From: a virus
Strand: one strand, 5' to 3'
DNA: 45,375 nt
IMG/VR virus record: IMGVR_UViG_3300002920_000062
Coordinates: 134,123-179,497 of that record
How positions within the stretch are numbered: the first letter of the stretch is position 1; every line of letters starts with the position of its first letter. The notes under the pieces were generated by a model, which saw only the letters and a program-made list of their open reading frames with translations, had not been told where the DNA came from and did not search any database. The position numbers were made by a program, and so were the translations under genes. Shown here one piece after another: positions 1 through 45,375 of this stretch.

Positions 1-2
1 AC

Positions 3-386
3 CTAGACCGTGTAAGCCACTGTATTGTTAGTATGGCAATGGATGGTTCAAACGGTGTTGGTAAATTGCAAATACTTCCCACTCCTATGGGGCAGCTAGT
101 AACAACTATGCTTGAATCAGGGGTGAAATTGGGAGTATCTAGTCGTGGATCGGGTAACGTAAACGACTTTGATGGTAAAGTCAGTGATTTTGAAATTATC
201 ACTGTTGATATCGTAGCCCAGCCAAGTGCTCCTCAAGCTTATCCCAAAGCTATTTATGAAGGTATCATGAATATGAAATACGGACATAAAGTTTTGGAAA
301 TTGCAAAAGAAGTGCAAGGCAACACCAGAGTACAAAGATTCCTGGGTGAGGAAGTAAAGCGCCTTATCCGAGAACTAAAATTATAA
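3..386 (+). CDS. Prohead maturation protease (T4 gp21-like), 5' truncated by window
   Basis: Frame is open from the window start: LDRVSH...TPMG...LGVSSRGSG...DIVAQPSAP are gp21-family motifs; lies directly upstream of scaffold and capsid genes. Confidence 0.92.
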   Translation, partial: LDRVSHCIVSMAMDGSNGVGKLQILPTPMGQLVTTMLESGVKLGVSSRGSGNVNDFDGKVSDFEIITVDIVAQPSAPQAYPKAIYEGIMNMKYGHKVLEIAKEVQGNTRVQRFLGEEVKRLIRELKL

Positions 387-401
387 AAAGGAATCACATC
401 A

Positions 402-1511
402 ATGTTAGACGTAGTAAAACCATTATTAGAAAGCGGTCTCATCAACGAGGATATCGGGCAACAGATTAATGAAGCCTGGGAATCCAAGTTAAATGAGGCT
501 CGTGAACAGATACGTGCTGAATTGCGTGAAGAATTTGCGCATCGTTACGAGCATGATAGAACTATCATGGTTGAGGCTCTTGACAAGATGATGACCGAGA
601 ACCTTCGTGAGGAAATTGAAGAATTTCACCGTGAAATCTCGGCCATGAATGAGGAAAGGGTTAAAGCACAAATTAAGCTACGCGAGAATGCAGCAAAATT
701 TAACGAGTTCATGGTAACTAAGCTTGCCGAAGAAATCAAAGAATTGCGTAATGATCGTAAAGCACAACTTGAAAACCAAAACAAGATGCAAAAGTTCATT
801 ATAAAGGCACTAGCTGACGAAATTACAGAGTTTGCGCAAGATAAACAGGCTGTAGTTGAAGCAAAGGTTAAGTTGGTTAGTGAAGGACAAAAGCAAATTG
901 ACAAGCTAAAGCAAAAGTTTATTTCTGAAAGTGCAGCAAGAGTCAAGGCTATTGTTAATAGACAACTTAAGAGTGAACTTAGGCAACTTAAAGAAGATAT
1001 TCAGGCTGCAAAAGAAAACAACTTCGGACGTAAGTTGTTTGAGGCATTTGCTAGTGAGTTCTCTGTTACTTATCTAAATGATAAGGCAGAAACACGCAAG
1101 TTGATGAAGCAACTTGCAGAAAAAGATCGTTTGATTCGAGAAGCTAGAGAAAAGGCCAATAAAGCCGTTAAGCTAGCTGAATCAAAGGAGCGTGAGGTCA
1201 GAATTATCAAAGAAACCGCAGAAAGAGAGCGAATAATGAATAGATTGTTAGCGCCTCTTAATGACGAAAAGAAAGAGGTAATGAAGACCTTACTTGAAAG
1301 TGTGCAAACACCACGTTTGCATACCGCGTTTGAAAAATATCTACCAGCAGTTCTCAACAGTGTTCAGGGACAGGGTGCCGTAACTAAGTCATCTACTAAG
1401 TCCATCATTGTTGAAGCTACTGGAGATAAAACTGCCAAAAAGCCGATTATTCAAGAAGACGTTATTGAAAAAGATAACGTAATCGACATTAAGCGTTTGG
1501 CAGGGCTTTAA
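402..1511 (+). CDS. Prohead core scaffolding protein (gp22-like)
   Basis: 369 aa, E/K-rich coiled-coil composition, between protease and major capsid genes. Confidence 0.8.
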   Translation: MLDVVKPLLESGLINEDIGQQINEAWESKLNEAREQIRAELREEFAHRYEHDRTIMVEALDKMMTENLREEIEEFHREISAMNEERVKAQIKLRENAAKFNEFMVTKLAEEIKELRNDRKAQLENQNKMQKFIIKALADEITEFAQDKQAVVEAKVKLVSEGQKQIDKLKQKFISESAARVKAIVNRQLKSELRQLKEDIQAAKENNFGRKLFEAFASEFSVTYLNDKAETRKLMKQLAEKDRLIREAREKANKAVKLAESKEREVRIIKETAERERIMNRLLAPLNDEKKEVMKTLLESVQTPRLHTAFEKYLPAVLNSVQGQGAVTKSSTKSIIVEATGDKTAKKPIIQEDVIEKDNVIDIKRLAGL

Positions 1512-1540
1512 TAAAAAGACATAATTAGGAGAATAATAAC

Positions 1541-2737
1541 ATGTCAAAATTACTTACAGAAAGCCGTTGGGGAGAAACTAAGGGAGCCCTGCTTGAAGGC
1601 TTAACCGGAAATCGTCGTCAAACGATGGACGTCGTGTTAGAGAATACCAGAAGGCAACTTCTAAAGGAATCTACCGCGGGCACAACTACTTCTGGAAACA
1701 TTGCAACTCTAAACAGAGTTATTCTTCCAGTTATTCGTCGTGTTATGCCAACTGTTATTGCTAACGAATTAGTCGGTGTGCAACCAATGACCGGACCAGT
1801 CGGTCAGATTCACACTCTTCGTGTTCGTTATGCAAACAGCTTGAATGATACCTCTGCCGCAAATACTGACATAATTGCTGGTGAAGAGGCGCTATCCCCA
1901 TTCAAGATTGCCCAGGCATATTCACGTACACCATTTGGTACTGACAATGCTTCATCTTATACTGCTGCTGATACTGCAACACTTGAGGGTAACCCAGGTA
2001 AGCAGATTTCAGTACAGATTCTACGTCAGACTGTTGAAGCCAAGCAACGTAAGCTACAGGCACGTTGGACCTTCGAAGCTGCACAGGATGCGCAGTCTCA
2101 GCATGGTATTGACATTGAAGCAGAAATTATGGCTGCTTTGGCTCAGGAAATTACTGCTGAAATTGACCAGGAAATCTTGTTGTCACTTTCAACTCTAGCT
2201 TCAACTGAGTTCACATACAACCAAGCAACTGTTTCAGGTACTGCTACTTACGTTGGTGACGAACACGCTGCCCTAGCTGTTCTTATTAACAGAGTTGCAA
2301 ACTTGATTGCTCAGCGCACTCGTCGTGGTGCAGGTAACTGGGCTGTTGTATCCAACGCAACTCTAACTGTTCTACAGTCAGCGACCACTTCAGCGTTCGC
2401 AAGAACCACTGAAGGGACCTTTGAAGCTCCAACAAACACTAAGTTTGTTGGTACTCTAAATAATTCAATGCGCGTATTTGTAAACAGCTATGCTCCTGAT
2501 AGTCAGCCTGTATTGGTTGGTTATAAGGGTCCAAGCGAAACTGATGCGGCTGCGTTCTATTGCCCTTACATTCCGCTAATGAGTTCAGGTGTTGTTATTG
2601 ATCCTCAGACCTTTGAGCCAGTAACAAGCTTTATGACTCGGTATGGTTACGTTGAATTGACGAACACTGCTTCGTCATTTGGTAACGCAGCGGACTACGT
2701 CGGGGAAATAGCTGTTGCTAATTTATCATTCCAGTAA
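1541..2737 (+). CDS. Major capsid protein (T4 gp23-like)
   Basis: Motifs VIRRVMP, GVQPMTGPVGQIHTLR, QDAQSQHGIDIEAE, FYCPYIPL, FMTRYG; AGGAG RBS; terminator follows. Confidence 0.97.
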   Translation: MSKLLTESRWGETKGALLEGLTGNRRQTMDVVLENTRRQLLKESTAGTTTSGNIATLNRVILPVIRRVMPTVIANELVGVQPMTGPVGQIHTLRVRYANSLNDTSAANTDIIAGEEALSPFKIAQAYSRTPFGTDNASSYTAADTATLEGNPGKQISVQILRQTVEAKQRKLQARWTFEAAQDAQSQHGIDIEAEIMAALAQEITAEIDQEILLSLSTLASTEFTYNQATVSGTATYVGDEHAALAVLINRVANLIAQRTRRGAGNWAVVSNATLTVLQSATTSAFARTTEGTFEAPTNTKFVGTLNNSMRVFVNSYAPDSQPVLVGYKGPSETDAAAFYCPYIPLMSSGVVIDPQTFEPVTSFMTRYGYVELTNTASSFGNAADYVGEIAVANLSFQ

Positions 2738-2773
2738 CTCTATCACAAAAAGCTTAGAAAATAAGCAAATTGG

Positions 2774-2800
2774 GAAAGGGGCTTTAAAGCCCCTTTCTTT
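2774..2800 (+). terminator. Intrinsic terminator after major capsid gene
   Basis: Perfect 24-bp palindrome GAAAGGGGCTTT/AAAGCCCCTTTC followed by T-rich tract. Confidence 0.85.
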
Positions 2801-2998
2801 ATATCTTAATGCATTTTCATGAAATAAATGCGGTGTTATTATTATCAAATAACACCGAGAAAACATAAGAAAAGCCCAACTAGACAGACGACCTAAGAGA
2901 TATACAGGCCTGCTACGGTTGAAAACATATCTTGTATGATATATGTCCAAGTTATCTACTGATTTAATTGATAAATACATTATAATAGGGTAATAGAT

Positions 2999-3541
2999 AT
3001 GGCATCTGAAAAATTTAATGTATTGAATGGAATTTCAGTAGGAATACCGCCAGTAAATGTAGTGGACAATACAGGAAATGTAGTGTCAAACTTTAACAAT
3101 CTATCCGGCAATGTTTCCGCTAATCGTATATTTGCCAATCAATATCTTTATGCTAACGGAGCACCATTAATAGGCGGCTCTAACAACACTTTGTTGTTTA
3201 ATAATAATGGCACTATTGGCGGCTCAGTAAACTTATCTTACGATATAGCTAATAATACTTTAAGAGTATCTAATCTTGCTACCACAGGAGTTACTAATTT
3301 GGGTTTAGTAACTAATGTTAAAATTAGCGGCGGAAACCCTAATCAATTATTGTCTACTGACGGAAATAGTAATTTAGTCTGGAAAAATAACACTACCTTA
3401 TATAACACTTCAGAATTACCTCCAGCGTCTTTATCACTTGGTGTATTAGCTTTTGTAACAGATGGTCCAAGACCTAACAGACCAATATTCAGTGATGGTG
3501 TAAACTGGCGATTTGTCAGTGACGACACAATATTAATTTAA
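2999..3541 (+). CDS. Putative virion fibre/decoration protein
   Basis: N/G/S/T-rich; motif LGLVTNVKISGG..QLLSTDGNSNLVW is shared with the tail fibre at 43211; TAAATA at 2972. Confidence 0.6.
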   Translation: MASEKFNVLNGISVGIPPVNVVDNTGNVVSNFNNLSGNVSANRIFANQYLYANGAPLIGGSNNTLLFNNNGTIGGSVNLSYDIANNTLRVSNLATTGVTNLGLVTNVKISGGNPNQLLSTDGNSNLVWKNNTTLYNTSELPPASLSLGVLAFVTDGPRPNRPIFSDGVNWRFVSDDTILI

Positions 3542-3589
3542 ATTCTCAAAGTATTCTATATTTTTCTAAATATCATCAAAAGATATTTT

Positions 3590-4156
3590 ATGTTACAACT
3601 TTGGCAATTTTGGGAAAAAGCACTTGACGATGTTACAGTCGACCGTATCATTGAACTGGGCGAAGCCTTTGCCCCAGTTGATGCAGGAATAGGTCTTGGT
3701 GGAGTTCAAAGCCCAGGATATCGAATTAGCGAGATTCGTTGGATTTCTATAAATGATAGTAGGGCAGCATTCTTAAAAGAAATTTTGTGGTATTATGCCA
3801 CAGAAGCAAACAAGAACGCATTTGGTTTTGACATTAACTATTTACCTGATGTTCAATACACCAAATACAAAGCAACAAACAATGGTAAGTATGACTGGCA
3901 TCATGATGTATTTTGGATTAATACAACTACGCAACATAGGAAGTTATCTGTTGTAATTCAGCTTTCAGATCCAAGCGAATATGAGGGTGGCAACTTTGAA
4001 TTTCACCCAGAGTACGACCAACTTCCTGCTGATAGAATAAGAGCAAAAGGGACAGTTATTGTATTCCCTTCGTTTTTGCATCATAGAGTTACGCAAGTAA
4101 CATCAGGTATTCGCAAGTCAGCCGTATGTTGGTTTGAAGGTCCTAAGTTCAGGTAA
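3590..4156 (+). CDS. 2OG-Fe(II) oxygenase (prolyl-4-hydroxylase/PKHD-like)
   Basis: YDWHHD (HxD), RKLSVVIQLS, YEGGNF, FPSFLHHRVT, G-x-R-K-S motifs. Confidence 0.92.
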   Translation: MLQLWQFWEKALDDVTVDRIIELGEAFAPVDAGIGLGGVQSPGYRISEIRWISINDSRAAFLKEILWYYATEANKNAFGFDINYLPDVQYTKYKATNNGKYDWHHDVFWINTTTQHRKLSVVIQLSDPSEYEGGNFEFHPEYDQLPADRIRAKGTVIVFPSFLHHRVTQVTSGIRKSAVCWFEGPKFR

Positions 4157-5447
4157 CTCGGTAGAAATAATAGTCACCGTCTACTCCAAGTGGACTCCCG
4201 CAGAACATTCCATCGGTCTTGAAACCCAACTTATTCATGTAGTCAATTACCTCTTCATGTCTAGGTGCCCCTATGTTATAGTTCTTGTGCTGTAACTCTA
4301 AGATAATATGGTTACAGTTTTTTATAGCATTTGTTGCCCCTTTAAGAATATTCAACTCGCTACCCTGAACATCCATTTTAATCATGTCAGGTAAAGGAAG
4401 GTTATACTGTGCAATCAAATCATCTACTGTGATAGTATATTTTTGTGTTTTGTTAGCTTCGGTAAATATCTCTGTGGCCCTAGGAGATAGCTTTGGGTTC
4501 TCTTTGAAGATAGAATTCCCACCCGGGTGTTCAAGATTTTGATTAAACTCAACTAGCTCACCACTAAGGTTTGATAAAACATATCCGCACACATATGGTA
4601 GAATATTGTTTTTTTCGTAAAACATACCTACTTCATGCATGGCTTCAAAAGGAATAATTTGTGCATCTGGCCATACTTTTTTGGCAGCATCATACCAGTG
4701 CAACACACAAGCCCCGATATCGTAGATTACTTTGGGATTAATTCCTTGACTTTTCAATTTAGCCAAGAATTTTTGATGGTCTTCTGGCACAGATACTTGA
4801 GTTCTAAGTTCATAAAATCTTTTTTGAACAGGATCTTCTTTGGCTTCTTGAACTTCTTTGGGAATTTCAACATACATAGTAGTAGAACCTATATGCCCAC
4901 ACATTACAGAACTATCACAGTAAATCTTGTACCCTTTGTTTCTGGCTTTGATGCAAAAATCATTGTCTTCACTTAAGGTGTGGGCAAAGTCCCGAGTTAC
5001 ATGATATTCAAACTGTGGATAGCCTATATCTGCCATCACCTCTTTTTGGACAAGAACGCACCCAAATCCGCACCCCCCGATTTCAATTAATCCCTTGTTA
5101 TATATGTCTTTTATATCCATTCTTTGTAAGTTCAAGTCATAAATTTCAATCTTATGAACAGGAAGTCTTTGTCTATAAACACCCGAGACGATAGGAACAT
5201 TATGAGATAACAGTTTTTTTAATGTATCAGGGGCAAAAGTGATATCATGATCAACTGCAAATAGATAGTCAAACCCTTTAATTGTCCAATCTGCTATCAA
5301 GTTTCTTACTTGATCAACTCTGTAACCGTAAAAATACTGGAAGGTAGTTTCGTAGCCTTCAGGAATCTCTAAGTCGTAAATTGACTTGAAGGTATCAGGC
5401 TCGATGTACCGAGCAGTTGGTATAGCAATTAGAACTTTCTTTTTCAT
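4149..5447 (-). CDS. GT-A glycosyltransferase fused to FkbM-family methyltransferase
   Basis: N-terminal FAVDHD (DxD), GCGFGCVLV, SEDNDFC; C-terminal IYDIGA and IKMDVQGSE (FkbM). Confidence 0.85.
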   Translation of the reverse strand: MKKKVLIAIPTARYIEPDTFKSIYDLEIPEGYETTFQYFYGYRVDQVRNLIADWTIKGFDYLFAVDHDITFAPDTLKKLLSHNVPIVSGVYRQRLPVHKIEIYDLNLQRMDIKDIYNKGLIEIGGCGFGCVLVQKEVMADIGYPQFEYHVTRDFAHTLSEDNDFCIKARNKGYKIYCDSSVMCGHIGSTTMYVEIPKEVQEAKEDPVQKRFYELRTQVSVPEDHQKFLAKLKSQGINPKVIYDIGACVLHWYDAAKKVWPDAQIIPFEAMHEVGMFYEKNNILPYVCGYVLSNLSGELVEFNQNLEHPGGNSIFKENPKLSPRATEIFTEANKTQKYTITVDDLIAQYNLPLPDMIKMDVQGSELNILKGATNAIKNCNHIILELQHKNYNIGAPRHEEVIDYMNKLGFKTDGMFCGSPLGVDGDYYFYRVT

Positions 5448-5517
5448 AAGGGTTTTTGGTTACAATATGGTTTCGGCAGATTAATACCTATACTATTTAA
5501 TTGTTTTTGAGTATTAT

Positions 5518-7614
5518 TCACAACGGTCTCAAATCATATTCTCCAGGTTTGAAAGGCGAGCGTGCTATAATCATGTTAGCGGTATTGTTTTGTTCTTCAG
5601 CATTTACTTTATAGTCATTGATAGGGTTAGTATCATTGTAATTATATACTACTTCGGGCACAGCTAACACTTTATTTGGGTCAGCTTGCTCTATTAGAGT
5701 ATAAAATATTGAAGTATCGCCGCCGGCCCTCAACCATTCATTATTGTCGTTTTTGAAGCTGTTGAAACCATGCTCATAAACATAATTATTTAGGAGCCTA
5801 GCATTAAAGGTTCGCAAATGTGTATATGGCATGAGCCAGTTGAACTTATATTTGCGGTAAGACTTGTTAGCTTTAACCTCAGGTGGATATTCTTGTGCTA
5901 TTAATGGGATATTGTCAGCCAAAGACCAACATGAACCATATGTAAACTCATACCCGTCATTGTAAATGTTGTTATATTTGTGGAAGATGTTGTTGTCATT
6001 GACCAACCAATCATCACCATCAAGCAGCATTACAATACCCTCGCATTTTAATGAAGTAGTCACTTGGTTATATACTGCACCTAAATTCATGTCATTTCTT
6101 TTCAGTATAAATTTTGACTGAAGTTCTTTAGGAAGAGTTTCAATAGTATTCTTTGCTACTGTATATGTGTTGTCAGTCGAACAATCATCTATGATAGTCA
6201 TTTCATAGTTATGATAGTCTTGCTGAGCAACTGACAAGATACACTTGTCAATATAGTTCTCAGCATTATATACTGGAGTTACTATGTTGATCTTGTTTTG
6301 CGGAAAAGTTTGTGGTTCAACATACTCACAGGGATTGATAATCCTACGATTATATATTTTCTTTACTTTATGATTGATGGTATTTACTTTTCTAAATTCA
6401 CCAACTGGTAAGAACTCTCCCAAAGTCTTGTAGAAGTGTTGCTTCCATTGCAAAGCTATAGTGTCCCACGTGCAGATATCTTTTATTTGGTTACATGCAT
6501 ACATTTTTTGCTGATGTAGATATGGATTATTGATAGCATCTATCGTCATGTTGACAAATAAGTCACGCTGTAAATCCTCATCCAACCAAGTGCAGGACCA
6601 AAGCTTTTTGATAGGATAATTCAGTTTGTATGACATTATATCAATTGCAATTTCCTCTAAAGCACCTGAACGACAAGTTATCGGGGTGACATTATGCGCC
6701 AATGCCTCTAATGTTGAGATACCAAATGTTTCGGGAAACAAGCTTGGATACAGCATGTAAGATGCTTTACGCAGTATTTCGGAAATTTCACTTTGACGAA
6801 TAATACCAGTAAAGTTGATATCAGGGTTGTTTTTGACTAATTCTCGCCATTCAAGCTCTTGTTGGTCAGGTTGCCAACCTTCTCTAAATCTGTAGTATCC
6901 GCCTATTACAATAAGTTTGGCTTCAGGGAATTTCTGTTTGATGATAGGCCAAATTTCAGTGACTAAAGGAACCATGCCCTTAGTTACTGAAGAGTTATAG
7001 ACAAATAGCATTGGGTCCTTTTCTTTGATATCAACAAAGGTTTCTGGCTTGATACCAATTCCGTTCCTAGTCTGAAAAATCTTTGGCTTTAGAATATCAA
7101 AGTTTCTCTTAGCACCATGATCGCAGGTAGAAACATATGAGGTATGCCAGTCTGATAATGTAAAGATTTCACTAATCCAACCGGCGTTTAGGAAATATTC
7201 GATATAAACGTCTCCGTCACAGAAGGTATCATGAAGGTATAAGATTTTATGTTTACTGTTTTGTTGAATGTTAGTGAAGTTAGGCAAACCCCCAATGAAA
7301 TTCTTAAACTCGCTAACCATATGAGAGGGGGCAAAGGAAGCAACTGACCTAGACCCTATCATTATATCATAATATTCAGTAGTAGTTTCGACTTCGTAGA
7401 GAGGTCTATACCAAACACCGTCATAAATTCCTGGTGTGCAATCGTCAGAGAAACAGTCATTGAAGACAGTTACCTCCATCCCCAACTTAACCAGCTCTCT
7501 AGAAATATATATTATAGCAGATTCTGAGCCACCCAGCCCTCTTTTAGTGAGGGTAGAACCGTCATACGATAACCCCAAAACGTCTATAAATGCTATTTTC
7601 ATATATATTCCCAA
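5518..7614 (-). CDS. Bifunctional glycosyltransferase (GT4-like GT-B plus GT2)
   Basis: GLGGSES, PSLFPETFGISTLEALA (GT4 EX7E); VTPVYNAENYI, IIDDCSTD, LLDGDDWL (GT2); start may be 7602. Confidence 0.9.
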   Translation of the reverse strand: MGIYMKIAFIDVLGLSYDGSTLTKRGLGGSESAIIYISRELVKLGMEVTVFNDCFSDDCTPGIYDGVWYRPLYEVETTTEYYDIMIGSRSVASFAPSHMVSEFKNFIGGLPNFTNIQQNSKHKILYLHDTFCDGDVYIEYFLNAGWISEIFTLSDWHTSYVSTCDHGAKRNFDILKPKIFQTRNGIGIKPETFVDIKEKDPMLFVYNSSVTKGMVPLVTEIWPIIKQKFPEAKLIVIGGYYRFREGWQPDQQELEWRELVKNNPDINFTGIIRQSEISEILRKASYMLYPSLFPETFGISTLEALAHNVTPITCRSGALEEIAIDIMSYKLNYPIKKLWSCTWLDEDLQRDLFVNMTIDAINNPYLHQQKMYACNQIKDICTWDTIALQWKQHFYKTLGEFLPVGEFRKVNTINHKVKKIYNRRIINPCEYVEPQTFPQNKINIVTPVYNAENYIDKCILSVAQQDYHNYEMTIIDDCSTDNTYTVAKNTIETLPKELQSKFILKRNDMNLGAVYNQVTTSLKCEGIVMLLDGDDWLVNDNNIFHKYNNIYNDGYEFTYGSCWSLADNIPLIAQEYPPEVKANKSYRKYKFNWLMPYTHLRTFNARLLNNYVYEHGFNSFKNDNNEWLRAGGDTSIFYTLIEQADPNKVLAVPEVVYNYNDTNPINDYKVNAEEQNNTANMIIARSPFKPGEYDLRPL

Positions 7615-7827
7615 GTGATAGATAAGTGTAAGTCACGAGGTTGTAATTTCACTTACTCTAAATGATATAAAAAGAAACGTCTACATGATTATTTATTTGT
7701 TATAGTAATACTTACAATAAAACTTGACTTACCAATAACATGGTAAAACACTGTAAAAATATTTCTTCTTGTCAAGATTTATTGGACACACTGACCCACA
7801 AAATAAATATAGCACAAGGAGGAAAAT

Positions 7828-7995
7828 ATGGAAGAAAAAACTAATACAGTTGAAACTGACACTGTAAAATTCGAATTAACAATTGAAGAAGCTAACATTA
7901 TACTAGCTGCTCTACAGGAACTTCCACACAAGTTGGTTAATAATATCATTCAAAAGATCATACAACAAGCAAATAACCAATTAATATCAGAGTAA
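7828..7995 (+). CDS. Small hypothetical protein (55 aa), not in ORF track
   Basis: AAGGAGG RBS; MEEKTNTVETDTVKFELTIEEANIILAALQELPHKLVNNIIQKIIQQANNQLISE; TAAATA at 7804. Confidence 0.8.
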   Translation: MEEKTNTVETDTVKFELTIEEANIILAALQELPHKLVNNIIQKIIQQANNQLISE

Positions 7996-7998
7996 AAT

Positions 7999-8448
7999 AT
8001 GGAATGTAAATTTGCTTATAATGACTACATAGAGCGATTACGTTCTTGGATCATGTTAAGGGAATCTATACAAAATAAAGATACCCAAACCATATGTAAA
8101 GAAGTCAACAACTATTGGATAAATCTTAAGACAGAGCGTTATTATCTTCATCCAATTGACATGGAAGATTGGCCCACACCTTGGGAACTAATATATGATA
8201 ACATCTATTGCGGGTATGCCAAAGCTTTAGGAATAATCTATACATTACTGTTATCGGGAATTCGAGACGTTGACTTGGTTGAAATAATGTACGATAATAA
8301 TGAAAACATACCAGTAGTCTTAGTAGATAATGCAAAATATGTGCTTAATTTGCAAGACTATGAACCAGTAAATAGTTTCTCATCAAACTTTACTATCATT
8401 AAGAAATATAACATAGACTTACTAAAGCAAAAGGCAGGAATCACATGA
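7999..8448 (+). CDS. Hypothetical protein, possibly transglutaminase-like (BTLCP-like) fold
   Basis: WPTPWELI...YCGYAKALGIIYTL resembles the WxTP...C...AxAK pattern; stop overlaps nrdA start. Confidence 0.5.
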   Translation: MECKFAYNDYIERLRSWIMLRESIQNKDTQTICKEVNNYWINLKTERYYLHPIDMEDWPTPWELIYDNIYCGYAKALGIIYTLLLSGIRDVDLVEIMYDNNENIPVVLVDNAKYVLNLQDYEPVNSFSSNFTIIKKYNIDLLKQKAGIT

Positions 8449-10094
8449 TCAACATCATAAAGCGTTCGGGAAAAAAGGAAAGTTTATCATTAGAAAAGTG
8501 GCAGCAACAAATCAATAAAATATGCAAAGGGGTAGCAGATGTTAGTCAGTCTATGATTGAAATTAAAGCCCGCCCGCAATTTTACGATGGAATGACTACC
8601 CAAGAAATTGATGAAATCACACTACGAGCTATTGTCGACTTGATTGACGTTGAACAAAATCCTGATGTTGGTCATTCAAACTACCAGTATGTTGCAGGTA
8701 AGCAACGGTTGTCTATGCTTAGAAAAGCAGTATACGGGCAATATGAACCGTGGCCACTATATGATATTGTAAAGAAGAATGTTGAAAGAGGGTTATATAC
8801 TCCTGAATTATTAGAATGGTATACCAAAGAAGAGTGGGACAAGATGGAAGAAATCATTGACCACTCTAAAGATGAACTTTACTCGTATGCCGCCATCGAA
8901 CAGCTAATAGAGAAGTATCTTGTAAAGAATCGTGTCACAAAACAGGTATATGAAACTCCGCAAGTAAGGTACATTGTTGCTGCCGCAACAGCTTTTCATA
9001 TGGAAAACACTGCAAATAGGATAAAATATATTAAGGAATACTATAATGCAGCAAGTGACGGGCACTTTACCTTAGCTACTCCTGTATTAGCTGGTCTAGG
9101 CACTCCCACAAAACAATTTAGTAGTTGTGTACTTATTCGTGTTGATGACGATTTAGATTCAATTTTTGCTGCTGGGGAAATGATGGCAAAATATGCCAGT
9201 AAACGTGCCGGTATAGGTTTAGAAGTCGGCAGAGTTCGCCCTGTGGGTTCTCCTATTCGCGGAGGTGAAATTATGCACACTGGTCTTGTTCCCTTCTTAA
9301 AAAAGTGGTATGCTGACTTACGTTCATGTTCACAGGGAGGTATTAGAAATGCATCAGCGACGGTATTTTATCCTATCTGGCATCTTCAGTTTGAAGATTT
9401 AATTGTTCTCAAGAACAATCAGGGAACAGAGGAAACTAGAGTTCGCCACTTAGACTATGGTATAATGCTCTCAGCATTTTTCCTACGTAGATTCAAGAAC
9501 AAACAAGATATTACTTTCTTTGACCCCAATGAAGTTCCTGACCTATATGAAGCCTTCTACAGTGACAGTGATAAGTTCGAAGAACTGTACATCAAGTATG
9601 AGAAACGCAAGGACATACGTAAGAAGGTAATGAGCGCAGATGATGTATTTCGTTACGGCATCTTCAAAGAAAGAACAGATACTGGTAGAATTTATCTAGC
9701 TTTTACTGATAACATTATGAAGCAGGGTCCGTTTGATCCAAAATATCACCCAATATACCAGAGCAATTTGTGCTGTGTAACTGGCGAAACACAGGTAACT
9801 TTCCTTCATGAAAACGGAAAAATAGAACAAATGTCTGTTGCTAGTGCAGTAGAAAGATTTGAACTTGGCGGACTCAGTAACTCTAAAATCAAAAGTTTTA
9901 AAAATGGTAAAGTTTCTTGGGAAAGCGTTTCCGCTGCTATCAAGACAAAAACAGTCACGGAACTATACGAAATTGAGGACGAACAGGGTAATGTGTTAAG
10001 ATGTACTGGTGATCATCTAGTTTTTACTAAAAACAGAGGTTACGTAAGAGCAGATGAATTAGTAGAAACTGACGAGTTATGTGTTGAAATTTGA
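8445..10094 (+). CDS. nrdA: Ribonucleotide reductase class Ia alpha, N-terminal fragment fused to split-intein IntN
   Basis: ATP-cone start MINIIKRSG; TPVLAG, FSSCVLI, SCSQGGIRNA; ends QSNLC followed by intein block A CVTGETQV. Confidence 0.95.
   Translation: MINIIKRSGKKESLSLEKWQQQINKICKGVADVSQSMIEIKARPQFYDGMTTQEIDEITLRAIVDLIDVEQNPDVGHSNYQYVAGKQRLSMLRKAVYGQYEPWPLYDIVKKNVERGLYTPELLEWYTKEEWDKMEEIIDHSKDELYSYAAIEQLIEKYLVKNRVTKQVYETPQVRYIVAAATAFHMENTANRIKYIKEYYNAASDGHFTLATPVLAGLGTPTKQFSSCVLIRVDDDLDSIFAAGEMMAKYASKRAGIGLEVGRVRPVGSPIRGGEIMHTGLVPFLKKWYADLRSCSQGGIRNASATVFYPIWHLQFEDLIVLKNNQGTEETRVRHLDYGIMLSAFFLRRFKNKQDITFFDPNEVPDLYEAFYSDSDKFEELYIKYEKRKDIRKKVMSADDVFRYGIFKERTDTGRIYLAFTDNIMKQGPFDPKYHPIYQSNLCCVTGETQVTFLHENGKIEQMSVASAVERFELGGLSNSKIKSFKNGKVSWESVSAAIKTKTVTELYEIEDEQGNVLRCTGDHLVFTKNRGYVRADELVETDELCVEI
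9774..10091 (+). mobile_element. Split intein N-fragment (106 aa) in NrdA
   Basis: CVTGETQV (block A), LRCTGDHLVF (block B TxxH), GYVRADEL, then stop. Confidence 0.93.
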
Positions 10095-10310
10095 TTACCA
10101 ATCATAAACGACAAGCAAACTTAACAGAAGTTGGGAGCACTTGAGACTATTAGGAAATGAAACTATTAGTAAGGCAAGAAAAGGAAAATACTAGCAGTTG
10201 AACATTCTAGTAGGCATCGGTGGTACAACAACGGTGTACAAAATGTAAGAGTTACTAACGAAGCAGAATTTTGTAAAAATAACACAGAATATGTATTAGG
10301 AAGAACATAA
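10095..10310 (+). pseudogene. Relic of NUMOD-type homing endonuclease between the nrdA halves
   Basis: Fragments ETISKARKGK and HRWYNNGVQNVRV...EYVLGRT* (stop 10308-10310); no intact ORF. Confidence 0.6.
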
Positions 10311-10312
10311 GT

Positions 10313-11398
10313 ATGATTAAAATTAAAAAAATTGAAGTAGAGCCCACAGATGTATATGACTTATCTGTCCCTGAAACAGAGTGTTTCTTTGCTGATAACA
10401 TATTAGTTCATAATTGTGAAATTCTTCTCCCCACCAAGCCTTTCAAACGCCTTGAAGATCCTACTGGGAGAATTTCTCTCTGTACACTGGGAAGTATAAA
10501 CTGGGGAGCATTTAGAAACCCAGAAGATATGCGTAGAGCATGTCGTATTCTATTGCGCAGTTTGAATAACATTCTTGACTATCAGGATTACTTGAGCATA
10601 CAAAGCAAGTTGTCCAATGAGGAAATTAGACCAATAGGAATTGGGGTTACTAACTTGGCGTATTGGCATGCCAAGCGAGGCCTCAAATATGGGGAAAAAG
10701 AAGCCCTTCAAGAAGTCAACACTTGGGCAGAACACCAGACTTACTATCTGATGGAAGCTAATGTAGAACTTGCTAAGGAACGTGGCAAGTGTTTGGACAG
10801 TGACAAGACTCGGTATGGTCAGGGTAAGTTTTGTTGGGAACTTCGCAGTCAGGGTGTTGATGAGTTGATAAACTTTGAGACTGAACTTGATTGGGAAACT
10901 CTTAGAAAAGAAATGCTTACATACGGGGTAAGAAACGCTACTGTCGGTGCTATTGCCCCTGTTGAATCAAGTAGCGTTGTTATAAATTCTACAAACGGTA
11001 TTGCTATTCCCATGAGCTTGATAAGCGTTAAGGAAAGTAAAGCTGGCTCCTTCGTTCAAGTTGTTCCAGATTATCATATTCCTAGAATTAGAAAAAACTA
11101 CCAGTTACTATGGGAAACTGACTGTGTAGATTATCTGAAGACCGCCGCAGTACTGGCAGCTTGGATGGATCAGTCAATTAGTACCGACACTTTCTATAAC
11201 CCTGCCCACTTTCCTGATAGAAAGGTTCCTACTACACTTGTTGCTAAAAACATAATGTTGGCACACAAGTGGGGACTTAAGACAATATATTACTCCTTGC
11301 TCAATAAAAAAGGAGCTAAACTTGAAGAAGACGAAATTTCTGAATTACCAACAGACGACATTGAAGATGATTCAGATTGCGAGGCATGTAAGCTTTAA
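10313..11398 (+). CDS. nrdA: Split-intein IntC (34 aa) fused to NrdA C-terminal fragment
   Basis: MIKIKK...VYDLSV...FFADNILVHN then CEILLP; CTLGSINW, APVESSS, DQSIS, KTIYY, terminal CEACKL. Confidence 0.95.
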   Translation: MIKIKKIEVEPTDVYDLSVPETECFFADNILVHNCEILLPTKPFKRLEDPTGRISLCTLGSINWGAFRNPEDMRRACRILLRSLNNILDYQDYLSIQSKLSNEEIRPIGIGVTNLAYWHAKRGLKYGEKEALQEVNTWAEHQTYYLMEANVELAKERGKCLDSDKTRYGQGKFCWELRSQGVDELINFETELDWETLRKEMLTYGVRNATVGAIAPVESSSVVINSTNGIAIPMSLISVKESKAGSFVQVVPDYHIPRIRKNYQLLWETDCVDYLKTAAVLAAWMDQSISTDTFYNPAHFPDRKVPTTLVAKNIMLAHKWGLKTIYYSLLNKKGAKLEEDEISELPTDDIEDDSDCEACKL

Positions 11399-11441
11399 TT
11401 ATTAAATAATAACATAATGTTATTAAATGATAAATAAAAGC

Positions 11442-12147
11442 ATGTACTACAAAAAAATACTATGATTTATTAATGAGTAGAAGCAAGAATCGAATTATTA
11501 CTGGTTATACTGAAAAACATCATATTATTACGAAATGTCTGGACGAGCACGGATAATAGTAGCAATATTGCGATTCTTACCCTAGAAGAACATTATTTGG
11601 CACACTTACTATTGGTAAAATGTATCCAAAAAATACACCATTAGTTAATGCGGCTGTTATAATGACTACCCATCATACTGATAAAAGAGTAAATAACAAG
11701 CTACATAGATGGTTAAGGAAAAGAGCATCTGAGGCAGCAAAAGAGAGAAAAAAGAAAAACGGACACTCAAAAGGTATGGTAAGAAAACAACACACATCCG
11801 AATCTAACGCAAGACGGGCGAAAACTTGTCGATACATTATGACAGAAGCGAAGGGGGTTCCTGTCTTCATATATAACACGGATAGAACTTTCCATAAAGA
11901 ATTTAAAACTATAACAGATTGCGCCAAATATTTAGGAACTGCTCCTTCTAATGTAAAATACACAGCCGAAGATAGGTTTGGATATTGTAAAGGTAAAATG
12001 ATAAGATATCAACAACACGAAACTATCGCTTTATATAAAAAGCCGAAGCATCCTCTTATTGGAAGAATACGTTCTCCTGAACATTGTGCTAATATAAGTC
12101 GGGCCAAAAAAGGTAAAACACACAAACAAAAGGACAACCCTGAATAA
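11442..12147 (+). pseudogene. Frameshifted HNH homing endonuclease with NUMOD1/NUMOD3-like C-terminus
   Basis: Broken frames give YTEKHHII..C, NIAILTLEEHYLAHLLLVK; the 11620-12147 ORF has only the DNA-binding part (FKTITDCAKYLG, RSPEHCANISRAKKGK). Confidence 0.75.
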
Positions 12148-12809
12148 TGTTAGAAACTATTTGCGATATTATGGTAGATGCTTACCAAAGAAACTGGATC
12201 ACTAGTCGTGATGGAAATGTAAGTTTACGACACCATGACCGTGACCACTTCTATATTACCCCAAGTGGTGTCAGAAAGCAAACATTACAACCCGACCAGT
12301 TCAAAAAGATTAAAATTCTTAATGACGGTGAATCTTGGGAAGAAATGGAATACACTGACATTAGTAAAAATCTAAAACCAAGCGGTGAAATCCCCCTACA
12401 CTTTGCACTTCAAAAGAAATTGGGCACTAATGGCAAAGACACTAGAGTAGTAGTACATGTTCATCCTACCTACTGTATAGCAGCAATGCACGCCAACATT
12501 GACTTGTCAAAGCTAGTTCTAGAGTTCCCGGAACTTGGTAGGTATACTAAAGTAGCTAAGAATGTTGGCGTTGTACCCCCAATCTCTCAAGCATTAGCCG
12601 ATCAAACAGTAAAAAAGCTAGGTTTAACTGAAGAAGGTGACCTTGACTTTGATATTGTGGGAATCAAAGGACATGGTGTCGTAGCAATTGATTCAACACC
12701 CTGGCGAGCATATGAGCATATTGAGAGACTCAATCATATCTGTAAGATTGTTTTAGCAAGCAAAGCAGCACATCAGCCATGCAAATGTGGCGGAACTAAA
12801 GGATTTTAA
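12147..12809 (+). CDS. Class II aldolase/adducin family protein
   Basis: DGNVSLR, YITPSG, KPSGEIPLH, VVHVHP, KGHGVV metal-binding motifs. Confidence 0.9.
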   Translation: MLETICDIMVDAYQRNWITSRDGNVSLRHHDRDHFYITPSGVRKQTLQPDQFKKIKILNDGESWEEMEYTDISKNLKPSGEIPLHFALQKKLGTNGKDTRVVVHVHPTYCIAAMHANIDLSKLVLEFPELGRYTKVAKNVGVVPPISQALADQTVKKLGLTEEGDLDFDIVGIKGHGVVAIDSTPWRAYEHIERLNHICKIVLASKAAHQPCKCGGTKGF

Positions 12810-12821
12810 GGGAGTGAATAA

Positions 12822-13922
12822 ATGTCTAAAGCACAATATAATTTATCAAACAAAACTGACTATCTAAACAGAAAAATGTTTCTTGATCCCGCCGGGCCAG
12901 TAACTATCCAGCGTTTTGAGGAAGTAAAATATCAAAAGTTACAGAAGTTTGAAACTACTGCTAGGGGTTTCTTTTGGGTTCCTGAAGAAATAAACCTAAC
13001 CAAAGATTCAAGTGATATGAAAGAAGCCTCTGATGCTGTCAAGCATATTTTTACCAGCAACATTCTTAGACAAACTGCACTTGATAGCCTGCAAGGACGA
13101 GCCCCGGCGCAGGTATTCACTCCTGTATGTTCTATCCCAGAACTTGAAGCAATAATGAGTAATTGGTCGTTCTTTGAAACTAACATTCACTCACGCTCTT
13201 ATAGCCATATCATACGCAATATTTATAATGTACCCAAAGAAGTGTTTAATACGATCCACGACACTAAAGAAATTATTGACATGGCTTCAAGCGTGGGTGA
13301 ATACTACGATAAGTTACACGAGGTTAATTGTAGGAAAGAGTTAGGAATAGATGTAGATGAGCAGGAACATATCAATACAATTTATTTGGCTTTACATGCT
13401 AGCTATGCTCTTGAAGCACTTCGCTTTATGGTGTCATTTGCTACTAGTTTGGCAATGGTTGAGAACAAGATATTTATGGGCAATGGCGCAATTATCAGCC
13501 TCATCCTTCAAGACGAATTATTACATAAAGAATGGACTGCATGGATTATCAATCAAGCAGTCAAGGAAGATCCCCGCTTCGCAGTAGCTAAGATAATGTG
13601 TGAAGATGAGGTAATAAAGATTTATCATGATGTTATTCGTGAAGAAAAAGAGTGGGCACAATATTTGTTCAAAAAGGGCCCAGTCATTGGTCTTAATGTG
13701 AACATCTTGTGTGATTTTGTTGATTACACTGCACAAGAATCGTTGAAGGCAGTCGGCATTAAATATTGGAATCCTGCACCAAAGAGCACACCGATTCCCT
13801 GGTTCAACAAACATGCTGATACTTCCAAGAAGCAAACAGCACTTCAGGAAGCAGAATCAACCAATTATGTAATTGGTGTATTATCTGACGATCTAGATTA
13901 TGATGCATTGCCAGAAATTTAA
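12822..13922 (+). CDS. nrdB: Ribonucleotide reductase class Ia beta subunit
   Basis: FFWVPEEI, LDSLQGR, ETNIHSRSY, EALRFMVSF, DELLH, QEAESTNY. Confidence 0.97.
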   Translation: MSKAQYNLSNKTDYLNRKMFLDPAGPVTIQRFEEVKYQKLQKFETTARGFFWVPEEINLTKDSSDMKEASDAVKHIFTSNILRQTALDSLQGRAPAQVFTPVCSIPELEAIMSNWSFFETNIHSRSYSHIIRNIYNVPKEVFNTIHDTKEIIDMASSVGEYYDKLHEVNCRKELGIDVDEQEHINTIYLALHASYALEALRFMVSFATSLAMVENKIFMGNGAIISLILQDELLHKEWTAWIINQAVKEDPRFAVAKIMCEDEVIKIYHDVIREEKEWAQYLFKKGPVIGLNVNILCDFVDYTAQESLKAVGIKYWNPAPKSTPIPWFNKHADTSKKQTALQEAESTNYVIGVLSDDLDYDALPEI

Positions 13923-13989
13923 AGAAAATAAAATGGCAAATTTAGTATTCAGAATCCATTGAACTTGAAATAAGAAAGGTAGACAAAAA

Positions 13990-14220
13990 ATGAAAGCAAT
14001 AGTTTGGTCTCGTGATGCTTGTCCTTATTGTGTGAGTGCAATAAGACTACTTGAAAGCAAGGGCATTGAATATGAAGAAAGAAAAATTAGTGACAAGTAT
14101 ACTAAAGAAGATTTATTAGCATTAGTACCTGACGCAAAAACATTACCTCAGATATTTTTAGGAGAAGAATATATAGGTGGATACGATAAACTAAAAGAAA
14201 AACTAAAAGGACACAATTAA
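13990..14220 (+). CDS. Glutaredoxin
   Basis: CPYC active site, TLPQIF, YIGGY; follows nrdB. Confidence 0.95.
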   Translation: MKAIVWSRDACPYCVSAIRLLESKGIEYEERKISDKYTKEDLLALVPDAKTLPQIFLGEEYIGGYDKLKEKLKGHN

Positions 14221-14265
14221 GACAATTTAGATTGATTTTAGATTATCTAGGATGATTTTTTATTT

Positions 14266-14296
14266 CCGCCTCCTATAAGAGGCGGGTATACTTTTG
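14266..14296 (+). terminator. Probable terminator hairpin after nrd operon
   Basis: CCGCCTC-ctataa-GAGGCGG stem-loop with TTTT shortly downstream. Confidence 0.55.
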
Positions 14297-14498
14297 GGAC
14301 GACCTTTCTATATATCAGGTTCTTTATTATTGAATATATAACCTGCCCCTTTTCTTTATTGTATGGAGTTTTTTGTCACTTTTTCTTAGATAATCGTGTA
14401 TGTAATAAATATTCATGCTGATGTTTTTTGATAGCATCAGGATAGTTGGGAGTTTATTAGCCGCGAACTACACTAATAGTTACCAATAAGGAAACAAA

Positions 14499-14795
14499 AT
14501 GAATACGGCATATGAGATAATGGTATTAAAATTAACCTCGGGAGAAGAGCTAATAGCAAGAGTAATTGCAGACGAAATGATGAGGTTTGTGGTAATGCAC
14601 CCTCTATCCATTGTACCAGGTAATAACGGCGTTGGATTAATGCCCAGTATATTTACCGCCGATGAAAACAAGGAAGTGATAATTAACAAGAATAATATTA
14701 CTATGACTGCAATCCCTCGTGAAGAAGTCAGAACTAAATATATCGAAATGATTTCAAATATTGTTATCCCTGAGAAAAAAATCTTATTAGGTTAA
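14499..14795 (+). CDS. Hypothetical protein, Sm-like fold typical of T4-like phages
   Basis: VLKLTSGEELIARV start, beta-rich, C-terminal IVIPEKKILLG. Confidence 0.6.
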   Translation: MNTAYEIMVLKLTSGEELIARVIADEMMRFVVMHPLSIVPGNNGVGLMPSIFTADENKEVIINKNNITMTAIPREEVRTKYIEMISNIVIPEKKILLG

Positions 14796-14940
14796 TATAT
14801 TTTTAAGTGGGCGCATGTTTACAAACTGATTGACTACTTATGCTAGCATTATGGTAGTTGAGATTGTCGCCTGTCAAGGATTATCTCTTACAACTACATT
14901 TTATCTTTCATAAATAAACAGAAAGAGATTTACCAAAACT

Positions 14941-15213
14941 ATGACAAAAAAACTAAGCAGAGTAGGTGACGCAAACGAAAAGGGCGGAAAAATAGTGACA
15001 GGGGCTAATACCGTCTTTGCAAATGGCAAGAAAGTGGGACTTCATAGAAGTGATATTACTCCTCACCCTAAAGATAACAAACATAAAAAAGCAAAGACTA
15101 CTGACGGTAGTCCAACTGTTTTTGCAGAGGGGAAACCTGTTCTAAGAGTGGGTTCGGGTAACACGTGCGGTCATAAAATTGTTGAAGGCTCTGATGATGT
15201 AAGAGTTCCTTAA
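14941..15213 (+). CDS. PAAR-repeat spike-tip protein
   Basis: SRVGD, TVFANGK, GSPTVFAEGKPVLRVG, TCGH, GSDDV. Confidence 0.9.
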   Translation: MTKKLSRVGDANEKGGKIVTGANTVFANGKKVGLHRSDITPHPKDNKHKKAKTTDGSPTVFAEGKPVLRVGSGNTCGHKIVEGSDDVRVP

Positions 15214-15222
15214 GGATACAGT

Positions 15223-18075
15223 ATGGCAGATTCACCTAAACAAACTCCCCTGGGTATCAATGTTATTAGTTCTTTACTTGACAATACCGGCTTGATAATC
15301 AATCCAATTGTTACTGAATATCTTGGAACAAGCAAAAACAATAGCATGTATACGCCGGGTAAGCTAGTGACTGAAACTTGCTTGAATACTCTAACCTACG
15401 CTATAAATGATGCATATACCCGAGCATTAGTTAGTAGTCCTACCTATCAAAATTTAATTACAATTGGCCAGGGAGTTTTACCAGCATTAGGAAACTCTCT
15501 TCCCCCTACTTATACTATTACAGATCCGTCAGGTAATTGGACCACCAAGGCTGTCAAATATGCAAAACAACTTGGGTTTGTTTCACCCTTACCTGGACCA
15601 GCAAACGTGGGTTATCCTATTAACTCAGACCAAGACCAGGGTCAAGCAGCCACTTGGCTTCCTTATGACAACACCAATCCTAACTTTTCTATAACACAAT
15701 GGGGATACTTGAGGCTTCATGCACTGCAAGCTTGGACAGAGTATAACTGGAATAACGAGGATCCATTAGGTCCAGTTGATTACACTGATTTGCTTTCTTC
15801 AATAATGACGGTAGATAATTATATACGTTATAATAACGAGGTTATACTAGCAACACAAAACTCCAAAAAATTCATGGATGGTGTCTATAGTAATATGGAC
15901 GATTTGATTACATCAGATTGTCTGGGAGTGAATTTAGCAAACAATTTATTTGGATATGACCTAGAGAATTTAGGCTATGCTCTCAACTTAGCAACTATTA
16001 CTACGTTTGGTTTTCCGTCCAACTTATTGAAGATATTGGGTGACAAAAATGCTATAATTCAGGACTTGGCCTTGTCCTTATTATTGACAGGTATGCAAGA
16101 TGTTGAAATTCAAGACTTGATATCAGGTAAGATTGAAACTCCTACTGTTCAACAAGAGCAGAATATTTACAAAGCATTTCAGAACATTACTGGTGAAAAT
16201 TTACAAGAAATATTGAACATCCTTGAGTGCAAAACACCTGGATTAACTAGTTTGGTTGATTTACTTGATGTTAAAAAGCTTTTACCAAATAGCTATTCTA
16301 CCTTGACAGTACCCAAATACAATGACACGTTGGGACTTCCTACAAACAGCAAAACATACTTCTTGGTATATGACGGTACAGAAATAAATGATGCAATTAT
16401 TACTGAAGCCATGAATGAGTATGTGGGTTGTCAAACACCAATCAGAACCCCGGCTGTAAATACAAACGAAACTACCGATATTGTTTCAAAAGTGAGGAAG
16501 GGCTTTGGGTCGCACCTATTGAACATTCTACCAAGAGCACAAGCAGTAGCGGCGGGGGCATTTACCTTCGCTCTAAGACAGATTAAAAACATTGACCGAG
16601 TTACTACTAAAGATTTTGCTAGAGCAGTAAGGTCATTAGAAACTACAAAAGACTTGACGCTAATAGCAGGAACTTCAAAACCAACAGATGATTATTCAAT
16701 CTTGAATACACAGAGCAAACAAGCATTAGGGTCAGGTCCATATGGATCTTACACTTTCTCAGATTTCTTTGGGTCAATGAGTGGTCTCCCGTATGCATGG
16801 GAAAAGATTTATGAAAATATTATTGCTCTAGAAAATTCAACTCTTAAAAATATATACAATCAACTTTATCTAGCAGTGACGTGGCAACAAGCTACAGCAA
16901 CAGTTCAAAGCACAGAAACTTCGCCCGGAGTTTGGCAAGTTGATAGTATTACTATCACCAATGCTGGCGGAGGATATGGGCGAGAAAACTCTATAACCAC
17001 AGCTACCGTTAATGGGACTCCTGTCACTGTAACAGTTGGCACAGATCCAACAAATTTGAACACTTATGGTAGAGTAATTGGTATTAGCATTCCAAGTGGC
17101 ACTTTTACTTCTTCACCTACTATAACAATCTCATCTCCCCCAGGTGGCGGTTTTCCTGCTATTAATACTGTCATTGATGGTTATATAACACAAGCTAATG
17201 CTGAGATAGTCAATATTGCTACAGCCAACCCTGAACGTACCAATTTATTGAACACATACTGGAACACATTGGGTAGTCAACTGACCATTGAACAGCGTTC
17301 ACGTTTCATAGCATTACAGCCGGTTGAAATTGTCAAGGATTTGTTTACCAATCTTTATCCATCAACCATCAATGTTTTTGTTGACACGATAGGAGAATTA
17401 GCGCAAGATACGTTGCCCCATATGGCTGCACAGACTATCGAGGCTATTTCGGACTTGACAAATATTGGCGGGCAAAGTATAGTAGGATTGATGCGTCAAG
17501 AAAGAAACAAAACAAGGCTTAAATCTGTTGGTTTAGACCAAGATAATAATATTCCTTCAAAATTAAGTGACATGGATACTAAAACATTGCTTACCAACAA
17601 CACAATTCCTGCAGGATTCAACAACGTAATCAATAGTCCATTAATTGATATCGTAAACAATAATCCTGGTCTTTATGGCAATGTGATGAACGGAGTCACA
17701 GGGTTCACTAACCCAAGCTGGCATAGGAATGTAGTTGATAATCAAGTTATCACTCCCGTCCCCAAGGGAAAATATATTCCTAGTGACACTAGAATTATCG
17801 GTGATTATCAAGTGGCTATCACTACAGCGCCCGGAGATATTTCTAGTATATTGAACGGAGAGGTAACTCCTATCGTAAATACTATTGTTCCGGCACAACT
17901 AGAGACAGAAGTGTTTAACCCGGTATCAATATCATTGCCATACGAGCTTGAAACAACCTTGAATGTCAACATGGATAATCGTTATACATCAGGCACATTG
18001 CTTCCGTCAGAATATAGTGCCACTCAAGCACTAGATAAGATCACTAACTGCAATTGTGATTGTTGGTCTCTTTAA
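15223..18075 (+). CDS. Large putative baseplate/tail structural protein (950 aa)
   Basis: Follows PAAR; T/N/P-rich with ITITNAGGGYG motif; C-terminal CNCDCW. Confidence 0.55.
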   Translation: MADSPKQTPLGINVISSLLDNTGLIINPIVTEYLGTSKNNSMYTPGKLVTETCLNTLTYAINDAYTRALVSSPTYQNLITIGQGVLPALGNSLPPTYTITDPSGNWTTKAVKYAKQLGFVSPLPGPANVGYPINSDQDQGQAATWLPYDNTNPNFSITQWGYLRLHALQAWTEYNWNNEDPLGPVDYTDLLSSIMTVDNYIRYNNEVILATQNSKKFMDGVYSNMDDLITSDCLGVNLANNLFGYDLENLGYALNLATITTFGFPSNLLKILGDKNAIIQDLALSLLLTGMQDVEIQDLISGKIETPTVQQEQNIYKAFQNITGENLQEILNILECKTPGLTSLVDLLDVKKLLPNSYSTLTVPKYNDTLGLPTNSKTYFLVYDGTEINDAIITEAMNEYVGCQTPIRTPAVNTNETTDIVSKVRKGFGSHLLNILPRAQAVAAGAFTFALRQIKNIDRVTTKDFARAVRSLETTKDLTLIAGTSKPTDDYSILNTQSKQALGSGPYGSYTFSDFFGSMSGLPYAWEKIYENIIALENSTLKNIYNQLYLAVTWQQATATVQSTETSPGVWQVDSITITNAGGGYGRENSITTATVNGTPVTVTVGTDPTNLNTYGRVIGISIPSGTFTSSPTITISSPPGGGFPAINTVIDGYITQANAEIVNIATANPERTNLLNTYWNTLGSQLTIEQRSRFIALQPVEIVKDLFTNLYPSTINVFVDTIGELAQDTLPHMAAQTIEAISDLTNIGGQSIVGLMRQERNKTRLKSVGLDQDNNIPSKLSDMDTKTLLTNNTIPAGFNNVINSPLIDIVNNNPGLYGNVMNGVTGFTNPSWHRNVVDNQVITPVPKGKYIPSDTRIIGDYQVAITTAPGDISSILNGEVTPIVNTIVPAQLETEVFNPVSISLPYELETTLNVNMDNRYTSGTLLPSEYSATQALDKITNCNCDCWSL

Positions 18076-18150
18076 ACCCAATTATCTTGTAATTGTTTTC
18101 ACTTAGTGTTACTAAGGAATAGTTTTTCACAACAAGCAAGGACCTTTTCA

Positions 18151-19179
18151 ATGAACATCCTGATTAAGAACGGCATTTATCGCAATATCCCTATCAATAA
18201 CGTTCAATTTAGAATGATTGAAGGACCAAAGCAGGGTAAGAAGGGCCTGTATGTAACGGTAGAGAATCATATGTTTAGTCAAGCAAGTGACAGAATTAGG
18301 GTCAAGCTGAACACAGTTGAAGATATCGTATTCACCAGTCAAGAAGATACCGGAGAAAATACCATTCAAGAAAAGATTGTTGAAGAAACCGACGAAGAGG
18401 CAATGAACCGTATTGCTACTCGCTTTCAGATTCTTGATCAAATGAGTAAGGCTTGTATCCAGGGTGATATTAAGGGACTTATCGTATCAGGCCCCCCCGG
18501 CGTTGGTAAGAGCTTTGGTGTAGAAAAGCAGCTTGAGAAAAGTTCTATTTTGGATGTCATTGCAGAAAAAAAGCTTCGCTATGAGGTGGTTAAGGGGGCA
18601 ACCACAGCACTTGGGCTATATGCTAAACTCTACGAATATTCCGACCCCACTAATGTCTTGGTATTTGACGATTGTGACTCAGTTTTCTTTGACGATCTAG
18701 CTCTTAACATCCTTAAGGCGGCACTGGACTCATCTAATAACCGAAAGATTTGCTGGAACTCTGACTCTAGGATGTTGAAGAAAGAGGGAATTCCTAACTC
18801 ATTTGTCTTCCGAGGTTCGGTAATCTTTATCACCAATTTGAAGTTTAGCAACGTTAAAAGCAAGAAGCTACAGGATCACTTGGAAGCAATTGAATCACGT
18901 TGTCACTTTTTGGATTTGACAATTGATACAGAACGCGATAAGATTTTGAGAGTAAGGCAAATTCATAGGGATACTCCGGGTGGGTTGTTTGAGTCATACA
19001 GATTCAATAACAATGAAGACCAACTAGTTCTGGACTTCATGGAACAGAACCAAAAGAAACTTCGTGAAGTCTCAATCAGAATGGCACTTAAGTTGGCAGA
19101 CCTAATCAAGGTTAATCCCAAAGACTGGAAGAATCTAGCAGTCAATACCTGTATGAGGAGAGGGAAGGTTGCAGTATAA
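18151..19179 (+). CDS. AAA+ ATPase
   Basis: Walker A GPPGVGKS, Walker B VLVFDDCD, sensor IFITN, ESRC arginine finger; ATG 18151 preceded by AAGGA. Confidence 0.85.
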   Translation: MNILIKNGIYRNIPINNVQFRMIEGPKQGKKGLYVTVENHMFSQASDRIRVKLNTVEDIVFTSQEDTGENTIQEKIVEETDEEAMNRIATRFQILDQMSKACIQGDIKGLIVSGPPGVGKSFGVEKQLEKSSILDVIAEKKLRYEVVKGATTALGLYAKLYEYSDPTNVLVFDDCDSVFFDDLALNILKAALDSSNNRKICWNSDSRMLKKEGIPNSFVFRGSVIFITNLKFSNVKSKKLQDHLEAIESRCHFLDLTIDTERDKILRVRQIHRDTPGGLFESYRFNNNEDQLVLDFMEQNQKKLREVSIRMALKLADLIKVNPKDWKNLAVNTCMRRGKVAV

Positions 19180-20176
19180 AGAAGAAATTCTGAGTAAGTT
19201 CCTGGATGGTTCTATCAGCCTAAGTAAGATTGACTATAGGTTCTTCAATAATTTGCAAATTACCTTCAACAAGGGCACGGGAATTACTACCAACCAAGCA
19301 TCATTATTTGACAGGTTAATCAATAAGTATGCCAGACAACTAAGAAAGAATGGTATTGACGTAGAGAAGTCGCTACAACTTTCTTGGAACGGTAAAGTTA
19401 TACCTAGCAATCGTGAGTTTACCTCAGCAAGAATTACAGTTGAAAATAATGACACTCTTGTGTTGAAAGTTCCCTTCAATAACAAGTTCATTCGTGCGTT
19501 TAACCAAAATCCCGGGTGCATTAAATACGACAAGGAGCGACGAGCATACACAGCTACATTCACTACACATAATTTAAAAAAAATGCTGGATATAGTTAAT
19601 CAACACTTTACTTGTTTGGATTTGTGTGATGAGATCAGCAACATTATAACTGACTTGAAGCAATATGAAGCTGCCTACCACGACCCGACACTTGTTGAAA
19701 TCAACGGTAGATTAGTTATTGTAGCCGTCAATCAAGCCCTTGGTGTACATTTAGAGAACATCATTATTGAAAAGACACCAGAATGTTTTGAGAAGTTGTT
19801 GGACTATGGCATTACTATTGACAAGTCAGTCTGGGGTAACGATGAGAAACTAAAGTTTGCTGGTAGCAGAGTATATGAGCTTAACAACTCTAACCTTAAG
19901 GAAGTTGTAGACTATTTAGATGATTTGGGATATGATGGATATGTAATACCAAATTTATCCAGTAGAATGAAAATTTCTGCTGCTTTGGTAAACCAATTTG
20001 AAGTTTCTAACTCTAATCTAGTCTCATTCAGTGCTACTTGGCAAAAGGCTACTGATAGCACTAAGCTTGTGATATTTACACCCAACGAGAGGATATCACA
20101 AAGCTTTGTAGAACAATCTAGAGCCTTCAAGAAAATTATAATTATGAAAGATTCAAGTAGAGTTGAAGTAAAATGA
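19169..20176 (+). CDS. Hypothetical protein
   Basis: 335-aa ORF overlapping both neighbours. Confidence 0.7.
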   Translation: MQYKEEILSKFLDGSISLSKIDYRFFNNLQITFNKGTGITTNQASLFDRLINKYARQLRKNGIDVEKSLQLSWNGKVIPSNREFTSARITVENNDTLVLKVPFNNKFIRAFNQNPGCIKYDKERRAYTATFTTHNLKKMLDIVNQHFTCLDLCDEISNIITDLKQYEAAYHDPTLVEINGRLVIVAVNQALGVHLENIIIEKTPECFEKLLDYGITIDKSVWGNDEKLKFAGSRVYELNNSNLKEVVDYLDDLGYDGYVIPNLSSRMKISAALVNQFEVSNSNLVSFSATWQKATDSTKLVIFTPNERISQSFVEQSRAFKKIIIMKDSSRVEVK

Positions 20177-21210
20177 AAACAGCAAAAATTGAAATAAAGG
20201 ACGAAGTCAATGTAAAGATTCATGATTTAGAGGCCCAAGACAGGCGTGCTCTAATGCGCAAGTTCGAGTTTGAGGTGCCGGGCGCAAGGTTCCTTCCTGC
20301 CGTCAAGATGGGCAGATGGAACGGCAAAACAAGTTTTTTCTCACTTGCGGGCAGCACCTATGTAAACTTACTAGAAGATGTCATAACATACCTTTATGAC
20401 AACAATTATGATATTGAACTTACTGACAATCGTATAGTTAGAGAAAAATTAGAGTTTGACAAGGTAGAAGCGAACAGTTTTGCTCATGTAATGTGGCCCG
20501 AAAATCACCCAGCTGCTGGTCAGCCCATCGTGCTGCGAGATTATCAAGTTGAACTTATAAACAACTTCTTAGAAAACCCGCAATCAATTCAAGAAGCAGC
20601 CACTGGTGCAGGAAAGACCATCGTTACCGCAGCACTATCTTCTAGAGTTGAGAAGTATGGCAGAAGCCTGGTAATTGTGCCAAACAAGAGTTTAGTTACA
20701 CAGACCGAAGCCGATTATATCAACATGGGTCTGGATGTTGGTGTATATTTCGGGGAGAGAAAAGAAGTTGGTAGAACACATACTATATGCACTTGGCAAA
20801 GTATCAACGCACTACTAAATCACCTATCTAAGAAAAGCGAGTTTGAAGAACATCAGACAGTCGTGGATGCGTTCTTTGATAATATAGCTTGTGTCATTGT
20901 TGATGAATGCTTTCATGGTGATAGTAAGGTACTAACGCCAAATGGATATATTCCTATAAAAAATCTAAAAGTCGGGGACAAAGTAATTAATTACTCAGAA
21001 AATAACCACTCTTTCAAAGAGGATATAATTGTTAAAAAACATGTTAATTTAACAGTGTCTTCTACTGAAAAAATGTATGAGTTAGAATTTGATAATGGGA
21101 TTGTTATTAGGGTAACTGGAAATCATAAGTTTTTAACTAATTATGGCTGGTGCAGAGCAGACCAGCTAACGGAAAATCATGAGATTATTCATCAAGACAT
21201 AAATATATGA
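20173..21210 (+). CDS. uvsW: UvsW-like SF2 helicase N-terminal fragment fused to split-intein IntN
   Basis: LRDYQ, ATGAGKT, IVPNKSL, CVIVDE then intein CFHGDSKV. Confidence 0.92.
   Translation: MKTAKIEIKDEVNVKIHDLEAQDRRALMRKFEFEVPGARFLPAVKMGRWNGKTSFFSLAGSTYVNLLEDVITYLYDNNYDIELTDNRIVREKLEFDKVEANSFAHVMWPENHPAAGQPIVLRDYQVELINNFLENPQSIQEAATGAGKTIVTAALSSRVEKYGRSLVIVPNKSLVTQTEADYINMGLDVGVYFGERKEVGRTHTICTWQSINALLNHLSKKSEFEEHQTVVDAFFDNIACVIVDECFHGDSKVLTPNGYIPIKNLKVGDKVINYSENNHSFKEDIIVKKHVNLTVSSTEKMYELEFDNGIVIRVTGNHKFLTNYGWCRADQLTENHEIIHQDINI
20908..21207 (+). mobile_element. Split intein N-fragment (100 aa) in UvsW-like helicase
   Basis: CFHGDSKVLTPNG (block A), IKNLKVGDKV, IRVTGNHKFLT (block B), GWCRADQL, stop. 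Confidence 0.92.
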
Positions 21211-21229
21211 TGCAAAAGCAAGAGTATTT

Positions 21230-22143
21230 ATGAAAATAACTTATGAAACATGGAAAACGTTGTTAAATGAGCGGTTAGAATATTTCAATCAAACAACTAG
21301 AGTAATAGAATATAACAAACAAGAAATACGACTTTAACGATGGCACTAAATTAACCGTAACAGAATACAAAAAGTTTAAGAAAAGGTTAATGAATACTAA
21401 AACTACATTATGCATATAAAATATAGATGCTATTCTTTCTGGAAAGATAACTGTTAAACAAATTAAATCAAAATTATGTTCTATAGGAAGAAAGTCCTGT
21501 CAGAAATTACACAAAGAAACTATTAAGAAAAACCTTAATTCTGGTATCCCCTGGAATAAAGGAAAGCGAGGGTGTCAAATAGGATGGGCTCGAGGGTTGA
21601 CCAAAGATACAGACGCTAGGGTAAAAAACTTACCAAATTTGGTAAAAAAATGGCATGTTCGGTAAAAAACATAATGAGGAAACTAAAAAACTTCTTTCAG
21701 AAAAAATGAAGAAAAAAATATTAGAGGGAACATTTACACCTAATTCTAATAATAGAAATACACATTGGGAAGCAATGTTGGATAACATGAGATATCAGTC
21801 TAGTTGGGAAGCTTGGTACAATTACTTAAACTTGGGCGCAGAATACGAAACACTTAGGATTTCTTATGAATATAACGGTAGTAATAAAGTGTATATCGTA
21901 GATTTCGTGGACCATGAACAAAAACTAGTAATAGAAGTAAAACCCAAAGAACTTACGAATAATTCTCTTTTTGCTGCTAAGTGGAATGCTCTTGGTCAAT
22001 GGGCCAAAAATAATGGGTATTTACCTTTACTCGTTAATCAAACGTGGTTAGTTAGTAATACTACTAGCATTGACTATTTTAGGTTTGATAAAGGAACAGG
22101 TGATAAAATAAGGAATATATATGAAGTTAATAAAAAGAACTGA
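21230..22143 (+). pseudogene. Degenerate NUMOD3 / PD-(D/E)XK homing endonuclease between helicase halves
   Basis: ATG 21230, frameshift ~21335, in-frame TAA ~21417, PWNKGK..GLTKDTDARV, frameshift ~21630-21650, then MFGKKHNEETK...SSWE...YIVDF...VIEVKP. Confidence 0.8.
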
Positions 22144-22957
22144 GATTTCTAAGCCAAACGAAGTATACAATTTACACATCAAAAATGACCATAATTATAT
22201 TGTAGAAGGGGCAGTAGTTTCTAATTGTCACCAAGCTAAGGCCAATGTTCTAAAGGAGTTATTGACAGGCAAGCTTGCCAACGTACCAATTAGATGGGGA
22301 TTAACAGGTACTATACCAAAAGAATTGATGGATCAGGTATCATTACTAGTCTCACTTGGTCCAGTTATCAGCAAGCTTTCTGCTAATGAGCTACAAGAAA
22401 AGGGAGTCCTAGCAAAATGTGAAGTTAACATCATACAGCTTAAAGATGATAGGGAGTTTTCAAATTACCAGAGTGAGCTAAAGTTTTTATTGGAAAATGA
22501 AGACAGAATAAATGCTATTGTTGGTATGATAAACCAGATAGCACAAACAGGTAACACTCTTATATTGGTGGATAGAATTTCGGCAGGAAGAAACTTAGCG
22601 GCTAAATTACCAGACTCGGTGTTTATTAGCGGTAGTACTTCACTGACTGAACGGAAAGAAGAATATGATGAGGTTGCGACACAGGATAACAAAGTACTAA
22701 TTTGTACTTATGGAGTAGCAGCGGTAGGAATCAACATTCCACGTATTTTCAACCTAGTGTTAATTGAACCAGGCAAGAGTTTTGTAAGGGTTATTCAGTC
22801 AATTGGTAGAGGTATTCGCAAAGCAAAAGATAAGGATTTTGTTAACATCTACGATATCACAAGTAGCTGTAAGTTTTCTAGAAGACACCTTACTCAACGT
22901 AAGCAGTATTACAGAGAAGCAAATTATCCTTTTAAAGTTACAAAAGTGAGTTATTGA
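22121..22957 (+). CDS. uvsW: Split-intein IntC (35 aa) fused to UvsW-like helicase C-terminal fragment
   Basis: MKLIKR...VYNLHI...HNYIVEGAVVSN then CHQA; GLTGT (motif III), GINIPRI, QSIGRGIR (motif VI). Confidence 0.92.
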   Translation: MKLIKRTEISKPNEVYNLHIKNDHNYIVEGAVVSNCHQAKANVLKELLTGKLANVPIRWGLTGTIPKELMDQVSLLVSLGPVISKLSANELQEKGVLAKCEVNIIQLKDDREFSNYQSELKFLLENEDRINAIVGMINQIAQTGNTLILVDRISAGRNLAAKLPDSVFISGSTSLTERKEEYDEVATQDNKVLICTYGVAAVGINIPRIFNLVLIEPGKSFVRVIQSIGRGIRKAKDKDFVNIYDITSSCKFSRRHLTQRKQYYREANYPFKVTKVSY

Positions 22958-22961
22958 AATC

Positions 22962-22990
22962 TTGACATATTTATAGTATTGTGTCATAAT
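22962..22990 (+). promoter_or_regulatory. Sigma70-like promoter
   Basis: TTGACA-17 nt-CATAAT, ATG 6 nt after the -10 box. Confidence 0.7.
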
Positions 22991-22996
22991 ATAACC

Positions 22997-23497
22997 ATGA
23001 AGATATTAATTTTAGAAAATATTACTTACAACTTAGAAACATTACCAGAAGAAGTTGATGATCTAAGATTTGCTATCTTAGATAATAGCACTCCTACAAA
23101 CGTGGATTATCATTTCATTCCTTTGATATTTCTAGAGTCATTTAACAGCACGGCTTTGGTGTTAAAGATAGGTGACAAAGTTATAAAAATGCCCATAGAC
23201 TGGCAGATACTTATTGGGGAGAAAGAACACGGTGATTTAGAAGCACTACCTCTTACAAGCTTAAATGACAGGGGATTCAATGCATTTGAGTTCAACCCTC
23301 TTACATCTTTTTCCCCATCGTTTTTGCCCATAGAAATTCTTGATGTATACCCAGATGTAACGTGGTATGCGCCTAGATTAAAGAACGGACAATTTTTGTG
23401 TGTACCAATAGACGACGGAGAAAAACCTAGATGCATTTACTTTGTTAAAGAAGTCAGCAGAAATTGTGAAATTGTAGATTATTCATTAGTATTTTAA
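22997..23497 (+). CDS. Hypothetical protein, possibly Hint-like beta fold
   Basis: ATG 22997 just after promoter; beta-rich sequence. Confidence 0.7.
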   Translation: MKILILENITYNLETLPEEVDDLRFAILDNSTPTNVDYHFIPLIFLESFNSTALVLKIGDKVIKMPIDWQILIGEKEHGDLEALPLTSLNDRGFNAFEFNPLTSFSPSFLPIEILDVYPDVTWYAPRLKNGQFLCVPIDDGEKPRCIYFVKEVSRNCEIVDYSLVF

Positions 23498-23510
23498 AAG
23501 GGTGTATAAA

Positions 23511-23687
23511 ATGGAAACTGTGCTAAAGATTTACGAGAAGACTACCAACGACTCTACTGAGGTAGACGTAATGGGTGTTATTAGAACATTGTTCCCCGAC
23601 GTTTCAGTAGAAACGTTTATTGAAGAGCGTACAAAGAAGAAAATTAAGAATGGCAATAATCGGACCGGCAAACTCAACAAGAGCTAA
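23511..23687 (+). CDS. Small hypothetical protein
   Basis: Short ORF in gene-dense + strand context. Confidence 0.45.
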   Translation: METVLKIYEKTTNDSTEVDVMGVIRTLFPDVSVETFIEERTKKKIKNGNNRTGKLNKS

Positions 23688-23784
23688 AGACTTATGACAT
23701 GTCTAAATAATCTAGACATGGTACTAAATTACGCCCAATGATAGAACTGTATGGTTCAACACTCTTATATTCTAGGAAAAGAAG

Positions 23785-24069
23785 ATGAATGTATTCAAGA
23801 GAATTATTAAAGCTTGGTTATTTGACGGCCAAGATGCTGATACTGGGCGATACGAAAATATACCTAAATTAGAGTCATCTTTACTAAAATCTGGAAATTA
23901 TATTAACTTCAAGTTACATCACGCTAGCGGAGGATATGTTGTAGAATATCGTTCTTACGACCACACCGATGACGCATATACCACTTTCAAGTTAGCTATC
24001 GTTACTAACGAAGAAGATTTGGGCAAGAGACTCAAGGAAATTGTGTTTATGGAAGGTCTAGATAGATGA
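23785..24069 (+). CDS. Hypothetical protein
   Basis: 94-aa ORF with AGGA upstream. Confidence 0.7.
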   Translation: MNVFKRIIKAWLFDGQDADTGRYENIPKLESSLLKSGNYINFKLHHASGGYVVEYRSYDHTDDAYTTFKLAIVTNEEDLGKRLKEIVFMEGLDR

Positions 24070-24212
24070 ACTTTGAAATATCAAAAGATACCATTCAAGA
24101 TTTGATTGCCATGTATGGTGCAAAACTAGCTATTCAGCAAATTCAGGAAGCATTTATGGCAGCATTAGAAACTGCCATAACTGAAATTCATACGGTAAAC
24201 TATAATGCCTAA
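24066..24212 (+). CDS. Small hypothetical protein (48 aa), not in ORF track
   Basis: MNFEISKDTIQDLIAMYGAK...YNA*, overlaps both flanking genes and fills the gap. Confidence 0.55.
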   Translation: MNFEISKDTIQDLIAMYGAKLAIQQIQEAFMAALETAITEIHTVNYNA

Positions 24213-24795
24213 GCAGCATAAGTTATCAAGTGACGAAAAATTTCAAAATGTTGAGTTTGACTTGTTTGAGGCATTAGCTGCCATAGACAATAAAGATTAT
24301 GGTTACTATGATAGACTTACACCTGAACAGCAAAAAAAGTTTATACCGTTCATGCTTATTCATTGGGTAAGTGCAGTAAAGGGTAACTCTGCTCTACAGC
24401 AATATTATCTTAGAAGCACTGATAACTATGCTAATATGCACTTATTCAATGAGGTTGTAATCAAGAACCCTAAGCTACAGTGGTTGATGCTAGTGGCTGC
24501 TAGCCCAGGTCTTGGCAAACAATATCATCAGTGGATACCCCATATTAAAGAACGAGTAGCCAAACTCAAGGATCCAGCTAAGCCCAGTGAAATTAAGGAA
24601 TATTACAGAAAATTATACCCAAAAGCATCTTCCTCTGATATAAATTTGGTCACTGAGGTCTTTATAGATTCTCATAAGAAAAAGATGTATTTGGCTAACA
24701 AGTTCCCTTCAATGAAGTATGATGAAATAGAGCTATTAGCAGAAATAATCACAGATGATGAAATTAAAGAATACGAAAAAGATCACGGTAACTGA
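24205..24795 (+). CDS. Clamp-loader small subunit-like protein (T4 gp62-like)
   Basis: DLFEALAAID..K.Y, PFMLIHWVS, KLQWLML, QWIP pattern resembles the gp62 family. Confidence 0.55.
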   Translation: MPKQHKLSSDEKFQNVEFDLFEALAAIDNKDYGYYDRLTPEQQKKFIPFMLIHWVSAVKGNSALQQYYLRSTDNYANMHLFNEVVIKNPKLQWLMLVAASPGLGKQYHQWIPHIKERVAKLKDPAKPSEIKEYYRKLYPKASSSDINLVTEVFIDSHKKKMYLANKFPSMKYDEIELLAEIITDDEIKEYEKDHGN

Positions 24796-25468
24796 GAAAT
24801 TTCAATGTAAATTTTGTGACAAGCTCTTTCAGAGAGAAACCTCTTTGGATAAACATTGTTGCGAAAAGAAAAGAAGATTTCAAATCAAAGATGAACCAGC
24901 TTCACGACTGGCATTTCAAGCATGGTTAGACTTCTATAAAACTAATACCTCTTATACTAAGCAAAAAACTTTTCTTGATTTCATCAGGAGCAATTATTAT
25001 ACAGCCTTCTACAAGTTTGGTAAATACTGTATAGACGTTAAGTGTATTCAACCTCTTTTGTATTTGAAATGGTTGAATGATAATAAGGTCAGAGTAGACG
25101 ATTGGGCTAAAGATACATATTACGATAGGTTCTTGAAAGAGTATCTACGACATGAAGATCCATATGATGCATTGGCCCGAAGCATTGAAAACCTAAATGA
25201 ATATGCCGAACGTGACAACATACAATTTAATGATTATCTAAGATATGGCAATCATAACATAATATGTCATTTGATAACTAACGGTAAAATTAGTCCTTGG
25301 CTTTTATATAACTGTGTTAGTGGGCTTCAATTTCTTGATAGTCTACCAGAAGGACTTAAGATTTCAATTATTGAATATATCGACCCAGAAAAGTGGGCGC
25401 TGATATTTCATAGAAACCCCGAGATAGTAACTCAGATACGCAAGATATTGTCAGAGGGAAAGTATTAA
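24755..25468 (+). CDS. Zinc-finger-containing hypothetical protein
   Basis: N-terminal FQCKFCDKLF...LDKHCC. Confidence 0.65.
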   Translation: MMKLKNTKKITVTEKFQCKFCDKLFQRETSLDKHCCEKKRRFQIKDEPASRLAFQAWLDFYKTNTSYTKQKTFLDFIRSNYYTAFYKFGKYCIDVKCIQPLLYLKWLNDNKVRVDDWAKDTYYDRFLKEYLRHEDPYDALARSIENLNEYAERDNIQFNDYLRYGNHNIICHLITNGKISPWLLYNCVSGLQFLDSLPEGLKISIIEYIDPEKWALIFHRNPEIVTQIRKILSEGKY

Positions 25469-25640
25469 GTGATATTATGTTCCTATCAAGAGTATAACTC
25501 TTACTATAATATGTTATGTGTTAAAAACACACAATTATTAGCTTGAGTGATTAAGTAGTTAGAAGATTAATGTAGGGTCAGATTTGGTAGCTTTGATTAT
25601 AAAGTTAGAAAGTATATTCGTATATAATTATGATTTCTAC

Positions 25641-25669
25641 TTGAATCTTCATATATTTTATGTTATGCT
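25641..25669 (+). promoter_or_regulatory. Sigma70-like promoter
   Basis: TTGAAT-17 nt-TATGCT with extended TG. Confidence 0.45.
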
Positions 25670-25681
25670 AGATCATATTAT

Positions 25682-26260
25682 ATGAAAGGAATTTGTATGG
25701 CTAAACGCCATTTAATGGTAGACTTAGAAACTTTAGCAACCTCACGAAACGCAGTAGTGTTGTCAATTGGCGCTACGATATTTGACCCTACGGAAAAATC
25801 AATTATTGATACACTTTATCTTAAGGTAGATATTGAGGAACAAACACAAACCTATAACCGTTTCGTCAGTGAAGAAACTCTTAAATGGTGGAGCGAACAA
25901 AGTGAGGATGCTATTATTGAAGCAATGGGTGATGAAGGCCGTGTCAGTTATCGTGAAGCAATGGAAACACTAAGTAAGTTTGCATGGGGTGCAGATAGAG
26001 CCTGGGCAAACGGTTCAGTATTTGACATAATCATTCTTGAAGATTGTTTTGCTGACCTAGGCATGACCGTTCCCTGGCAGTTTTATAACATCCGTGACTG
26101 TAGGACAATTTATGAAATTGCCGGTGTAAGTCTCAAAGACAAGAAGTATAACACTAAGACTACTCATAAGGCTTTGGATGACGCCATTCACCAAACAGTA
26201 GTTATTCAGGATGCTTACCAAAAGCTTATCGGTCTAGGTTTAACTCATTTACTACAATGA
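25682..26260 (+). CDS. DEDDh 3'-5' exonuclease
   Basis: HLMVDLETL, WANGSVFD, RDCRT, HKALDDA. Confidence 0.9.
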   Translation: MKGICMAKRHLMVDLETLATSRNAVVLSIGATIFDPTEKSIIDTLYLKVDIEEQTQTYNRFVSEETLKWWSEQSEDAIIEAMGDEGRVSYREAMETLSKFAWGADRAWANGSVFDIIILEDCFADLGMTVPWQFYNIRDCRTIYEIAGVSLKDKKYNTKTTHKALDDAIHQTVVIQDAYQKLIGLGLTHLLQ

Positions 26261-26488
26261 ACAGCAAACAAGAAAATCCTTTGCGTTCACTTAAGAAATT
26301 AAATCTTATTCAGTCTTTCAAGCGCTGTTTTAAGATGGTATTATTGAGACAAGCTTTGAATACGTTGAGAGGTTAAACATGAGTTATTTCCTCCATTATT
26401 TTATTTGATATTGTTTTGATCATAGATTGCCTAGAACGAAACATTCTGCTAGACTATTGAACAAGAAAACGGTGTGTTAACAGTTAAT

Positions 26489-27061
26489 ATGAGAACAGGT
26501 ACAGATGTAGATATAGATGTGGCCTCGCGGGAAAAACTACTATCCCTAATTACTCATACCAGTGCGGCGATGCGAAATGTTAATCCTATACGTAAGCACC
26601 CAAGTGGTATCTATGTTTCTGATATCCCCTACGACCCTATTCACGACATGGCTGCAATAGATTATACTGAGGCCCAAGAGCGTGGATACTTCAAGATTGA
26701 CATTTTAAACGTTCATGTTTACGAACAAGTTAAGGATGAAGAACATCTAATTAGGTTGATGCAAGAACCTGATTGGTCTATGCTATACGACCCGCGATAT
26801 ATTAGAAATCTAGTTCATTTGAACAACTCATTCAACATCCTTAAAAAGATGCCTGAACCAGTTGACAGTATTCCCAGACTAGCAATGTTCTTAGCTATTA
26901 TTAGACCTGCCAAGAAGCATTTACAAGGTCTAACTTGGAAAGAGGTAGCAGAAACAGTTTGGGACAGAGAAGACGGTGAATATAGTTTTCGTAAAAGTCA
27001 TGCCATCGCATATGCCCACTTAGTGGTAATTCATTTGAATTTAATGAGAGGAATACAATGA
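26489..27061 (+). CDS. Minimal DNA polymerase III alpha (DnaE)-like protein
   Basis: DVDIDV, HPSGIYV, GYFKIDIL, LAIIRP, FRKSHAIAYA in ~190 aa. Confidence 0.8.
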   Translation: MRTGTDVDIDVASREKLLSLITHTSAAMRNVNPIRKHPSGIYVSDIPYDPIHDMAAIDYTEAQERGYFKIDILNVHVYEQVKDEEHLIRLMQEPDWSMLYDPRYIRNLVHLNNSFNILKKMPEPVDSIPRLAMFLAIIRPAKKHLQGLTWKEVAETVWDREDGEYSFRKSHAIAYAHLVVIHLNLMRGIQ

Positions 27062-27185
27062 TTTATAAAATTAGCTAGAAAAGCTAATGACAGGATGGTA
27101 GATACCCTCATAATTCAAAGGGCTCATTTAGTGGGGAAGTGATGATGTATAAAACATTGGTAAACTTTTCTACTAGACAGCCTGG

Positions 27186-27584
27186 ATGTTAGAAGTAATA
27201 GAAATAACTAGGCAAATATGTAATGGAGAAAAAGATGAAACCGTTAATCAAGCATGCAAAATCCTGCCCTATAAATATATATATATCGCGGGAGATTATG
27301 ATAATGCAGTTAGGTCAACTAGAGAATATTGTGACCAAGTTGGATATTGCGTTACCGTAACTCCAACCACTTATGTTTATACATCTGGTTCTGAATCGGG
27401 TGTTATTATAGGTCTAATTAACTATCCTAGATTTCCGGCAGATTATACAGAAATTCTTAAACATGCAACAGCAATTGCAGAGAAATTAAGGGTTGATTTA
27501 GGGCAAGAATCATATAGCATTGAAACACCAGACTCTACAATTTGGTATAGCTATCGTGAAAATGATATTATAAAGGCAGATTAA
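27186..27584 (+). CDS. Hypothetical phage protein, probable frameshift in (AT)6 tract
   Basis: IYIAGDY...CVTVTPTTYVYT..GLINYPRFP; the best RBS/ATG (27235) is out of frame by one AT unit. Confidence 0.6.
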   Translation: MLEVIEITRQICNGEKDETVNQACKILPYKYIYIAGDYDNAVRSTREYCDQVGYCVTVTPTTYVYTSGSESGVIIGLINYPRFPADYTEILKHATAIAEKLRVDLGQESYSIETPDSTIWYSYRENDIIKAD

Positions 27585-27585
27585 T

Positions 27586-27771
27586 ATGACTGAAAACCAA
27601 ATCATAGTATGGCTTTTGTTTTTGATATTGGGATTGGGGATTTGTGTAATAACTTCTTCTCCCAATTGTTTTGCTTTACTTAGTTTGGTGTTGCTTACTT
27701 ATCCTTTAATCTGTAGAGTAGTAAATACTGTTGCTAAGCATATAAATAACAAAATAATAAAAGATAGATAA
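27586..27771 (+). CDS. Small membrane protein
   Basis: Two hydrophobic segments and a basic tail. Confidence 0.55.
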   Translation: MTENQIIVWLLFLILGLGICVITSSPNCFALLSLVLLTYPLICRVVNTVAKHINNKIIKDR

Positions 27772-27780
27772 AAGTTAGCA

Positions 27781-28287
27781 ATGATATTAGAACTATTACC
27801 AGAAAACCATCCTGACTTAAAGCTTGTTTCAGAATTCTGGGATTTTGAAAAAGATGGCGATCCAGCTCAGCTGGTAACTCAATTAGGAAAAACCATGATG
27901 CTACATAACGCAGTGGGTCTTGCTGCCCCGCAGTGTGGAATTCATAAACGTATCTTTGTTATGGGCAACGATAGTAAGCTAGTTGCTTGTATCAATCCCA
28001 AAGTATTTTATCCAAAAACAGTTAAAAAAGTTAGTGACTATGAAGGGTGTTTAAGCTTTCCGGGCTTATTCATGAAGGTAAAGCGCCCAGAAATAATTAT
28101 AGGAAGCTATCAAACAGTTACTGGCGAAGTAGTTGAACGTGAAATGTCTGGACTTGAAGCTAGAGTGTTTCAGCATGAGACGGACCACTTGAATGGGATT
28201 ATGTTTGATACGTTAGTATCCAAGCTAACATTGGATATGGCAAAAAAGAAGAGAAAGAAGCATTCTATATTCTATTCACAAGAATGA
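27781..28287 (+). CDS. def: Peptide deformylase
   Basis: GLAAPQCG, EGCLSFP, QHETDHLNG; TATAAATA at 27741. Confidence 0.95.
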   Translation: MILELLPENHPDLKLVSEFWDFEKDGDPAQLVTQLGKTMMLHNAVGLAAPQCGIHKRIFVMGNDSKLVACINPKVFYPKTVKKVSDYEGCLSFPGLFMKVKRPEIIIGSYQTVTGEVVEREMSGLEARVFQHETDHLNGIMFDTLVSKLTLDMAKKKRKKHSIFYSQE

Positions 28288-28395
28288 TACTTTTTCTTTT
28301 TGGATACTTTTTGATAATTCAGAAAAAGTATGATATTATAAAATCAAAAGGAGGTTCTTGCTACTTATAATATATCGTATGTAGTGAGGAATATA

Positions 28396-30021
28396 ATGGA
28401 TAAATGTGAATATTGTAAAGTAAATGATGTATTATTAAACAAGAAAGGTAAACCTTTAAGATATTGTTCTAAAAGTTGCCAACACTCACATACTATACAG
28501 AAGAGAAATCAGACAAATATCGCAAGATATGGCACAACTAACCCCATGATGTTAGATGAGGTTAAAGAAAAGCGTAAAAATACCAATATAGCCAGATATG
28601 GCACAGACAAGCCGTTTCTATTGCCTGAAATTCAAGAAAAATACAAAGCAACTTGCCGAATTAAATTTGGAGTAGATTTTCCGTCACAATCAGAAGGTAT
28701 AAGAATTAAGCAGAAAGAGGCGTGGGTTAAGTATAAGAACAACCATCCTCTTTCAGATAACCTTATACGAAAAAAACGAGAAACAACACTATTTGACAAA
28801 TTTGGTGTTAAGCACCCCATTCTACACCCTGAAATCAAGAAAAAAATTGAACAAACCAATTTAAAAATATACGGATGCCCAAATGCTGCATCTTCTAGTA
28901 TTGTCACAGAAAAAATAAGTCAAAAATTAAATTCTTCCGAGACAAAAGAAAAAATAATTCAAACCAACTTGGAACGATACGGAGTTCCTTACTACAATCA
29001 GAAAAATATAAAAGAAGCTCTTCTAATATTAGAAGATAGTAATAAGGCCACTGAGATTATCACTACTTTGGGCATGACAGGAGCAGCCCAATTCTTGAAC
29101 GTATCAATTGATACCATTAGAAAATATGTATTAATGCATGAAATTACTATTCAGAAACGTATTAGTGATTTTGAAATTCAAGTAGCTAATTTTTTAGCAG
29201 GCCTTCTACCAAATTCTCAAATTGTCAAGAATGACAGAACGTTGATAGGAAAAGAGTTGGATATTTATATACCTGACTATAATATAGCAATAGAATGTAA
29301 CGGGTTGTATTGGCACAGTGAGTTGAATGGTAAAACAAGCAATTACCATATAGAAAAAACCAAACAATGCAAAGAAAATAATGTTAGATTGTTACATATT
29401 TGGGAAAATGACTGGAATATTAAACAACCGATTGTAAAATCCAGACTTAGCTCTGTTTTAGGAAAAAATACAACGGTTTATGCAAGAAAATGTATGATTA
29501 AAGAGGTTAATACAAAAGATACTCAAGAATTTTTATCTAACAACCACCTTCAAGGATATTGTGCTTCTTCTGTAAAATTAGGATTATATGAAAATAATAA
29601 ATTGGTGAGTCTAATGACTTTTGGAAAAAGTAGATTCACACGCAAGTATGATTATGAACTTATCCGCTATTGTAATAAATTGGGAATCAATGTAGTAGGA
29701 GGTGCAAGCAAATTATTTGCATATTTCATCAAACAATACAGCCCTAAAAATGTAGTATCATATTCTTCTATAGATTTTAACACTGGCGAAATGTATTCTC
29801 ATTTGGGGTTTAAAAAAACCCATTCATCATGTCCGGCATATTATTATACTAAAAATTACTTAGTTCTAGAAAATCGCATCAAATATCAAAAGCACAAACT
29901 AAAAAAGATATTACCAATCTACGACGACAGCCTATCAGAATGGGATAATATGAAATTAAATGGGTATGATCGGATATGGGATTGTGGCAATGATGTTTGG
30001 TTATGGGAGTCTCTTTACTAG
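28396..30021 (+). CDS. Homing-endonuclease-like protein: Zn finger, K-x-T-N-x-x-RYG repeats, PD-(D/E)XK nuclease, GNAT-like C-terminus
   Basis: CEYC..YCSKSC; repeated TNIARYG; ELDIYIPDYNIAIECNGLYWH; IWENDW; GYDRIWDCG. Confidence 0.8.
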   Translation: MDKCEYCKVNDVLLNKKGKPLRYCSKSCQHSHTIQKRNQTNIARYGTTNPMMLDEVKEKRKNTNIARYGTDKPFLLPEIQEKYKATCRIKFGVDFPSQSEGIRIKQKEAWVKYKNNHPLSDNLIRKKRETTLFDKFGVKHPILHPEIKKKIEQTNLKIYGCPNAASSSIVTEKISQKLNSSETKEKIIQTNLERYGVPYYNQKNIKEALLILEDSNKATEIITTLGMTGAAQFLNVSIDTIRKYVLMHEITIQKRISDFEIQVANFLAGLLPNSQIVKNDRTLIGKELDIYIPDYNIAIECNGLYWHSELNGKTSNYHIEKTKQCKENNVRLLHIWENDWNIKQPIVKSRLSSVLGKNTTVYARKCMIKEVNTKDTQEFLSNNHLQGYCASSVKLGLYENNKLVSLMTFGKSRFTRKYDYELIRYCNKLGINVVGGASKLFAYFIKQYSPKNVVSYSSIDFNTGEMYSHLGFKKTHSSCPAYYYTKNYLVLENRIKYQKHKLKKILPIYDDSLSEWDNMKLNGYDRIWDCGNDVWLWESLY

Positions 30022-30378
30022 TATAATGCTTTTTCTTTTTGAACGTTTTTTTGACAACTCAGATAGAGACACTATAGGTCCGTGTAGTATCTCTAATCCT
30101 TTATTATTAAATGTTTTGGTGTAATTCTTGAAAATTGTCCACTCGTCTTTCAAAAATATGTTTATAGGAATTTGTCTATTGGATTCCCACCACCATATGT
30201 CACCCAGTTCTAAGAACCTTACCTTAAGTTCAGGTTCAACTATAGCACCGTAATCATATATTGTGGTTACGGTATCATCTCGGTTTTGTATTATCCCAAC
30301 ATAGTCTTGGTTGTTGTATGAACAAACAGTAATGTATGGGTGCAAGTCGCTTAATTTTTTAAAAAAATCCTCGTTCAT
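30001..30378 (-). CDS. Hypothetical protein
   Basis: 125-aa ORF (WWWESNRQIPINIFL), TAAATA on minus strand at 30385-30390. Confidence 0.75.
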   Translation of the reverse strand: MNEDFFKKLSDLHPYITVCSYNNQDYVGIIQNRDDTVTTIYDYGAIVEPELKVRFLELGDIWWWESNRQIPINIFLKDEWTIFKNYTKTFNNKGLEILHGPIVSLSELSKKRSKRKSIILVKRLP

Positions 30379-30458
30379 TTTCTATATTTAATTCTTATAA
30401 TTTGCCCAAATATTTATTTTTACTCTACAAGCTAAATAGTAGCAGTCAGGAGAAAAAA

Positions 30459-31199
30459 GTGTTTAGTACTTCAGTATATCATTATGTCCCAAGACAATTG
30501 GTTACTGTTTTGACAATAGATTCGGTAAGGAAGTATGCGCCCGTGTATAGTAAACCATTAGTTCTTCATAAAGGTGTAGAAAACAAGCTATCGTTCCAGT
30601 TTTTGAACAACGAACAAAAGCCCATCAACTTAACTAGTAATCATATCATATTAAGGATTATTGATAGCACGGGAAAGAAAATTCTCTTGGAAAAAGAATT
30701 AGACCTCGAGTTTGCTTTGACTGGTATAGCTTCATTGAATGTCGTGCCAGATGATATTGAAGGTATTGATTCTCAGAAAGCCTTTTACTCGCTAGAAATC
30801 ATAAGAGGCAATAATCATTACCCGGTATATCTGACTAAGAACACAACGGCAAGAGGCGAAATGACAATTGTAGACAGCATCTTACCGTCGTTTATACCGT
30901 CTGATATCTTGACCATACCAACTCTCACTGAACCGGTTGTTTTCCCTGCCAACTACCTAAGCAGTGTATATAATTCTAATTCGCTTGTTACTACTTTCCA
31001 AGTTACATTGAATGATTACACAGGAACATTTACTATAGAGGGCTCTTCCCAGTCACTTACAAGCTGGTATGAAATTGATACTTATAGCTATACTAACAAA
31101 ACCGGGACAGTTGGGATAACGGTTAAAGGATATCACCCGTTACTTAGAATAAAATTCAATAGCACACAGGGAATAGTTACCAATATTCTTGTAAGATAG
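30459..31199 (+). CDS. Putative structural protein (BppU-N-like)
   Basis: GTG start after AGGAG; HKGVENKLSFQFLNNEQKPINLT; TAAATA at 30433. Confidence 0.6.
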   Translation: MFSTSVYHYVPRQLVTVLTIDSVRKYAPVYSKPLVLHKGVENKLSFQFLNNEQKPINLTSNHIILRIIDSTGKKILLEKELDLEFALTGIASLNVVPDDIEGIDSQKAFYSLEIIRGNNHYPVYLTKNTTARGEMTIVDSILPSFIPSDILTIPTLTEPVVFPANYLSSVYNSNSLVTTFQVTLNDYTGTFTIEGSSQSLTSWYEIDTYSYTNKTGTVGITVKGYHPLLRIKFNSTQGIVTNILVR

Positions 31200-31298
31200 T
31201 TACAAATTGTGCTATACTTTGATAATACAAACTATGTTGTCACGCGTTGTGCACAAAAAATATCTTTCTAAAGAACAGGCTCTATGCAATAAAAATTA

Positions 31299-32279
31299 AT
31301 GCTTAATATACTATCAATAATACCAGGTAAGAAAAAACGGACGTCTAAGGGATGGGTCGTGTTTAACGCCATCTGTTGCCATCATCGAGGCCACAGGCCC
31401 GACAAAAGAATGCGGGCTGGTATTATCAGTGATGGTAGAAGCCAAACTTATCATTGTTTTAACTGTGATTTTAGCACAAGACTAACTCTTGGAAAACCAC
31501 TGAGCAAAAAGACTAGACAGCTTTTAAAGTGGGCCGGATTAGACGATGATGAGATTAATAAGTGGAGCATTGAAAGCCTCAAGCAAAAGGACATTTTTGA
31601 TTTAATTCCAGAATTTCACAATAAAAAGATTGAGTTTAATCAAGTGCCCTTGCCTAGCAATGCAGTGTTGCTTGACAAAAACAACATAGCTCATAAGGTT
31701 TATAAGGACTTTTTATGGAAAAGAGGATATTCTCCCGATGACTATCCATGCTATGTTACACCCAATGATAAAAATACAAGGAACAAGAATAGAATCATTT
31801 TTCCTATTACATATAAAAACAAAAATATCGGATATATTAGTAGGTATATTGATGACAAGTTACCCAAATACATGAAAGAAAATCAACCTGGTGTATTATT
31901 TGGTTATGACTTACAGAAACCTGAATATGAAGTAGCACTAGTATTTGAGGGGGTGTTGGATGCAATTGCTTTTAACGGTTGTGCATTAATGCATGACGAT
32001 ATTAGCGACGAACAAGCTATTCTACTCAGGAACTTGAATAGAAAGATTATTGTAGTACCAGACCAAGACAAGACGGGCATGAACATCATAGACAAAGCGT
32101 TAGAATTGGGCTTCTATGTTTCACTTCCAGACTGGTCGCCTAGAGTAAAAGACGCTAATGATGCAATTATTAAATATGGCAAAATTCCAACACTGCTAAG
32201 TATACTACAAAACGCAACTAGGAACAAAATTATAATCAAGATGAAAAGGGAAAAACTTGCTAAAAGAACTCAATCATAA
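31299..32279 (+). CDS. DNA primase (gp61/DnaG-like)
   Basis: Zn-binding CCHH...YHCFNC; TOPRIM FEGVLDA and VVPDQD; KDANDA. Confidence 0.9.
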   Translation: MLNILSIIPGKKKRTSKGWVVFNAICCHHRGHRPDKRMRAGIISDGRSQTYHCFNCDFSTRLTLGKPLSKKTRQLLKWAGLDDDEINKWSIESLKQKDIFDLIPEFHNKKIEFNQVPLPSNAVLLDKNNIAHKVYKDFLWKRGYSPDDYPCYVTPNDKNTRNKNRIIFPITYKNKNIGYISRYIDDKLPKYMKENQPGVLFGYDLQKPEYEVALVFEGVLDAIAFNGCALMHDDISDEQAILLRNLNRKIIVVPDQDKTGMNIIDKALELGFYVSLPDWSPRVKDANDAIIKYGKIPTLLSILQNATRNKIIIKMKREKLAKRTQS

Positions 32280-32359
32280 CTTACCGTTTTCTTGTGTTAA
32301 GACTTTATACTCATGCTAAAAAAAGTTGTTTTATTTCTTAGAGGTGATATTATATTAAT

Positions 32360-32974
32360 ATGGCAAAAATTACAGAATACACCCCAGAGATACAATCATT
32401 GTTTTTATCTATTATGTTAACCGTGCCTGAGTTATATACCAGGGTGGCTAACATATTTAATGTTGAGAATTTTTCTAAATCTGTTCGTCCGGCCGCAGAG
32501 TTCATAAAAGATTATGTAGAAAAATATTCTTTTGTTCCTACTATAGAAGTGGTAAACAAGATGACTTCGGTTAATCTTGAATGCCTTGATTTAGATACTG
32601 ATACCATAACTGATTTCTTTTTAGAAGAATTTGAGTCGTTCACTAAACGACAAGAGCTTGAAAGAGCTATTCTTAAAGCAGCCGATTTGCTTGAAAAGGG
32701 TGAGTTTGAACCAGTTGAGAAATTAGTCAAAGATGCGGTACAAATCTCATTAGTCAAGAACATGGGTACAGACTATTTTGCTGACCCTGAAGACCGCCTA
32801 AATAGATATTTCAACCAAGGTGGTCAGGTATCTACAGGCTGGCCACAGCTTGATAGAATCATGTATGGCGGTATGAGCAGAGGCGAACTAAACATCTTTG
32901 CTGGTAGCAGCGGATGCGTCACTGAGGATACCTTAGTTGAAGTCATTGAACTACCTGATCTTACCTTAGAGTAA
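32360..32974 (+). CDS. Replicative DnaB/gp41 helicase N-terminal fragment with 19-aa split-intein IntN
   Basis: STGWPQLDRIMYGGMSRGELNIFAGSSG, then CVTEDTLVEVIELPDLTLE*. Confidence 0.92.
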   Translation: MAKITEYTPEIQSLFLSIMLTVPELYTRVANIFNVENFSKSVRPAAEFIKDYVEKYSFVPTIEVVNKMTSVNLECLDLDTDTITDFFLEEFESFTKRQELERAILKAADLLEKGEFEPVEKLVKDAVQISLVKNMGTDYFADPEDRLNRYFNQGGQVSTGWPQLDRIMYGGMSRGELNIFAGSSGCVTEDTLVEVIELPDLTLE

Positions 32975-33017
32975 AATATCATATGTAGTATGATTATCTT
33001 AAAGAGGTTTAAAATAG

Positions 33018-34361
33018 ATGAATTATGTAAATGTAAGCAAAGAGTTAGAATATCTTAGACAATTTTACACTTTTGCAGAATTGGATAATTATGCAAAGGG
33101 CAATGATGCTAAAATAGTATCATTATATGAAAAAACCCAGCCAAAAAAAGTTCCGATAGGTAGTTTATACGGGAAAACTGAAAATTCTAACTTTGTAGTA
33201 AGTAGTCCTGACGGATGGGTGCAGGTAATTGACTGTATTCAAAAAATAAAGTCAGATATGTATAATGTAATTTTTAAAAACGGCACTCATATCAAAGCTA
33301 GCCATGATCACTTATTTCAGAAACCTGATCAGTCATGGCATTATGTCAGGGATCTTAATAAGGGTGATGTAATTTTAAGCGAATGGGGATATGAGGAGAT
33401 AGAGGAAATTTCTTCTTATCAAAAGAAAACTAAAGTATATGATTTGTCAGTTGGTCATAAAAATCATAGATATTATACTTCTGGAATTTGTAGTCATAAC
33501 ACGGGCAAAAGTTTAGTTATGATGAACTTGGCGTTAAATTGGTTAAGTCAGGGATTATCAGGGGTTTATATTACTCTTGAGCTTAGCGAAGAATTAACCT
33601 CGCTAAGAACTGACGCCATGATGACAGGCATGAGTACCAAAGACATACGAAAGAATATTGAAGATACTGCCTTGAAGGTTAGACTACAAAGAAAGAAAAT
33701 GGGCCAGTACCGAATTAAGGACTTGCCAGCGCAAAGTAATGTAAATGCCATCCGAGCATATATCAAAGAGCTACAAGTACAGACTGGTATCAAGATTGAC
33801 TTTGTTATGATTGACTATTTGGACTTGGTCATGCCGGTAAGTGTTAAGGTCAATCCCAATGACCAGTTTATTAAGGACAAATATGTTAGTGAAGAGTTGA
33901 GAAACTTAGCCAAAGAATTTGGTGTGTTGATGGTAACAGCAAGCCAGTTAAACAGAAGTGCAGTAGAAGAAATTGAATTTGATCACAGTCACATTGCGGG
34001 CGGCATCTCAAAGATAAATACAGCAGACTATGTTTTTGGTATATTTACTAGCAGAAGTATGAGAGAGCGGGGCAAATACCAAATTCAGTGTATGAAATCT
34101 CGTAGTTCAACTGGGGTTGGGCAGAAGATTGATTTAGATTATAATATAGAAACAATGCGTATTACGGATAGCGGTACAGAAGATACTAAGCAAGAACCCC
34201 AAACACCGTCAAGACTTATGGACCAAATAAGAAAACGCGAAATCATTGATCCAGAAACGGGTGAGATAACAGAAGAAGTGCCTAAAATAAGAGCAGATGT
34301 TAGAGGAACTAGTTTAAATAAATTGCTTCAGTCACTTAAAAAGGATCACGGTTTGAACTAG
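33018..34361 (+). CDS. Long split-intein IntC (161 aa) fused to DnaB/gp41 helicase C-terminal fragment
   Basis: AAAGAGG RBS; IKASHDHLF (block B), VYDLSV..HRYYTSGICSHN (blocks F/G), then TGKS, YITLELSE, IDYLDL, TASQLNR. Confidence 0.92.
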   Translation: MNYVNVSKELEYLRQFYTFAELDNYAKGNDAKIVSLYEKTQPKKVPIGSLYGKTENSNFVVSSPDGWVQVIDCIQKIKSDMYNVIFKNGTHIKASHDHLFQKPDQSWHYVRDLNKGDVILSEWGYEEIEEISSYQKKTKVYDLSVGHKNHRYYTSGICSHNTGKSLVMMNLALNWLSQGLSGVYITLELSEELTSLRTDAMMTGMSTKDIRKNIEDTALKVRLQRKKMGQYRIKDLPAQSNVNAIRAYIKELQVQTGIKIDFVMIDYLDLVMPVSVKVNPNDQFIKDKYVSEELRNLAKEFGVLMVTASQLNRSAVEEIEFDHSHIAGGISKINTADYVFGIFTSRSMRERGKYQIQCMKSRSSTGVGQKIDLDYNIETMRITDSGTEDTKQEPQTPSRLMDQIRKREIIDPETGEITEEVPKIRADVRGTSLNKLLQSLKKDHGLN

Positions 34362-36053
34362 ATGAATGAGTTAAAATCTATAATAACAAAATATTGCTAC
34401 AAAAAAAACGGGAGTGTAAATGGTCGGTGTAACAAGAAAATATGGTGGCAAAGTAGAGGCTTAGAAACATACTATCAGCAGATACTTGAAGTTACTGATT
34501 TTTTACCCGAAAACACTAAAATTAATATTCGTTTTTATCATATACTAAATGATATTTGGAATATACCAAAATGTGCTTATGTCAGTTGCGACAAAAATGT
34601 TGCATGGCACAAATCAACCAATCGTTATTCATTATATTGTTCTCGTAGATGCACCGCTCTAGCGAATATTAAAACAGGAAAAGAAAATTGCTTTTCAAAA
34701 CGCAAAACCAAAGAAAAAATAAAACAAACCCTTGTACGAAAATATGGTGTAGACAATTTTTCCAAGTCTCATGAATTTAGTGATAAAATCAAGAATTACT
34801 ATTCTTGTTTGTCCCAAGATGATAAAAAGTACATACAAAGCAAAAGAGAAAATACCAACTTGCAAAAATATGGTTATACTACTCCTTTACTAAGCAAAGA
34901 TGTTCAGGAAAAAATACAAAACACACTTCTGGAACGATACGGTGTAGATTCACCTTCAAAAAGCAAGATTATACAGGCTAAAAAAGCCAACACCAATCTA
35001 CAGAGATATGGTGTGCCCAACTATAATCAGCGCTATTTAGGAGAAGAAACTATCAATAATTTGTGTGACCGAGAATGGTTAGAAAAGAAAATGGCCCAAT
35101 CTTCCATCAAAGAAATAGCCACAGAACTAAATATTTCTTATTCGGCGTTGTGTTCTTATATTAGGAAAGCTGGGATAATACTAACTAACTATTCATATTT
35201 TGAAACTGAAGTTTATAATTATATCAAAGAAATACGCCCTGACATTGAGGTAACAAGAAGAGACAAGACCTTATTAAAAACATCTAAACAAGAAATTGAT
35301 TTGTATATTCCAGAACTAAAGTTAGCAATTGAATGTAACGGTATTTATTGGCACGGTGAAAATAAGGGAAAACACAAATACTACCACCTAGGTAAAACTG
35401 ACACCTGTTTACAAAATTCAGTTAGATTAATTCATATTTTTGAAAATGAATGGGCAGGTAAACAGGATATAGTGAAAAATCGCTTATCAGTTTTATTGGG
35501 AGAAAAAACAAAAATATACGGAAGAAACACTGTAGTTAAAAAAGTGACCAAAACTGAAGAGCGTCAGTTTCTCGATGCCAACCATCTGCAAGGGTATGTT
35601 CCTTCAGTAGTATGTTACGGTTTATATTACAATGATATATTAATCTCGTTAATTAGTTTTGGAAAGTCAAGGTTTAGTAAAAATATAGAATGGGAGCTTC
35701 TTCGTTACGCAGTCAAAGATACATATTGTGTTCTAGGAGGGGCCAAAAAACTTTTCTACTCGTTCATTAATGATTTTTCACCAAAATCAATTGTTTCCTA
35801 CTCTGATAGACGCTGGTTTACAGGTGAATTATACAAAGCCCTTGGTTTTATTTTTTCACATTATTCAAGTCCTAATTATTACTACGTTGAGCAGAACGGG
35901 GAATTATCTTCTAGGCTACGTTATCAAAAGCACAAACTAAGTAAAATTTTACCTAATTACAATCCAGAATTAACAGAATGGGAAAACATGCTATGTCATG
36001 GATATGACAGAATTTGGGATTGTGGCAATTCAGTATGGTTTTATTTCAAATGA
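34362..36053 (+). CDS. Homing-endonuclease-like protein, paralogue of 28396-30021
   Basis: YCSRRC; TLLERYG/TNLQRYG repeats; EIDLYIPELKLAIECNGIYWH; GYDRIWDCG. Confidence 0.8.
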   Translation: MNELKSIITKYCYKKNGSVNGRCNKKIWWQSRGLETYYQQILEVTDFLPENTKINIRFYHILNDIWNIPKCAYVSCDKNVAWHKSTNRYSLYCSRRCTALANIKTGKENCFSKRKTKEKIKQTLVRKYGVDNFSKSHEFSDKIKNYYSCLSQDDKKYIQSKRENTNLQKYGYTTPLLSKDVQEKIQNTLLERYGVDSPSKSKIIQAKKANTNLQRYGVPNYNQRYLGEETINNLCDREWLEKKMAQSSIKEIATELNISYSALCSYIRKAGIILTNYSYFETEVYNYIKEIRPDIEVTRRDKTLLKTSKQEIDLYIPELKLAIECNGIYWHGENKGKHKYYHLGKTDTCLQNSVRLIHIFENEWAGKQDIVKNRLSVLLGEKTKIYGRNTVVKKVTKTEERQFLDANHLQGYVPSVVCYGLYYNDILISLISFGKSRFSKNIEWELLRYAVKDTYCVLGGAKKLFYSFINDFSPKSIVSYSDRRWFTGELYKALGFIFSHYSSPNYYYVEQNGELSSRLRYQKHKLSKILPNYNPELTEWENMLCHGYDRIWDCGNSVWFYFK

Positions 36054-36080
36054 CTAAATATATCTGATGGATAAAATTTT

Positions 36081-36338
36081 ATGAGAAAAAAAACTCGGTC
36101 CTTGTTGGAAGAACTACAACACTTAAGTGATACCCGCGATATTAACCATATCATTGAAAATAGAGCATCCAATATTATTACTAGCGCCATCAATTTAATT
36201 GAGTTGATGGAAAAGCATTACCCTTCCGACAAAGTTTTGATTCTTGAAAAGAAGCTTTTAAACGCCATCAGAACAAAGGACCAAAGTAAATTTACTAGAA
36301 CTTTGAGGAAGAAAACCGGTAATGAAAATGACAGGTAG
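36081..36338 (+). CDS. Hypothetical protein
   Basis: 85-aa ORF after TAAATA (36055). Confidence 0.7.
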   Translation: MRKKTRSLLEELQHLSDTRDINHIIENRASNIITSAINLIELMEKHYPSDKVLILEKKLLNAIRTKDQSKFTRTLRKKTGNENDR

Positions 36339-37191
36339 TTTACTCAACGAAGGCGGTTCTTTGCCGGGAGTGGGGGCAATTCATATTAGTGAAATTGAAC
36401 CTACTCTTAGACCACTTGAAAAATTTTTAGGTATAGACTTAGTGAATAATATGCTCGGCAGCGCCGGCAAGAAAAAGTTCTCTGGCGATATCGATGTGGC
36501 AGTAGATTTAACCCAGGAACAAATACCAGAGTTCATAGAAAAATTAGAAAAATACCCGGGTATTTCTGACATTAAAAAATCATCTGTCATTATGTCTAAG
36601 GTAAAAATCAAAAACTTTGATCCTAGCAAAGAAACCGACAAAAAAAGAACAGGTTACGTTCAAGTAGATTTCATGCCAGGCGAAATAAACTGGATGAAAA
36701 CCTTCTACCATGCACCATATGAGAAAGATTCAAAGTATAAAGGAGTATATCGCAACCTACTATTATCTTCAATCGCAATGTTCTTAGACAGAAAAGAATC
36801 AAAAGAGATAATTCCTGACGGTAGACCAAAAGAAGTAGAGCGTTTCTTATGGAGCCCCACGGATGGTTTAGTGCGCATCGTACGAAGACCAACCCCAAAC
36901 AAAAAAGGCGACGGATACACAAAGGCAAATTCAAACGAGATTATAGGTGGACCATACAAGACTCCTGAAGAAATAGCTAAGGTACTGAAACTAGATAGTC
37001 CTGATGATTTGTATTCTTACGAAACATTAAAGAAGGCTATTGACAAGAATTATGAACCAGAATTAGTTAAAAAAATTTTAGCAGACTTTAAGGAAAACCC
37101 TATTGTCCAGCAATTTGGTGTCCCTACTGATTTAGTGTCAGAATCGTTCGGCAGCGAATGGTTCAGGGTTATAATGGATATGATAAAATGA
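36322..37191 (+). CDS. Pol-beta-superfamily nucleotidyltransferase-like protein
   Basis: LGSAGKKKFSGDIDVAV (hGS..DxD) and third acidic residue in VQVDF. Confidence 0.7.
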   Translation: MKMTGSLLNEGGSLPGVGAIHISEIEPTLRPLEKFLGIDLVNNMLGSAGKKKFSGDIDVAVDLTQEQIPEFIEKLEKYPGISDIKKSSVIMSKVKIKNFDPSKETDKKRTGYVQVDFMPGEINWMKTFYHAPYEKDSKYKGVYRNLLLSSIAMFLDRKESKEIIPDGRPKEVERFLWSPTDGLVRIVRRPTPNKKGDGYTKANSNEIIGGPYKTPEEIAKVLKLDSPDDLYSYETLKKAIDKNYEPELVKKILADFKENPIVQQFGVPTDLVSESFGSEWFRVIMDMIK

Positions 37192-37931
37192 AAATAAAAG
37201 AGCTCTTAGAAGCAGAGGTTAAGCCCTACACTAAAGAAGAAATAGCCAAAGAAAAGGCTATCTCTATTTTAGAAAAGTCAATATTCTTTGAAAATAACAA
37301 GAGCCGCCCATTATGGCGAGGCACAAGATCTAATTTAGCAGAAGTTATCCTTATAGATCCATCTGATGGCATAAGAAAATCAGAAAATACTGACAATTAC
37401 TATACATTATTGATGGATAATTCGCCTTATTACCAAGGCTGGCCAAAAAGAAGCAAGTCATTGATATGCACTACTAACCCTTTTACAGCAACTTACTATG
37501 AAGGCCGAATATATGCTCTTATACCATTGAATGGCTCAAAGATAGGAGTGTGCCCCGAAGAAGACATATGGAAAACAAGTGTAGAAATCTTAAATAGTGA
37601 ATCTTTAGTAACGTTCGGCCAAATCTCCCTAATGATGTATAATTTAGGATTTTCTGATAAGTCATATCAATCTTTATTACACTGGTCAACAACTAACAAA
37701 TTTATAAGACGACTGGATGAACGTTTCCCAGAACACAATTTAGGAAATAAGAACTTCATAGAATACATGCATGAACAAATGTCTCCTGAAAAAACCGGAA
37801 TGAAACTTGAAACGGCAGAAAGTATGGATGTGACAAACTATCCTGATAATGAGTGCTGGACAGATGGCAAGTGTCTCTTAGTGAGGAAAGATATATATAA
37901 GCAATTATTCGGAGTTACTTTCTCGTCATGA
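37188..37931 (+). CDS. Putative ADP-ribosyltransferase-like protein (R-S-E), paralogue 1
   Basis: RPLWRG...SLICTT...A..Y...NECW; N-terminus MKIKELLEAE. Confidence 0.55.
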   Translation: MKIKELLEAEVKPYTKEEIAKEKAISILEKSIFFENNKSRPLWRGTRSNLAEVILIDPSDGIRKSENTDNYYTLLMDNSPYYQGWPKRSKSLICTTNPFTATYYEGRIYALIPLNGSKIGVCPEEDIWKTSVEILNSESLVTFGQISLMMYNLGFSDKSYQSLLHWSTTNKFIRRLDERFPEHNLGNKNFIEYMHEQMSPEKTGMKLETAESMDVTNYPDNECWTDGKCLLVRKDIYKQLFGVTFSS

Positions 37932-38680
37932 AAATGAAAGAACTCTTAGAAGCAAAAATTATACCTCAGGGTGTTGAACCGGTTAATGTAGAAGTCTTAA
38001 AAGACTTACTATATAGCCAGTGTTCAGAGTTCATGGCAAACAACGCCAAAAGACCATTGTTCCGGGGTACACAGAAAAAATATGAACCCATAGTGATTAT
38101 TGATCCAACAGTTGGGTTACGAAAATCAAGAGTCATAAAAAATCATTACACATTATTGATGGACAATTCCCCTTATTACCAAGGCTGGCCAAAAAGAAGC
38201 AAGTCAGTGGTATGCTCTACTAGTTATTCGTATGCTGCCGATTTCGCTAAATTTGGTACGAGGGTTATTGTTCCATTTAATGGAAGTAAAATTGGTATCA
38301 CTCCTTATGCTGATATTTGGGCCACGCCAGTTGATTTATCTAAAGTTGCCCCCGAACTCAAATATTTTAATCATATTAGTTATCTATTAGAATATTTTAA
38401 AGTACCTGATAATAGTTATGAAGTCATGCTTGAATATATGCAAACACCAGACTTTCATTATAACTGGAAAGAGCGTTTTCCTAACATTGATTTAAATGAT
38501 TTTGATTTAATAGGTTATCTACACAAGGTTATGTCTCCAGAAAAAACTGGAATGCAACTATCCAATACTGAAAACTTCAAGCGCGCATTGTACCTAAATA
38601 AAGAATGTTGGGTGGGCGGTAAGTGCTTATCAATAAAGCCTAGCGTATATGAACAAATTGTAGGAACATTTATAAAATGA
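37928..38680 (+). CDS. Putative ADP-ribosyltransferase-like protein (R-S-E), paralogue 2
   Basis: RPLFRG...SVVCSTSYSYAADF...KECW; N-terminus MKMKELLEAK. Confidence 0.55.
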   Translation: MKMKELLEAKIIPQGVEPVNVEVLKDLLYSQCSEFMANNAKRPLFRGTQKKYEPIVIIDPTVGLRKSRVIKNHYTLLMDNSPYYQGWPKRSKSVVCSTSYSYAADFAKFGTRVIVPFNGSKIGITPYADIWATPVDLSKVAPELKYFNHISYLLEYFKVPDNSYEVMLEYMQTPDFHYNWKERFPNIDLNDFDLIGYLHKVMSPEKTGMQLSNTENFKRALYLNKECWVGGKCLSIKPSVYEQIVGTFIK

Positions 38681-39759
38681 AAATTCAAGAGCTACTCAAA
38701 GAAAGCATTTTGTTAGAAAGCACTCATAGAACTCCTCACCCCGAAGATTCAGTATTCAGTGGTTTAGAAGCAGTACAAAGCATGGTTGATTCACTATATT
38801 GGGTAATAGAAAATCCACGAACAATCACTATCAAGTTTGATGGTTTTCCTGCGTTAATATTTGGATATAATAGTAAGAAAGAATTTACTATATCAGATAA
38901 GTACATGTTTGACAAGGGAGAAGAATATTTAGGCACCAGCCCAAAATTTTGGGAAGAATATGACAGAAGTCGCGGCAAAGATAGGGGCGAACTATATCAA
39001 AAGCTAGCTAATATCTGGGAAGGATTGAAAATAGCAGTCGGCAGCAATACGGGCTTTTATTGGGGAGACCTGCTATGGGGTTTCCCTCTCAATGAGCAAG
39101 ATAATATGTTTATTTTTAAGCCAAACACTGTGACGTATTCAGTTCCTGTAAACAGCAAGCTTGGTAAAAAGATTGCCGGAACTAAAGGCGGTATCGTAGT
39201 TCACCAGTATTTTAGAGCCATTGGCGCAACACCCGTGCAATGGAATGGTCAGGGATTGCAGGGTAATAGCCAAGTTGCTATTTTGACACCGAGTGCTGAT
39301 ATCTCATTTTCTCTGTCAAGACCGACCAAAGAGATTGCCCAGGTTAATAGAGCATTGCAGGATAATTCTGGACTTGATAAATTCTTGTCAGGCATGGCAG
39401 AAGTGGCTAAGAATGCTATCTTGAAGTATCTTAATCATTATGTAACTAGGCAAACCAATCAAAAGCTTTTGGACTGGTTGCCAACTCAGTTGAGCGGCAA
39501 GCAAGTTACCTTTTTACTTGGTAATGATGGATACTTGATAAAGAACCAAGAACAACTACAAGCAGCCATAAACCTTTATTTTGCTATAGCTAACTTGAAG
39601 AATAATCTTGTTGATCAATTAGAACAGCAAGTAAAAGGTATACAACAAACTATTAACGGTAAACCAGGAGGGGAAGGATTTGTCTTCAATACTCCGAACG
39701 GTCTGGTTAAACTAGTTAATAGAAGCATGTTTGGTGTGGCCCATTTTGCTAAAAAATAA
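38677..39759 (+). CDS. Ligase-like covalent nucleotidyltransferase-fold protein (DUF6267-like)
   Basis: TIKFDG (motif I KxDG), WGDLL, GEGFV (motif IV), LVKLVNR (motif V). Confidence 0.6.
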   Translation: MKIQELLKESILLESTHRTPHPEDSVFSGLEAVQSMVDSLYWVIENPRTITIKFDGFPALIFGYNSKKEFTISDKYMFDKGEEYLGTSPKFWEEYDRSRGKDRGELYQKLANIWEGLKIAVGSNTGFYWGDLLWGFPLNEQDNMFIFKPNTVTYSVPVNSKLGKKIAGTKGGIVVHQYFRAIGATPVQWNGQGLQGNSQVAILTPSADISFSLSRPTKEIAQVNRALQDNSGLDKFLSGMAEVAKNAILKYLNHYVTRQTNQKLLDWLPTQLSGKQVTFLLGNDGYLIKNQEQLQAAINLYFAIANLKNNLVDQLEQQVKGIQQTINGKPGGEGFVFNTPNGLVKLVNRSMFGVAHFAKK

Positions 39760-39787
39760 CCCAAAACCTGAATTTTTTGCCACTTAG

Positions 39788-39795
39788 TATAAATA
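39788..39795 (+). promoter_or_regulatory. T4-like late promoter TATAAATA
   Basis: Exact T4 late consensus upstream of a small gene that has its own terminator. Confidence 0.65.
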
Positions 39796-39838
39796 ACAGC
39801 ATGAGCGTTGTCTCAATTTAACATAAGGAAACACTAAC

Positions 39839-40228
39839 ATGGCAGAATTTACAAGAGTAAACGGTGACTTCAAGCCAGTAATGAACTATGATGCACCCGA
39901 GTACATCAACACTGGTGTTAATGCTGTTACTTCAGCATCTACTGTACAGCCCCAAGGTCCAAAGCTTGAGTTCTTCACTGTAACTTTAACCGGAACTGGT
40001 ACAACTGGCGCGCAAGTAAAGGCAGCTATTGATACCATTCAGCAGCTTGGAATTGTATACTTATATGAGTTTACCTCTTCTACTAATGATACACTGGCAG
40101 TAGCTATGTATCCGGCTGGTGCTTGGGGTGATGTAACTGCAACAACAGCTGGTTCACTAGACGAGGCTTTGACTACTGCACTTGGCGAAGCAGTAACAAT
40201 CACTGCATCCGCAACTTTCACTAACTAA
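39839..40228 (+). CDS. Small putative virion protein
   Basis: T/A-rich, TAAGGA RBS, bracketed by late promoter and terminator. Confidence 0.65.
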   Translation: MAEFTRVNGDFKPVMNYDAPEYINTGVNAVTSASTVQPQGPKLEFFTVTLTGTGTTGAQVKAAIDTIQQLGIVYLYEFTSSTNDTLAVAMYPAGAWGDVTATTAGSLDEALTTALGEAVTITASATFTN

Positions 40229-40253
40229 TAGGCTCTAGTTAATCTATAAAAAG

Positions 40254-40285
40254 TCCGGGGATATTTTATCCCCGGATTTTCCTTT
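40254..40285 (+). terminator. Intrinsic terminator
   Basis: TCCGGGGATA-ttt-TATCCCCGGA followed by TTTTCCTTT. Confidence 0.85.
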
Positions 40286-40298
40286 GTTAAATATCAGC

Positions 40299-40742
40299 AT
40301 GACACAGAGAATAGCATGCTACACTCTATTCAATATAGAACAGACAAATATTTCAAATCGTGCTAGACACGATGCTACTGTGCCAAACTGGATAAAGAAG
40401 CGCAATACTCAGTCTAATTTTGATACACTTATACAAATAATATCCCTTAGAACACAACCAGAAAACATATCCAAACCAATAATGGTTGATATTACAGAAG
40501 ACCTAAAGAAAAAATTAGGAAGCAAACTAACAATTGATAAATGTAAATTATGGTATTTTACGTTTGATATAAACTACACAAATGTGTATAATGACGGAAA
40601 GAATGAATTGGGACACCTTTATTATGATTGTAATGGTGTCCCAATGATTGAAGTTGATAGATGTTACACACCGGCAAATAGATTCTTAGATACTACTGAG
40701 GAATTTAGAAATGTGTTTTTTGAGTTAATAAGCTATGAATAA
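40299..40742 (+). CDS. Hypothetical protein
   Basis: RNTQSNFDTLIQIISLRTQP, GVPMI; TAAATA at 40288. Confidence 0.7.
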   Translation: MTQRIACYTLFNIEQTNISNRARHDATVPNWIKKRNTQSNFDTLIQIISLRTQPENISKPIMVDITEDLKKKLGSKLTIDKCKLWYFTFDINYTNVYNDGKNELGHLYYDCNGVPMIEVDRCYTPANRFLDTTEEFRNVFFELISYE

Positions 40743-41211
40743 GAAAATTACAGACTTCTTTGACAAAATTATAGATCCCGAACTAGGGAAAATCGTAGTG
40801 TCAAAACAACCAGACGGTTATATGCTTTTTAGTAGGTTTTATGTTAAACAGCATAATGATTTGCTATATGAGGTAGTTGATATTAAGACCAACCAAATTG
40901 AACAGTTCTCCTACCTTAGAAATGCCATAGCTTACACATCTCTGATAAATTGCAAGAAATTTCGTTTAGCAAACAGATTAGCTAAACTAGACTTACAGTT
41001 GGCTAGTATTGATACTGACCTCAGCATATGTAAGCAGCTATACAGAACTTCAAATAACAACGAAATACAATGGCTCAAGTTTCATAATAAATCATACACA
41101 AGGAAAATGATTCTACATGAGATTGGTGAAATAATCAAACTTGCTAAATTTTGGCAGCAAAGGCAATTTTCTTCCAGCATGAATGATACTAAATTTAATT
41201 ATTGGGGATAA
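40735..41211 (+). CDS. Hypothetical protein
   Basis: 158-aa ORF overlapping upstream gene. Confidence 0.7.
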   Translation: MNKKITDFFDKIIDPELGKIVVSKQPDGYMLFSRFYVKQHNDLLYEVVDIKTNQIEQFSYLRNAIAYTSLINCKKFRLANRLAKLDLQLASIDTDLSICKQLYRTSNNNEIQWLKFHNKSYTRKMILHEIGEIIKLAKFWQQRQFSSSMNDTKFNYWG

Positions 41212-41239
41212 ATAAACATAATAATAACGGAAGATAACT

Positions 41240-41929
41240 ATGAAACTTGATAGTCTTAACAACAAGCGCCCTGCCCAAAGAGCATTAAAGGAAAGTTTTG
41301 ATATGAATTTTAATCCATCTAAGATGGACAAAACTCAGACTACTATTATGCTAGGTAAAGTTCGCAAGCTTATTAAGGAAGCTCGCTCTACCCCTGAATT
41401 TCACAAGTCACATCGTAATCCAGATTATCTAAAGATGCTGTTTATAGAGCAGGTATTGACAGAACATCTTAAAGTAGCTAAAACTAAAAGAATCGTAGTT
41501 GAAAATGAATCTGTAGAGAAATCACAGGTTATTCTAGCAGCACAGGACTTAGTTGATACTGTACAGGAAATGTACGAAGATGTTAATGACCTAGTAGTTA
41601 AGGAACTGCCTGCTTTAGTCGATTCAATCCAGTCACAAATTGGAGTCAAAGAAGGTAAACAGTACAACAACCAGGTTTCTGGTCTTTTGTCTACACTTGA
41701 AGATACTCTCAGAGAAACACAGATCGGTCTTCGTTCTGCTCTTAATGTCTTAACAGGTGAAGGAGACGAAGAACCATTTGATGTAGACGACACGGACAGT
41801 GATATAGACCTAGACACGGACACGGGTGATAAAGACCTAGATACAGATAATGATATAAACCTTGATATGGACATGGACGACCCGGAAGATGAAATCAATG
41901 CAAGGACAGTCGGTAGAGAACTTAGATAA
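41240..41929 (+). CDS. Putative prohead core/internal protein with acidic tail
   Basis: Coiled-coil plus D-rich low-complexity tail ending VGRELR; TAAATA at 41209. Confidence 0.6.
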   Translation: MKLDSLNNKRPAQRALKESFDMNFNPSKMDKTQTTIMLGKVRKLIKEARSTPEFHKSHRNPDYLKMLFIEQVLTEHLKVAKTKRIVVENESVEKSQVILAAQDLVDTVQEMYEDVNDLVVKELPALVDSIQSQIGVKEGKQYNNQVSGLLSTLEDTLRETQIGLRSALNVLTGEGDEEPFDVDDTDSDIDLDTDTGDKDLDTDNDINLDMDMDDPEDEINARTVGRELR

Positions 41930-42267
41930 TGTTCTTATTTGAGCTTGAAGGGCAGCCAGACTTTGCTCCCAAATTGGTTGCTCTTACTAACCAATTAAAA
42001 CAAAATTTTGAAGAAAAGGGATATCCACGTTGCTTTACTGTGGACCACTTATTAGCATACTTTGCTAAGTATGATATAATTATAGACCTAGACGATCTGT
42101 ACAATATGATACAAGTCCCTCCGCTAAAAGACTTGATTAGTAATATTCAAGGGAAGGATATTGTTTTTGTCGGTCAGTCGGAAAAAAAGCCTGACATTGA
42201 AATTCCAGACGAAGAAAATGATGATACCGTAAAAAAGATGGCTGATAGAGCCATGAAAAGAAGATAG
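41929..42267 (+). CDS. Hypothetical protein
   Basis: Coupled to upstream gene by TAATG overlap; ends VKKMADRAMKRR. Confidence 0.7.
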   Translation: MFLFELEGQPDFAPKLVALTNQLKQNFEEKGYPRCFTVDHLLAYFAKYDIIIDLDDLYNMIQVPPLKDLISNIQGKDIVFVGQSEKKPDIEIPDEENDDTVKKMADRAMKRR

Positions 42268-42287
42268 TTGTTTCAGCAATAATATTG

Positions 42288-42316
42288 TTGTTTTAGCAAT
42301 ACTATTTTAGTATAAT
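42288..42316 (+). promoter_or_regulatory. Sigma70-like promoter
   Basis: TTGTTT-17 nt-TATAAT, ATG 6 nt downstream. Confidence 0.6.
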
Positions 42317-42322
42317 ACTATT

Positions 42323-43009
42323 ATGTTAGTAAATAAATTTGATTATAAGCCATTACACAGAATAGCAACTGATGCTGGAAGGAAATATATTACTCCCGAC
42401 AATCAGGCCCTGGCAAGTGTGACTACTATTCTTGACGCTACTAAGCCACAAGAGTCTAAGCAAGCTCTTAAAGAGTGGCGCAAAAGAGTAGGTGAAAAGA
42501 AAGCACAAGAAATAACTAGCGCAGCAGCAAGTCGTGGTACTAGGATGCACAGCTACCTAGAAAACTATATTATTGAGGATTCTTTACGAGAACCAGGCAA
42601 GCATCCTATGAGCATACAAAGTCATAACATGGCTGCAAAAATAATAGAGCACGGTCTTTCTAAATGTGACGAATACTGGGGCGTTGAAGTTTCTTTATAT
42701 TTCCCTAAGATTTATGCAGGTACTACTGACCTAGTTGGTGTTTGGCAGGGTAGACCGTCTATTATAGATTTTAAACAAACCAATAAAGAAAAAAAAACAG
42801 AATGGATTGAAGATTACTTTCTGCAACTAGCCTTTTATGGAACAGCCCACAATGAACTATATGATACAGATATTAAGACTGGTGTAATCATGATGTGTAC
42901 GGTCGATTGTAAATATCAAGAATTTTCAATTGAAGGAAATCAGTGGAACACCTATGTCGATAAGATGTGGCGAAGACTTGAACAGTATTATACATTACTA
43001 GTTAAATAA
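42323..43009 (+). CDS. PD-(D/E)XK exonuclease (RecB/Cas4-like superfamily)
   Basis: SVTTIL, RGTRMH, EVSL, YAGTTDLV, IIDFKQ, QLAFY. Confidence 0.9.
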   Translation: MLVNKFDYKPLHRIATDAGRKYITPDNQALASVTTILDATKPQESKQALKEWRKRVGEKKAQEITSAAASRGTRMHSYLENYIIEDSLREPGKHPMSIQSHNMAAKIIEHGLSKCDEYWGVEVSLYFPKIYAGTTDLVGVWQGRPSIIDFKQTNKEKKTEWIEDYFLQLAFYGTAHNELYDTDIKTGVIMMCTVDCKYQEFSIEGNQWNTYVDKMWRRLEQYYTLLVK

Positions 43010-43210
43010 AGTCCAGCCTTCGCAGTTTTTTCTTTTACCTAGTATTACATTTCTTACATTAGAATGATAAATTGGATATTTTTTACAAGTGCGCAAGAGT
43101 AGTTAGGGATTTACGACCCAGTGAACTACATTTTTAGCTATCATAACAATACTATACCAAGTTCCTCTGACCAAGCATAAATAAGTGTAGTCAAGGACAA
43201 GATTACACTT

Positions 43211-45375
43211 ATGAGCATTATCCAGATTTCAAAAATACAGCAGCGCACTGGTAACTTAGTTGATTTGCCGCAGTTAGATGAAGCTGAATTGGGCTGGGCC
43301 ACTGATGCTAAGTTACTCTTCATTGGTAAGACCACTCCGAATGAAAACGTCGAAGTTCTAACAGCATATAGCCGTATCAATTTTAGCCAGTTAAATGGAA
43401 GTGTTGGCAATTTAAATATTCAATCTAATACATTAACTGCTGGACAAGTAATGACTTATGACGGCACTTCATGGGTTAACAGGGGAGGAAAAGCAGGCGG
43501 TACTATCACACTGGGTGATGTTTCTAATGTAAAAATTACCGGCGGCGCAATTAGTTACGTGCTAGAAACAGACGGGTTAGGTAACTTATCTTGGACCCCC
43601 AAGTCAACTATTATTGCTTTTATTAGGAGTGCCACTAATGCTAGTCCGGTGGTAATTACCACCACTCAAGAACATTTTTTTACTGATGGTCAGCGAGTTA
43701 CTATTACCAACGTTCCGGGCATGACTCAGTTGAACGGTAACTCATATTTTGTTAATGTATTGTCTTCTAATACTATATCTCTATTCACTGACGGTACATT
43801 AACTACACCGGTTAATGGCACAGCTTTTGGAATTTTTCCTAGCACAAACGCTACCAACACTAGTGCTGCTAATAACAGGATAACTGTAACTGATTCGTCA
43901 GCTTTCACATTAAACCAAGCAATACAATTTATTGGTGACTTGGGTTCAAGCACTCTTCTTGAGAACACAACTTATTATGTTAAGAGCAAACCAACTGGTA
44001 CAACAATAACCGTATCTGAAACATTAGTGGCAGGTGTTGCAGGAGATACCAAGAACTTGGCCACTTCAGCAATAACTGCAACAGTATATGCAACTGGTGC
44101 AAGATTGGTTTCTACCGTAGCAGGTGGAAGCGGTGGCACAGGTACCCCGGGGGGTTCTCCAAGTTCAGTTCAGTATAATAGAAACAATTTATTAGAGGGT
44201 GATGCCAACTTTACGTGGGATTTCCTCAATCCTACGTTATCAGTTAACGGGAACATAAATGCAAATACTGCTACAATTTCCGGTATCACAACATCCAATC
44301 GTTTTGTTTCAACAGTGGCTACAGGTACAGCGCCATTTGTGGTCAATAGTACCACCTTAGTAGCAAACTTGAATGCAGCAACAGCCGGGACAGCGACTAA
44401 TGCGGTAAACGTAACCGGTAGCAGTCAACCCAATATCACAAGCATTGGTAATCTCACAAACTTGACTGTTGCAGGAAACCTGAACGCAGGTAACATTATT
44501 GCTTCTGGTTCAGGTATCACAGACTTGAATGCTTCAAACTTGGCAACAGGAACTGTTCCAACAGCAAGATTATCGGGAAGTTACAACATAACTGTTACTT
44601 CTGCAAACACAGCACAAACAGTAACTAATGCATCACAACCAAACATCACTTCACTAGGTACGTTAACTGGGTTGACAGTAACTGGAAATGTGCAATTGAA
44701 CGGTCCTACAGTAAATTTAGGTCAAGTAGGTAATATTGTAATTCTCGGCGGTTCATCGGGTCAAGTATTGACTACTAATGGTGCGGGCGCTTTGTCTTGG
44801 CAGACAGTATCCTCAGTAGCTACGGCACAAACAGTAACCAACAACGCCCAGCCAAACATTACAAGTGTTGGCACTTTAACATCATTAACTGTGTCAGGTA
44901 ACACATCGCTAGCTAATGTTTCTGCTACGAATATATCTGGTAATGGCACAAACATAACTAATATCAATGCCAACAATATCACAACTGGCACAGTATCTAC
45001 GGCAAGACTTGGTACAGGCACAGCAAATAGCTCAACCTTCTTGAGAGGGGATGGTGTATGGCAAGCAATCTCGGTAGCCAACGGGTTCACTGGATCACAG
45101 GGCTTTACTGGATCACAGGGTTTCACTGGCTCGCAGGGCATTCAAGGTATACAGGGAATCCAAGGTATTCAGGGCCCAATTGGCTTTACGGGATCGCAGG
45201 GTTTCACTGGCCCAACTGGTCCGCAAGGTCCAACCGGCCCAACTGGTCCACAAGGCCCAATTGGCTTTACGGGTTCACAAGGCATTCAGGGTGCAACCGG
45301 CCCAACTGGTCCGCAAGGTCCAATTGGCTTTACGGGATCACAAGGCATTCAGGGTGCAACCGGCCCAACTGGATC
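43211..45375 (+). CDS. Tail fibre/long virion fibre with collagen-like region, 3' truncated (absent from ORF track)
   Basis: [32 protein letters not shown]...; repeated (A/S)QPNITS(I/L/V)G; start and collagen region share one frame. Confidence 0.88.
45083..45375 (+). repeat. Collagen-like Gly-X-Y repeat ([21 protein letters not shown])
   Basis: About 32 uninterrupted G-X-Y triplets to the window end; 9-, 18- and 63-nt DNA repeat units. Confidence 0.95.

Follow-up and report, generated by a model that had tools for sequence, protein, structure and literature searches.

The genes for the ribonucleotide reductase NrdA, a UvsW-like SF2 helicase and a gp41/DnaB-type helicase of an uncultured jumbo phage are each broken in two at a conserved motif, and the broken ends encode the halves of a split intein. 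The phage is represented by a metagenomic contig of 179.5 kb, which is about 52% complete. All three loci lie in the 45,375-nucleotide stretch of this contig that was analysed here (the window). It is quite likely that they are three independent fractured genes, in which mini-inteins residing in catalytic motifs were cut by free-standing homing endonuclease genes that have since decayed.

Anatomy of the three split genes

At each locus the conserved enzyme gene is divided into two open reading frames on the same strand, the arrangement known from fractured genes (Table 1). HINT splicing motifs are found both in the IntN at the end of the N half and in the IntC at the start of the C half. The break lies at SNLC|CEI in NrdA, at DE|CH in the UvsW-like helicase and at GSSG|TGKS in DnaB, with IntN/IntC lengths of 106/34, 100/35 and 19/161 aa, respectively. 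A sequence-only reading of the window had proposed these breaks and sizes, and it was correct to the residue at all three loci. The gene halves match the Pfam families Ribonuc_red_lgC (NrdA), ResIII/Helicase_C (helicase) and DnaB_C (DnaB). Matches to Pfam Intein_splicing are present at all six broken ends, each individually under the Pfam gathering score; the assignment of the intein ends is backed by matches to solved inteins and by motif conservation.

Table 1. Features of the three split loci and their neighbouring genes (positions within the window).
Feature	Position	Strand	Remarks
NrdA N part	8445-10094	+	443 aa extein + 106 aa IntN
NrdA N-extein, 443 aa: ATP-cone, all-alpha domain, first half of barrel; ends YQSNLC	8445-9773	+	Pfam; boundary by uninterrupted relatives
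NrdA IntN, 106 aa + stop: Cys1, block B CTGDH	9774-10094	+	
NrdA spacer, 218 nt: deletion relic of free-standing HNH homing endonuclease gene	10095-10312	+	
NrdA C part	10313-11398	+	34 aa IntC, +1 Cys
NrdA IntC, 34 aa, ends NILVHN	10313-10414	+	
NrdA C-extein, 327 aa, begins CEILLP (+1 Cys)	10415-11398	+	
NUMOD1 ORF, 175 aa, homing-endonuclease type, downstream of nrdA	11620-12147	+	PHROG 655; Pfam NUMOD1
Helicase N part	20173-21210	+	245 aa extein + 100 aa IntN
Helicase N-extein, 245 aa, ends VIVDE (motif II)	20173-20907	+	ResIII, DEAD, UvsW_N matches
Helicase IntN, 100 aa + stop: Cys1, block B VTGNH	20908-21210	+	
NUMOD3 + PD-(D/E)xK-type homing endonuclease pseudogene, free-standing	21211-22143	+	PHROG 15427/22417; TnsA-like_N, NUMOD3
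Helicase C part	22121-22957	+	35 aa IntC, +1 Cys
Helicase IntC, 35 aa, ends AVVSN	22121-22225	+	
Helicase C-extein, 243 aa, begins CHQAKA (+1 Cys; intein-free relatives: VH)	22226-22957	+	
DnaB N part	32360-32974	+	185 aa extein + 19 aa IntN
gp41/DnaB-type replicative helicase N-extein, 185 aa, ends FAGSSG (Walker A first half)	32360-32914	+	PHROG 19
DnaB IntN, 19 aa + stop, block A only, net charge -6	32915-32974	+	
DnaB spacer, 43 nt, carries AAAGAGG ribosome-binding site, no endonuclease gene left	32975-33017	+	
DnaB C part	33018-34361	+	161 aa IntC, +1 Thr
DnaB IntC, 161 aa: helical insert, then blocks B (SHDH), F, G (CSHN)	33018-33500	+	
DnaB C-extein, 286 aa, begins TGKS (+1 Thr; Walker A second half)	33501-34361	+	
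563-aa free-standing homing-endonuclease-type gene, abuts dnaB stop codon	34362-36053	+	PHROG 3339, DUF7487, REase

The lists of relatives comprise the best 80 matches, and proportions taken from them are not population frequencies. Among the matches listed, the NLC|CEI junction of NrdA is continuous in 68 uninterrupted loci, DE|VH of the helicase in 23 and GSG|SGKS of DnaB in 76; the NrdA extein boundary was set by 72 uninterrupted relatives, and 77 are continuous at the very residue of the DnaB break. As the predicted splice points coincide exactly with the joins in the uninterrupted relatives, the boundaries are not due to chance.

All three pairs carry the residues of class 1 inteins (Cys/Ser1, block B TxxH, terminal Asn and +1 Cys/Ser/Thr), namely C1, TGDH and HN|C in the NrdA pair, C1, TGNH and SN|C in the helicase pair and C1, SHDH and HN|T in the DnaB pair. 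Cys1 of the helicase IntN is found in 33 of 33 distinct alleles, with TxxH likewise conserved, and the terminal Asn and +1 Cys of its IntC in 30 of 30. The usual penultimate His is absent from the helicase intein (VVSN) family-wide, including contiguous alleles that must splice. The DnaB IntC shows no variation, over 49 sequences, in the S/D/H of block B, the Asp of block F or the terminal His-Asn. We infer trans-splicing activity of the pairs from this conservation of the catalytic residues. The half-proteins would pair through IntN and IntC, and protein trans-splicing would then give full-length NrdA (SNLC-CEI), helicase (DE-CH) and DnaB (GSSG-TGKS). The same inteins also occur as contiguous, cis-splicing alleles.

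All six halves have open extein and intein frames with intact catalytic residues, and a Shine-Dalgarno-like purine-rich sequence lies 5' of the start codon in all three C halves. A tblastn search detected no second copy of the three genes in the 179.5-kb contig, which covers about 52% of the genome. These results bear out the claim that the whole enzymes are obtainable only through three different intein pairs. The incompleteness of the contig and the visible decay of endonuclease genes at the same loci would also suit non-functional remnants, with intact copies in the part of the genome outside the contig or host enzymes used instead. This is very improbable in view of the open frames, the signals in front of the C halves and the single copies; the searches made in relatives gave a single match per gene in comparable neighbourhoods, and the split layout is kept across many diverged phages, the helicase being split in the cultured Salmonella phage S16 as well.

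Assembly of the halves by non-covalent contacts, with the intein pieces serving as dimerisation handles only, is the least probable of the alternatives. A parallel is offered by an Aeromonas phage, whose mobE-fragmented NrdA is reported to reassemble non-covalently (PMC3045599). Here, however, the NLC-C-E active-site loop, the DExH box and the P-loop are themselves interrupted, and a retained intein of about 140-180 residues would prevent catalysis at these sites. All nucleophiles and the terminal Asn have been kept throughout the families, which implies that splicing is under selection.

Endonuclease relics and the atypical DnaB split

The observation that none of the inteins has an intact embedded endonuclease was correct, but relics of free-standing endonuclease genes, present in two of the three gaps (NrdA and helicase), had been overlooked. 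Three collinear pieces of the NrdA spacer match the intact 310-aa HNH endonuclease gene located between the NrdA halves of the relatives L168 and L169; the 3' end of the spacer shares 84% nucleotide identity with it (E 2e-27). PHROG 655, to which the NUMOD1 ORF downstream of nrdA belongs, also takes in the HNH endonuclease of L168. In the helicase gap, the N-terminal half of the pseudogene contains one stop and two frameshifts relative to the intact ORFs of about 300 aa in L098, L093 and L101, and a 162-aa ORF for the nuclease domain is still open (21655-22143). Among the matches listed, about 39 loci have an intact endonuclease gene of about 300 aa in the helicase gap. The DnaB halves are separated by the short spacer, versus a 363-aa ORF in the relative L008. 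The 563-aa gene following dnaB has a paralogue at 28384-30021, and the two copies are 40% identical.

A frameshift artefact as the cause of the DnaB break was ruled out by the C part's own AAAGAGG ribosome-binding site and by 39 protein clusters from elsewhere with the same start. The DnaB intein family is VidaL-like and atypically split, with 39 split and 14 contiguous clusters. The solved relatives nearest to it are the characterised split inteins VidaL, Cat and gp41-1; phmmer gave E values of 3e-6 for VidaL and 3.6e-5 for CatC. VidaL was also the best intein fold match in a Foldseek search with the AF2 model of a contiguous relative (TM 0.85, 18% identity). The 19-aa IntN aligns to the first strands of the 14 contiguous relatives, and its end corresponds to a low-confidence loop (198-202) after strand 190-195 in the AF2 model of the contiguous relative P0008. 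Natural atypical splits of the S1 type have an IntN of about 15-37 aa that ends after strand beta-2 and an IntC with blocks B, F and G (PMC13014065; PMC10189870), and the DnaB pair has this organisation. A three-helix insert of about 35-40 aa follows the split point; in the IntC of the window the helical insert measures about 42 aa. The DnaB Walker-A intein could represent an undescribed natural S1-type family, characterised by the three-helix insert, Cys1 and +1 Ser/Thr.

We propose that at each locus a mini-intein occupied a catalytic motif in an enzyme essential to replication, that is, at the residue after the NrdA thiyl-radical Cys, in the helicase DExH box and in the gp41/DnaB Walker A loop. 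A free-standing homing endonuclease gene would have cut each mini-intein in two, in the case of DnaB atypically after the second strand, as in VidaL and PolB16. The endonuclease genes would later have decayed, leaving the 218-nt relic in NrdA and the frameshifted pseudogene in the helicase, with complete deletion in DnaB. The split inteins would remain, since their loss would kill the enzyme. The locus illustrates endonuclease decay at three stages following the splitting of an intein.

Distribution among relatives and orthogonality

Carriers of the split NrdA have an intact helicase gene, and also an intact DnaB gene where it is on the contig. The helicase is intact in the relative with the split DnaB, and DnaB is intact in relatives with the split helicase. 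A survey of intact versus split alleles had been suggested from the sequence; both kinds were found, and none of the relatives' contigs checked had even two of the three inteins. No intein was present in two near-complete relatives, 524 kb and 335 kb in size. The helicase intein parts are more conserved than the exteins in 44 of 46 loci (among the matches listed), and comparison of the window with L168 gave identities of 95% and 92% for the NrdA IntN and IntC, versus 79% and 74% for the exteins. The separate occurrence, the intein-free relatives, the conserved intein parts and the relics together point to independently homing selfish elements. As the inteins occur singly in relatives and their parts are usually more conserved than the exteins, the trio would have arisen by accumulation, not by selection as a set.

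These results do not support the earlier interpretation of the trio as a co-selected set. According to that interpretation, the pairs would be mutually orthogonal, and redox-, metal- or temperature-dependent splicing would act as a checkpoint coupling dNTP supply, replication and recombination. In a bolder version, likewise improbable, the pairs would be functionally co-adapted and strictly orthogonal in spite of the similar interface polarity of the NrdA and helicase pairs; at least one of them might splice conditionally on redox state or metal, and dNTP synthesis, replicative unwinding and recombination-dependent replication would be switched on together after infection. All three inteins do lie in catalytic motifs of replication enzymes of one genome, and two pairs share Cys1, +1 Cys and architecture. 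Conditional splicing has been described for some inteins, including mycobacterial DnaB inteins. Such a checkpoint is nevertheless improbable, given the single occurrence in relatives and the signs of selfish homing in the decayed endonuclease genes and conserved intein parts. Homing into conserved DNA normally gives insertion sites in catalytic motifs, and unrelated inteins are orthogonal by default (PMC7090010), which requires no selection. The three split inteins represent separate parasite invasions of a type already described rather than a control system built by design, and leave the view of phage replication control unchanged.

The three inteins are about 30% identical pairwise, and because of this low identity the pairs probably do not cross-react. 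Unrelated split inteins are usually orthogonal (15 of 16), and leaks in cross-splicing concern mostly short atypical fragments (PMC7090010). Mutual orthogonality of the three pairs is therefore plausible from their sequences. The NrdA and helicase pairs do have the same split architecture and both use +1 Cys, as had been pointed out; with their acidic IntN tail, basic IntC head and similar motifs, some cross-talk between them is possible. For protein engineering, the window offers three candidate ligation tools already sharing one cell, namely a pair resembling NrdJ-1, the helicase pair, which lacks the penultimate His, and a pair with a 19-aa IntN, whose family is rich in natural split and contiguous variants. 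To our knowledge, several split inteins are known to coexist in nature, and this has seldom been shown on a single contig.

Relation to known split inteins

Fractured genes of environmental phages were described by Dassa, London, Stoddard, Schueler-Furman and Pietrokovski in 2009 (PMC2677866). Their hosts include NrdA, NrdJ and gp41, and one terminase is split atypically; free-standing GIY-YIG or restriction-fold endonucleases lie between the halves, and the gp41-7 locus has no endonuclease gene. As in the window, conserved DNA-metabolism genes are divided into same-strand halves with the IntN at the end of the N half and the IntC at the start of the C half. The endonuclease genes of the window, by comparison, are a relic (NrdA), a pseudogene (helicase) or absent (DnaB). 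The NrdA intein is located one residue after the thiyl Cys, the NrdJ-type point and not their NrdA point, the UvsW-like helicase is absent from their list of hosts, and the DnaB break falls in Walker A and leaves an IntN of 19 aa. Furthermore, three loci are seen together on a single contig; short GOS reads were unable to reveal this.

Among solved structures, the split intein NrdJ-1 (8UBS) is closest to the NrdA IntN (E 1.5e-12), the match covering IntN residues 44-105 only. Both are canonically split (IntN about 100 aa, IntC about 35-40 aa) and inserted right after the thiyl-radical Cys, but the host of NrdJ-1 is a class II NrdJ, whereas here it is a class I NrdA with +1 Cys. The +1 residue of NrdJ-1 is Ser. 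Like VidaL (6VGV), Cat/AceL-TerL (6DSL) and PolB16 OarG, the DnaB intein combines a long IntC with an IntN that is very short (15-37 aa in this group), and, as in VidaL and PolB16, it is split just after strand beta-2, at the S1 position (PMC13014065; PMC10189870). It differs from them in its gp41/DnaB helicase P-loop host, in Cys1 with +1 Thr or Ser, in the three-helix insert and in its low identity to VidaL in the fold alignment.

The helicase locus has a counterpart in gp114/gp114.1/gp115 of Salmonella phage S16 (NC_020416), which encode the UvsW N half with IntN, a 291-aa ORF and the IntC with the C half. The match spans 97% of the window helicase N half, intein included. S16 differs in being a T4-like phage of 160 kb, at about 33% identity, with just one intein match in its genome. 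Its pieces are annotated as 'DNA helicase' and 'hypothetical protein', not as a split intein.

Split genes and splicing residues

The genes encoding NrdA, a UvsW-like SF2 helicase and a gp41/DnaB-type helicase are each divided between two ORFs, the first ending in the intein half IntN and the second beginning with the intein half IntC. The numbers given for the three genes by the sequence-only reading all hold on re-checking of the ORFs and junctions. Intact copies were sought by tblastn of the six halves against the 179.5-kb contig, which is about 52% complete according to CheckV; no second copies were found, and the split halves matched only themselves. The three split-intein genes are a real finding and represent an instance of an already known phenomenon.

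Positions of the split genes in the window
Feature	Positions	Content
NrdA N half	8445-10094	443-aa extein (ATP-cone, all-alpha domain, first half of barrel), then 106-aa IntN
NrdA C half	10313-11398	34-aa IntC, then remainder of barrel
Helicase N half	20173-21210	245 aa of SF2 helicase (ResIII, DEAD, weak UvsW_N) up to VIVDE, then 100-aa IntN
Helicase C half	22121-22957	35-aa IntC, then CHQAK and Helicase_C domain
DnaB N half	32360-32974	185 aa of gp41/DnaB-type helicase up to FAGSSG, then 19-aa intein block A
DnaB spacer		43 nt, carries AAAGAGG ribosome-binding site
DnaB C half	33018-34361	161-aa IntC up to CSHN, then TGKS and DnaB_C domain

Cys1, block F and a terminal Asn are present in each of the three inteins, as is the block B motif (T/S)xxH. 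The +1 nucleophile is Cys in NrdA and in the UvsW-like helicase, and Thr in DnaB. In the helicase intein the usual penultimate His is replaced by Ser. This residue is S, A, E or T in 30 distinct IntC alleles, always followed by Asn and the +1 Cys, and Cys1 is kept in all 33 distinct IntN alleles. Helicase-intein alleles that are contiguous within one ORF of 628-638 aa, and must therefore splice in cis, likewise have no penultimate His. As judged from these alleles, the non-His penultimate residue is a family trait.

In uninterrupted loci of relatives the exteins meet precisely at the predicted residues, with zero intervening bases: QSNLC|CEILL in 68 NrdA loci (4 further ones have M or L at +1), VDE|VH in 23 helicase loci and AGGSG|SGKSL in 76 DnaB loci, each among the best 80 matches, which favour full-length, intein-bearing matches, so that counts of relatives are not frequencies.

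The window (GC about 36%) is the final 45 kb of the linear IMG/VR virus contig. It also encodes a major head protein, glycosyltransferases, NrdB, a primase, a peptide deformylase and tail-fibre proteins. The closest cultured phages by protein are the jumbo myoviruses Pseudomonas PA5oct and MIJ3, Agrobacterium Atu_ph07 and Sinorhizobium Phosso, with 48-54% identity; a megablast search for near-identical cultured phages gave no match. The nrdA, helicase and dnaB genes are uninterrupted in these jumbo myoviruses.

Endonuclease genes between the halves

For the NrdA IntN, the nearest match is the split intein NrdJ-1 (8UBS, E 1.5e-12). The intein is inserted directly behind the invariant Cys of N-L-C-x-E, which we take to be the equivalent of the thiyl-radical Cys439 of E. 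coli NrdA. The insertion point therefore corresponds to the NrdJ point of Dassa et al., whose NrdA point lies one residue further towards the N terminus (PMC2677866). Two relatives' loci, L168 and L169, carry an intact 310-aa HNH-type ORF (PHROG 655) between IntN and IntC of the same split intein. The 218-nt spacer of the window aligns to three collinear pieces of this HNH gene, the final 99 nt being 84% identical at the nucleotide level, and is therefore a deletion relic. The sequence-only reading had the sizes and the junction right but overlooked this relic. Insertions of 924-1725 nt lie a few codons past the same active-site loop in the nrdA loci L182, L196, L197, L221 and L232 and also in nrdA of the contigs G004 and G006. 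None of these insertions matched the NrdA intein of the window; each may be an intron, a different intein or an endonuclease gene. The loop region looks like an insertion hotspot.

For the helicase, too, sizes and junction stood, but a broken endonuclease gene between the halves had been missed. In about 39 of the best 80 relatives, an intact ORF of about 300 aa with NUMOD3 motifs and a TnsA-like/PD-(D/E)xK nuclease domain occupies this position. The insert of the window, 1318 nt, is as long as the intact insert of the relatives. The N-terminal half of its endonuclease is disrupted by one stop and two frameshifts, and a 162-aa nuclease-domain ORF is the sole survivor. Also among the best 80 matches are 24 loci without intein, 7 in which a mini-intein is contiguous (3 of them confirmed to be single ORFs), 6 with endonuclease relics and 3 that are split with nothing between the halves. 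Read from locus structure, the helicase family shows the entire gene-breaking cycle, from intein-free to split with an empty gap. In L102 (2930-3355; also L103-L106, L088 and L144) the mini-intein is contiguous, and a relic of the endonuclease 3′ end is still legible in another frame across the joint in L102. This suggests that a split intein was re-fused there through deletion of the endonuclease gene.

The same fractured UvsW is found in the cultured Salmonella phage S16 and its kin as gp114, the 291-aa gp114.1 and gp115. In S16, gp114.1 is annotated as hypothetical and the fractured gene has no intein annotation. A literature search pairing "split intein" with "UvsW" found no paper, so that the UvsW-like helicase may be undescribed in print as a split-intein host, though databases, and PHROGs 16259 and 9690, do include it.

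With a relic in NrdA, a pseudogene in the helicase and a DnaB gap without an ORF, the three loci appear to show a single process at three stages, namely the gene breaking proposed for fractured genes (Dassa et al. 2009, PMC2677866). What remains of value is the sight of these decay stages side by side, besides the candidate toolkit and the DnaB intein family described below.

The atypically split DnaB intein

A frameshift or assembly error as the cause of the dnaB break is ruled out by the ribosome-binding site of the C half, by the same split in the relative L008 and by 39 clusters beginning at the same residue. Among the best matches listed, L008 is the only one of 78 informative relatives with an interrupted dnaB. 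Its 21-aa IntN is followed by a free-standing 363-aa ORF (2926-4017), absent from the gap in the window, and then by a 161-aa IntC. The ORF has no family in Pfam or PHROGs. By position alone it would be an endonuclease, and it may represent an undescribed homing endonuclease type.

Among solved structures, the intein comes closest to VidaL (6VGV, E 3e-6), which is atypically split, to the consensus atypical intein Cat (6DSL) and to gp41-1. With the 161-aa IntC as query, 52 other clusters were recovered from the database. Of the resulting 53, 39 are split C-halves with the same start, their IntC mostly 152-186 aa long, and the other 14 have a contiguous intein of 136-188 aa within a full-length helicase. 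At +1, 31 have Ser and 22 have Thr. In 49 homologues, Ser, Asp and His of block B, Asp of block F and the terminal His-Asn are invariant. In the AlphaFold model of the contiguous protein P0008 (mean pLDDT 77), the split point falls within a loop of low confidence past the second strand; three predicted short helices (residues 207-239) and the HINT beta fold follow. By fold, VidaL is the intein closest to this model (TMt 0.85), and its extein part is best matched by T4 gp41. Directly past the natural split point, members of this family carry an insert of about 35-40 aa that is modelled as three helices (33018-33145 in the window, IntC residues 1-42); most of the insert is missing from a few of the contiguous members, for example P0019. 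Natural atypical splits have an IntN of 15-37 aa and occur after beta-2 (VidaL, PolB16) or after alpha-1 (TerL inteins) (PMC13014065, PMC10189870). The DnaB intein is of the after-beta-2 type, as VidaL and PolB16, and thus extends a known kind and does not establish a new one. It brings with it an extensive family of DnaB inteins with atypical splits.

Occurrence of the inteins in relatives and neighbouring genes

The sequence-only reading proposed that the three pairs are a co-selected orthogonal set and that splicing could serve as a checkpoint on replication. Neither co-selection nor the regulatory role is supported. Inteins were sought in 14 relatives' contigs, and the host genes in 8 of these; none carries two of the three inteins, and joint inheritance of the trio was rejected on this sample. 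The inteins occur separately among G001-G006. The helicase is uninterrupted in the NrdA-split G001 and G002, as is DnaB in G002. The DnaB-split G003 has an uninterrupted helicase, and the helicase-split G004-G006 have uninterrupted DnaB. NrdA is also uninterrupted in G005; in G004 and G006 it is broken by something other than the NrdA intein of the window. The number of inteins differs across the group: no intein match was obtained in either the 524-kb (100% complete) or the 335-kb (95%) relative, and certain other relatives carry additional, different inteins. A fourth intein of the window's genome, contiguous and with an embedded HNH motif, lies in a portal-like gene just upstream of the window (about 129586-132447 of the contig, G000:C1; L004 445-3306), where the open frame runs beyond the locus at 954 aa.

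At the level of sequence identity, the NrdA and helicase intein parts are more conserved than their exteins. Against L168, identity is 95% for the NrdA IntN and 92% for its IntC, compared with 79% and 74% for the exteins. In the helicase this holds for 44 of 46 loci among the matches listed, with median identities of 67% and 80% for the intein parts versus 58% and 64% for the exteins. Together with the endonuclease relics, this is a signature of horizontally homing elements. Iyer et al. remark that growing phage genomes accumulate selfish elements in essential genes (PMC7824862).

Mutual orthogonality of the pairs is the default expectation and requires no selection, since Pinto et al., who tested unrelated inteins systematically, found 15 of 16 to be mutually orthogonal, with leaks arising chiefly from atypical splits that have a short peptide fragment (PMC7090010). 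The three inteins are pairwise 30-31% identical (NrdA versus helicase: IntN 32%, IntC 29%). The two canonical pairs, NrdA and helicase, share acidic IntN tails (RADEL.E.DE / RADQL.ENHE) and basic IntC heads (MIKIKK / MKLIKR) followed by VY(D/N)L. Given these similar termini and the 19-aa IntN of the third pair, cross-reactivity remains a fair question. The trio is a candidate natural toolkit. Literature on several split inteins per genome or in jumbo phages yielded nothing specific except the MIJ3 PolB split intein.

Repeated DUF7487 motifs are combined with a Vsr/REase-like core and a conserved C-terminal domain (PHROG 3339, "homing endonuclease") in two paralogues of 545 and 563 aa (28384-30021 and 34362-36053; 40% identity); the second begins one base past the dnaB stop codon. 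The 192-aa ORF at 25682-26260 shows DnaQ-type 3′-5′ exonuclease motifs by eye, and the adjoining 195-aa ORF at 26474-27061 matches a 197-position "DNA polymerase" PHROG end to end. Polymerase functions may be split among separate small genes here. The tandem paralogues at 37158-37931 and 37928-38680 (257 and 250 aa) match PHROG 12810 within the first 250 of its 788 positions.

What the first reader, a model, noticed from the sequence alone, without database searches (positions are those of the whole stretch)
32915..33503. Atypically split intein with a 19-residue IntN inside the Walker A motif of the replicative helicase
Seen: the upstream helicase ORF ends FAGSSG-CVTEDTLVEVIELPDLTLE* (block A only, 6 of 19 residues acidic). 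43 nt later, in another frame and with its own AAAGAGG RBS, a second ORF carries blocks B, F and G (ASHDH...VYDLSV...CSHN) followed by TGKS. Splicing would restore GSSGTGKS, with Thr as +1 nucleophile. IntC also starts with ~40 residues (MNYVNVSKELEYLRQF...) that are not part of a canonical Hint fold. Established: most natural split inteins have a long IntN and short IntC; the reverse arrangement is rare (e.g. AceL-TerL, VidaL types) and valued because the IntN can be made synthetically. Inference: a functional, possibly new atypical split intein.
Basis: partly seen in the sequence, partly recalled or inferred. Interest (0 to 1): 0.88.

Follow-up and report, generated by a model that had tools for sequence, protein, structure and literature searches.

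The report
VidaL-type split intein in phage helicase
A large uncultured phage encodes its replicative helicase as two genes that must be stitched together by a split intein with a very short (16-19 residue) first half; it is a new relative of the known VidaL intein, carrying an extra three-helix piece and the scar of a lost homing endonuclease gene.

Summary
ORF-N (32360-32974) ends FAGSSG|CVTEDTLVEVIELPDLTLE*. After 43 nt, in another frame, ORF-C (33018-34361) carries intein blocks B, F and G and ends CSHN|TGKS. Intein-free homologues read ELNIFAGGSG|SGKSLVM, which fixes both splice junctions. The split is not an assembly artefact: at least 29 independent N-halves end in 16-29-residue IntN tails, and about 37 C-halves start like this one. 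The intein belongs to the family of VidaL (PDB 6vgv): profile E = 2e-19, Foldseek TM 0.86, the same split point after strand β2 and apparently the same P-loop site. It is therefore a new member of a known kind, not a new kind. Two features stand out. First, IntC residues 4-39 form a three-helix insertion that VidaL lacks. All complete split members of this subfamily have it, and it is predicted to touch IntN. Second, the 43-nt spacer is the last remnant of a free-standing endonuclease-like gene. That gene is whole in relatives (about 360 aa) and half-deleted in a 94%-identical relative. Catalytic residues are invariant and dN/dS is 0.16-0.30. A co-fold scores 0.90 (best control 0.01). Trans-splicing itself is untested, and raw reads could not be checked.

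The parts
32360..32914 (+). N-extein: N-terminal 185 aa of the DnaB/gp41-like replicative helicase, ending ELNIFAGSSG (first half of Walker A)
   Evidence: it is collinear with intein-free helicases up to ...FAGGSG. dN/dS against L086 is 0.066.
32915..32971 (+). IntN, 19 aa: a 16-aa conserved core CVTEDTLVEVIELPDL (32915-32962; strands β1-β2, net charge -5) plus a 3-aa variable tail TLE
   Evidence: Searches give the family consensus CVTxDTLVEVIELPxI, with tails of 0-13 aa. In the co-fold, residues -3 to 16 lie in the interface.
32972..33017 (+). TAA stop plus the 43-nt spacer. This is the relic of the 3' end of a deleted free-standing endonuclease-like gene and carries the RBS AAAGAGG (33001-33007) for IntC
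   Evidence: Over its whole length it aligns to the last ~54 nt of the truncated 129-aa ORF in L086 and to the end of the 363-aa ORF in L001. After TAA, the ORF-N frame reads ...KRFKIDELCKCK, which matches the tail of that ORF. No terminator or stable RNA structure was found.
33018..33137 (+). N-terminal extension of IntC (residues 1-40): a three-helix insertion (helices 4-13, 19-26, 30-39) that is not part of the Hint fold
   Evidence: AF2 models. VidaL lacks it. Conserved residues are Y12, L13, F16, Y17, Y25 and L36. Residues 16-17, 21-22, 24-25, 36 and 39-40 touch the IntN chain in the co-fold, a contact run that continues to residue 50 in the Hint core.
33138..33500 (+). Hint core of IntC (residues 41-161): strand QPKKVPIGSL, SPDGW, block B ASHDH (S95, H98), block F VYDLSV, block G CSHN (Asn161)
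   Evidence: Pfam PF14890. PDB VidaL 3e-6 with the single sequence and 2e-19 with the profile. Foldseek TM 0.86 to 6vgv. Invariant columns are listed.
33501..34361 (+). C-extein: Thr+1 and the rest of the helicase (TGKSLVMM..., the DnaB_C ATPase domain), 286 aa plus stop
   Evidence: Pfam DnaB_C 6.9e-15. Viral-contig homologues match from residue 162 onward. dN/dS is 0.051.
34362..36053 (+). Free-standing homing endonuclease gene (563 aa) abutting the end of the helicase gene. It is of the type that lies between the intein halves in other relatives
   Evidence: phrog_3339 'homing endonuclease' 1.2e-117 and Pfam DUF7487. The same family lies between the halves in L003, L103 and L105-L111.

Best explanation
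This is a naturally split class-1 intein of the VidaL type, split after strand β2 (the 'S1' site), inside the Walker A loop of the phage's DnaB/gp41-like replicative helicase. The two genes are probably co-transcribed and are translated separately, the second from its own RBS. The acidic 16-residue IntN core is predicted to dock as strands β1-β2 between two strands of IntC (KVPI and FVVS) and against a conserved aromatic patch on a three-helix extension at the N-terminus of IntC. The reconstituted Hint domain would then use Cys1, block-B Ser-x-x-His, Asn161 and Thr+1 to excise itself and join ...AGSSG to TGKS..., giving a 471-aa helicase with an intact P-loop. Shown here: the anatomy, the homology, the conservation and the purifying selection. 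Inferred: the docking geometry (models only) and the splicing itself. The gene was once 'fractured' by a free-standing endonuclease-like gene inserted at the split point. That gene has been deleted in this phage, and the deletion left a 43-nt scar that supplies the RBS and created the IntN stop codon.
For: The junctions are exact against intein-free alleles (ELNIFAGGSG|SGKSLVM), and the spliced length of 471 aa fits. Homology to VidaL: phmmer 3e-6, family profile 2.1e-19, and Foldseek top hit 6vgv with TM 0.86 and rmsd 2.6. The VidaL crystal construct ends ...SH-A-SGK, which fits the same insertion site. The catalytic columns S95, D97, H98, D142, H160 and N161 are invariant, C158 is invariant among the 30 split IntCs and nearly so among all 44, and Cys1 is invariant in all N-halves. 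The split recurs in independent assemblies: 29 of the 120 best N-half homologues end in 16-29-aa IntN tails, and about 37 C-halves start with the same extension. Several loci were read in full. dN/dS against the close relative L086 is 0.29 for IntN, 0.30 for the extension and 0.157 for the IntC core, compared with 0.05-0.07 for the exteins. AF2 model confidence is pLDDT 89.1 for a natural fused relative and 87.8 for the window's IntC. Co-fold of the 45-aa N-tail with the 169-aa IntC: ipSAE 0.90, best of 3 controls 0.01. That mark was reached by 58 of 80 solved complexes and 2 of 110 mismatched pairs. The runs agree in at least 80% of contacts and the partner's pLDDT is at least 59. Because split-intein complexes of this kind are solved (6vgv, 6dsl), this pass may reflect likeness rather than independent evidence. 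Origin of the spacer. The split gene is the only DnaB_C gene in the 179-kb record.
Against: There is no experimental evidence of splicing. The virus record is only about 52% complete by CheckV, so a second, intact helicase elsewhere cannot be excluded. dN/dS of IntN and of the extension (about 0.3) rests on few codons (19 and 40). Thr+1 is the minority state in the family, where Ser is commoner. The docking role of the extension comes only from structure prediction.
Confidence: 0.85

Rival explanations
1. Assembly or sequencing artefact: the intein is really contiguous, and the stop and frame change are errors.
For: Natural contiguous relatives exist (P0008, P0019, P0039 and others). One relative contig (L074) does show a probable frameshift error in the P-loop.
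Against: Fusing the ORFs would need at least two changes: loss of TAA plus a frame shift, with stops in all three frames and a TAG directly before the ATG. A 94%-identical relative from another sample is also split, with a gene remnant between the halves. Dozens of other independent contigs are split at the same residue. The spacer is homologous to the 3' end of the intervening gene, which an error would not produce.
Confidence: 0.03
2. Decaying locus: the split intein no longer splices, and the helicase is a pseudogene or is replaced by a host or second phage helicase.
For: The endonuclease-like gene has already been lost, which is the late stage of the homing cycle. The record is about half a genome, so a second helicase cannot be excluded. 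dN/dS of IntN and the extension is higher than that of the exteins.
Against: Both ORFs are intact, there is a good RBS, and all catalytic residues are kept. The exteins show dN/dS of 0.05-0.07 and the intein core 0.157 against L086. Other lineages have the same endonuclease-less arrangement (L087/L095, L117 and L166).
Confidence: 0.07
3. The two halves associate through the intein pieces but act as a non-covalent two-subunit helicase without splicing.
For: The co-fold predicts tight association. Some split proteins do work non-covalently.
Against: The break lies inside Walker A (GSSG|TGKS), so an unspliced complex would carry 180 foreign residues in the P-loop. Cys1, Asn161, Thr/Ser+1 and the block-B His are invariant across the family, which association alone does not require.
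Confidence: 0.03

Closest known systems
VidaL split intein (PDB 6vgv/6vgw; Burton et al. 2020 PNAS, cited in PMC13014065; 16-aa IntN)
   Same: Class-1 Hint fold with Cys1. It is naturally split directly after β2 (the S1 site) with a 16-residue IntN core. It shares the block F/G signature NHRYY..G..SHN. The C-extein SGK in the crystal construct points to the same P-loop site of a phage helicase. It is the best sequence and structure match.
   Different: Identity is only about 20-30%. VidaL goes straight from IntN to the strand that aligns with TQPKKVPIGSL and lacks the three-helix extension. The window's +1 residue is Thr, not Ser. The environmental relatives that look most like VidaL (T4 gp41-type, L136/L153/L166) have basic IntN tails (CVHPDTEVKVRFRKKV), whereas this one is strongly acidic. 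My recollection that VidaL's host is a 'T4-like helicase' could not be checked, because the paper is not held.
Fractured genes with split inteins and a free-standing homing endonuclease (Dassa et al. 2009, PMC2677866), including the endonuclease-less gp41-7 locus
   Same: An essential phage DNA-metabolism gene is broken at an intein, with both halves adjacent on one strand. In relatives an endonuclease-type ORF lies between them. This window has lost it, as gp41-7 has. A primase gene lies upstream, as at the gp41-8 locus.
   Different: The gp41-1 to gp41-9 inteins are canonically split (a long IntN and an IntC of about 35-40 aa) and sit at other sites of the helicase. The gp41-1 type occurs as a second intein at SQLNR|S in P0025, P0039 and P0046. 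Here the break is after β2, inside the P-loop.
PolB16 OarG (15/168 aa), AceL TerL (25 aa) and GOS TerL (37 aa) atypical split inteins (PMC10189870, PMC13014065)
   Same: All are natural split inteins with a short IntN and a long IntC. PolB16 is also split at S1 and has an IntC of similar size.
   Different: Their host genes differ (PolB, terminase). The TerL inteins are split at S2, after helix α1. PolB16 uses Ser1/Ser+1. None appears among the sequence hits except the TerL-derived consensus CatC, which is weak (3.6e-5).

Membership tests
Class-1 intein (Hint domain) | Horseshoe Hint fold | tested here: met
   AF2 pLDDT is 89.1 and 87.8. There are 64 Foldseek PDB hits at E<=1e-3, and nearly all of those listed are inteins, the rest being intein-like BIL (Hint) domains. 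The top hit is 6vgv with TM 0.86.
Class-1 intein (Hint domain) | Catalytic set: Cys/Ser1, block-B T/S-x-x-H, block-F Asp, terminal His-Asn, and a +1 Cys/Ser/Thr | tested here: met
   Cys1 at 32915, S95-H-D-H98, VYD142LSV, H160-N161 and Thr+1. Apart from the +1 residue, these columns are invariant across 44 relatives and 24 N-halves. The +1 residue is Ser or Thr in every homologue listed.
Class-1 intein (Hint domain) | In-frame insertion whose removal restores a conserved host motif | tested here: met
   Intein-free alleles read AGGSG|SGKS at exactly this point.
Class-1 intein (Hint domain) | Protein splicing activity | not testable with these tools
   This needs expression or a peptide assay.
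VidaL-type (S1) atypically split intein | Two separately encoded halves with the break directly after β2 and an IntN of about 15-20 aa | tested here: met
   The ORFs were read. β2 is IVEVIEL in the model, followed by the break. IntN is 19 aa with a 16-aa core. The S1 definition comes from PMC13014065.
VidaL-type (S1) atypically split intein | Sequence homology to VidaL | tested here: met
   E = 3e-6 for the single sequence and 2.1e-19 for the family profile.
VidaL-type (S1) atypically split intein | Same host gene and insertion point as VidaL (allelic) | tested here: inconclusive
   The 6vgv construct ends SH(A)SGK, which matches HN|SGKS of this family. VidaL's native N-extein and host gene could not be read, because the paper is not held.
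Fractured gene (Dassa 2009) | Free-standing endonuclease gene between the two intein halves | tested here: not met
   The window has only a 43-nt relic of that gene. Relatives have ORFs of 355-618 aa there. The window is a derived, endonuclease-less form, like gp41-7.

The most novel reading that the evidence does not exclude
The three-helix extension is a docking module specific to the split state. Its conserved aromatic patch (F16, Y17, Y25, L36) would clamp the very short acidic IntN and compensate for the small β1-β2 interface. It would have been gained together with the endonuclease cassette at the split point. It would then be a natural, transferable affinity clamp for ultra-short IntN tags. 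The family would also show split and fused inteins interconverting repeatedly: split with endonuclease, then endonuclease-less split, then re-fused.
Probability: 0.3. Interest if true: 0.65.

Novelty: new member of a known kind. Interest (0 to 1): 0.5.

Why it matters
Split inteins whose first half is short enough to synthesise are sought-after tools for protein semisynthesis and live-cell labelling, and only a handful have been characterised (VidaL, PolB16, AceL/GOS TerL). This locus and its many relatives offer a diverged VidaL homologue with a strongly acidic 16-residue IntN. The charge is opposite to the basic IntN tails of the VidaL-like T4-type relatives found here, so the pairs may be orthogonal. 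It also has an extra helical module predicted to contact IntN, which could be tested as an affinity element. For evolution, the set of relatives shows stages of one history at one site. There is an endonuclease-type gene between the halves, a half-deleted copy in a 94%-identical phage, a 43-nt scar here, and an in-frame re-fusion of the intein in another phage.

Tried and rejected
Literature: Burton 2020, Stevens 2018 and Bachmann & Mootz 2015 are not held, and a search for 'T4Lh' found nothing relevant. VidaL's host gene is therefore inferred only from the extein residues in 6vgv. The 363/365-aa ORF between the halves in L001 and L004, and its 129-aa remnant in L086, gave no significant Pfam, PHROG or PDB hit. 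Atlas look-alikes are phage DUF559/DUF7487/NUMOD3 proteins at 0.91-0.94, which is a lead only, so I call it 'endonuclease-like', not a proven Vsr-type enzyme. MAFFT misplaced the large gap between the window and L086; a local alignment resolved it. My first motif test for the extension missed W-L-x-x-F-Y variants (L105-L111); these do carry the extension. No terminator, promoter excess or stable RNA structure was found in the spacer (z = 0.73), so I dropped the idea of a regulatory hairpin like those Dassa 2009 reported upstream of endonuclease ORFs. The direction of change between fused L175/P0008 and split L174 cannot be decided from the two sequences, so only L104 is counted as a clear re-fusion. 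blastn against deposited phages found only the ATPase core in Pseudomonas jumbo phages at about 67% identity, so no cultured relative is available.

Full report
**1. Observation**

ORF-N (32360..32974, 204 aa) ends ...ELNIFAGSSG-CVTEDTLVEVIELPDLTLE*. The Cys codon is at 32915 and the TAA stop at 32972-32974.

After a 43-nt spacer, ORF-C starts at ATG 33018 in another frame. AAAGAGG lies at 33001-33007, and an in-frame TAG lies directly before the ATG. ORF-C (447 aa) reads MNYVNVSKELEYLRQF... then ASHDH, VYDLSV and CSHN, followed by TGKSLVMM.

IntN has 6 acidic and no basic residues. All three frames carry stops across the spacer. Pfam finds Intein_splicing and DnaB_C in ORF-C.

**2. Junctions**

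A scan of IMG/VR with ORF-C returned about 600 stretches. Nearly all of the best 80 match only from residue 162 onward. They are uninterrupted helicases of 468-496 aa reading ELNIFAGGSG|SGKSLVM.

The window's exteins join to ELNIFAGSSG+TGKSLVM and give a 471-aa helicase.

**3. The split is real and recurrent**

- Among the 120 best homologues of ORF-N, 29 end in IntN tails of 16-29 aa with the consensus CVTxDTLVEVIELPxI.
- Among 53 homologues of IntC, about 37 are C-halves of 405-473 aa starting with the same N-terminal sequence. About 15 are contiguous helicase-intein fusions.
- Loci read in full show an N-half, an intervening ORF and a C-half (L001/L094, L003, L004, L100-L111 and L174). The gaps are 1069-1763 nt and hold ORFs of 355-618 aa.
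- Endonuclease-less versions like the window occur in other lineages: L087/L095 (overlapping ORFs), L117 (31 nt) and L166 (56 nt).

An artefact would nevertheless need at least two errors. It would also not explain the homology of the spacer described next.

**4. The spacer is a scar**

The closest relative is L086, a Logan assembly from another run, with an N-half 94% identical to the window's. It has the same layout, including the downstream endonuclease gene. Between its halves it carries a 129-aa, 5'-truncated remnant of the roughly 363-aa ORF that is whole in L001 and L004.

The window's stop codon and whole spacer (32972-33017) align to the last ~54 nt of that remnant. After TAA, the ORF-N frame still reads ...KRFKIDELCKCK, against ...KNKRFKIDELYKCK* in L086.

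A deletion therefore removed the intervening gene, created the present stop codon and the TLE tail, and kept the RBS.

The intervening ORF has no Pfam, PHROG or PDB match. Atlas look-alikes are phage DUF559/DUF7487/NUMOD3 proteins, so it is endonuclease-like but not proven. In other relatives (L003, L103 and L105-L111) the gene between the halves belongs to phrog_3339/DUF7487. In the window that family sits directly after the helicase gene (34362-36053) and again at 28384-30021.

**5. Identity of the intein**

- The best solved relative is VidaL (6vgv): 3e-6 with the window's IntC, 1.4e-8 with a contiguous relative and 2.1e-19 with the family profile.
- An AF2 model of a natural fused relative (P0008:178-370, pLDDT 89.1) has 6vgv as its top Foldseek hit (E = 3e-10, TM 0.86, rmsd 2.6, 20% identity). 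Other inteins follow.
- The VidaL crystal construct ends ...NHRYYGDGIVSH-A-SGK. The extein residues SGK fit the same P-loop site, HN|SGKS.
- According to PMC13014065, natural atypical splits fall at S1, after β2 (VidaL 16 aa, PolB16 15 aa), or at S2 (AceL TerL 25 aa, GOS TerL 37 aa). In the model the break follows β2, so this is an S1 split.

It is thus a diverged member of the VidaL kind, not a new kind.

**6. The extension**

IntC residues 4-39 form three helices (4-13, 19-26 and 30-39) in the model of IntC alone (pLDDT 87.8). The same three helices appear between β2 and β3 in the fused relative.

VidaL lacks the extension: its residue 21 aligns with TQPKK. All complete split members of this subfamily have it. 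Minimal contiguous members lack it, for example P0039, which reads ...ELPD-TQPKTVPIGSL, and P0044-P0053.

Conserved positions are Y12, L13, F16, Y17, Y25 and L36.

**7. Co-fold**

The last 45 aa of ORF-N were co-folded with IntC+8 aa, each supplied with its family alignment. The result was ipSAE 0.90, with 0.01 as the best of 3 controls. That mark was reached by 58 of 80 solved complexes and 2 of 110 mismatched pairs. The runs agree in at least 80% of contacts, and the partner's pLDDT is at least 59.

- IntN residues -3 to 16 are in the interface; the TLE tail mostly is not.
- IntN pairs with IntC 44-47 (KVPI) and 59-62 (FVVS), and lies near block B (92-99).
- Extension residues 16-17, 21-22, 24-25, 36 and 39-43 also touch the IntN chain.

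Similar complexes are already solved (6vgv, 6dsl), so this pass shows likeness and is not independent proof of binding.

**8. Selection and mobility**

| Region | dN/dS, window vs L086 |
|---|---|
| N-extein | 0.066 |
| IntN | 0.29 |
| Extension | 0.30 |
| IntC core | 0.157 |
| C-extein | 0.051 |

Against L001, the intein core is more conserved (pN 0.099) than the exteins (pN 0.19-0.24). This suggests that the intein moved between phages after the helicases diverged.

L104 is a contiguous intein whose IntC side is 358/359 identical to that of split L004. Its N side is about 85% identical. It lacks L004 positions 2860-4065, which hold the IntN tail, the intervening gene and the first 22 codons of IntC. 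This is an in-frame re-fusion with a recombination breakpoint at the split site. P0008/L175 against L174 shows a similar pair, but the direction of change is ambiguous.

**9. Wider family**

307 viral-contig stretches encode relatives. Two further subfamilies were seen:

- L118-L128: split inteins that carry a shorter version of the extension and are inserted two residues upstream (AGG|C...HN|SGSGKS).
- T4 gp41-type helicases (LAG|C...HN|TGVGKS): these have 16-19-aa basic IntN tails (CVHPDTEVKVRFRKKV) and no extension. They look most like VidaL.

Short-IntN split inteins in phage helicase P-loops are therefore common in metagenomes. Only one member has been characterised.

**10. Mechanism and verdict**

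The most likely reading (0.85) is functional trans-splicing, as set out under Best explanation. The split gene is the only DnaB_C gene in the 179-kb record, though that record is about 52% complete. The spacer has no terminator or structured RNA, which is consistent with co-transcription of the two halves.

Rival readings are an assembly artefact (0.03), a decayed locus (0.07) and non-covalent complementation without splicing (0.03).

Novelty: a new member of a known kind, with a subfamily-specific helical extension and a documented endonuclease-loss scar. Interest is moderate. It is a good candidate for the split-intein toolbox and a clean evolutionary series, but not a surprise to specialists.

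Noticed in passing
window 8445-11398: Ribonucleotide reductase large subunit (NrdA) is encoded as two ORFs (8445..10094 and 10313..11398). Intein_splicing hits lie at the break (about 9894-10414). The 218-nt spacer holds no whole endonuclease gene. This looks like a canonically split intein.
   Followed up: partly
window 20173-22957: A third split intein. Intein hits lie at about 20953-21258 (end of ORF 20173..21210) and 22112-22225 (start of ORF 22121..22957), with a 162-aa ORF (21655..22143) between them.
   Followed up: no
G000:C1:130642-130947 (about 3.2 kb upstream of the window): A fourth intein hit in the same phage, inside an uninterrupted 982-aa frame, so apparently a contiguous intein.
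   Followed up: no
window 28384-30021 and 34362-36053: Two copies of the same free-standing homing endonuclease family (phrog_3339, E = 1e-127 and 1e-117; DUF7487). The second abuts the stop codon of the helicase gene. It might promote co-conversion of the neighbouring intein now that the intein's own endonuclease-like gene is gone. This is speculation.
   Followed up: partly
L104:1707-3611: Contiguous helicase-intein ORF (634 aa) that looks like a re-fused split intein. It lacks the IntN tail, the intervening gene and the first two helices of the extension. It is 99.7% identical to split L004 on the IntC side but about 85% on the N side, so it is a mosaic with a breakpoint at the split site.
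   Followed up: yes
L118-L128 (e.g. L118:2700-4980): A related split intein subfamily (about 38% identity) inserted two residues upstream in the same P-loop (AGG|C...HN|SGSGKS). IntN tails are 21-31 aa, and a gene of about 1.7 kb lies between the halves.
   Followed up: partly
L136, L153, L166, L170: T4 gp41-type helicases with S1-split P-loop inteins whose 16-19-aa IntN is basic (CVHPDTEVKVRFRKKV). They have no helical extension and resemble VidaL most closely. L166 has only 56 nt between the halves.
   Followed up: partly
P0025, P0039, P0046 (proteins): Some helicases of this clade carry a second intein of the gp41-1 type at SQLNR|S (C...LFYANDILTHN|S), so one helicase gene can hold two inteins.
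   Followed up: no
L074:4428-5888: An intein-free helicase that is broken by a frame change exactly in the P-loop (IFAGG* then ...GSGKSLVMM in another frame). This is probably a sequencing error in that contig.
   Followed up: partly
window 33138-33500 vs L001:4121-4486: The intein core is more conserved between the window and L001 (pN 0.099) than the flanking helicase exteins (pN 0.19-0.24). This suggests recent horizontal movement of the intein between phages.
   Followed up: partly

Follow-up and report, generated by a model that had tools for sequence, protein, structure and literature searches.

Are the enzymes encoded by a compact gene cluster of a large phage used in the cell that makes them, or are they built into the head and carried into the next host? 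This question is raised by a locus in a 45,375-nucleotide stretch of viral DNA (IMGVR_UViG_3300002920_000062:134123-179497), referred to here as the window. An initial annotation of the window had proposed a virion-packaged cassette of a nucleotidyltransferase, two ADP-ribosyltransferase (ART)-like proteins and a ligase-like protein. The four enzymes of the locus, o2 to o5, are probably present in the virus particle because they carry leaders like the head-loading tag of T4. The reading preferred here, to which we assign a probability of about 0.55, is that the cluster is a cargo locus in a jumbo-type phage with a T4 core, whose leader-loaded enzymes would be clipped in the prohead and delivered with the DNA.

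Gene layout and predicted folds

Five co-directional, tightly coupled genes occupy positions 36081–39759 of the plus strand (Table 1). The genes o1 to o5 are translationally coupled: the o2/o3, o3/o4 and o4/o5 junctions (three of three) are 4-nt ATGA overlaps, and o1 and o2 overlap by 17 nt. The initial annotation had described four overlapping genes after a TAAATA motif; the overlaps, the motif and the four N-termini quoted, those of o2 to o5, read as given, but the fifth gene, o1, had been missed. The longest frame of o3 opens at 37158, but its real start is 37188, because all o3 relatives except one that is near-identical (87% identity) begin MK(I/F). A nucleotide search with the cassette gave no match in cultured phages. 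The source is a large uncultured marine phage of the T4 type with a T4 core, probably jumbo-sized; its contig is 179 kb long and an estimated 52% complete.

Table 1. Coordinates of the locus and of associated head genes within the window.
Feature	Position	Strand	Description
gp21-type prohead protease, 3' part	1..386	+	Peptidase_S77, E 6.1e-24; whole gene L005:9856-10509
gp23-type major capsid protein	1541..2737	+	Pfam Gp23, E 5.5e-96, match from residue 54
Late-promoter-like motif CTAAATAT	36054..36061	+	19 nt upstream of o1; putative promoter
o1	36081..36338	+	85 aa, small basic protein; begins MRKKTRSLLEE..., SLLE-10 near N-terminus
o2	36322..37191	+	289 aa, predicted Pol-beta/PolX-like nucleotidyltransferase; N-terminus MKMTGSLLNEGG; alternative start 36328
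o2 leader MKMTGSLLNE	36322..36351	+	predicted cut LNE|GG (LNE-10)
o3	37188..37931	+	247 aa, predicted ART-fold protein; N-terminus MKIKELLEAE
o4	37928..38680	+	250 aa, o3 paralogue; N-terminus MKMKELLEAK
o3 leader MKIKELLE, o4 leader MKMKELLE	starts 37188 and 37928	+	predicted site LLE-8 each
o5	38677..39759	+	360 aa, DUF6267; N-terminus MKIQELLKESILLES
o5 leader MKIQELLKESILLE	38677..38718	+	predicted cuts LKE-9 and LLE-14

TAAATA (36055–36060) occurs five times in 4.4 kb and by itself is weak evidence of a promoter. It lies inside CTAAATAT, a 7-of-8 variant of the promoter motif. NATAAATA or CTAAATAT was found no more than 50 nt upstream of four of the six units of leader-bearing genes, where chance would give approximately 1.5–3.5% per 50-nt interval; the CTAAATAT variant also precedes the leader gene p428, and NATAAATA precedes head genes. 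Judged from sequence motifs, the presence of CTAAATAT before o1 and of NATAAATA-type motifs before head and other leader genes is consistent with late transcription.

The Pol-beta superfamily was recognised by hG[GS], by D-x-[DE] 9–13 residues further on, and by a third carboxylate on a later strand. Across 46 sequences of the o2 family, G46-S47, D56-x-D58 and D116 are invariant or nearly so, and the invariant residues G46, K50, D56, D58, Q114, D116 and R144 follow the order GS...DxD...D. These catalytic motifs agree with the nucleotidyltransferase originally proposed and predict a Pol-beta/PolX-like enzyme. Single-sequence and profile searches of the PDB gave no significant match for the o2, o3/o4 or o5 families.

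The o4 product is 43% identical to o3, and both belong to PHROG 12810. The AlphaFold2 model of o3 (pLDDT 92) was searched against 48,161 chains, and the nine best matches were all ART-fold proteins (Z 4.1–6.7): DUF2441/BC2332 (Z 6.7) and Arr (Z 6.0), followed by cholix toxin, diphtheria toxin, a PE-like toxin, an ADPR-bound entry, an anti-CRISPR, tankyrase and AvrPphF ORF2. DUF2441, a member of the Pfam ART clan (PMC7955679), is also the named cluster nearest to o3 by language-model features (score 0.83, a lead only). The model has the split beta-sheet of an ART core, for which support is moderate because a Foldseek search against the PDB returned nothing at E 0.001. Unlike the diphtheria group with its H-Y-E, the family has an aromatic-R-G / S-x-S / E pattern, with [YWF]-R44-G45 on strand 42–46, S89-x-S91 before strand 92–95 and E222 at strand 222–225, as positions read along the sequence. 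R44 is kept in 32 of 36 sequences, and S91 and E222 are invariant. The family further differs from DUF2441/BC2332 and Arr in its extra invariants (R63, S65, N70, Y72, T73, R88 and D126), and none of its 36 members matched a Pfam ART-clan model at E up to 1. An assignment of o3 to Tpt1/KptA was set aside: Tpt1 reached just Z 3.2–4.5, and the o3 family has no invariant histidine, whereas Tpt1 uses an R-H-R-R tetrad.

The o5 product matches Pfam DUF6267 (E 2.6e-31) and none of the Pfam ligase models; a literature search for DUF6267 found no publication. Motif I, KxDG, is present as K53-F-D55-G56, invariant in 25 sequences; E333-G334 and K345 are likewise invariant, as are GEGFVF and VKLV, corresponding to motifs IV and V, on the C-terminal strands. 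When the AlphaFold2 model (pLDDT 86.5) was searched, the 16 best matches were all ATP-dependent RNA or DNA ligases, with a middling Z of 5.8–7.1 over 159–202 aligned residues (rmsd 4.0–4.5), and Foldseek against the PDB again returned nothing at E 0.001. By its modelled fold and its motifs, o5 is a predicted covalent lysine nucleotidyltransferase of the ligase/capping type, in keeping with the ligase-like call. Structure prediction and fold search, one of the checks that had been suggested for the cassette, gave an ART fold for o3, extended to o4 as its paralogue, and a ligase fold for o5. As far as motifs and folds go, the enzyme assignments hold, with a candidate ART triad read along the sequence, and the structural matches of both models were middling (Z 6–7).

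Leaders, predicted cleavage sites and the phage head

All five products open with a leader of the type M-K/R-x-x-E-L-L-x-E ending in an L-x-E prohead-protease motif. These putative propeptides of approximately 6–20 residues resemble MKTYQEFIAE, the leader of T4 IPII and IPIII (NC_000866; quoted in PMC8442874); in T4 Alt the corresponding sites are ITE-6 and LTE-619 (PMC5694885). Gene starts were screened for the pattern M[KR]x(1-3)[DE][hydrophobic][hydrophobic], which was found at 8 of 179 crude gene starts on the 179-kb contig with about one expected, and at 0.33% of internal methionine positions. When the N-termini were shuffled 2000 times, the pattern turned up 1.0 times on average and 6 times at most, so that leader occurrence exceeds chance. 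The leader is disordered in both AlphaFold2 models (o3 residues 1–7 and o5 residues 1–18, pLDDT below 50). Within the cassette it is common to three unrelated folds, and elsewhere in the genome it occurs on a GNAT-NTase fusion, a Zeta-like kinase, a third ART-fold paralogue and p120, p418 and p428.

The cluster could instead be an ordinary intracellular repair or modification operon that is not packaged, its shared N-termini reflecting a favoured translation start context (ATGAAAAT...) or a recombination-prone sequence. Over their first 21 nt, o3, o4 and o5 have very similar DNA sequences, which favours this reading. Cyanophage DUF6267 homologues, which start MAKNTHLEHLED..., have no leader and yet occupy the same place after the gp41 helicase gene. 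The nucleotidyltransferases gp065 of Atu_ph07 and 0231 of PA5oct are leaderless as well, and gp066 of Atu_ph07 and 0228 of PA5oct, with KxDG near the N-terminus, likewise have no MK-type leader.

An unpackaged operon is nevertheless considered unlikely, as the excess over shuffled controls and several features of the leaders argue against it. Among the o2 relatives, 28 begin MGG or MSG and 23 have a leader ending hydrophobic-x-E|GG; the leaderless relatives begin MGG at exactly the predicted cut position, so that the leader ends in a protease motif where they have their N-terminus. The same motif marks internal domain junctions: hydrophobic-x-E precedes 35 of 37 internal o2 domain copies in fusion proteins, lies 4–10 residues ahead of the HPED motif in nine of nine internal DUF6267 domains, and separates the GNAT half from the NTase half in the fusion protein that this genome encodes. 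For o5, the strict leader pattern was found in 92 of 120 relatives. The leader consensus differs between phages and is common to several families within one phage; twelve ART-fold paralogues of Atu_ph07 begin MRWEQLTE or a close variant, and a GNAT protein of the same phage begins MRLFQLLE. On these sequence comparisons the leader behaves as a separable unit, although the hydrophobic-x-E ahead of GG could in part belong to a first strand that the domain conserves and need not mark a cleavage point.

The machinery that would cleave such leaders was identified by Pfam in the same window, as a gp21-type protease and a gp23-type capsid protein with a cleavable-type propeptide. The capsid protein begins MSKLLTES...GALLEGL...QLLKES, which bears out the L-x-E sites noted earlier in its leader (LLTES, LLEG and LLKES, here LTE-7, LLE-19 and LKE-43). 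Indirect virion evidence comes from PA5oct, in which the o2 homologue and several of its neighbours are annotated 'structural protein, ESI-MS/MS'; since the NTase found in PA5oct virions (0231) is itself leaderless, the tag is not strictly needed there. The S-PM2 record labels its DUF6267 homologue just as hypothetical, while naming the product of a nearby gene a virion structural protein. The capsid-targeting role first suggested for the leaders is strengthened by their separability, the fusion junctions, the gp21-type protease, the phage-specific consensus and the PA5oct homologue detected in virions by mass spectrometry, which also counts against an unpackaged operon; the leaderless cyanophage homologues weaken it.

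The o1 product matches phrog_11854, 'virion structural protein' (E 1.2e-12), and its homologues in RaK2, K64-1 and PA5oct-like phages are named virion structural proteins in some records; in P0338, o1 is fused to an o2 domain. Small and basic (mature pI 9.7), o1 resembles a DNA-binding internal protein, and many T4 core proteins with such sites (gp22, gp67 and gp68) are assembly factors (PMC5694885). Both observations would suit leaders that load the prohead with proteins serving assembly or acting inside the capsid, as core components or on packaged DNA, and not as injected effectors. We regard this as very improbable. The conserved catalytic residues of three enzyme families argue for NTP- or NAD+-type substrates, which are unlikely to be available in a filled capsid, and the ART-fold genes, variable in number and mostly missing from related contigs, are unlike essential assembly parts.

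Under the preferred reading of delivered cargo, the leaders would bind the scaffolding core late in infection and so bring the enzymes into the prohead. The prohead protease would then clip the leaders after Glu, and the mature enzymes would remain beside the DNA and pass with it into the next host.

The o2-o5 pair and its candidate substrates

Synteny was taken from viral contigs. In 30 related viral contigs the genes o2 and o5 lie next to each other and overlap, and o2-o5 fusions were found in at least nine relatives, three of which have a HIGH-type nucleotidyltransferase in front. Of the 30 closest related contigs, only L009 has the ART-fold genes; they are missing from the other 29 and vary in copy number. 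What is conserved is the o1...o2-o5 module, to which the ART-fold genes are an accessory, lineage-specific insertion; the four-gene cassette of the initial annotation stands as a co-directional, coupled block but not as a set of four equal members. A prediction of the o2-o5 complex (score 0.09, mark 0.32) neither supports nor contradicts an interaction.

The initial annotation had suggested a role in host takeover, RNA repair or counter-defence; the linkage of o2 to o5 speaks above all for the repair of nucleic-acid ends. As a pair the two enzymes might trim or extend, and then seal, broken ends, and their most likely substrate would be tRNA, of host or phage, that abortive-infection nucleases have cut. 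The observations do not separate RNA from DNA as the substrate, and the enzymes could be packaged to mend incoming DNA, as a PolX-like gap filler and a ligase acting on nicks, gaps and restriction or CRISPR breaks, or in end joining. Below threshold, o2 matches the Pol lambda active site best by sequence, some family members have weak Pfam matches to DNA_pol_B_palm (others being to Polbeta and AbiEii), and o5 matches DNA and RNA ligases equally well in the fold search (Z within 1). On the other side, the o5 model ends directly after motif V, with no OB-fold domain and a helical insert at 217–318 instead, whereas nearly all DNA ligases have an OB domain and RNA ligases carry other appendages. 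A canonical DNA ligase is already encoded on the contig. The linked HIGH-type nucleotidyltransferase, P-loop kinase and ART-fold proteins, with 16 tRNA genes on the contig, fit an RNA-repair theme (PMC7824862), and repair of incoming DNA seems the less probable use. Pfam RNA_ligase and CTP_transf_like were not found on the contig, which is not evidence of their absence because the contig is about half a genome.

The ART-fold proteins may be interchangeable effectors, using NAD+ to modify either a protein of the host or a nucleic-acid end. T4 Alt, for comparison, modifies host RNA polymerase.

Implications and comparison with known systems

Should the tags function as they do in T4, phage heads would deliver far richer cargo than the few internal proteins and Alt known there, and the leader with its hydrophobic-x-E joint could become a sequence rule for listing the proteins that uncultured phages inject. 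DUF6267 would thereby gain a first functional handle, as would a widespread ART-fold family with twelve copies in Atu_ph07. More tentatively, several T4-core jumbo phage lineages might pre-load their heads with a repair and modification kit (P-loop kinase, Pol-beta NTase, DUF6267 ligase, ART-fold enzymes and GNAT) through a portable tag and prohead-protease joints and deliver it with the DNA, countering tRNA-cleaving or NAD-linked abortive infection before phage expression. DUF6267 would then be a new RNA ligase family, and pre-loaded repair enzymes a counter-defence acting before transcription, which bears on the evasion of tRNA-targeting and NAD-depleting immunity by large phages.

The closest parallel for the pair is RlaP with Rnl1/Rnl2, a Pol-beta nucleotidyltransferase found alongside RNA ligases in phage RNA repair (PMC7824862, section 3.4.9). 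In both, a Pol-beta-fold NTase is coupled genetically to an ATP-dependent ligase-fold enzyme in large phages, and the predicted logic is to replace lost nucleotides and then seal. The differences are that the Pfam RlaP model matches neither o2 (E up to 0.1) nor any of the 46 aligned members, o2 and its 45 relatives (E up to 1), that o5 belongs to DUF6267 and not to RNA_ligase, and that the o2-o5 pair, whose activity and substrate are predicted only, bears capsid-type leaders.

Like T4 with its IPI-III and Alt, the present phage combines short N-terminal leaders (M-K-x-x-x-E-F/L-hydrophobic, closing with L/I-x-E) with a gp21-type protease, a gp22-like scaffold and a gp23 capsid protein in which these sites recur. 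In both, the cargo genes at one locus are variable, and the cargo includes an ART-fold enzyme, which in T4 is Alt. Unlike in T4, mature o1 to o5 have no sequence similarity to the internal proteins or Alt, the putatively packaged and cleaved cargo is mostly nucleotidyltransferase, ligase fold, GNAT and P-loop kinase, and the host is an uncultured marine bacterium. Polyvalent or ejected multi-enzyme phage proteins (PMC5512222, PMC9503650) likewise deliver ART, nucleotidyltransferase and kinase domains with the DNA, as would the present enzymes, and relatives of the latter chain such domains over up to 1802 residues. Unlike those MuF- or portal-linked giants, the enzymes described here are encoded by separate genes with their own leaders, or as fusions jointed by protease motifs.

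Predicted enzymes of the cassette

The initial annotation had described four genes (o2 to o5) with distinctive N-termini, a TAAATA motif and L-x-E-type sites in the capsid protein leader, and sequence reading bore out each of these. The motif lies at window position 36055, inside CTAAATAT, and the capsid protein N-terminus reads MSKLLTES...ALLEG...LLKES. The o2-o5 genes are joined by ATGA overlaps, and a fifth small gene, o1, is located upstream and overlaps o2 by 17 nt.

The o2 protein carries the invariant GS...DxD...D signature of Pol-beta nucleotidyltransferases. Its database similarities were all sub-threshold (the Pol lambda active site and, in Pfam, only DNA_pol_B_palm, Polbeta and AbiEii), and a protein atlas gave a lead to NTP_transf_2.

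The paralogues o3 and o4 are 43% identical, and a third copy is found elsewhere on the contig. The structure of o3 was predicted with confidence (pLDDT 92). Foldseek returned no significant match to this model; in an exhaustive structural comparison the best nine matches were all ADP-ribosyltransferase (ART)-fold proteins, comprising BC2332 (Z 6.7), Arr (6.0), cholix toxin (4.9), diphtheria toxin (4.8), further toxins, tankyrase and AvrPphF ORF2. As a lead only, an independent language-model search linked o3 to DUF2441 (score 0.83), to which BC2332 belongs. DUF2441 is included in the Pfam ART clan (PMC7955679), and BC2332 has a diphtheria-toxin-like site (PMC3024214). Conserved residues of o3 and o4 are compatible with the aromatic-R-G / S-x-S / E pattern, and the family matched no Pfam ART model.

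The o5 protein belongs to DUF6267, with invariant KxDG, EGFVF and KLV motifs. Its predicted structure (pLDDT 86.5), which has a helical insert and no OB domain, matched solely ATP-dependent RNA and DNA ligases at ranks 1-16 (Z 5.8-7.1). The Z-scores on which the predicted folds of o3 and o5 rest are middling.

The leader and its distribution on the contig

Of 179 crude genes on the contig, 8 start with the leader pattern, M[KR]x(1-3)[DE] plus two hydrophobic residues. The pattern is present at 0.33% of internal methionines, and in 2000 trials with shuffled N-termini it was matched 1.0 times on average and at most 6 times. Sequence comparison and structural models support the view of the leader as a separable, putatively protease-delimited module. 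It is disordered in both predicted structures (o3 and o5). Among unfused o2 relatives, 28 begin MGG or MSG, and 23 have an MK-type leader with hydrophobic-x-E directly before GG. The same motif precedes 35 of 37 internal o2 domains in fusion proteins and all nine internal DUF6267 domains, in the latter 4-10 residues ahead of the HPED motif, although the junction motif may in part be a piece of the domain itself. Some homologues have no leader, including one present in PA5oct virions. The leader consensus differs from phage to phage, yet is common to several families within one phage: in Atu_ph07, twelve tandem ART-fold paralogues (gp053-gp062) begin MRWEQLTE or a close variant, and a neighbouring GNAT protein begins MRLFQLLE.

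Further leader-bearing genes are present on the contig. The GNAT fusion consists of an acetyltransferase domain followed by a second type of o2-like nucleotidyltransferase, the two halves meeting at VIE/GG. Neither the 418- and 428-residue paralogues nor the 120-residue protein matched a Pfam family. The Zeta-toxin-type kinase is possibly a further cargo enzyme, and possibly the 5' kinase of a repair pathway.

Coordinates of features at the locus, elsewhere on the contig (G000:C1) and in Atu_ph07
Feature	Location	Strand	Leader or N-terminus
Homing-endonuclease-like gene, 563 residues	window 34362-36053
o1	window 36081-36338	+
TATAAATA motif (at 39788) and acidic 129-residue protein, pI 4.1	window 39788-40228
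GNAT-nucleotidyltransferase fusion, 465 residues	G000:C1:1189-2586 (piece L003:1189-2586)	-	MKILDILSE
Third ART-fold paralogue	G000:C1:12785-13540 (L003)	+	MRIHEILTE
Two paralogous ~420-residue proteins (418, 428 residues) and a 120-residue protein	G000:C1:63860-68217 (piece L004)	-	MRFYEFLVE, MRAKEFLLE; MRASEFINE
Zeta-toxin-type P-loop kinase, 220 residues	piece L090:1441-2103 (G000:C1:25977-26639)		MLIKEIYEPITE/G
tRNA genes (16, clustered)	G000:C1, within 13.7-40.1 kb
tmRNA-like gene	G000:C1, 79.4 kb
Atu_ph07 ART-fold array	L089 (Atu_ph07 35105-53884)		MRWEQLTE or variant

The portal and other structural genes are preceded by NATAAATA-type motifs. Such a motif, or the variant CTAAATAT, lies upstream of four of the six leader-gene units (1.5-3.5% expected per 50-nt window), a placement that would fit late expression. 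The sequence GATAAATA is found ~10 nt upstream of the start codon of the third ART-fold paralogue.

The window covers the final 45 kb of the viral contig, which is 179,497 bp long. The head module is T4-type: the portal gene contains an intein, the prohead protease matches Peptidase_S77 (E 6.1e-24), the scaffold is gp22-like and the capsid protein matches Gp23 (E 5.5e-96). A gp41-type helicase and split ribonucleotide reductase genes are also encoded. The contig is ~52% complete by CheckV; this suggests a genome size near 350 kb and probably makes the phage a jumbo phage.

The locus in related phages

In 30 related viral contigs the locus starts with the helicase gene and o1, continues with a single variable gene that bears a leader, then with o2 and o5 (overlapped by o2), and ends with an acidic protein of 124-129 residues. 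ART-fold genes occupy the locus solely in the window (two copies) and in one of these contigs. In 29 of these 30 closest relatives o1 comes immediately after the helicase gene, and the homing-endonuclease-like gene between the two in the window therefore looks like an insertion; L009, a related contig with ART-fold genes, has a similar ORF at the same position. The acidic protein, kept 3' of DUF6267 in related contigs and assigned to no family, is preceded in the window by a perfect TATAAATA at 39788.

At least nine representatives carry o2-o5 fusions, which in three cases have a HIGH-type nucleotidyltransferase in front, and one carries an o1-o2 fusion. A distant clade has the second type of o2-like nucleotidyltransferase directly upstream of DUF6267, and the corresponding half of the GNAT fusion is a relative of this type. 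Cyanophage DUF6267 proteins are leaderless and follow helicase and MazG genes, adjoining a 'cytitidyltransferase'. PA5oct encodes an o1 homologue, a KIDG-motif protein and an o2 homologue within one region; the annotation of the o2 homologue, like that of many neighbours, names a structural protein detected by ESI-MS/MS. The Atu_ph07 cluster, annotated hypothetical throughout, comprises a KLDG-motif protein (gp066), a leaderless nucleotidyltransferase, the GNAT protein and the ART-fold array, one copy of which is fused with a Zeta-toxin-type kinase domain.

Comparison with RNA repair systems and T4

The pairing of o2 with o5 is reminiscent of RlaP and its RNA ligase partner, for which a joint function in phage RNA repair has been proposed (PMC7824862; PMC9503650). 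By profile, the pair falls outside both families. It could instead have a DNA 'fill and seal' role; a canonical DNA ligase is encoded on the contig separately from o5.

For the leader-bearing enzymes as a group, the favoured interpretation is cargo loading of the T4 kind, in which the leader would bind the scaffolding core and be cut off by the protease, and the enzymes would leave the head together with the DNA. T4 IPII and IPIII (MKTYQEFIAE, read from NC_000866) fit the same pattern as the cassette proteins, and the leaders of the 418-, 428- and 120-residue proteins are nearest of all to this sequence, which was defined by experiment as the T4 capsid-targeting sequence (PMC8442874; PMC9026906; PMC3012670). 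T4 Alt is cleaved by the protease at ITE-6 and LTE-619 (PMC5694885). The ART-fold proteins could act on nucleic-acid ends or, as Alt does, on host proteins.
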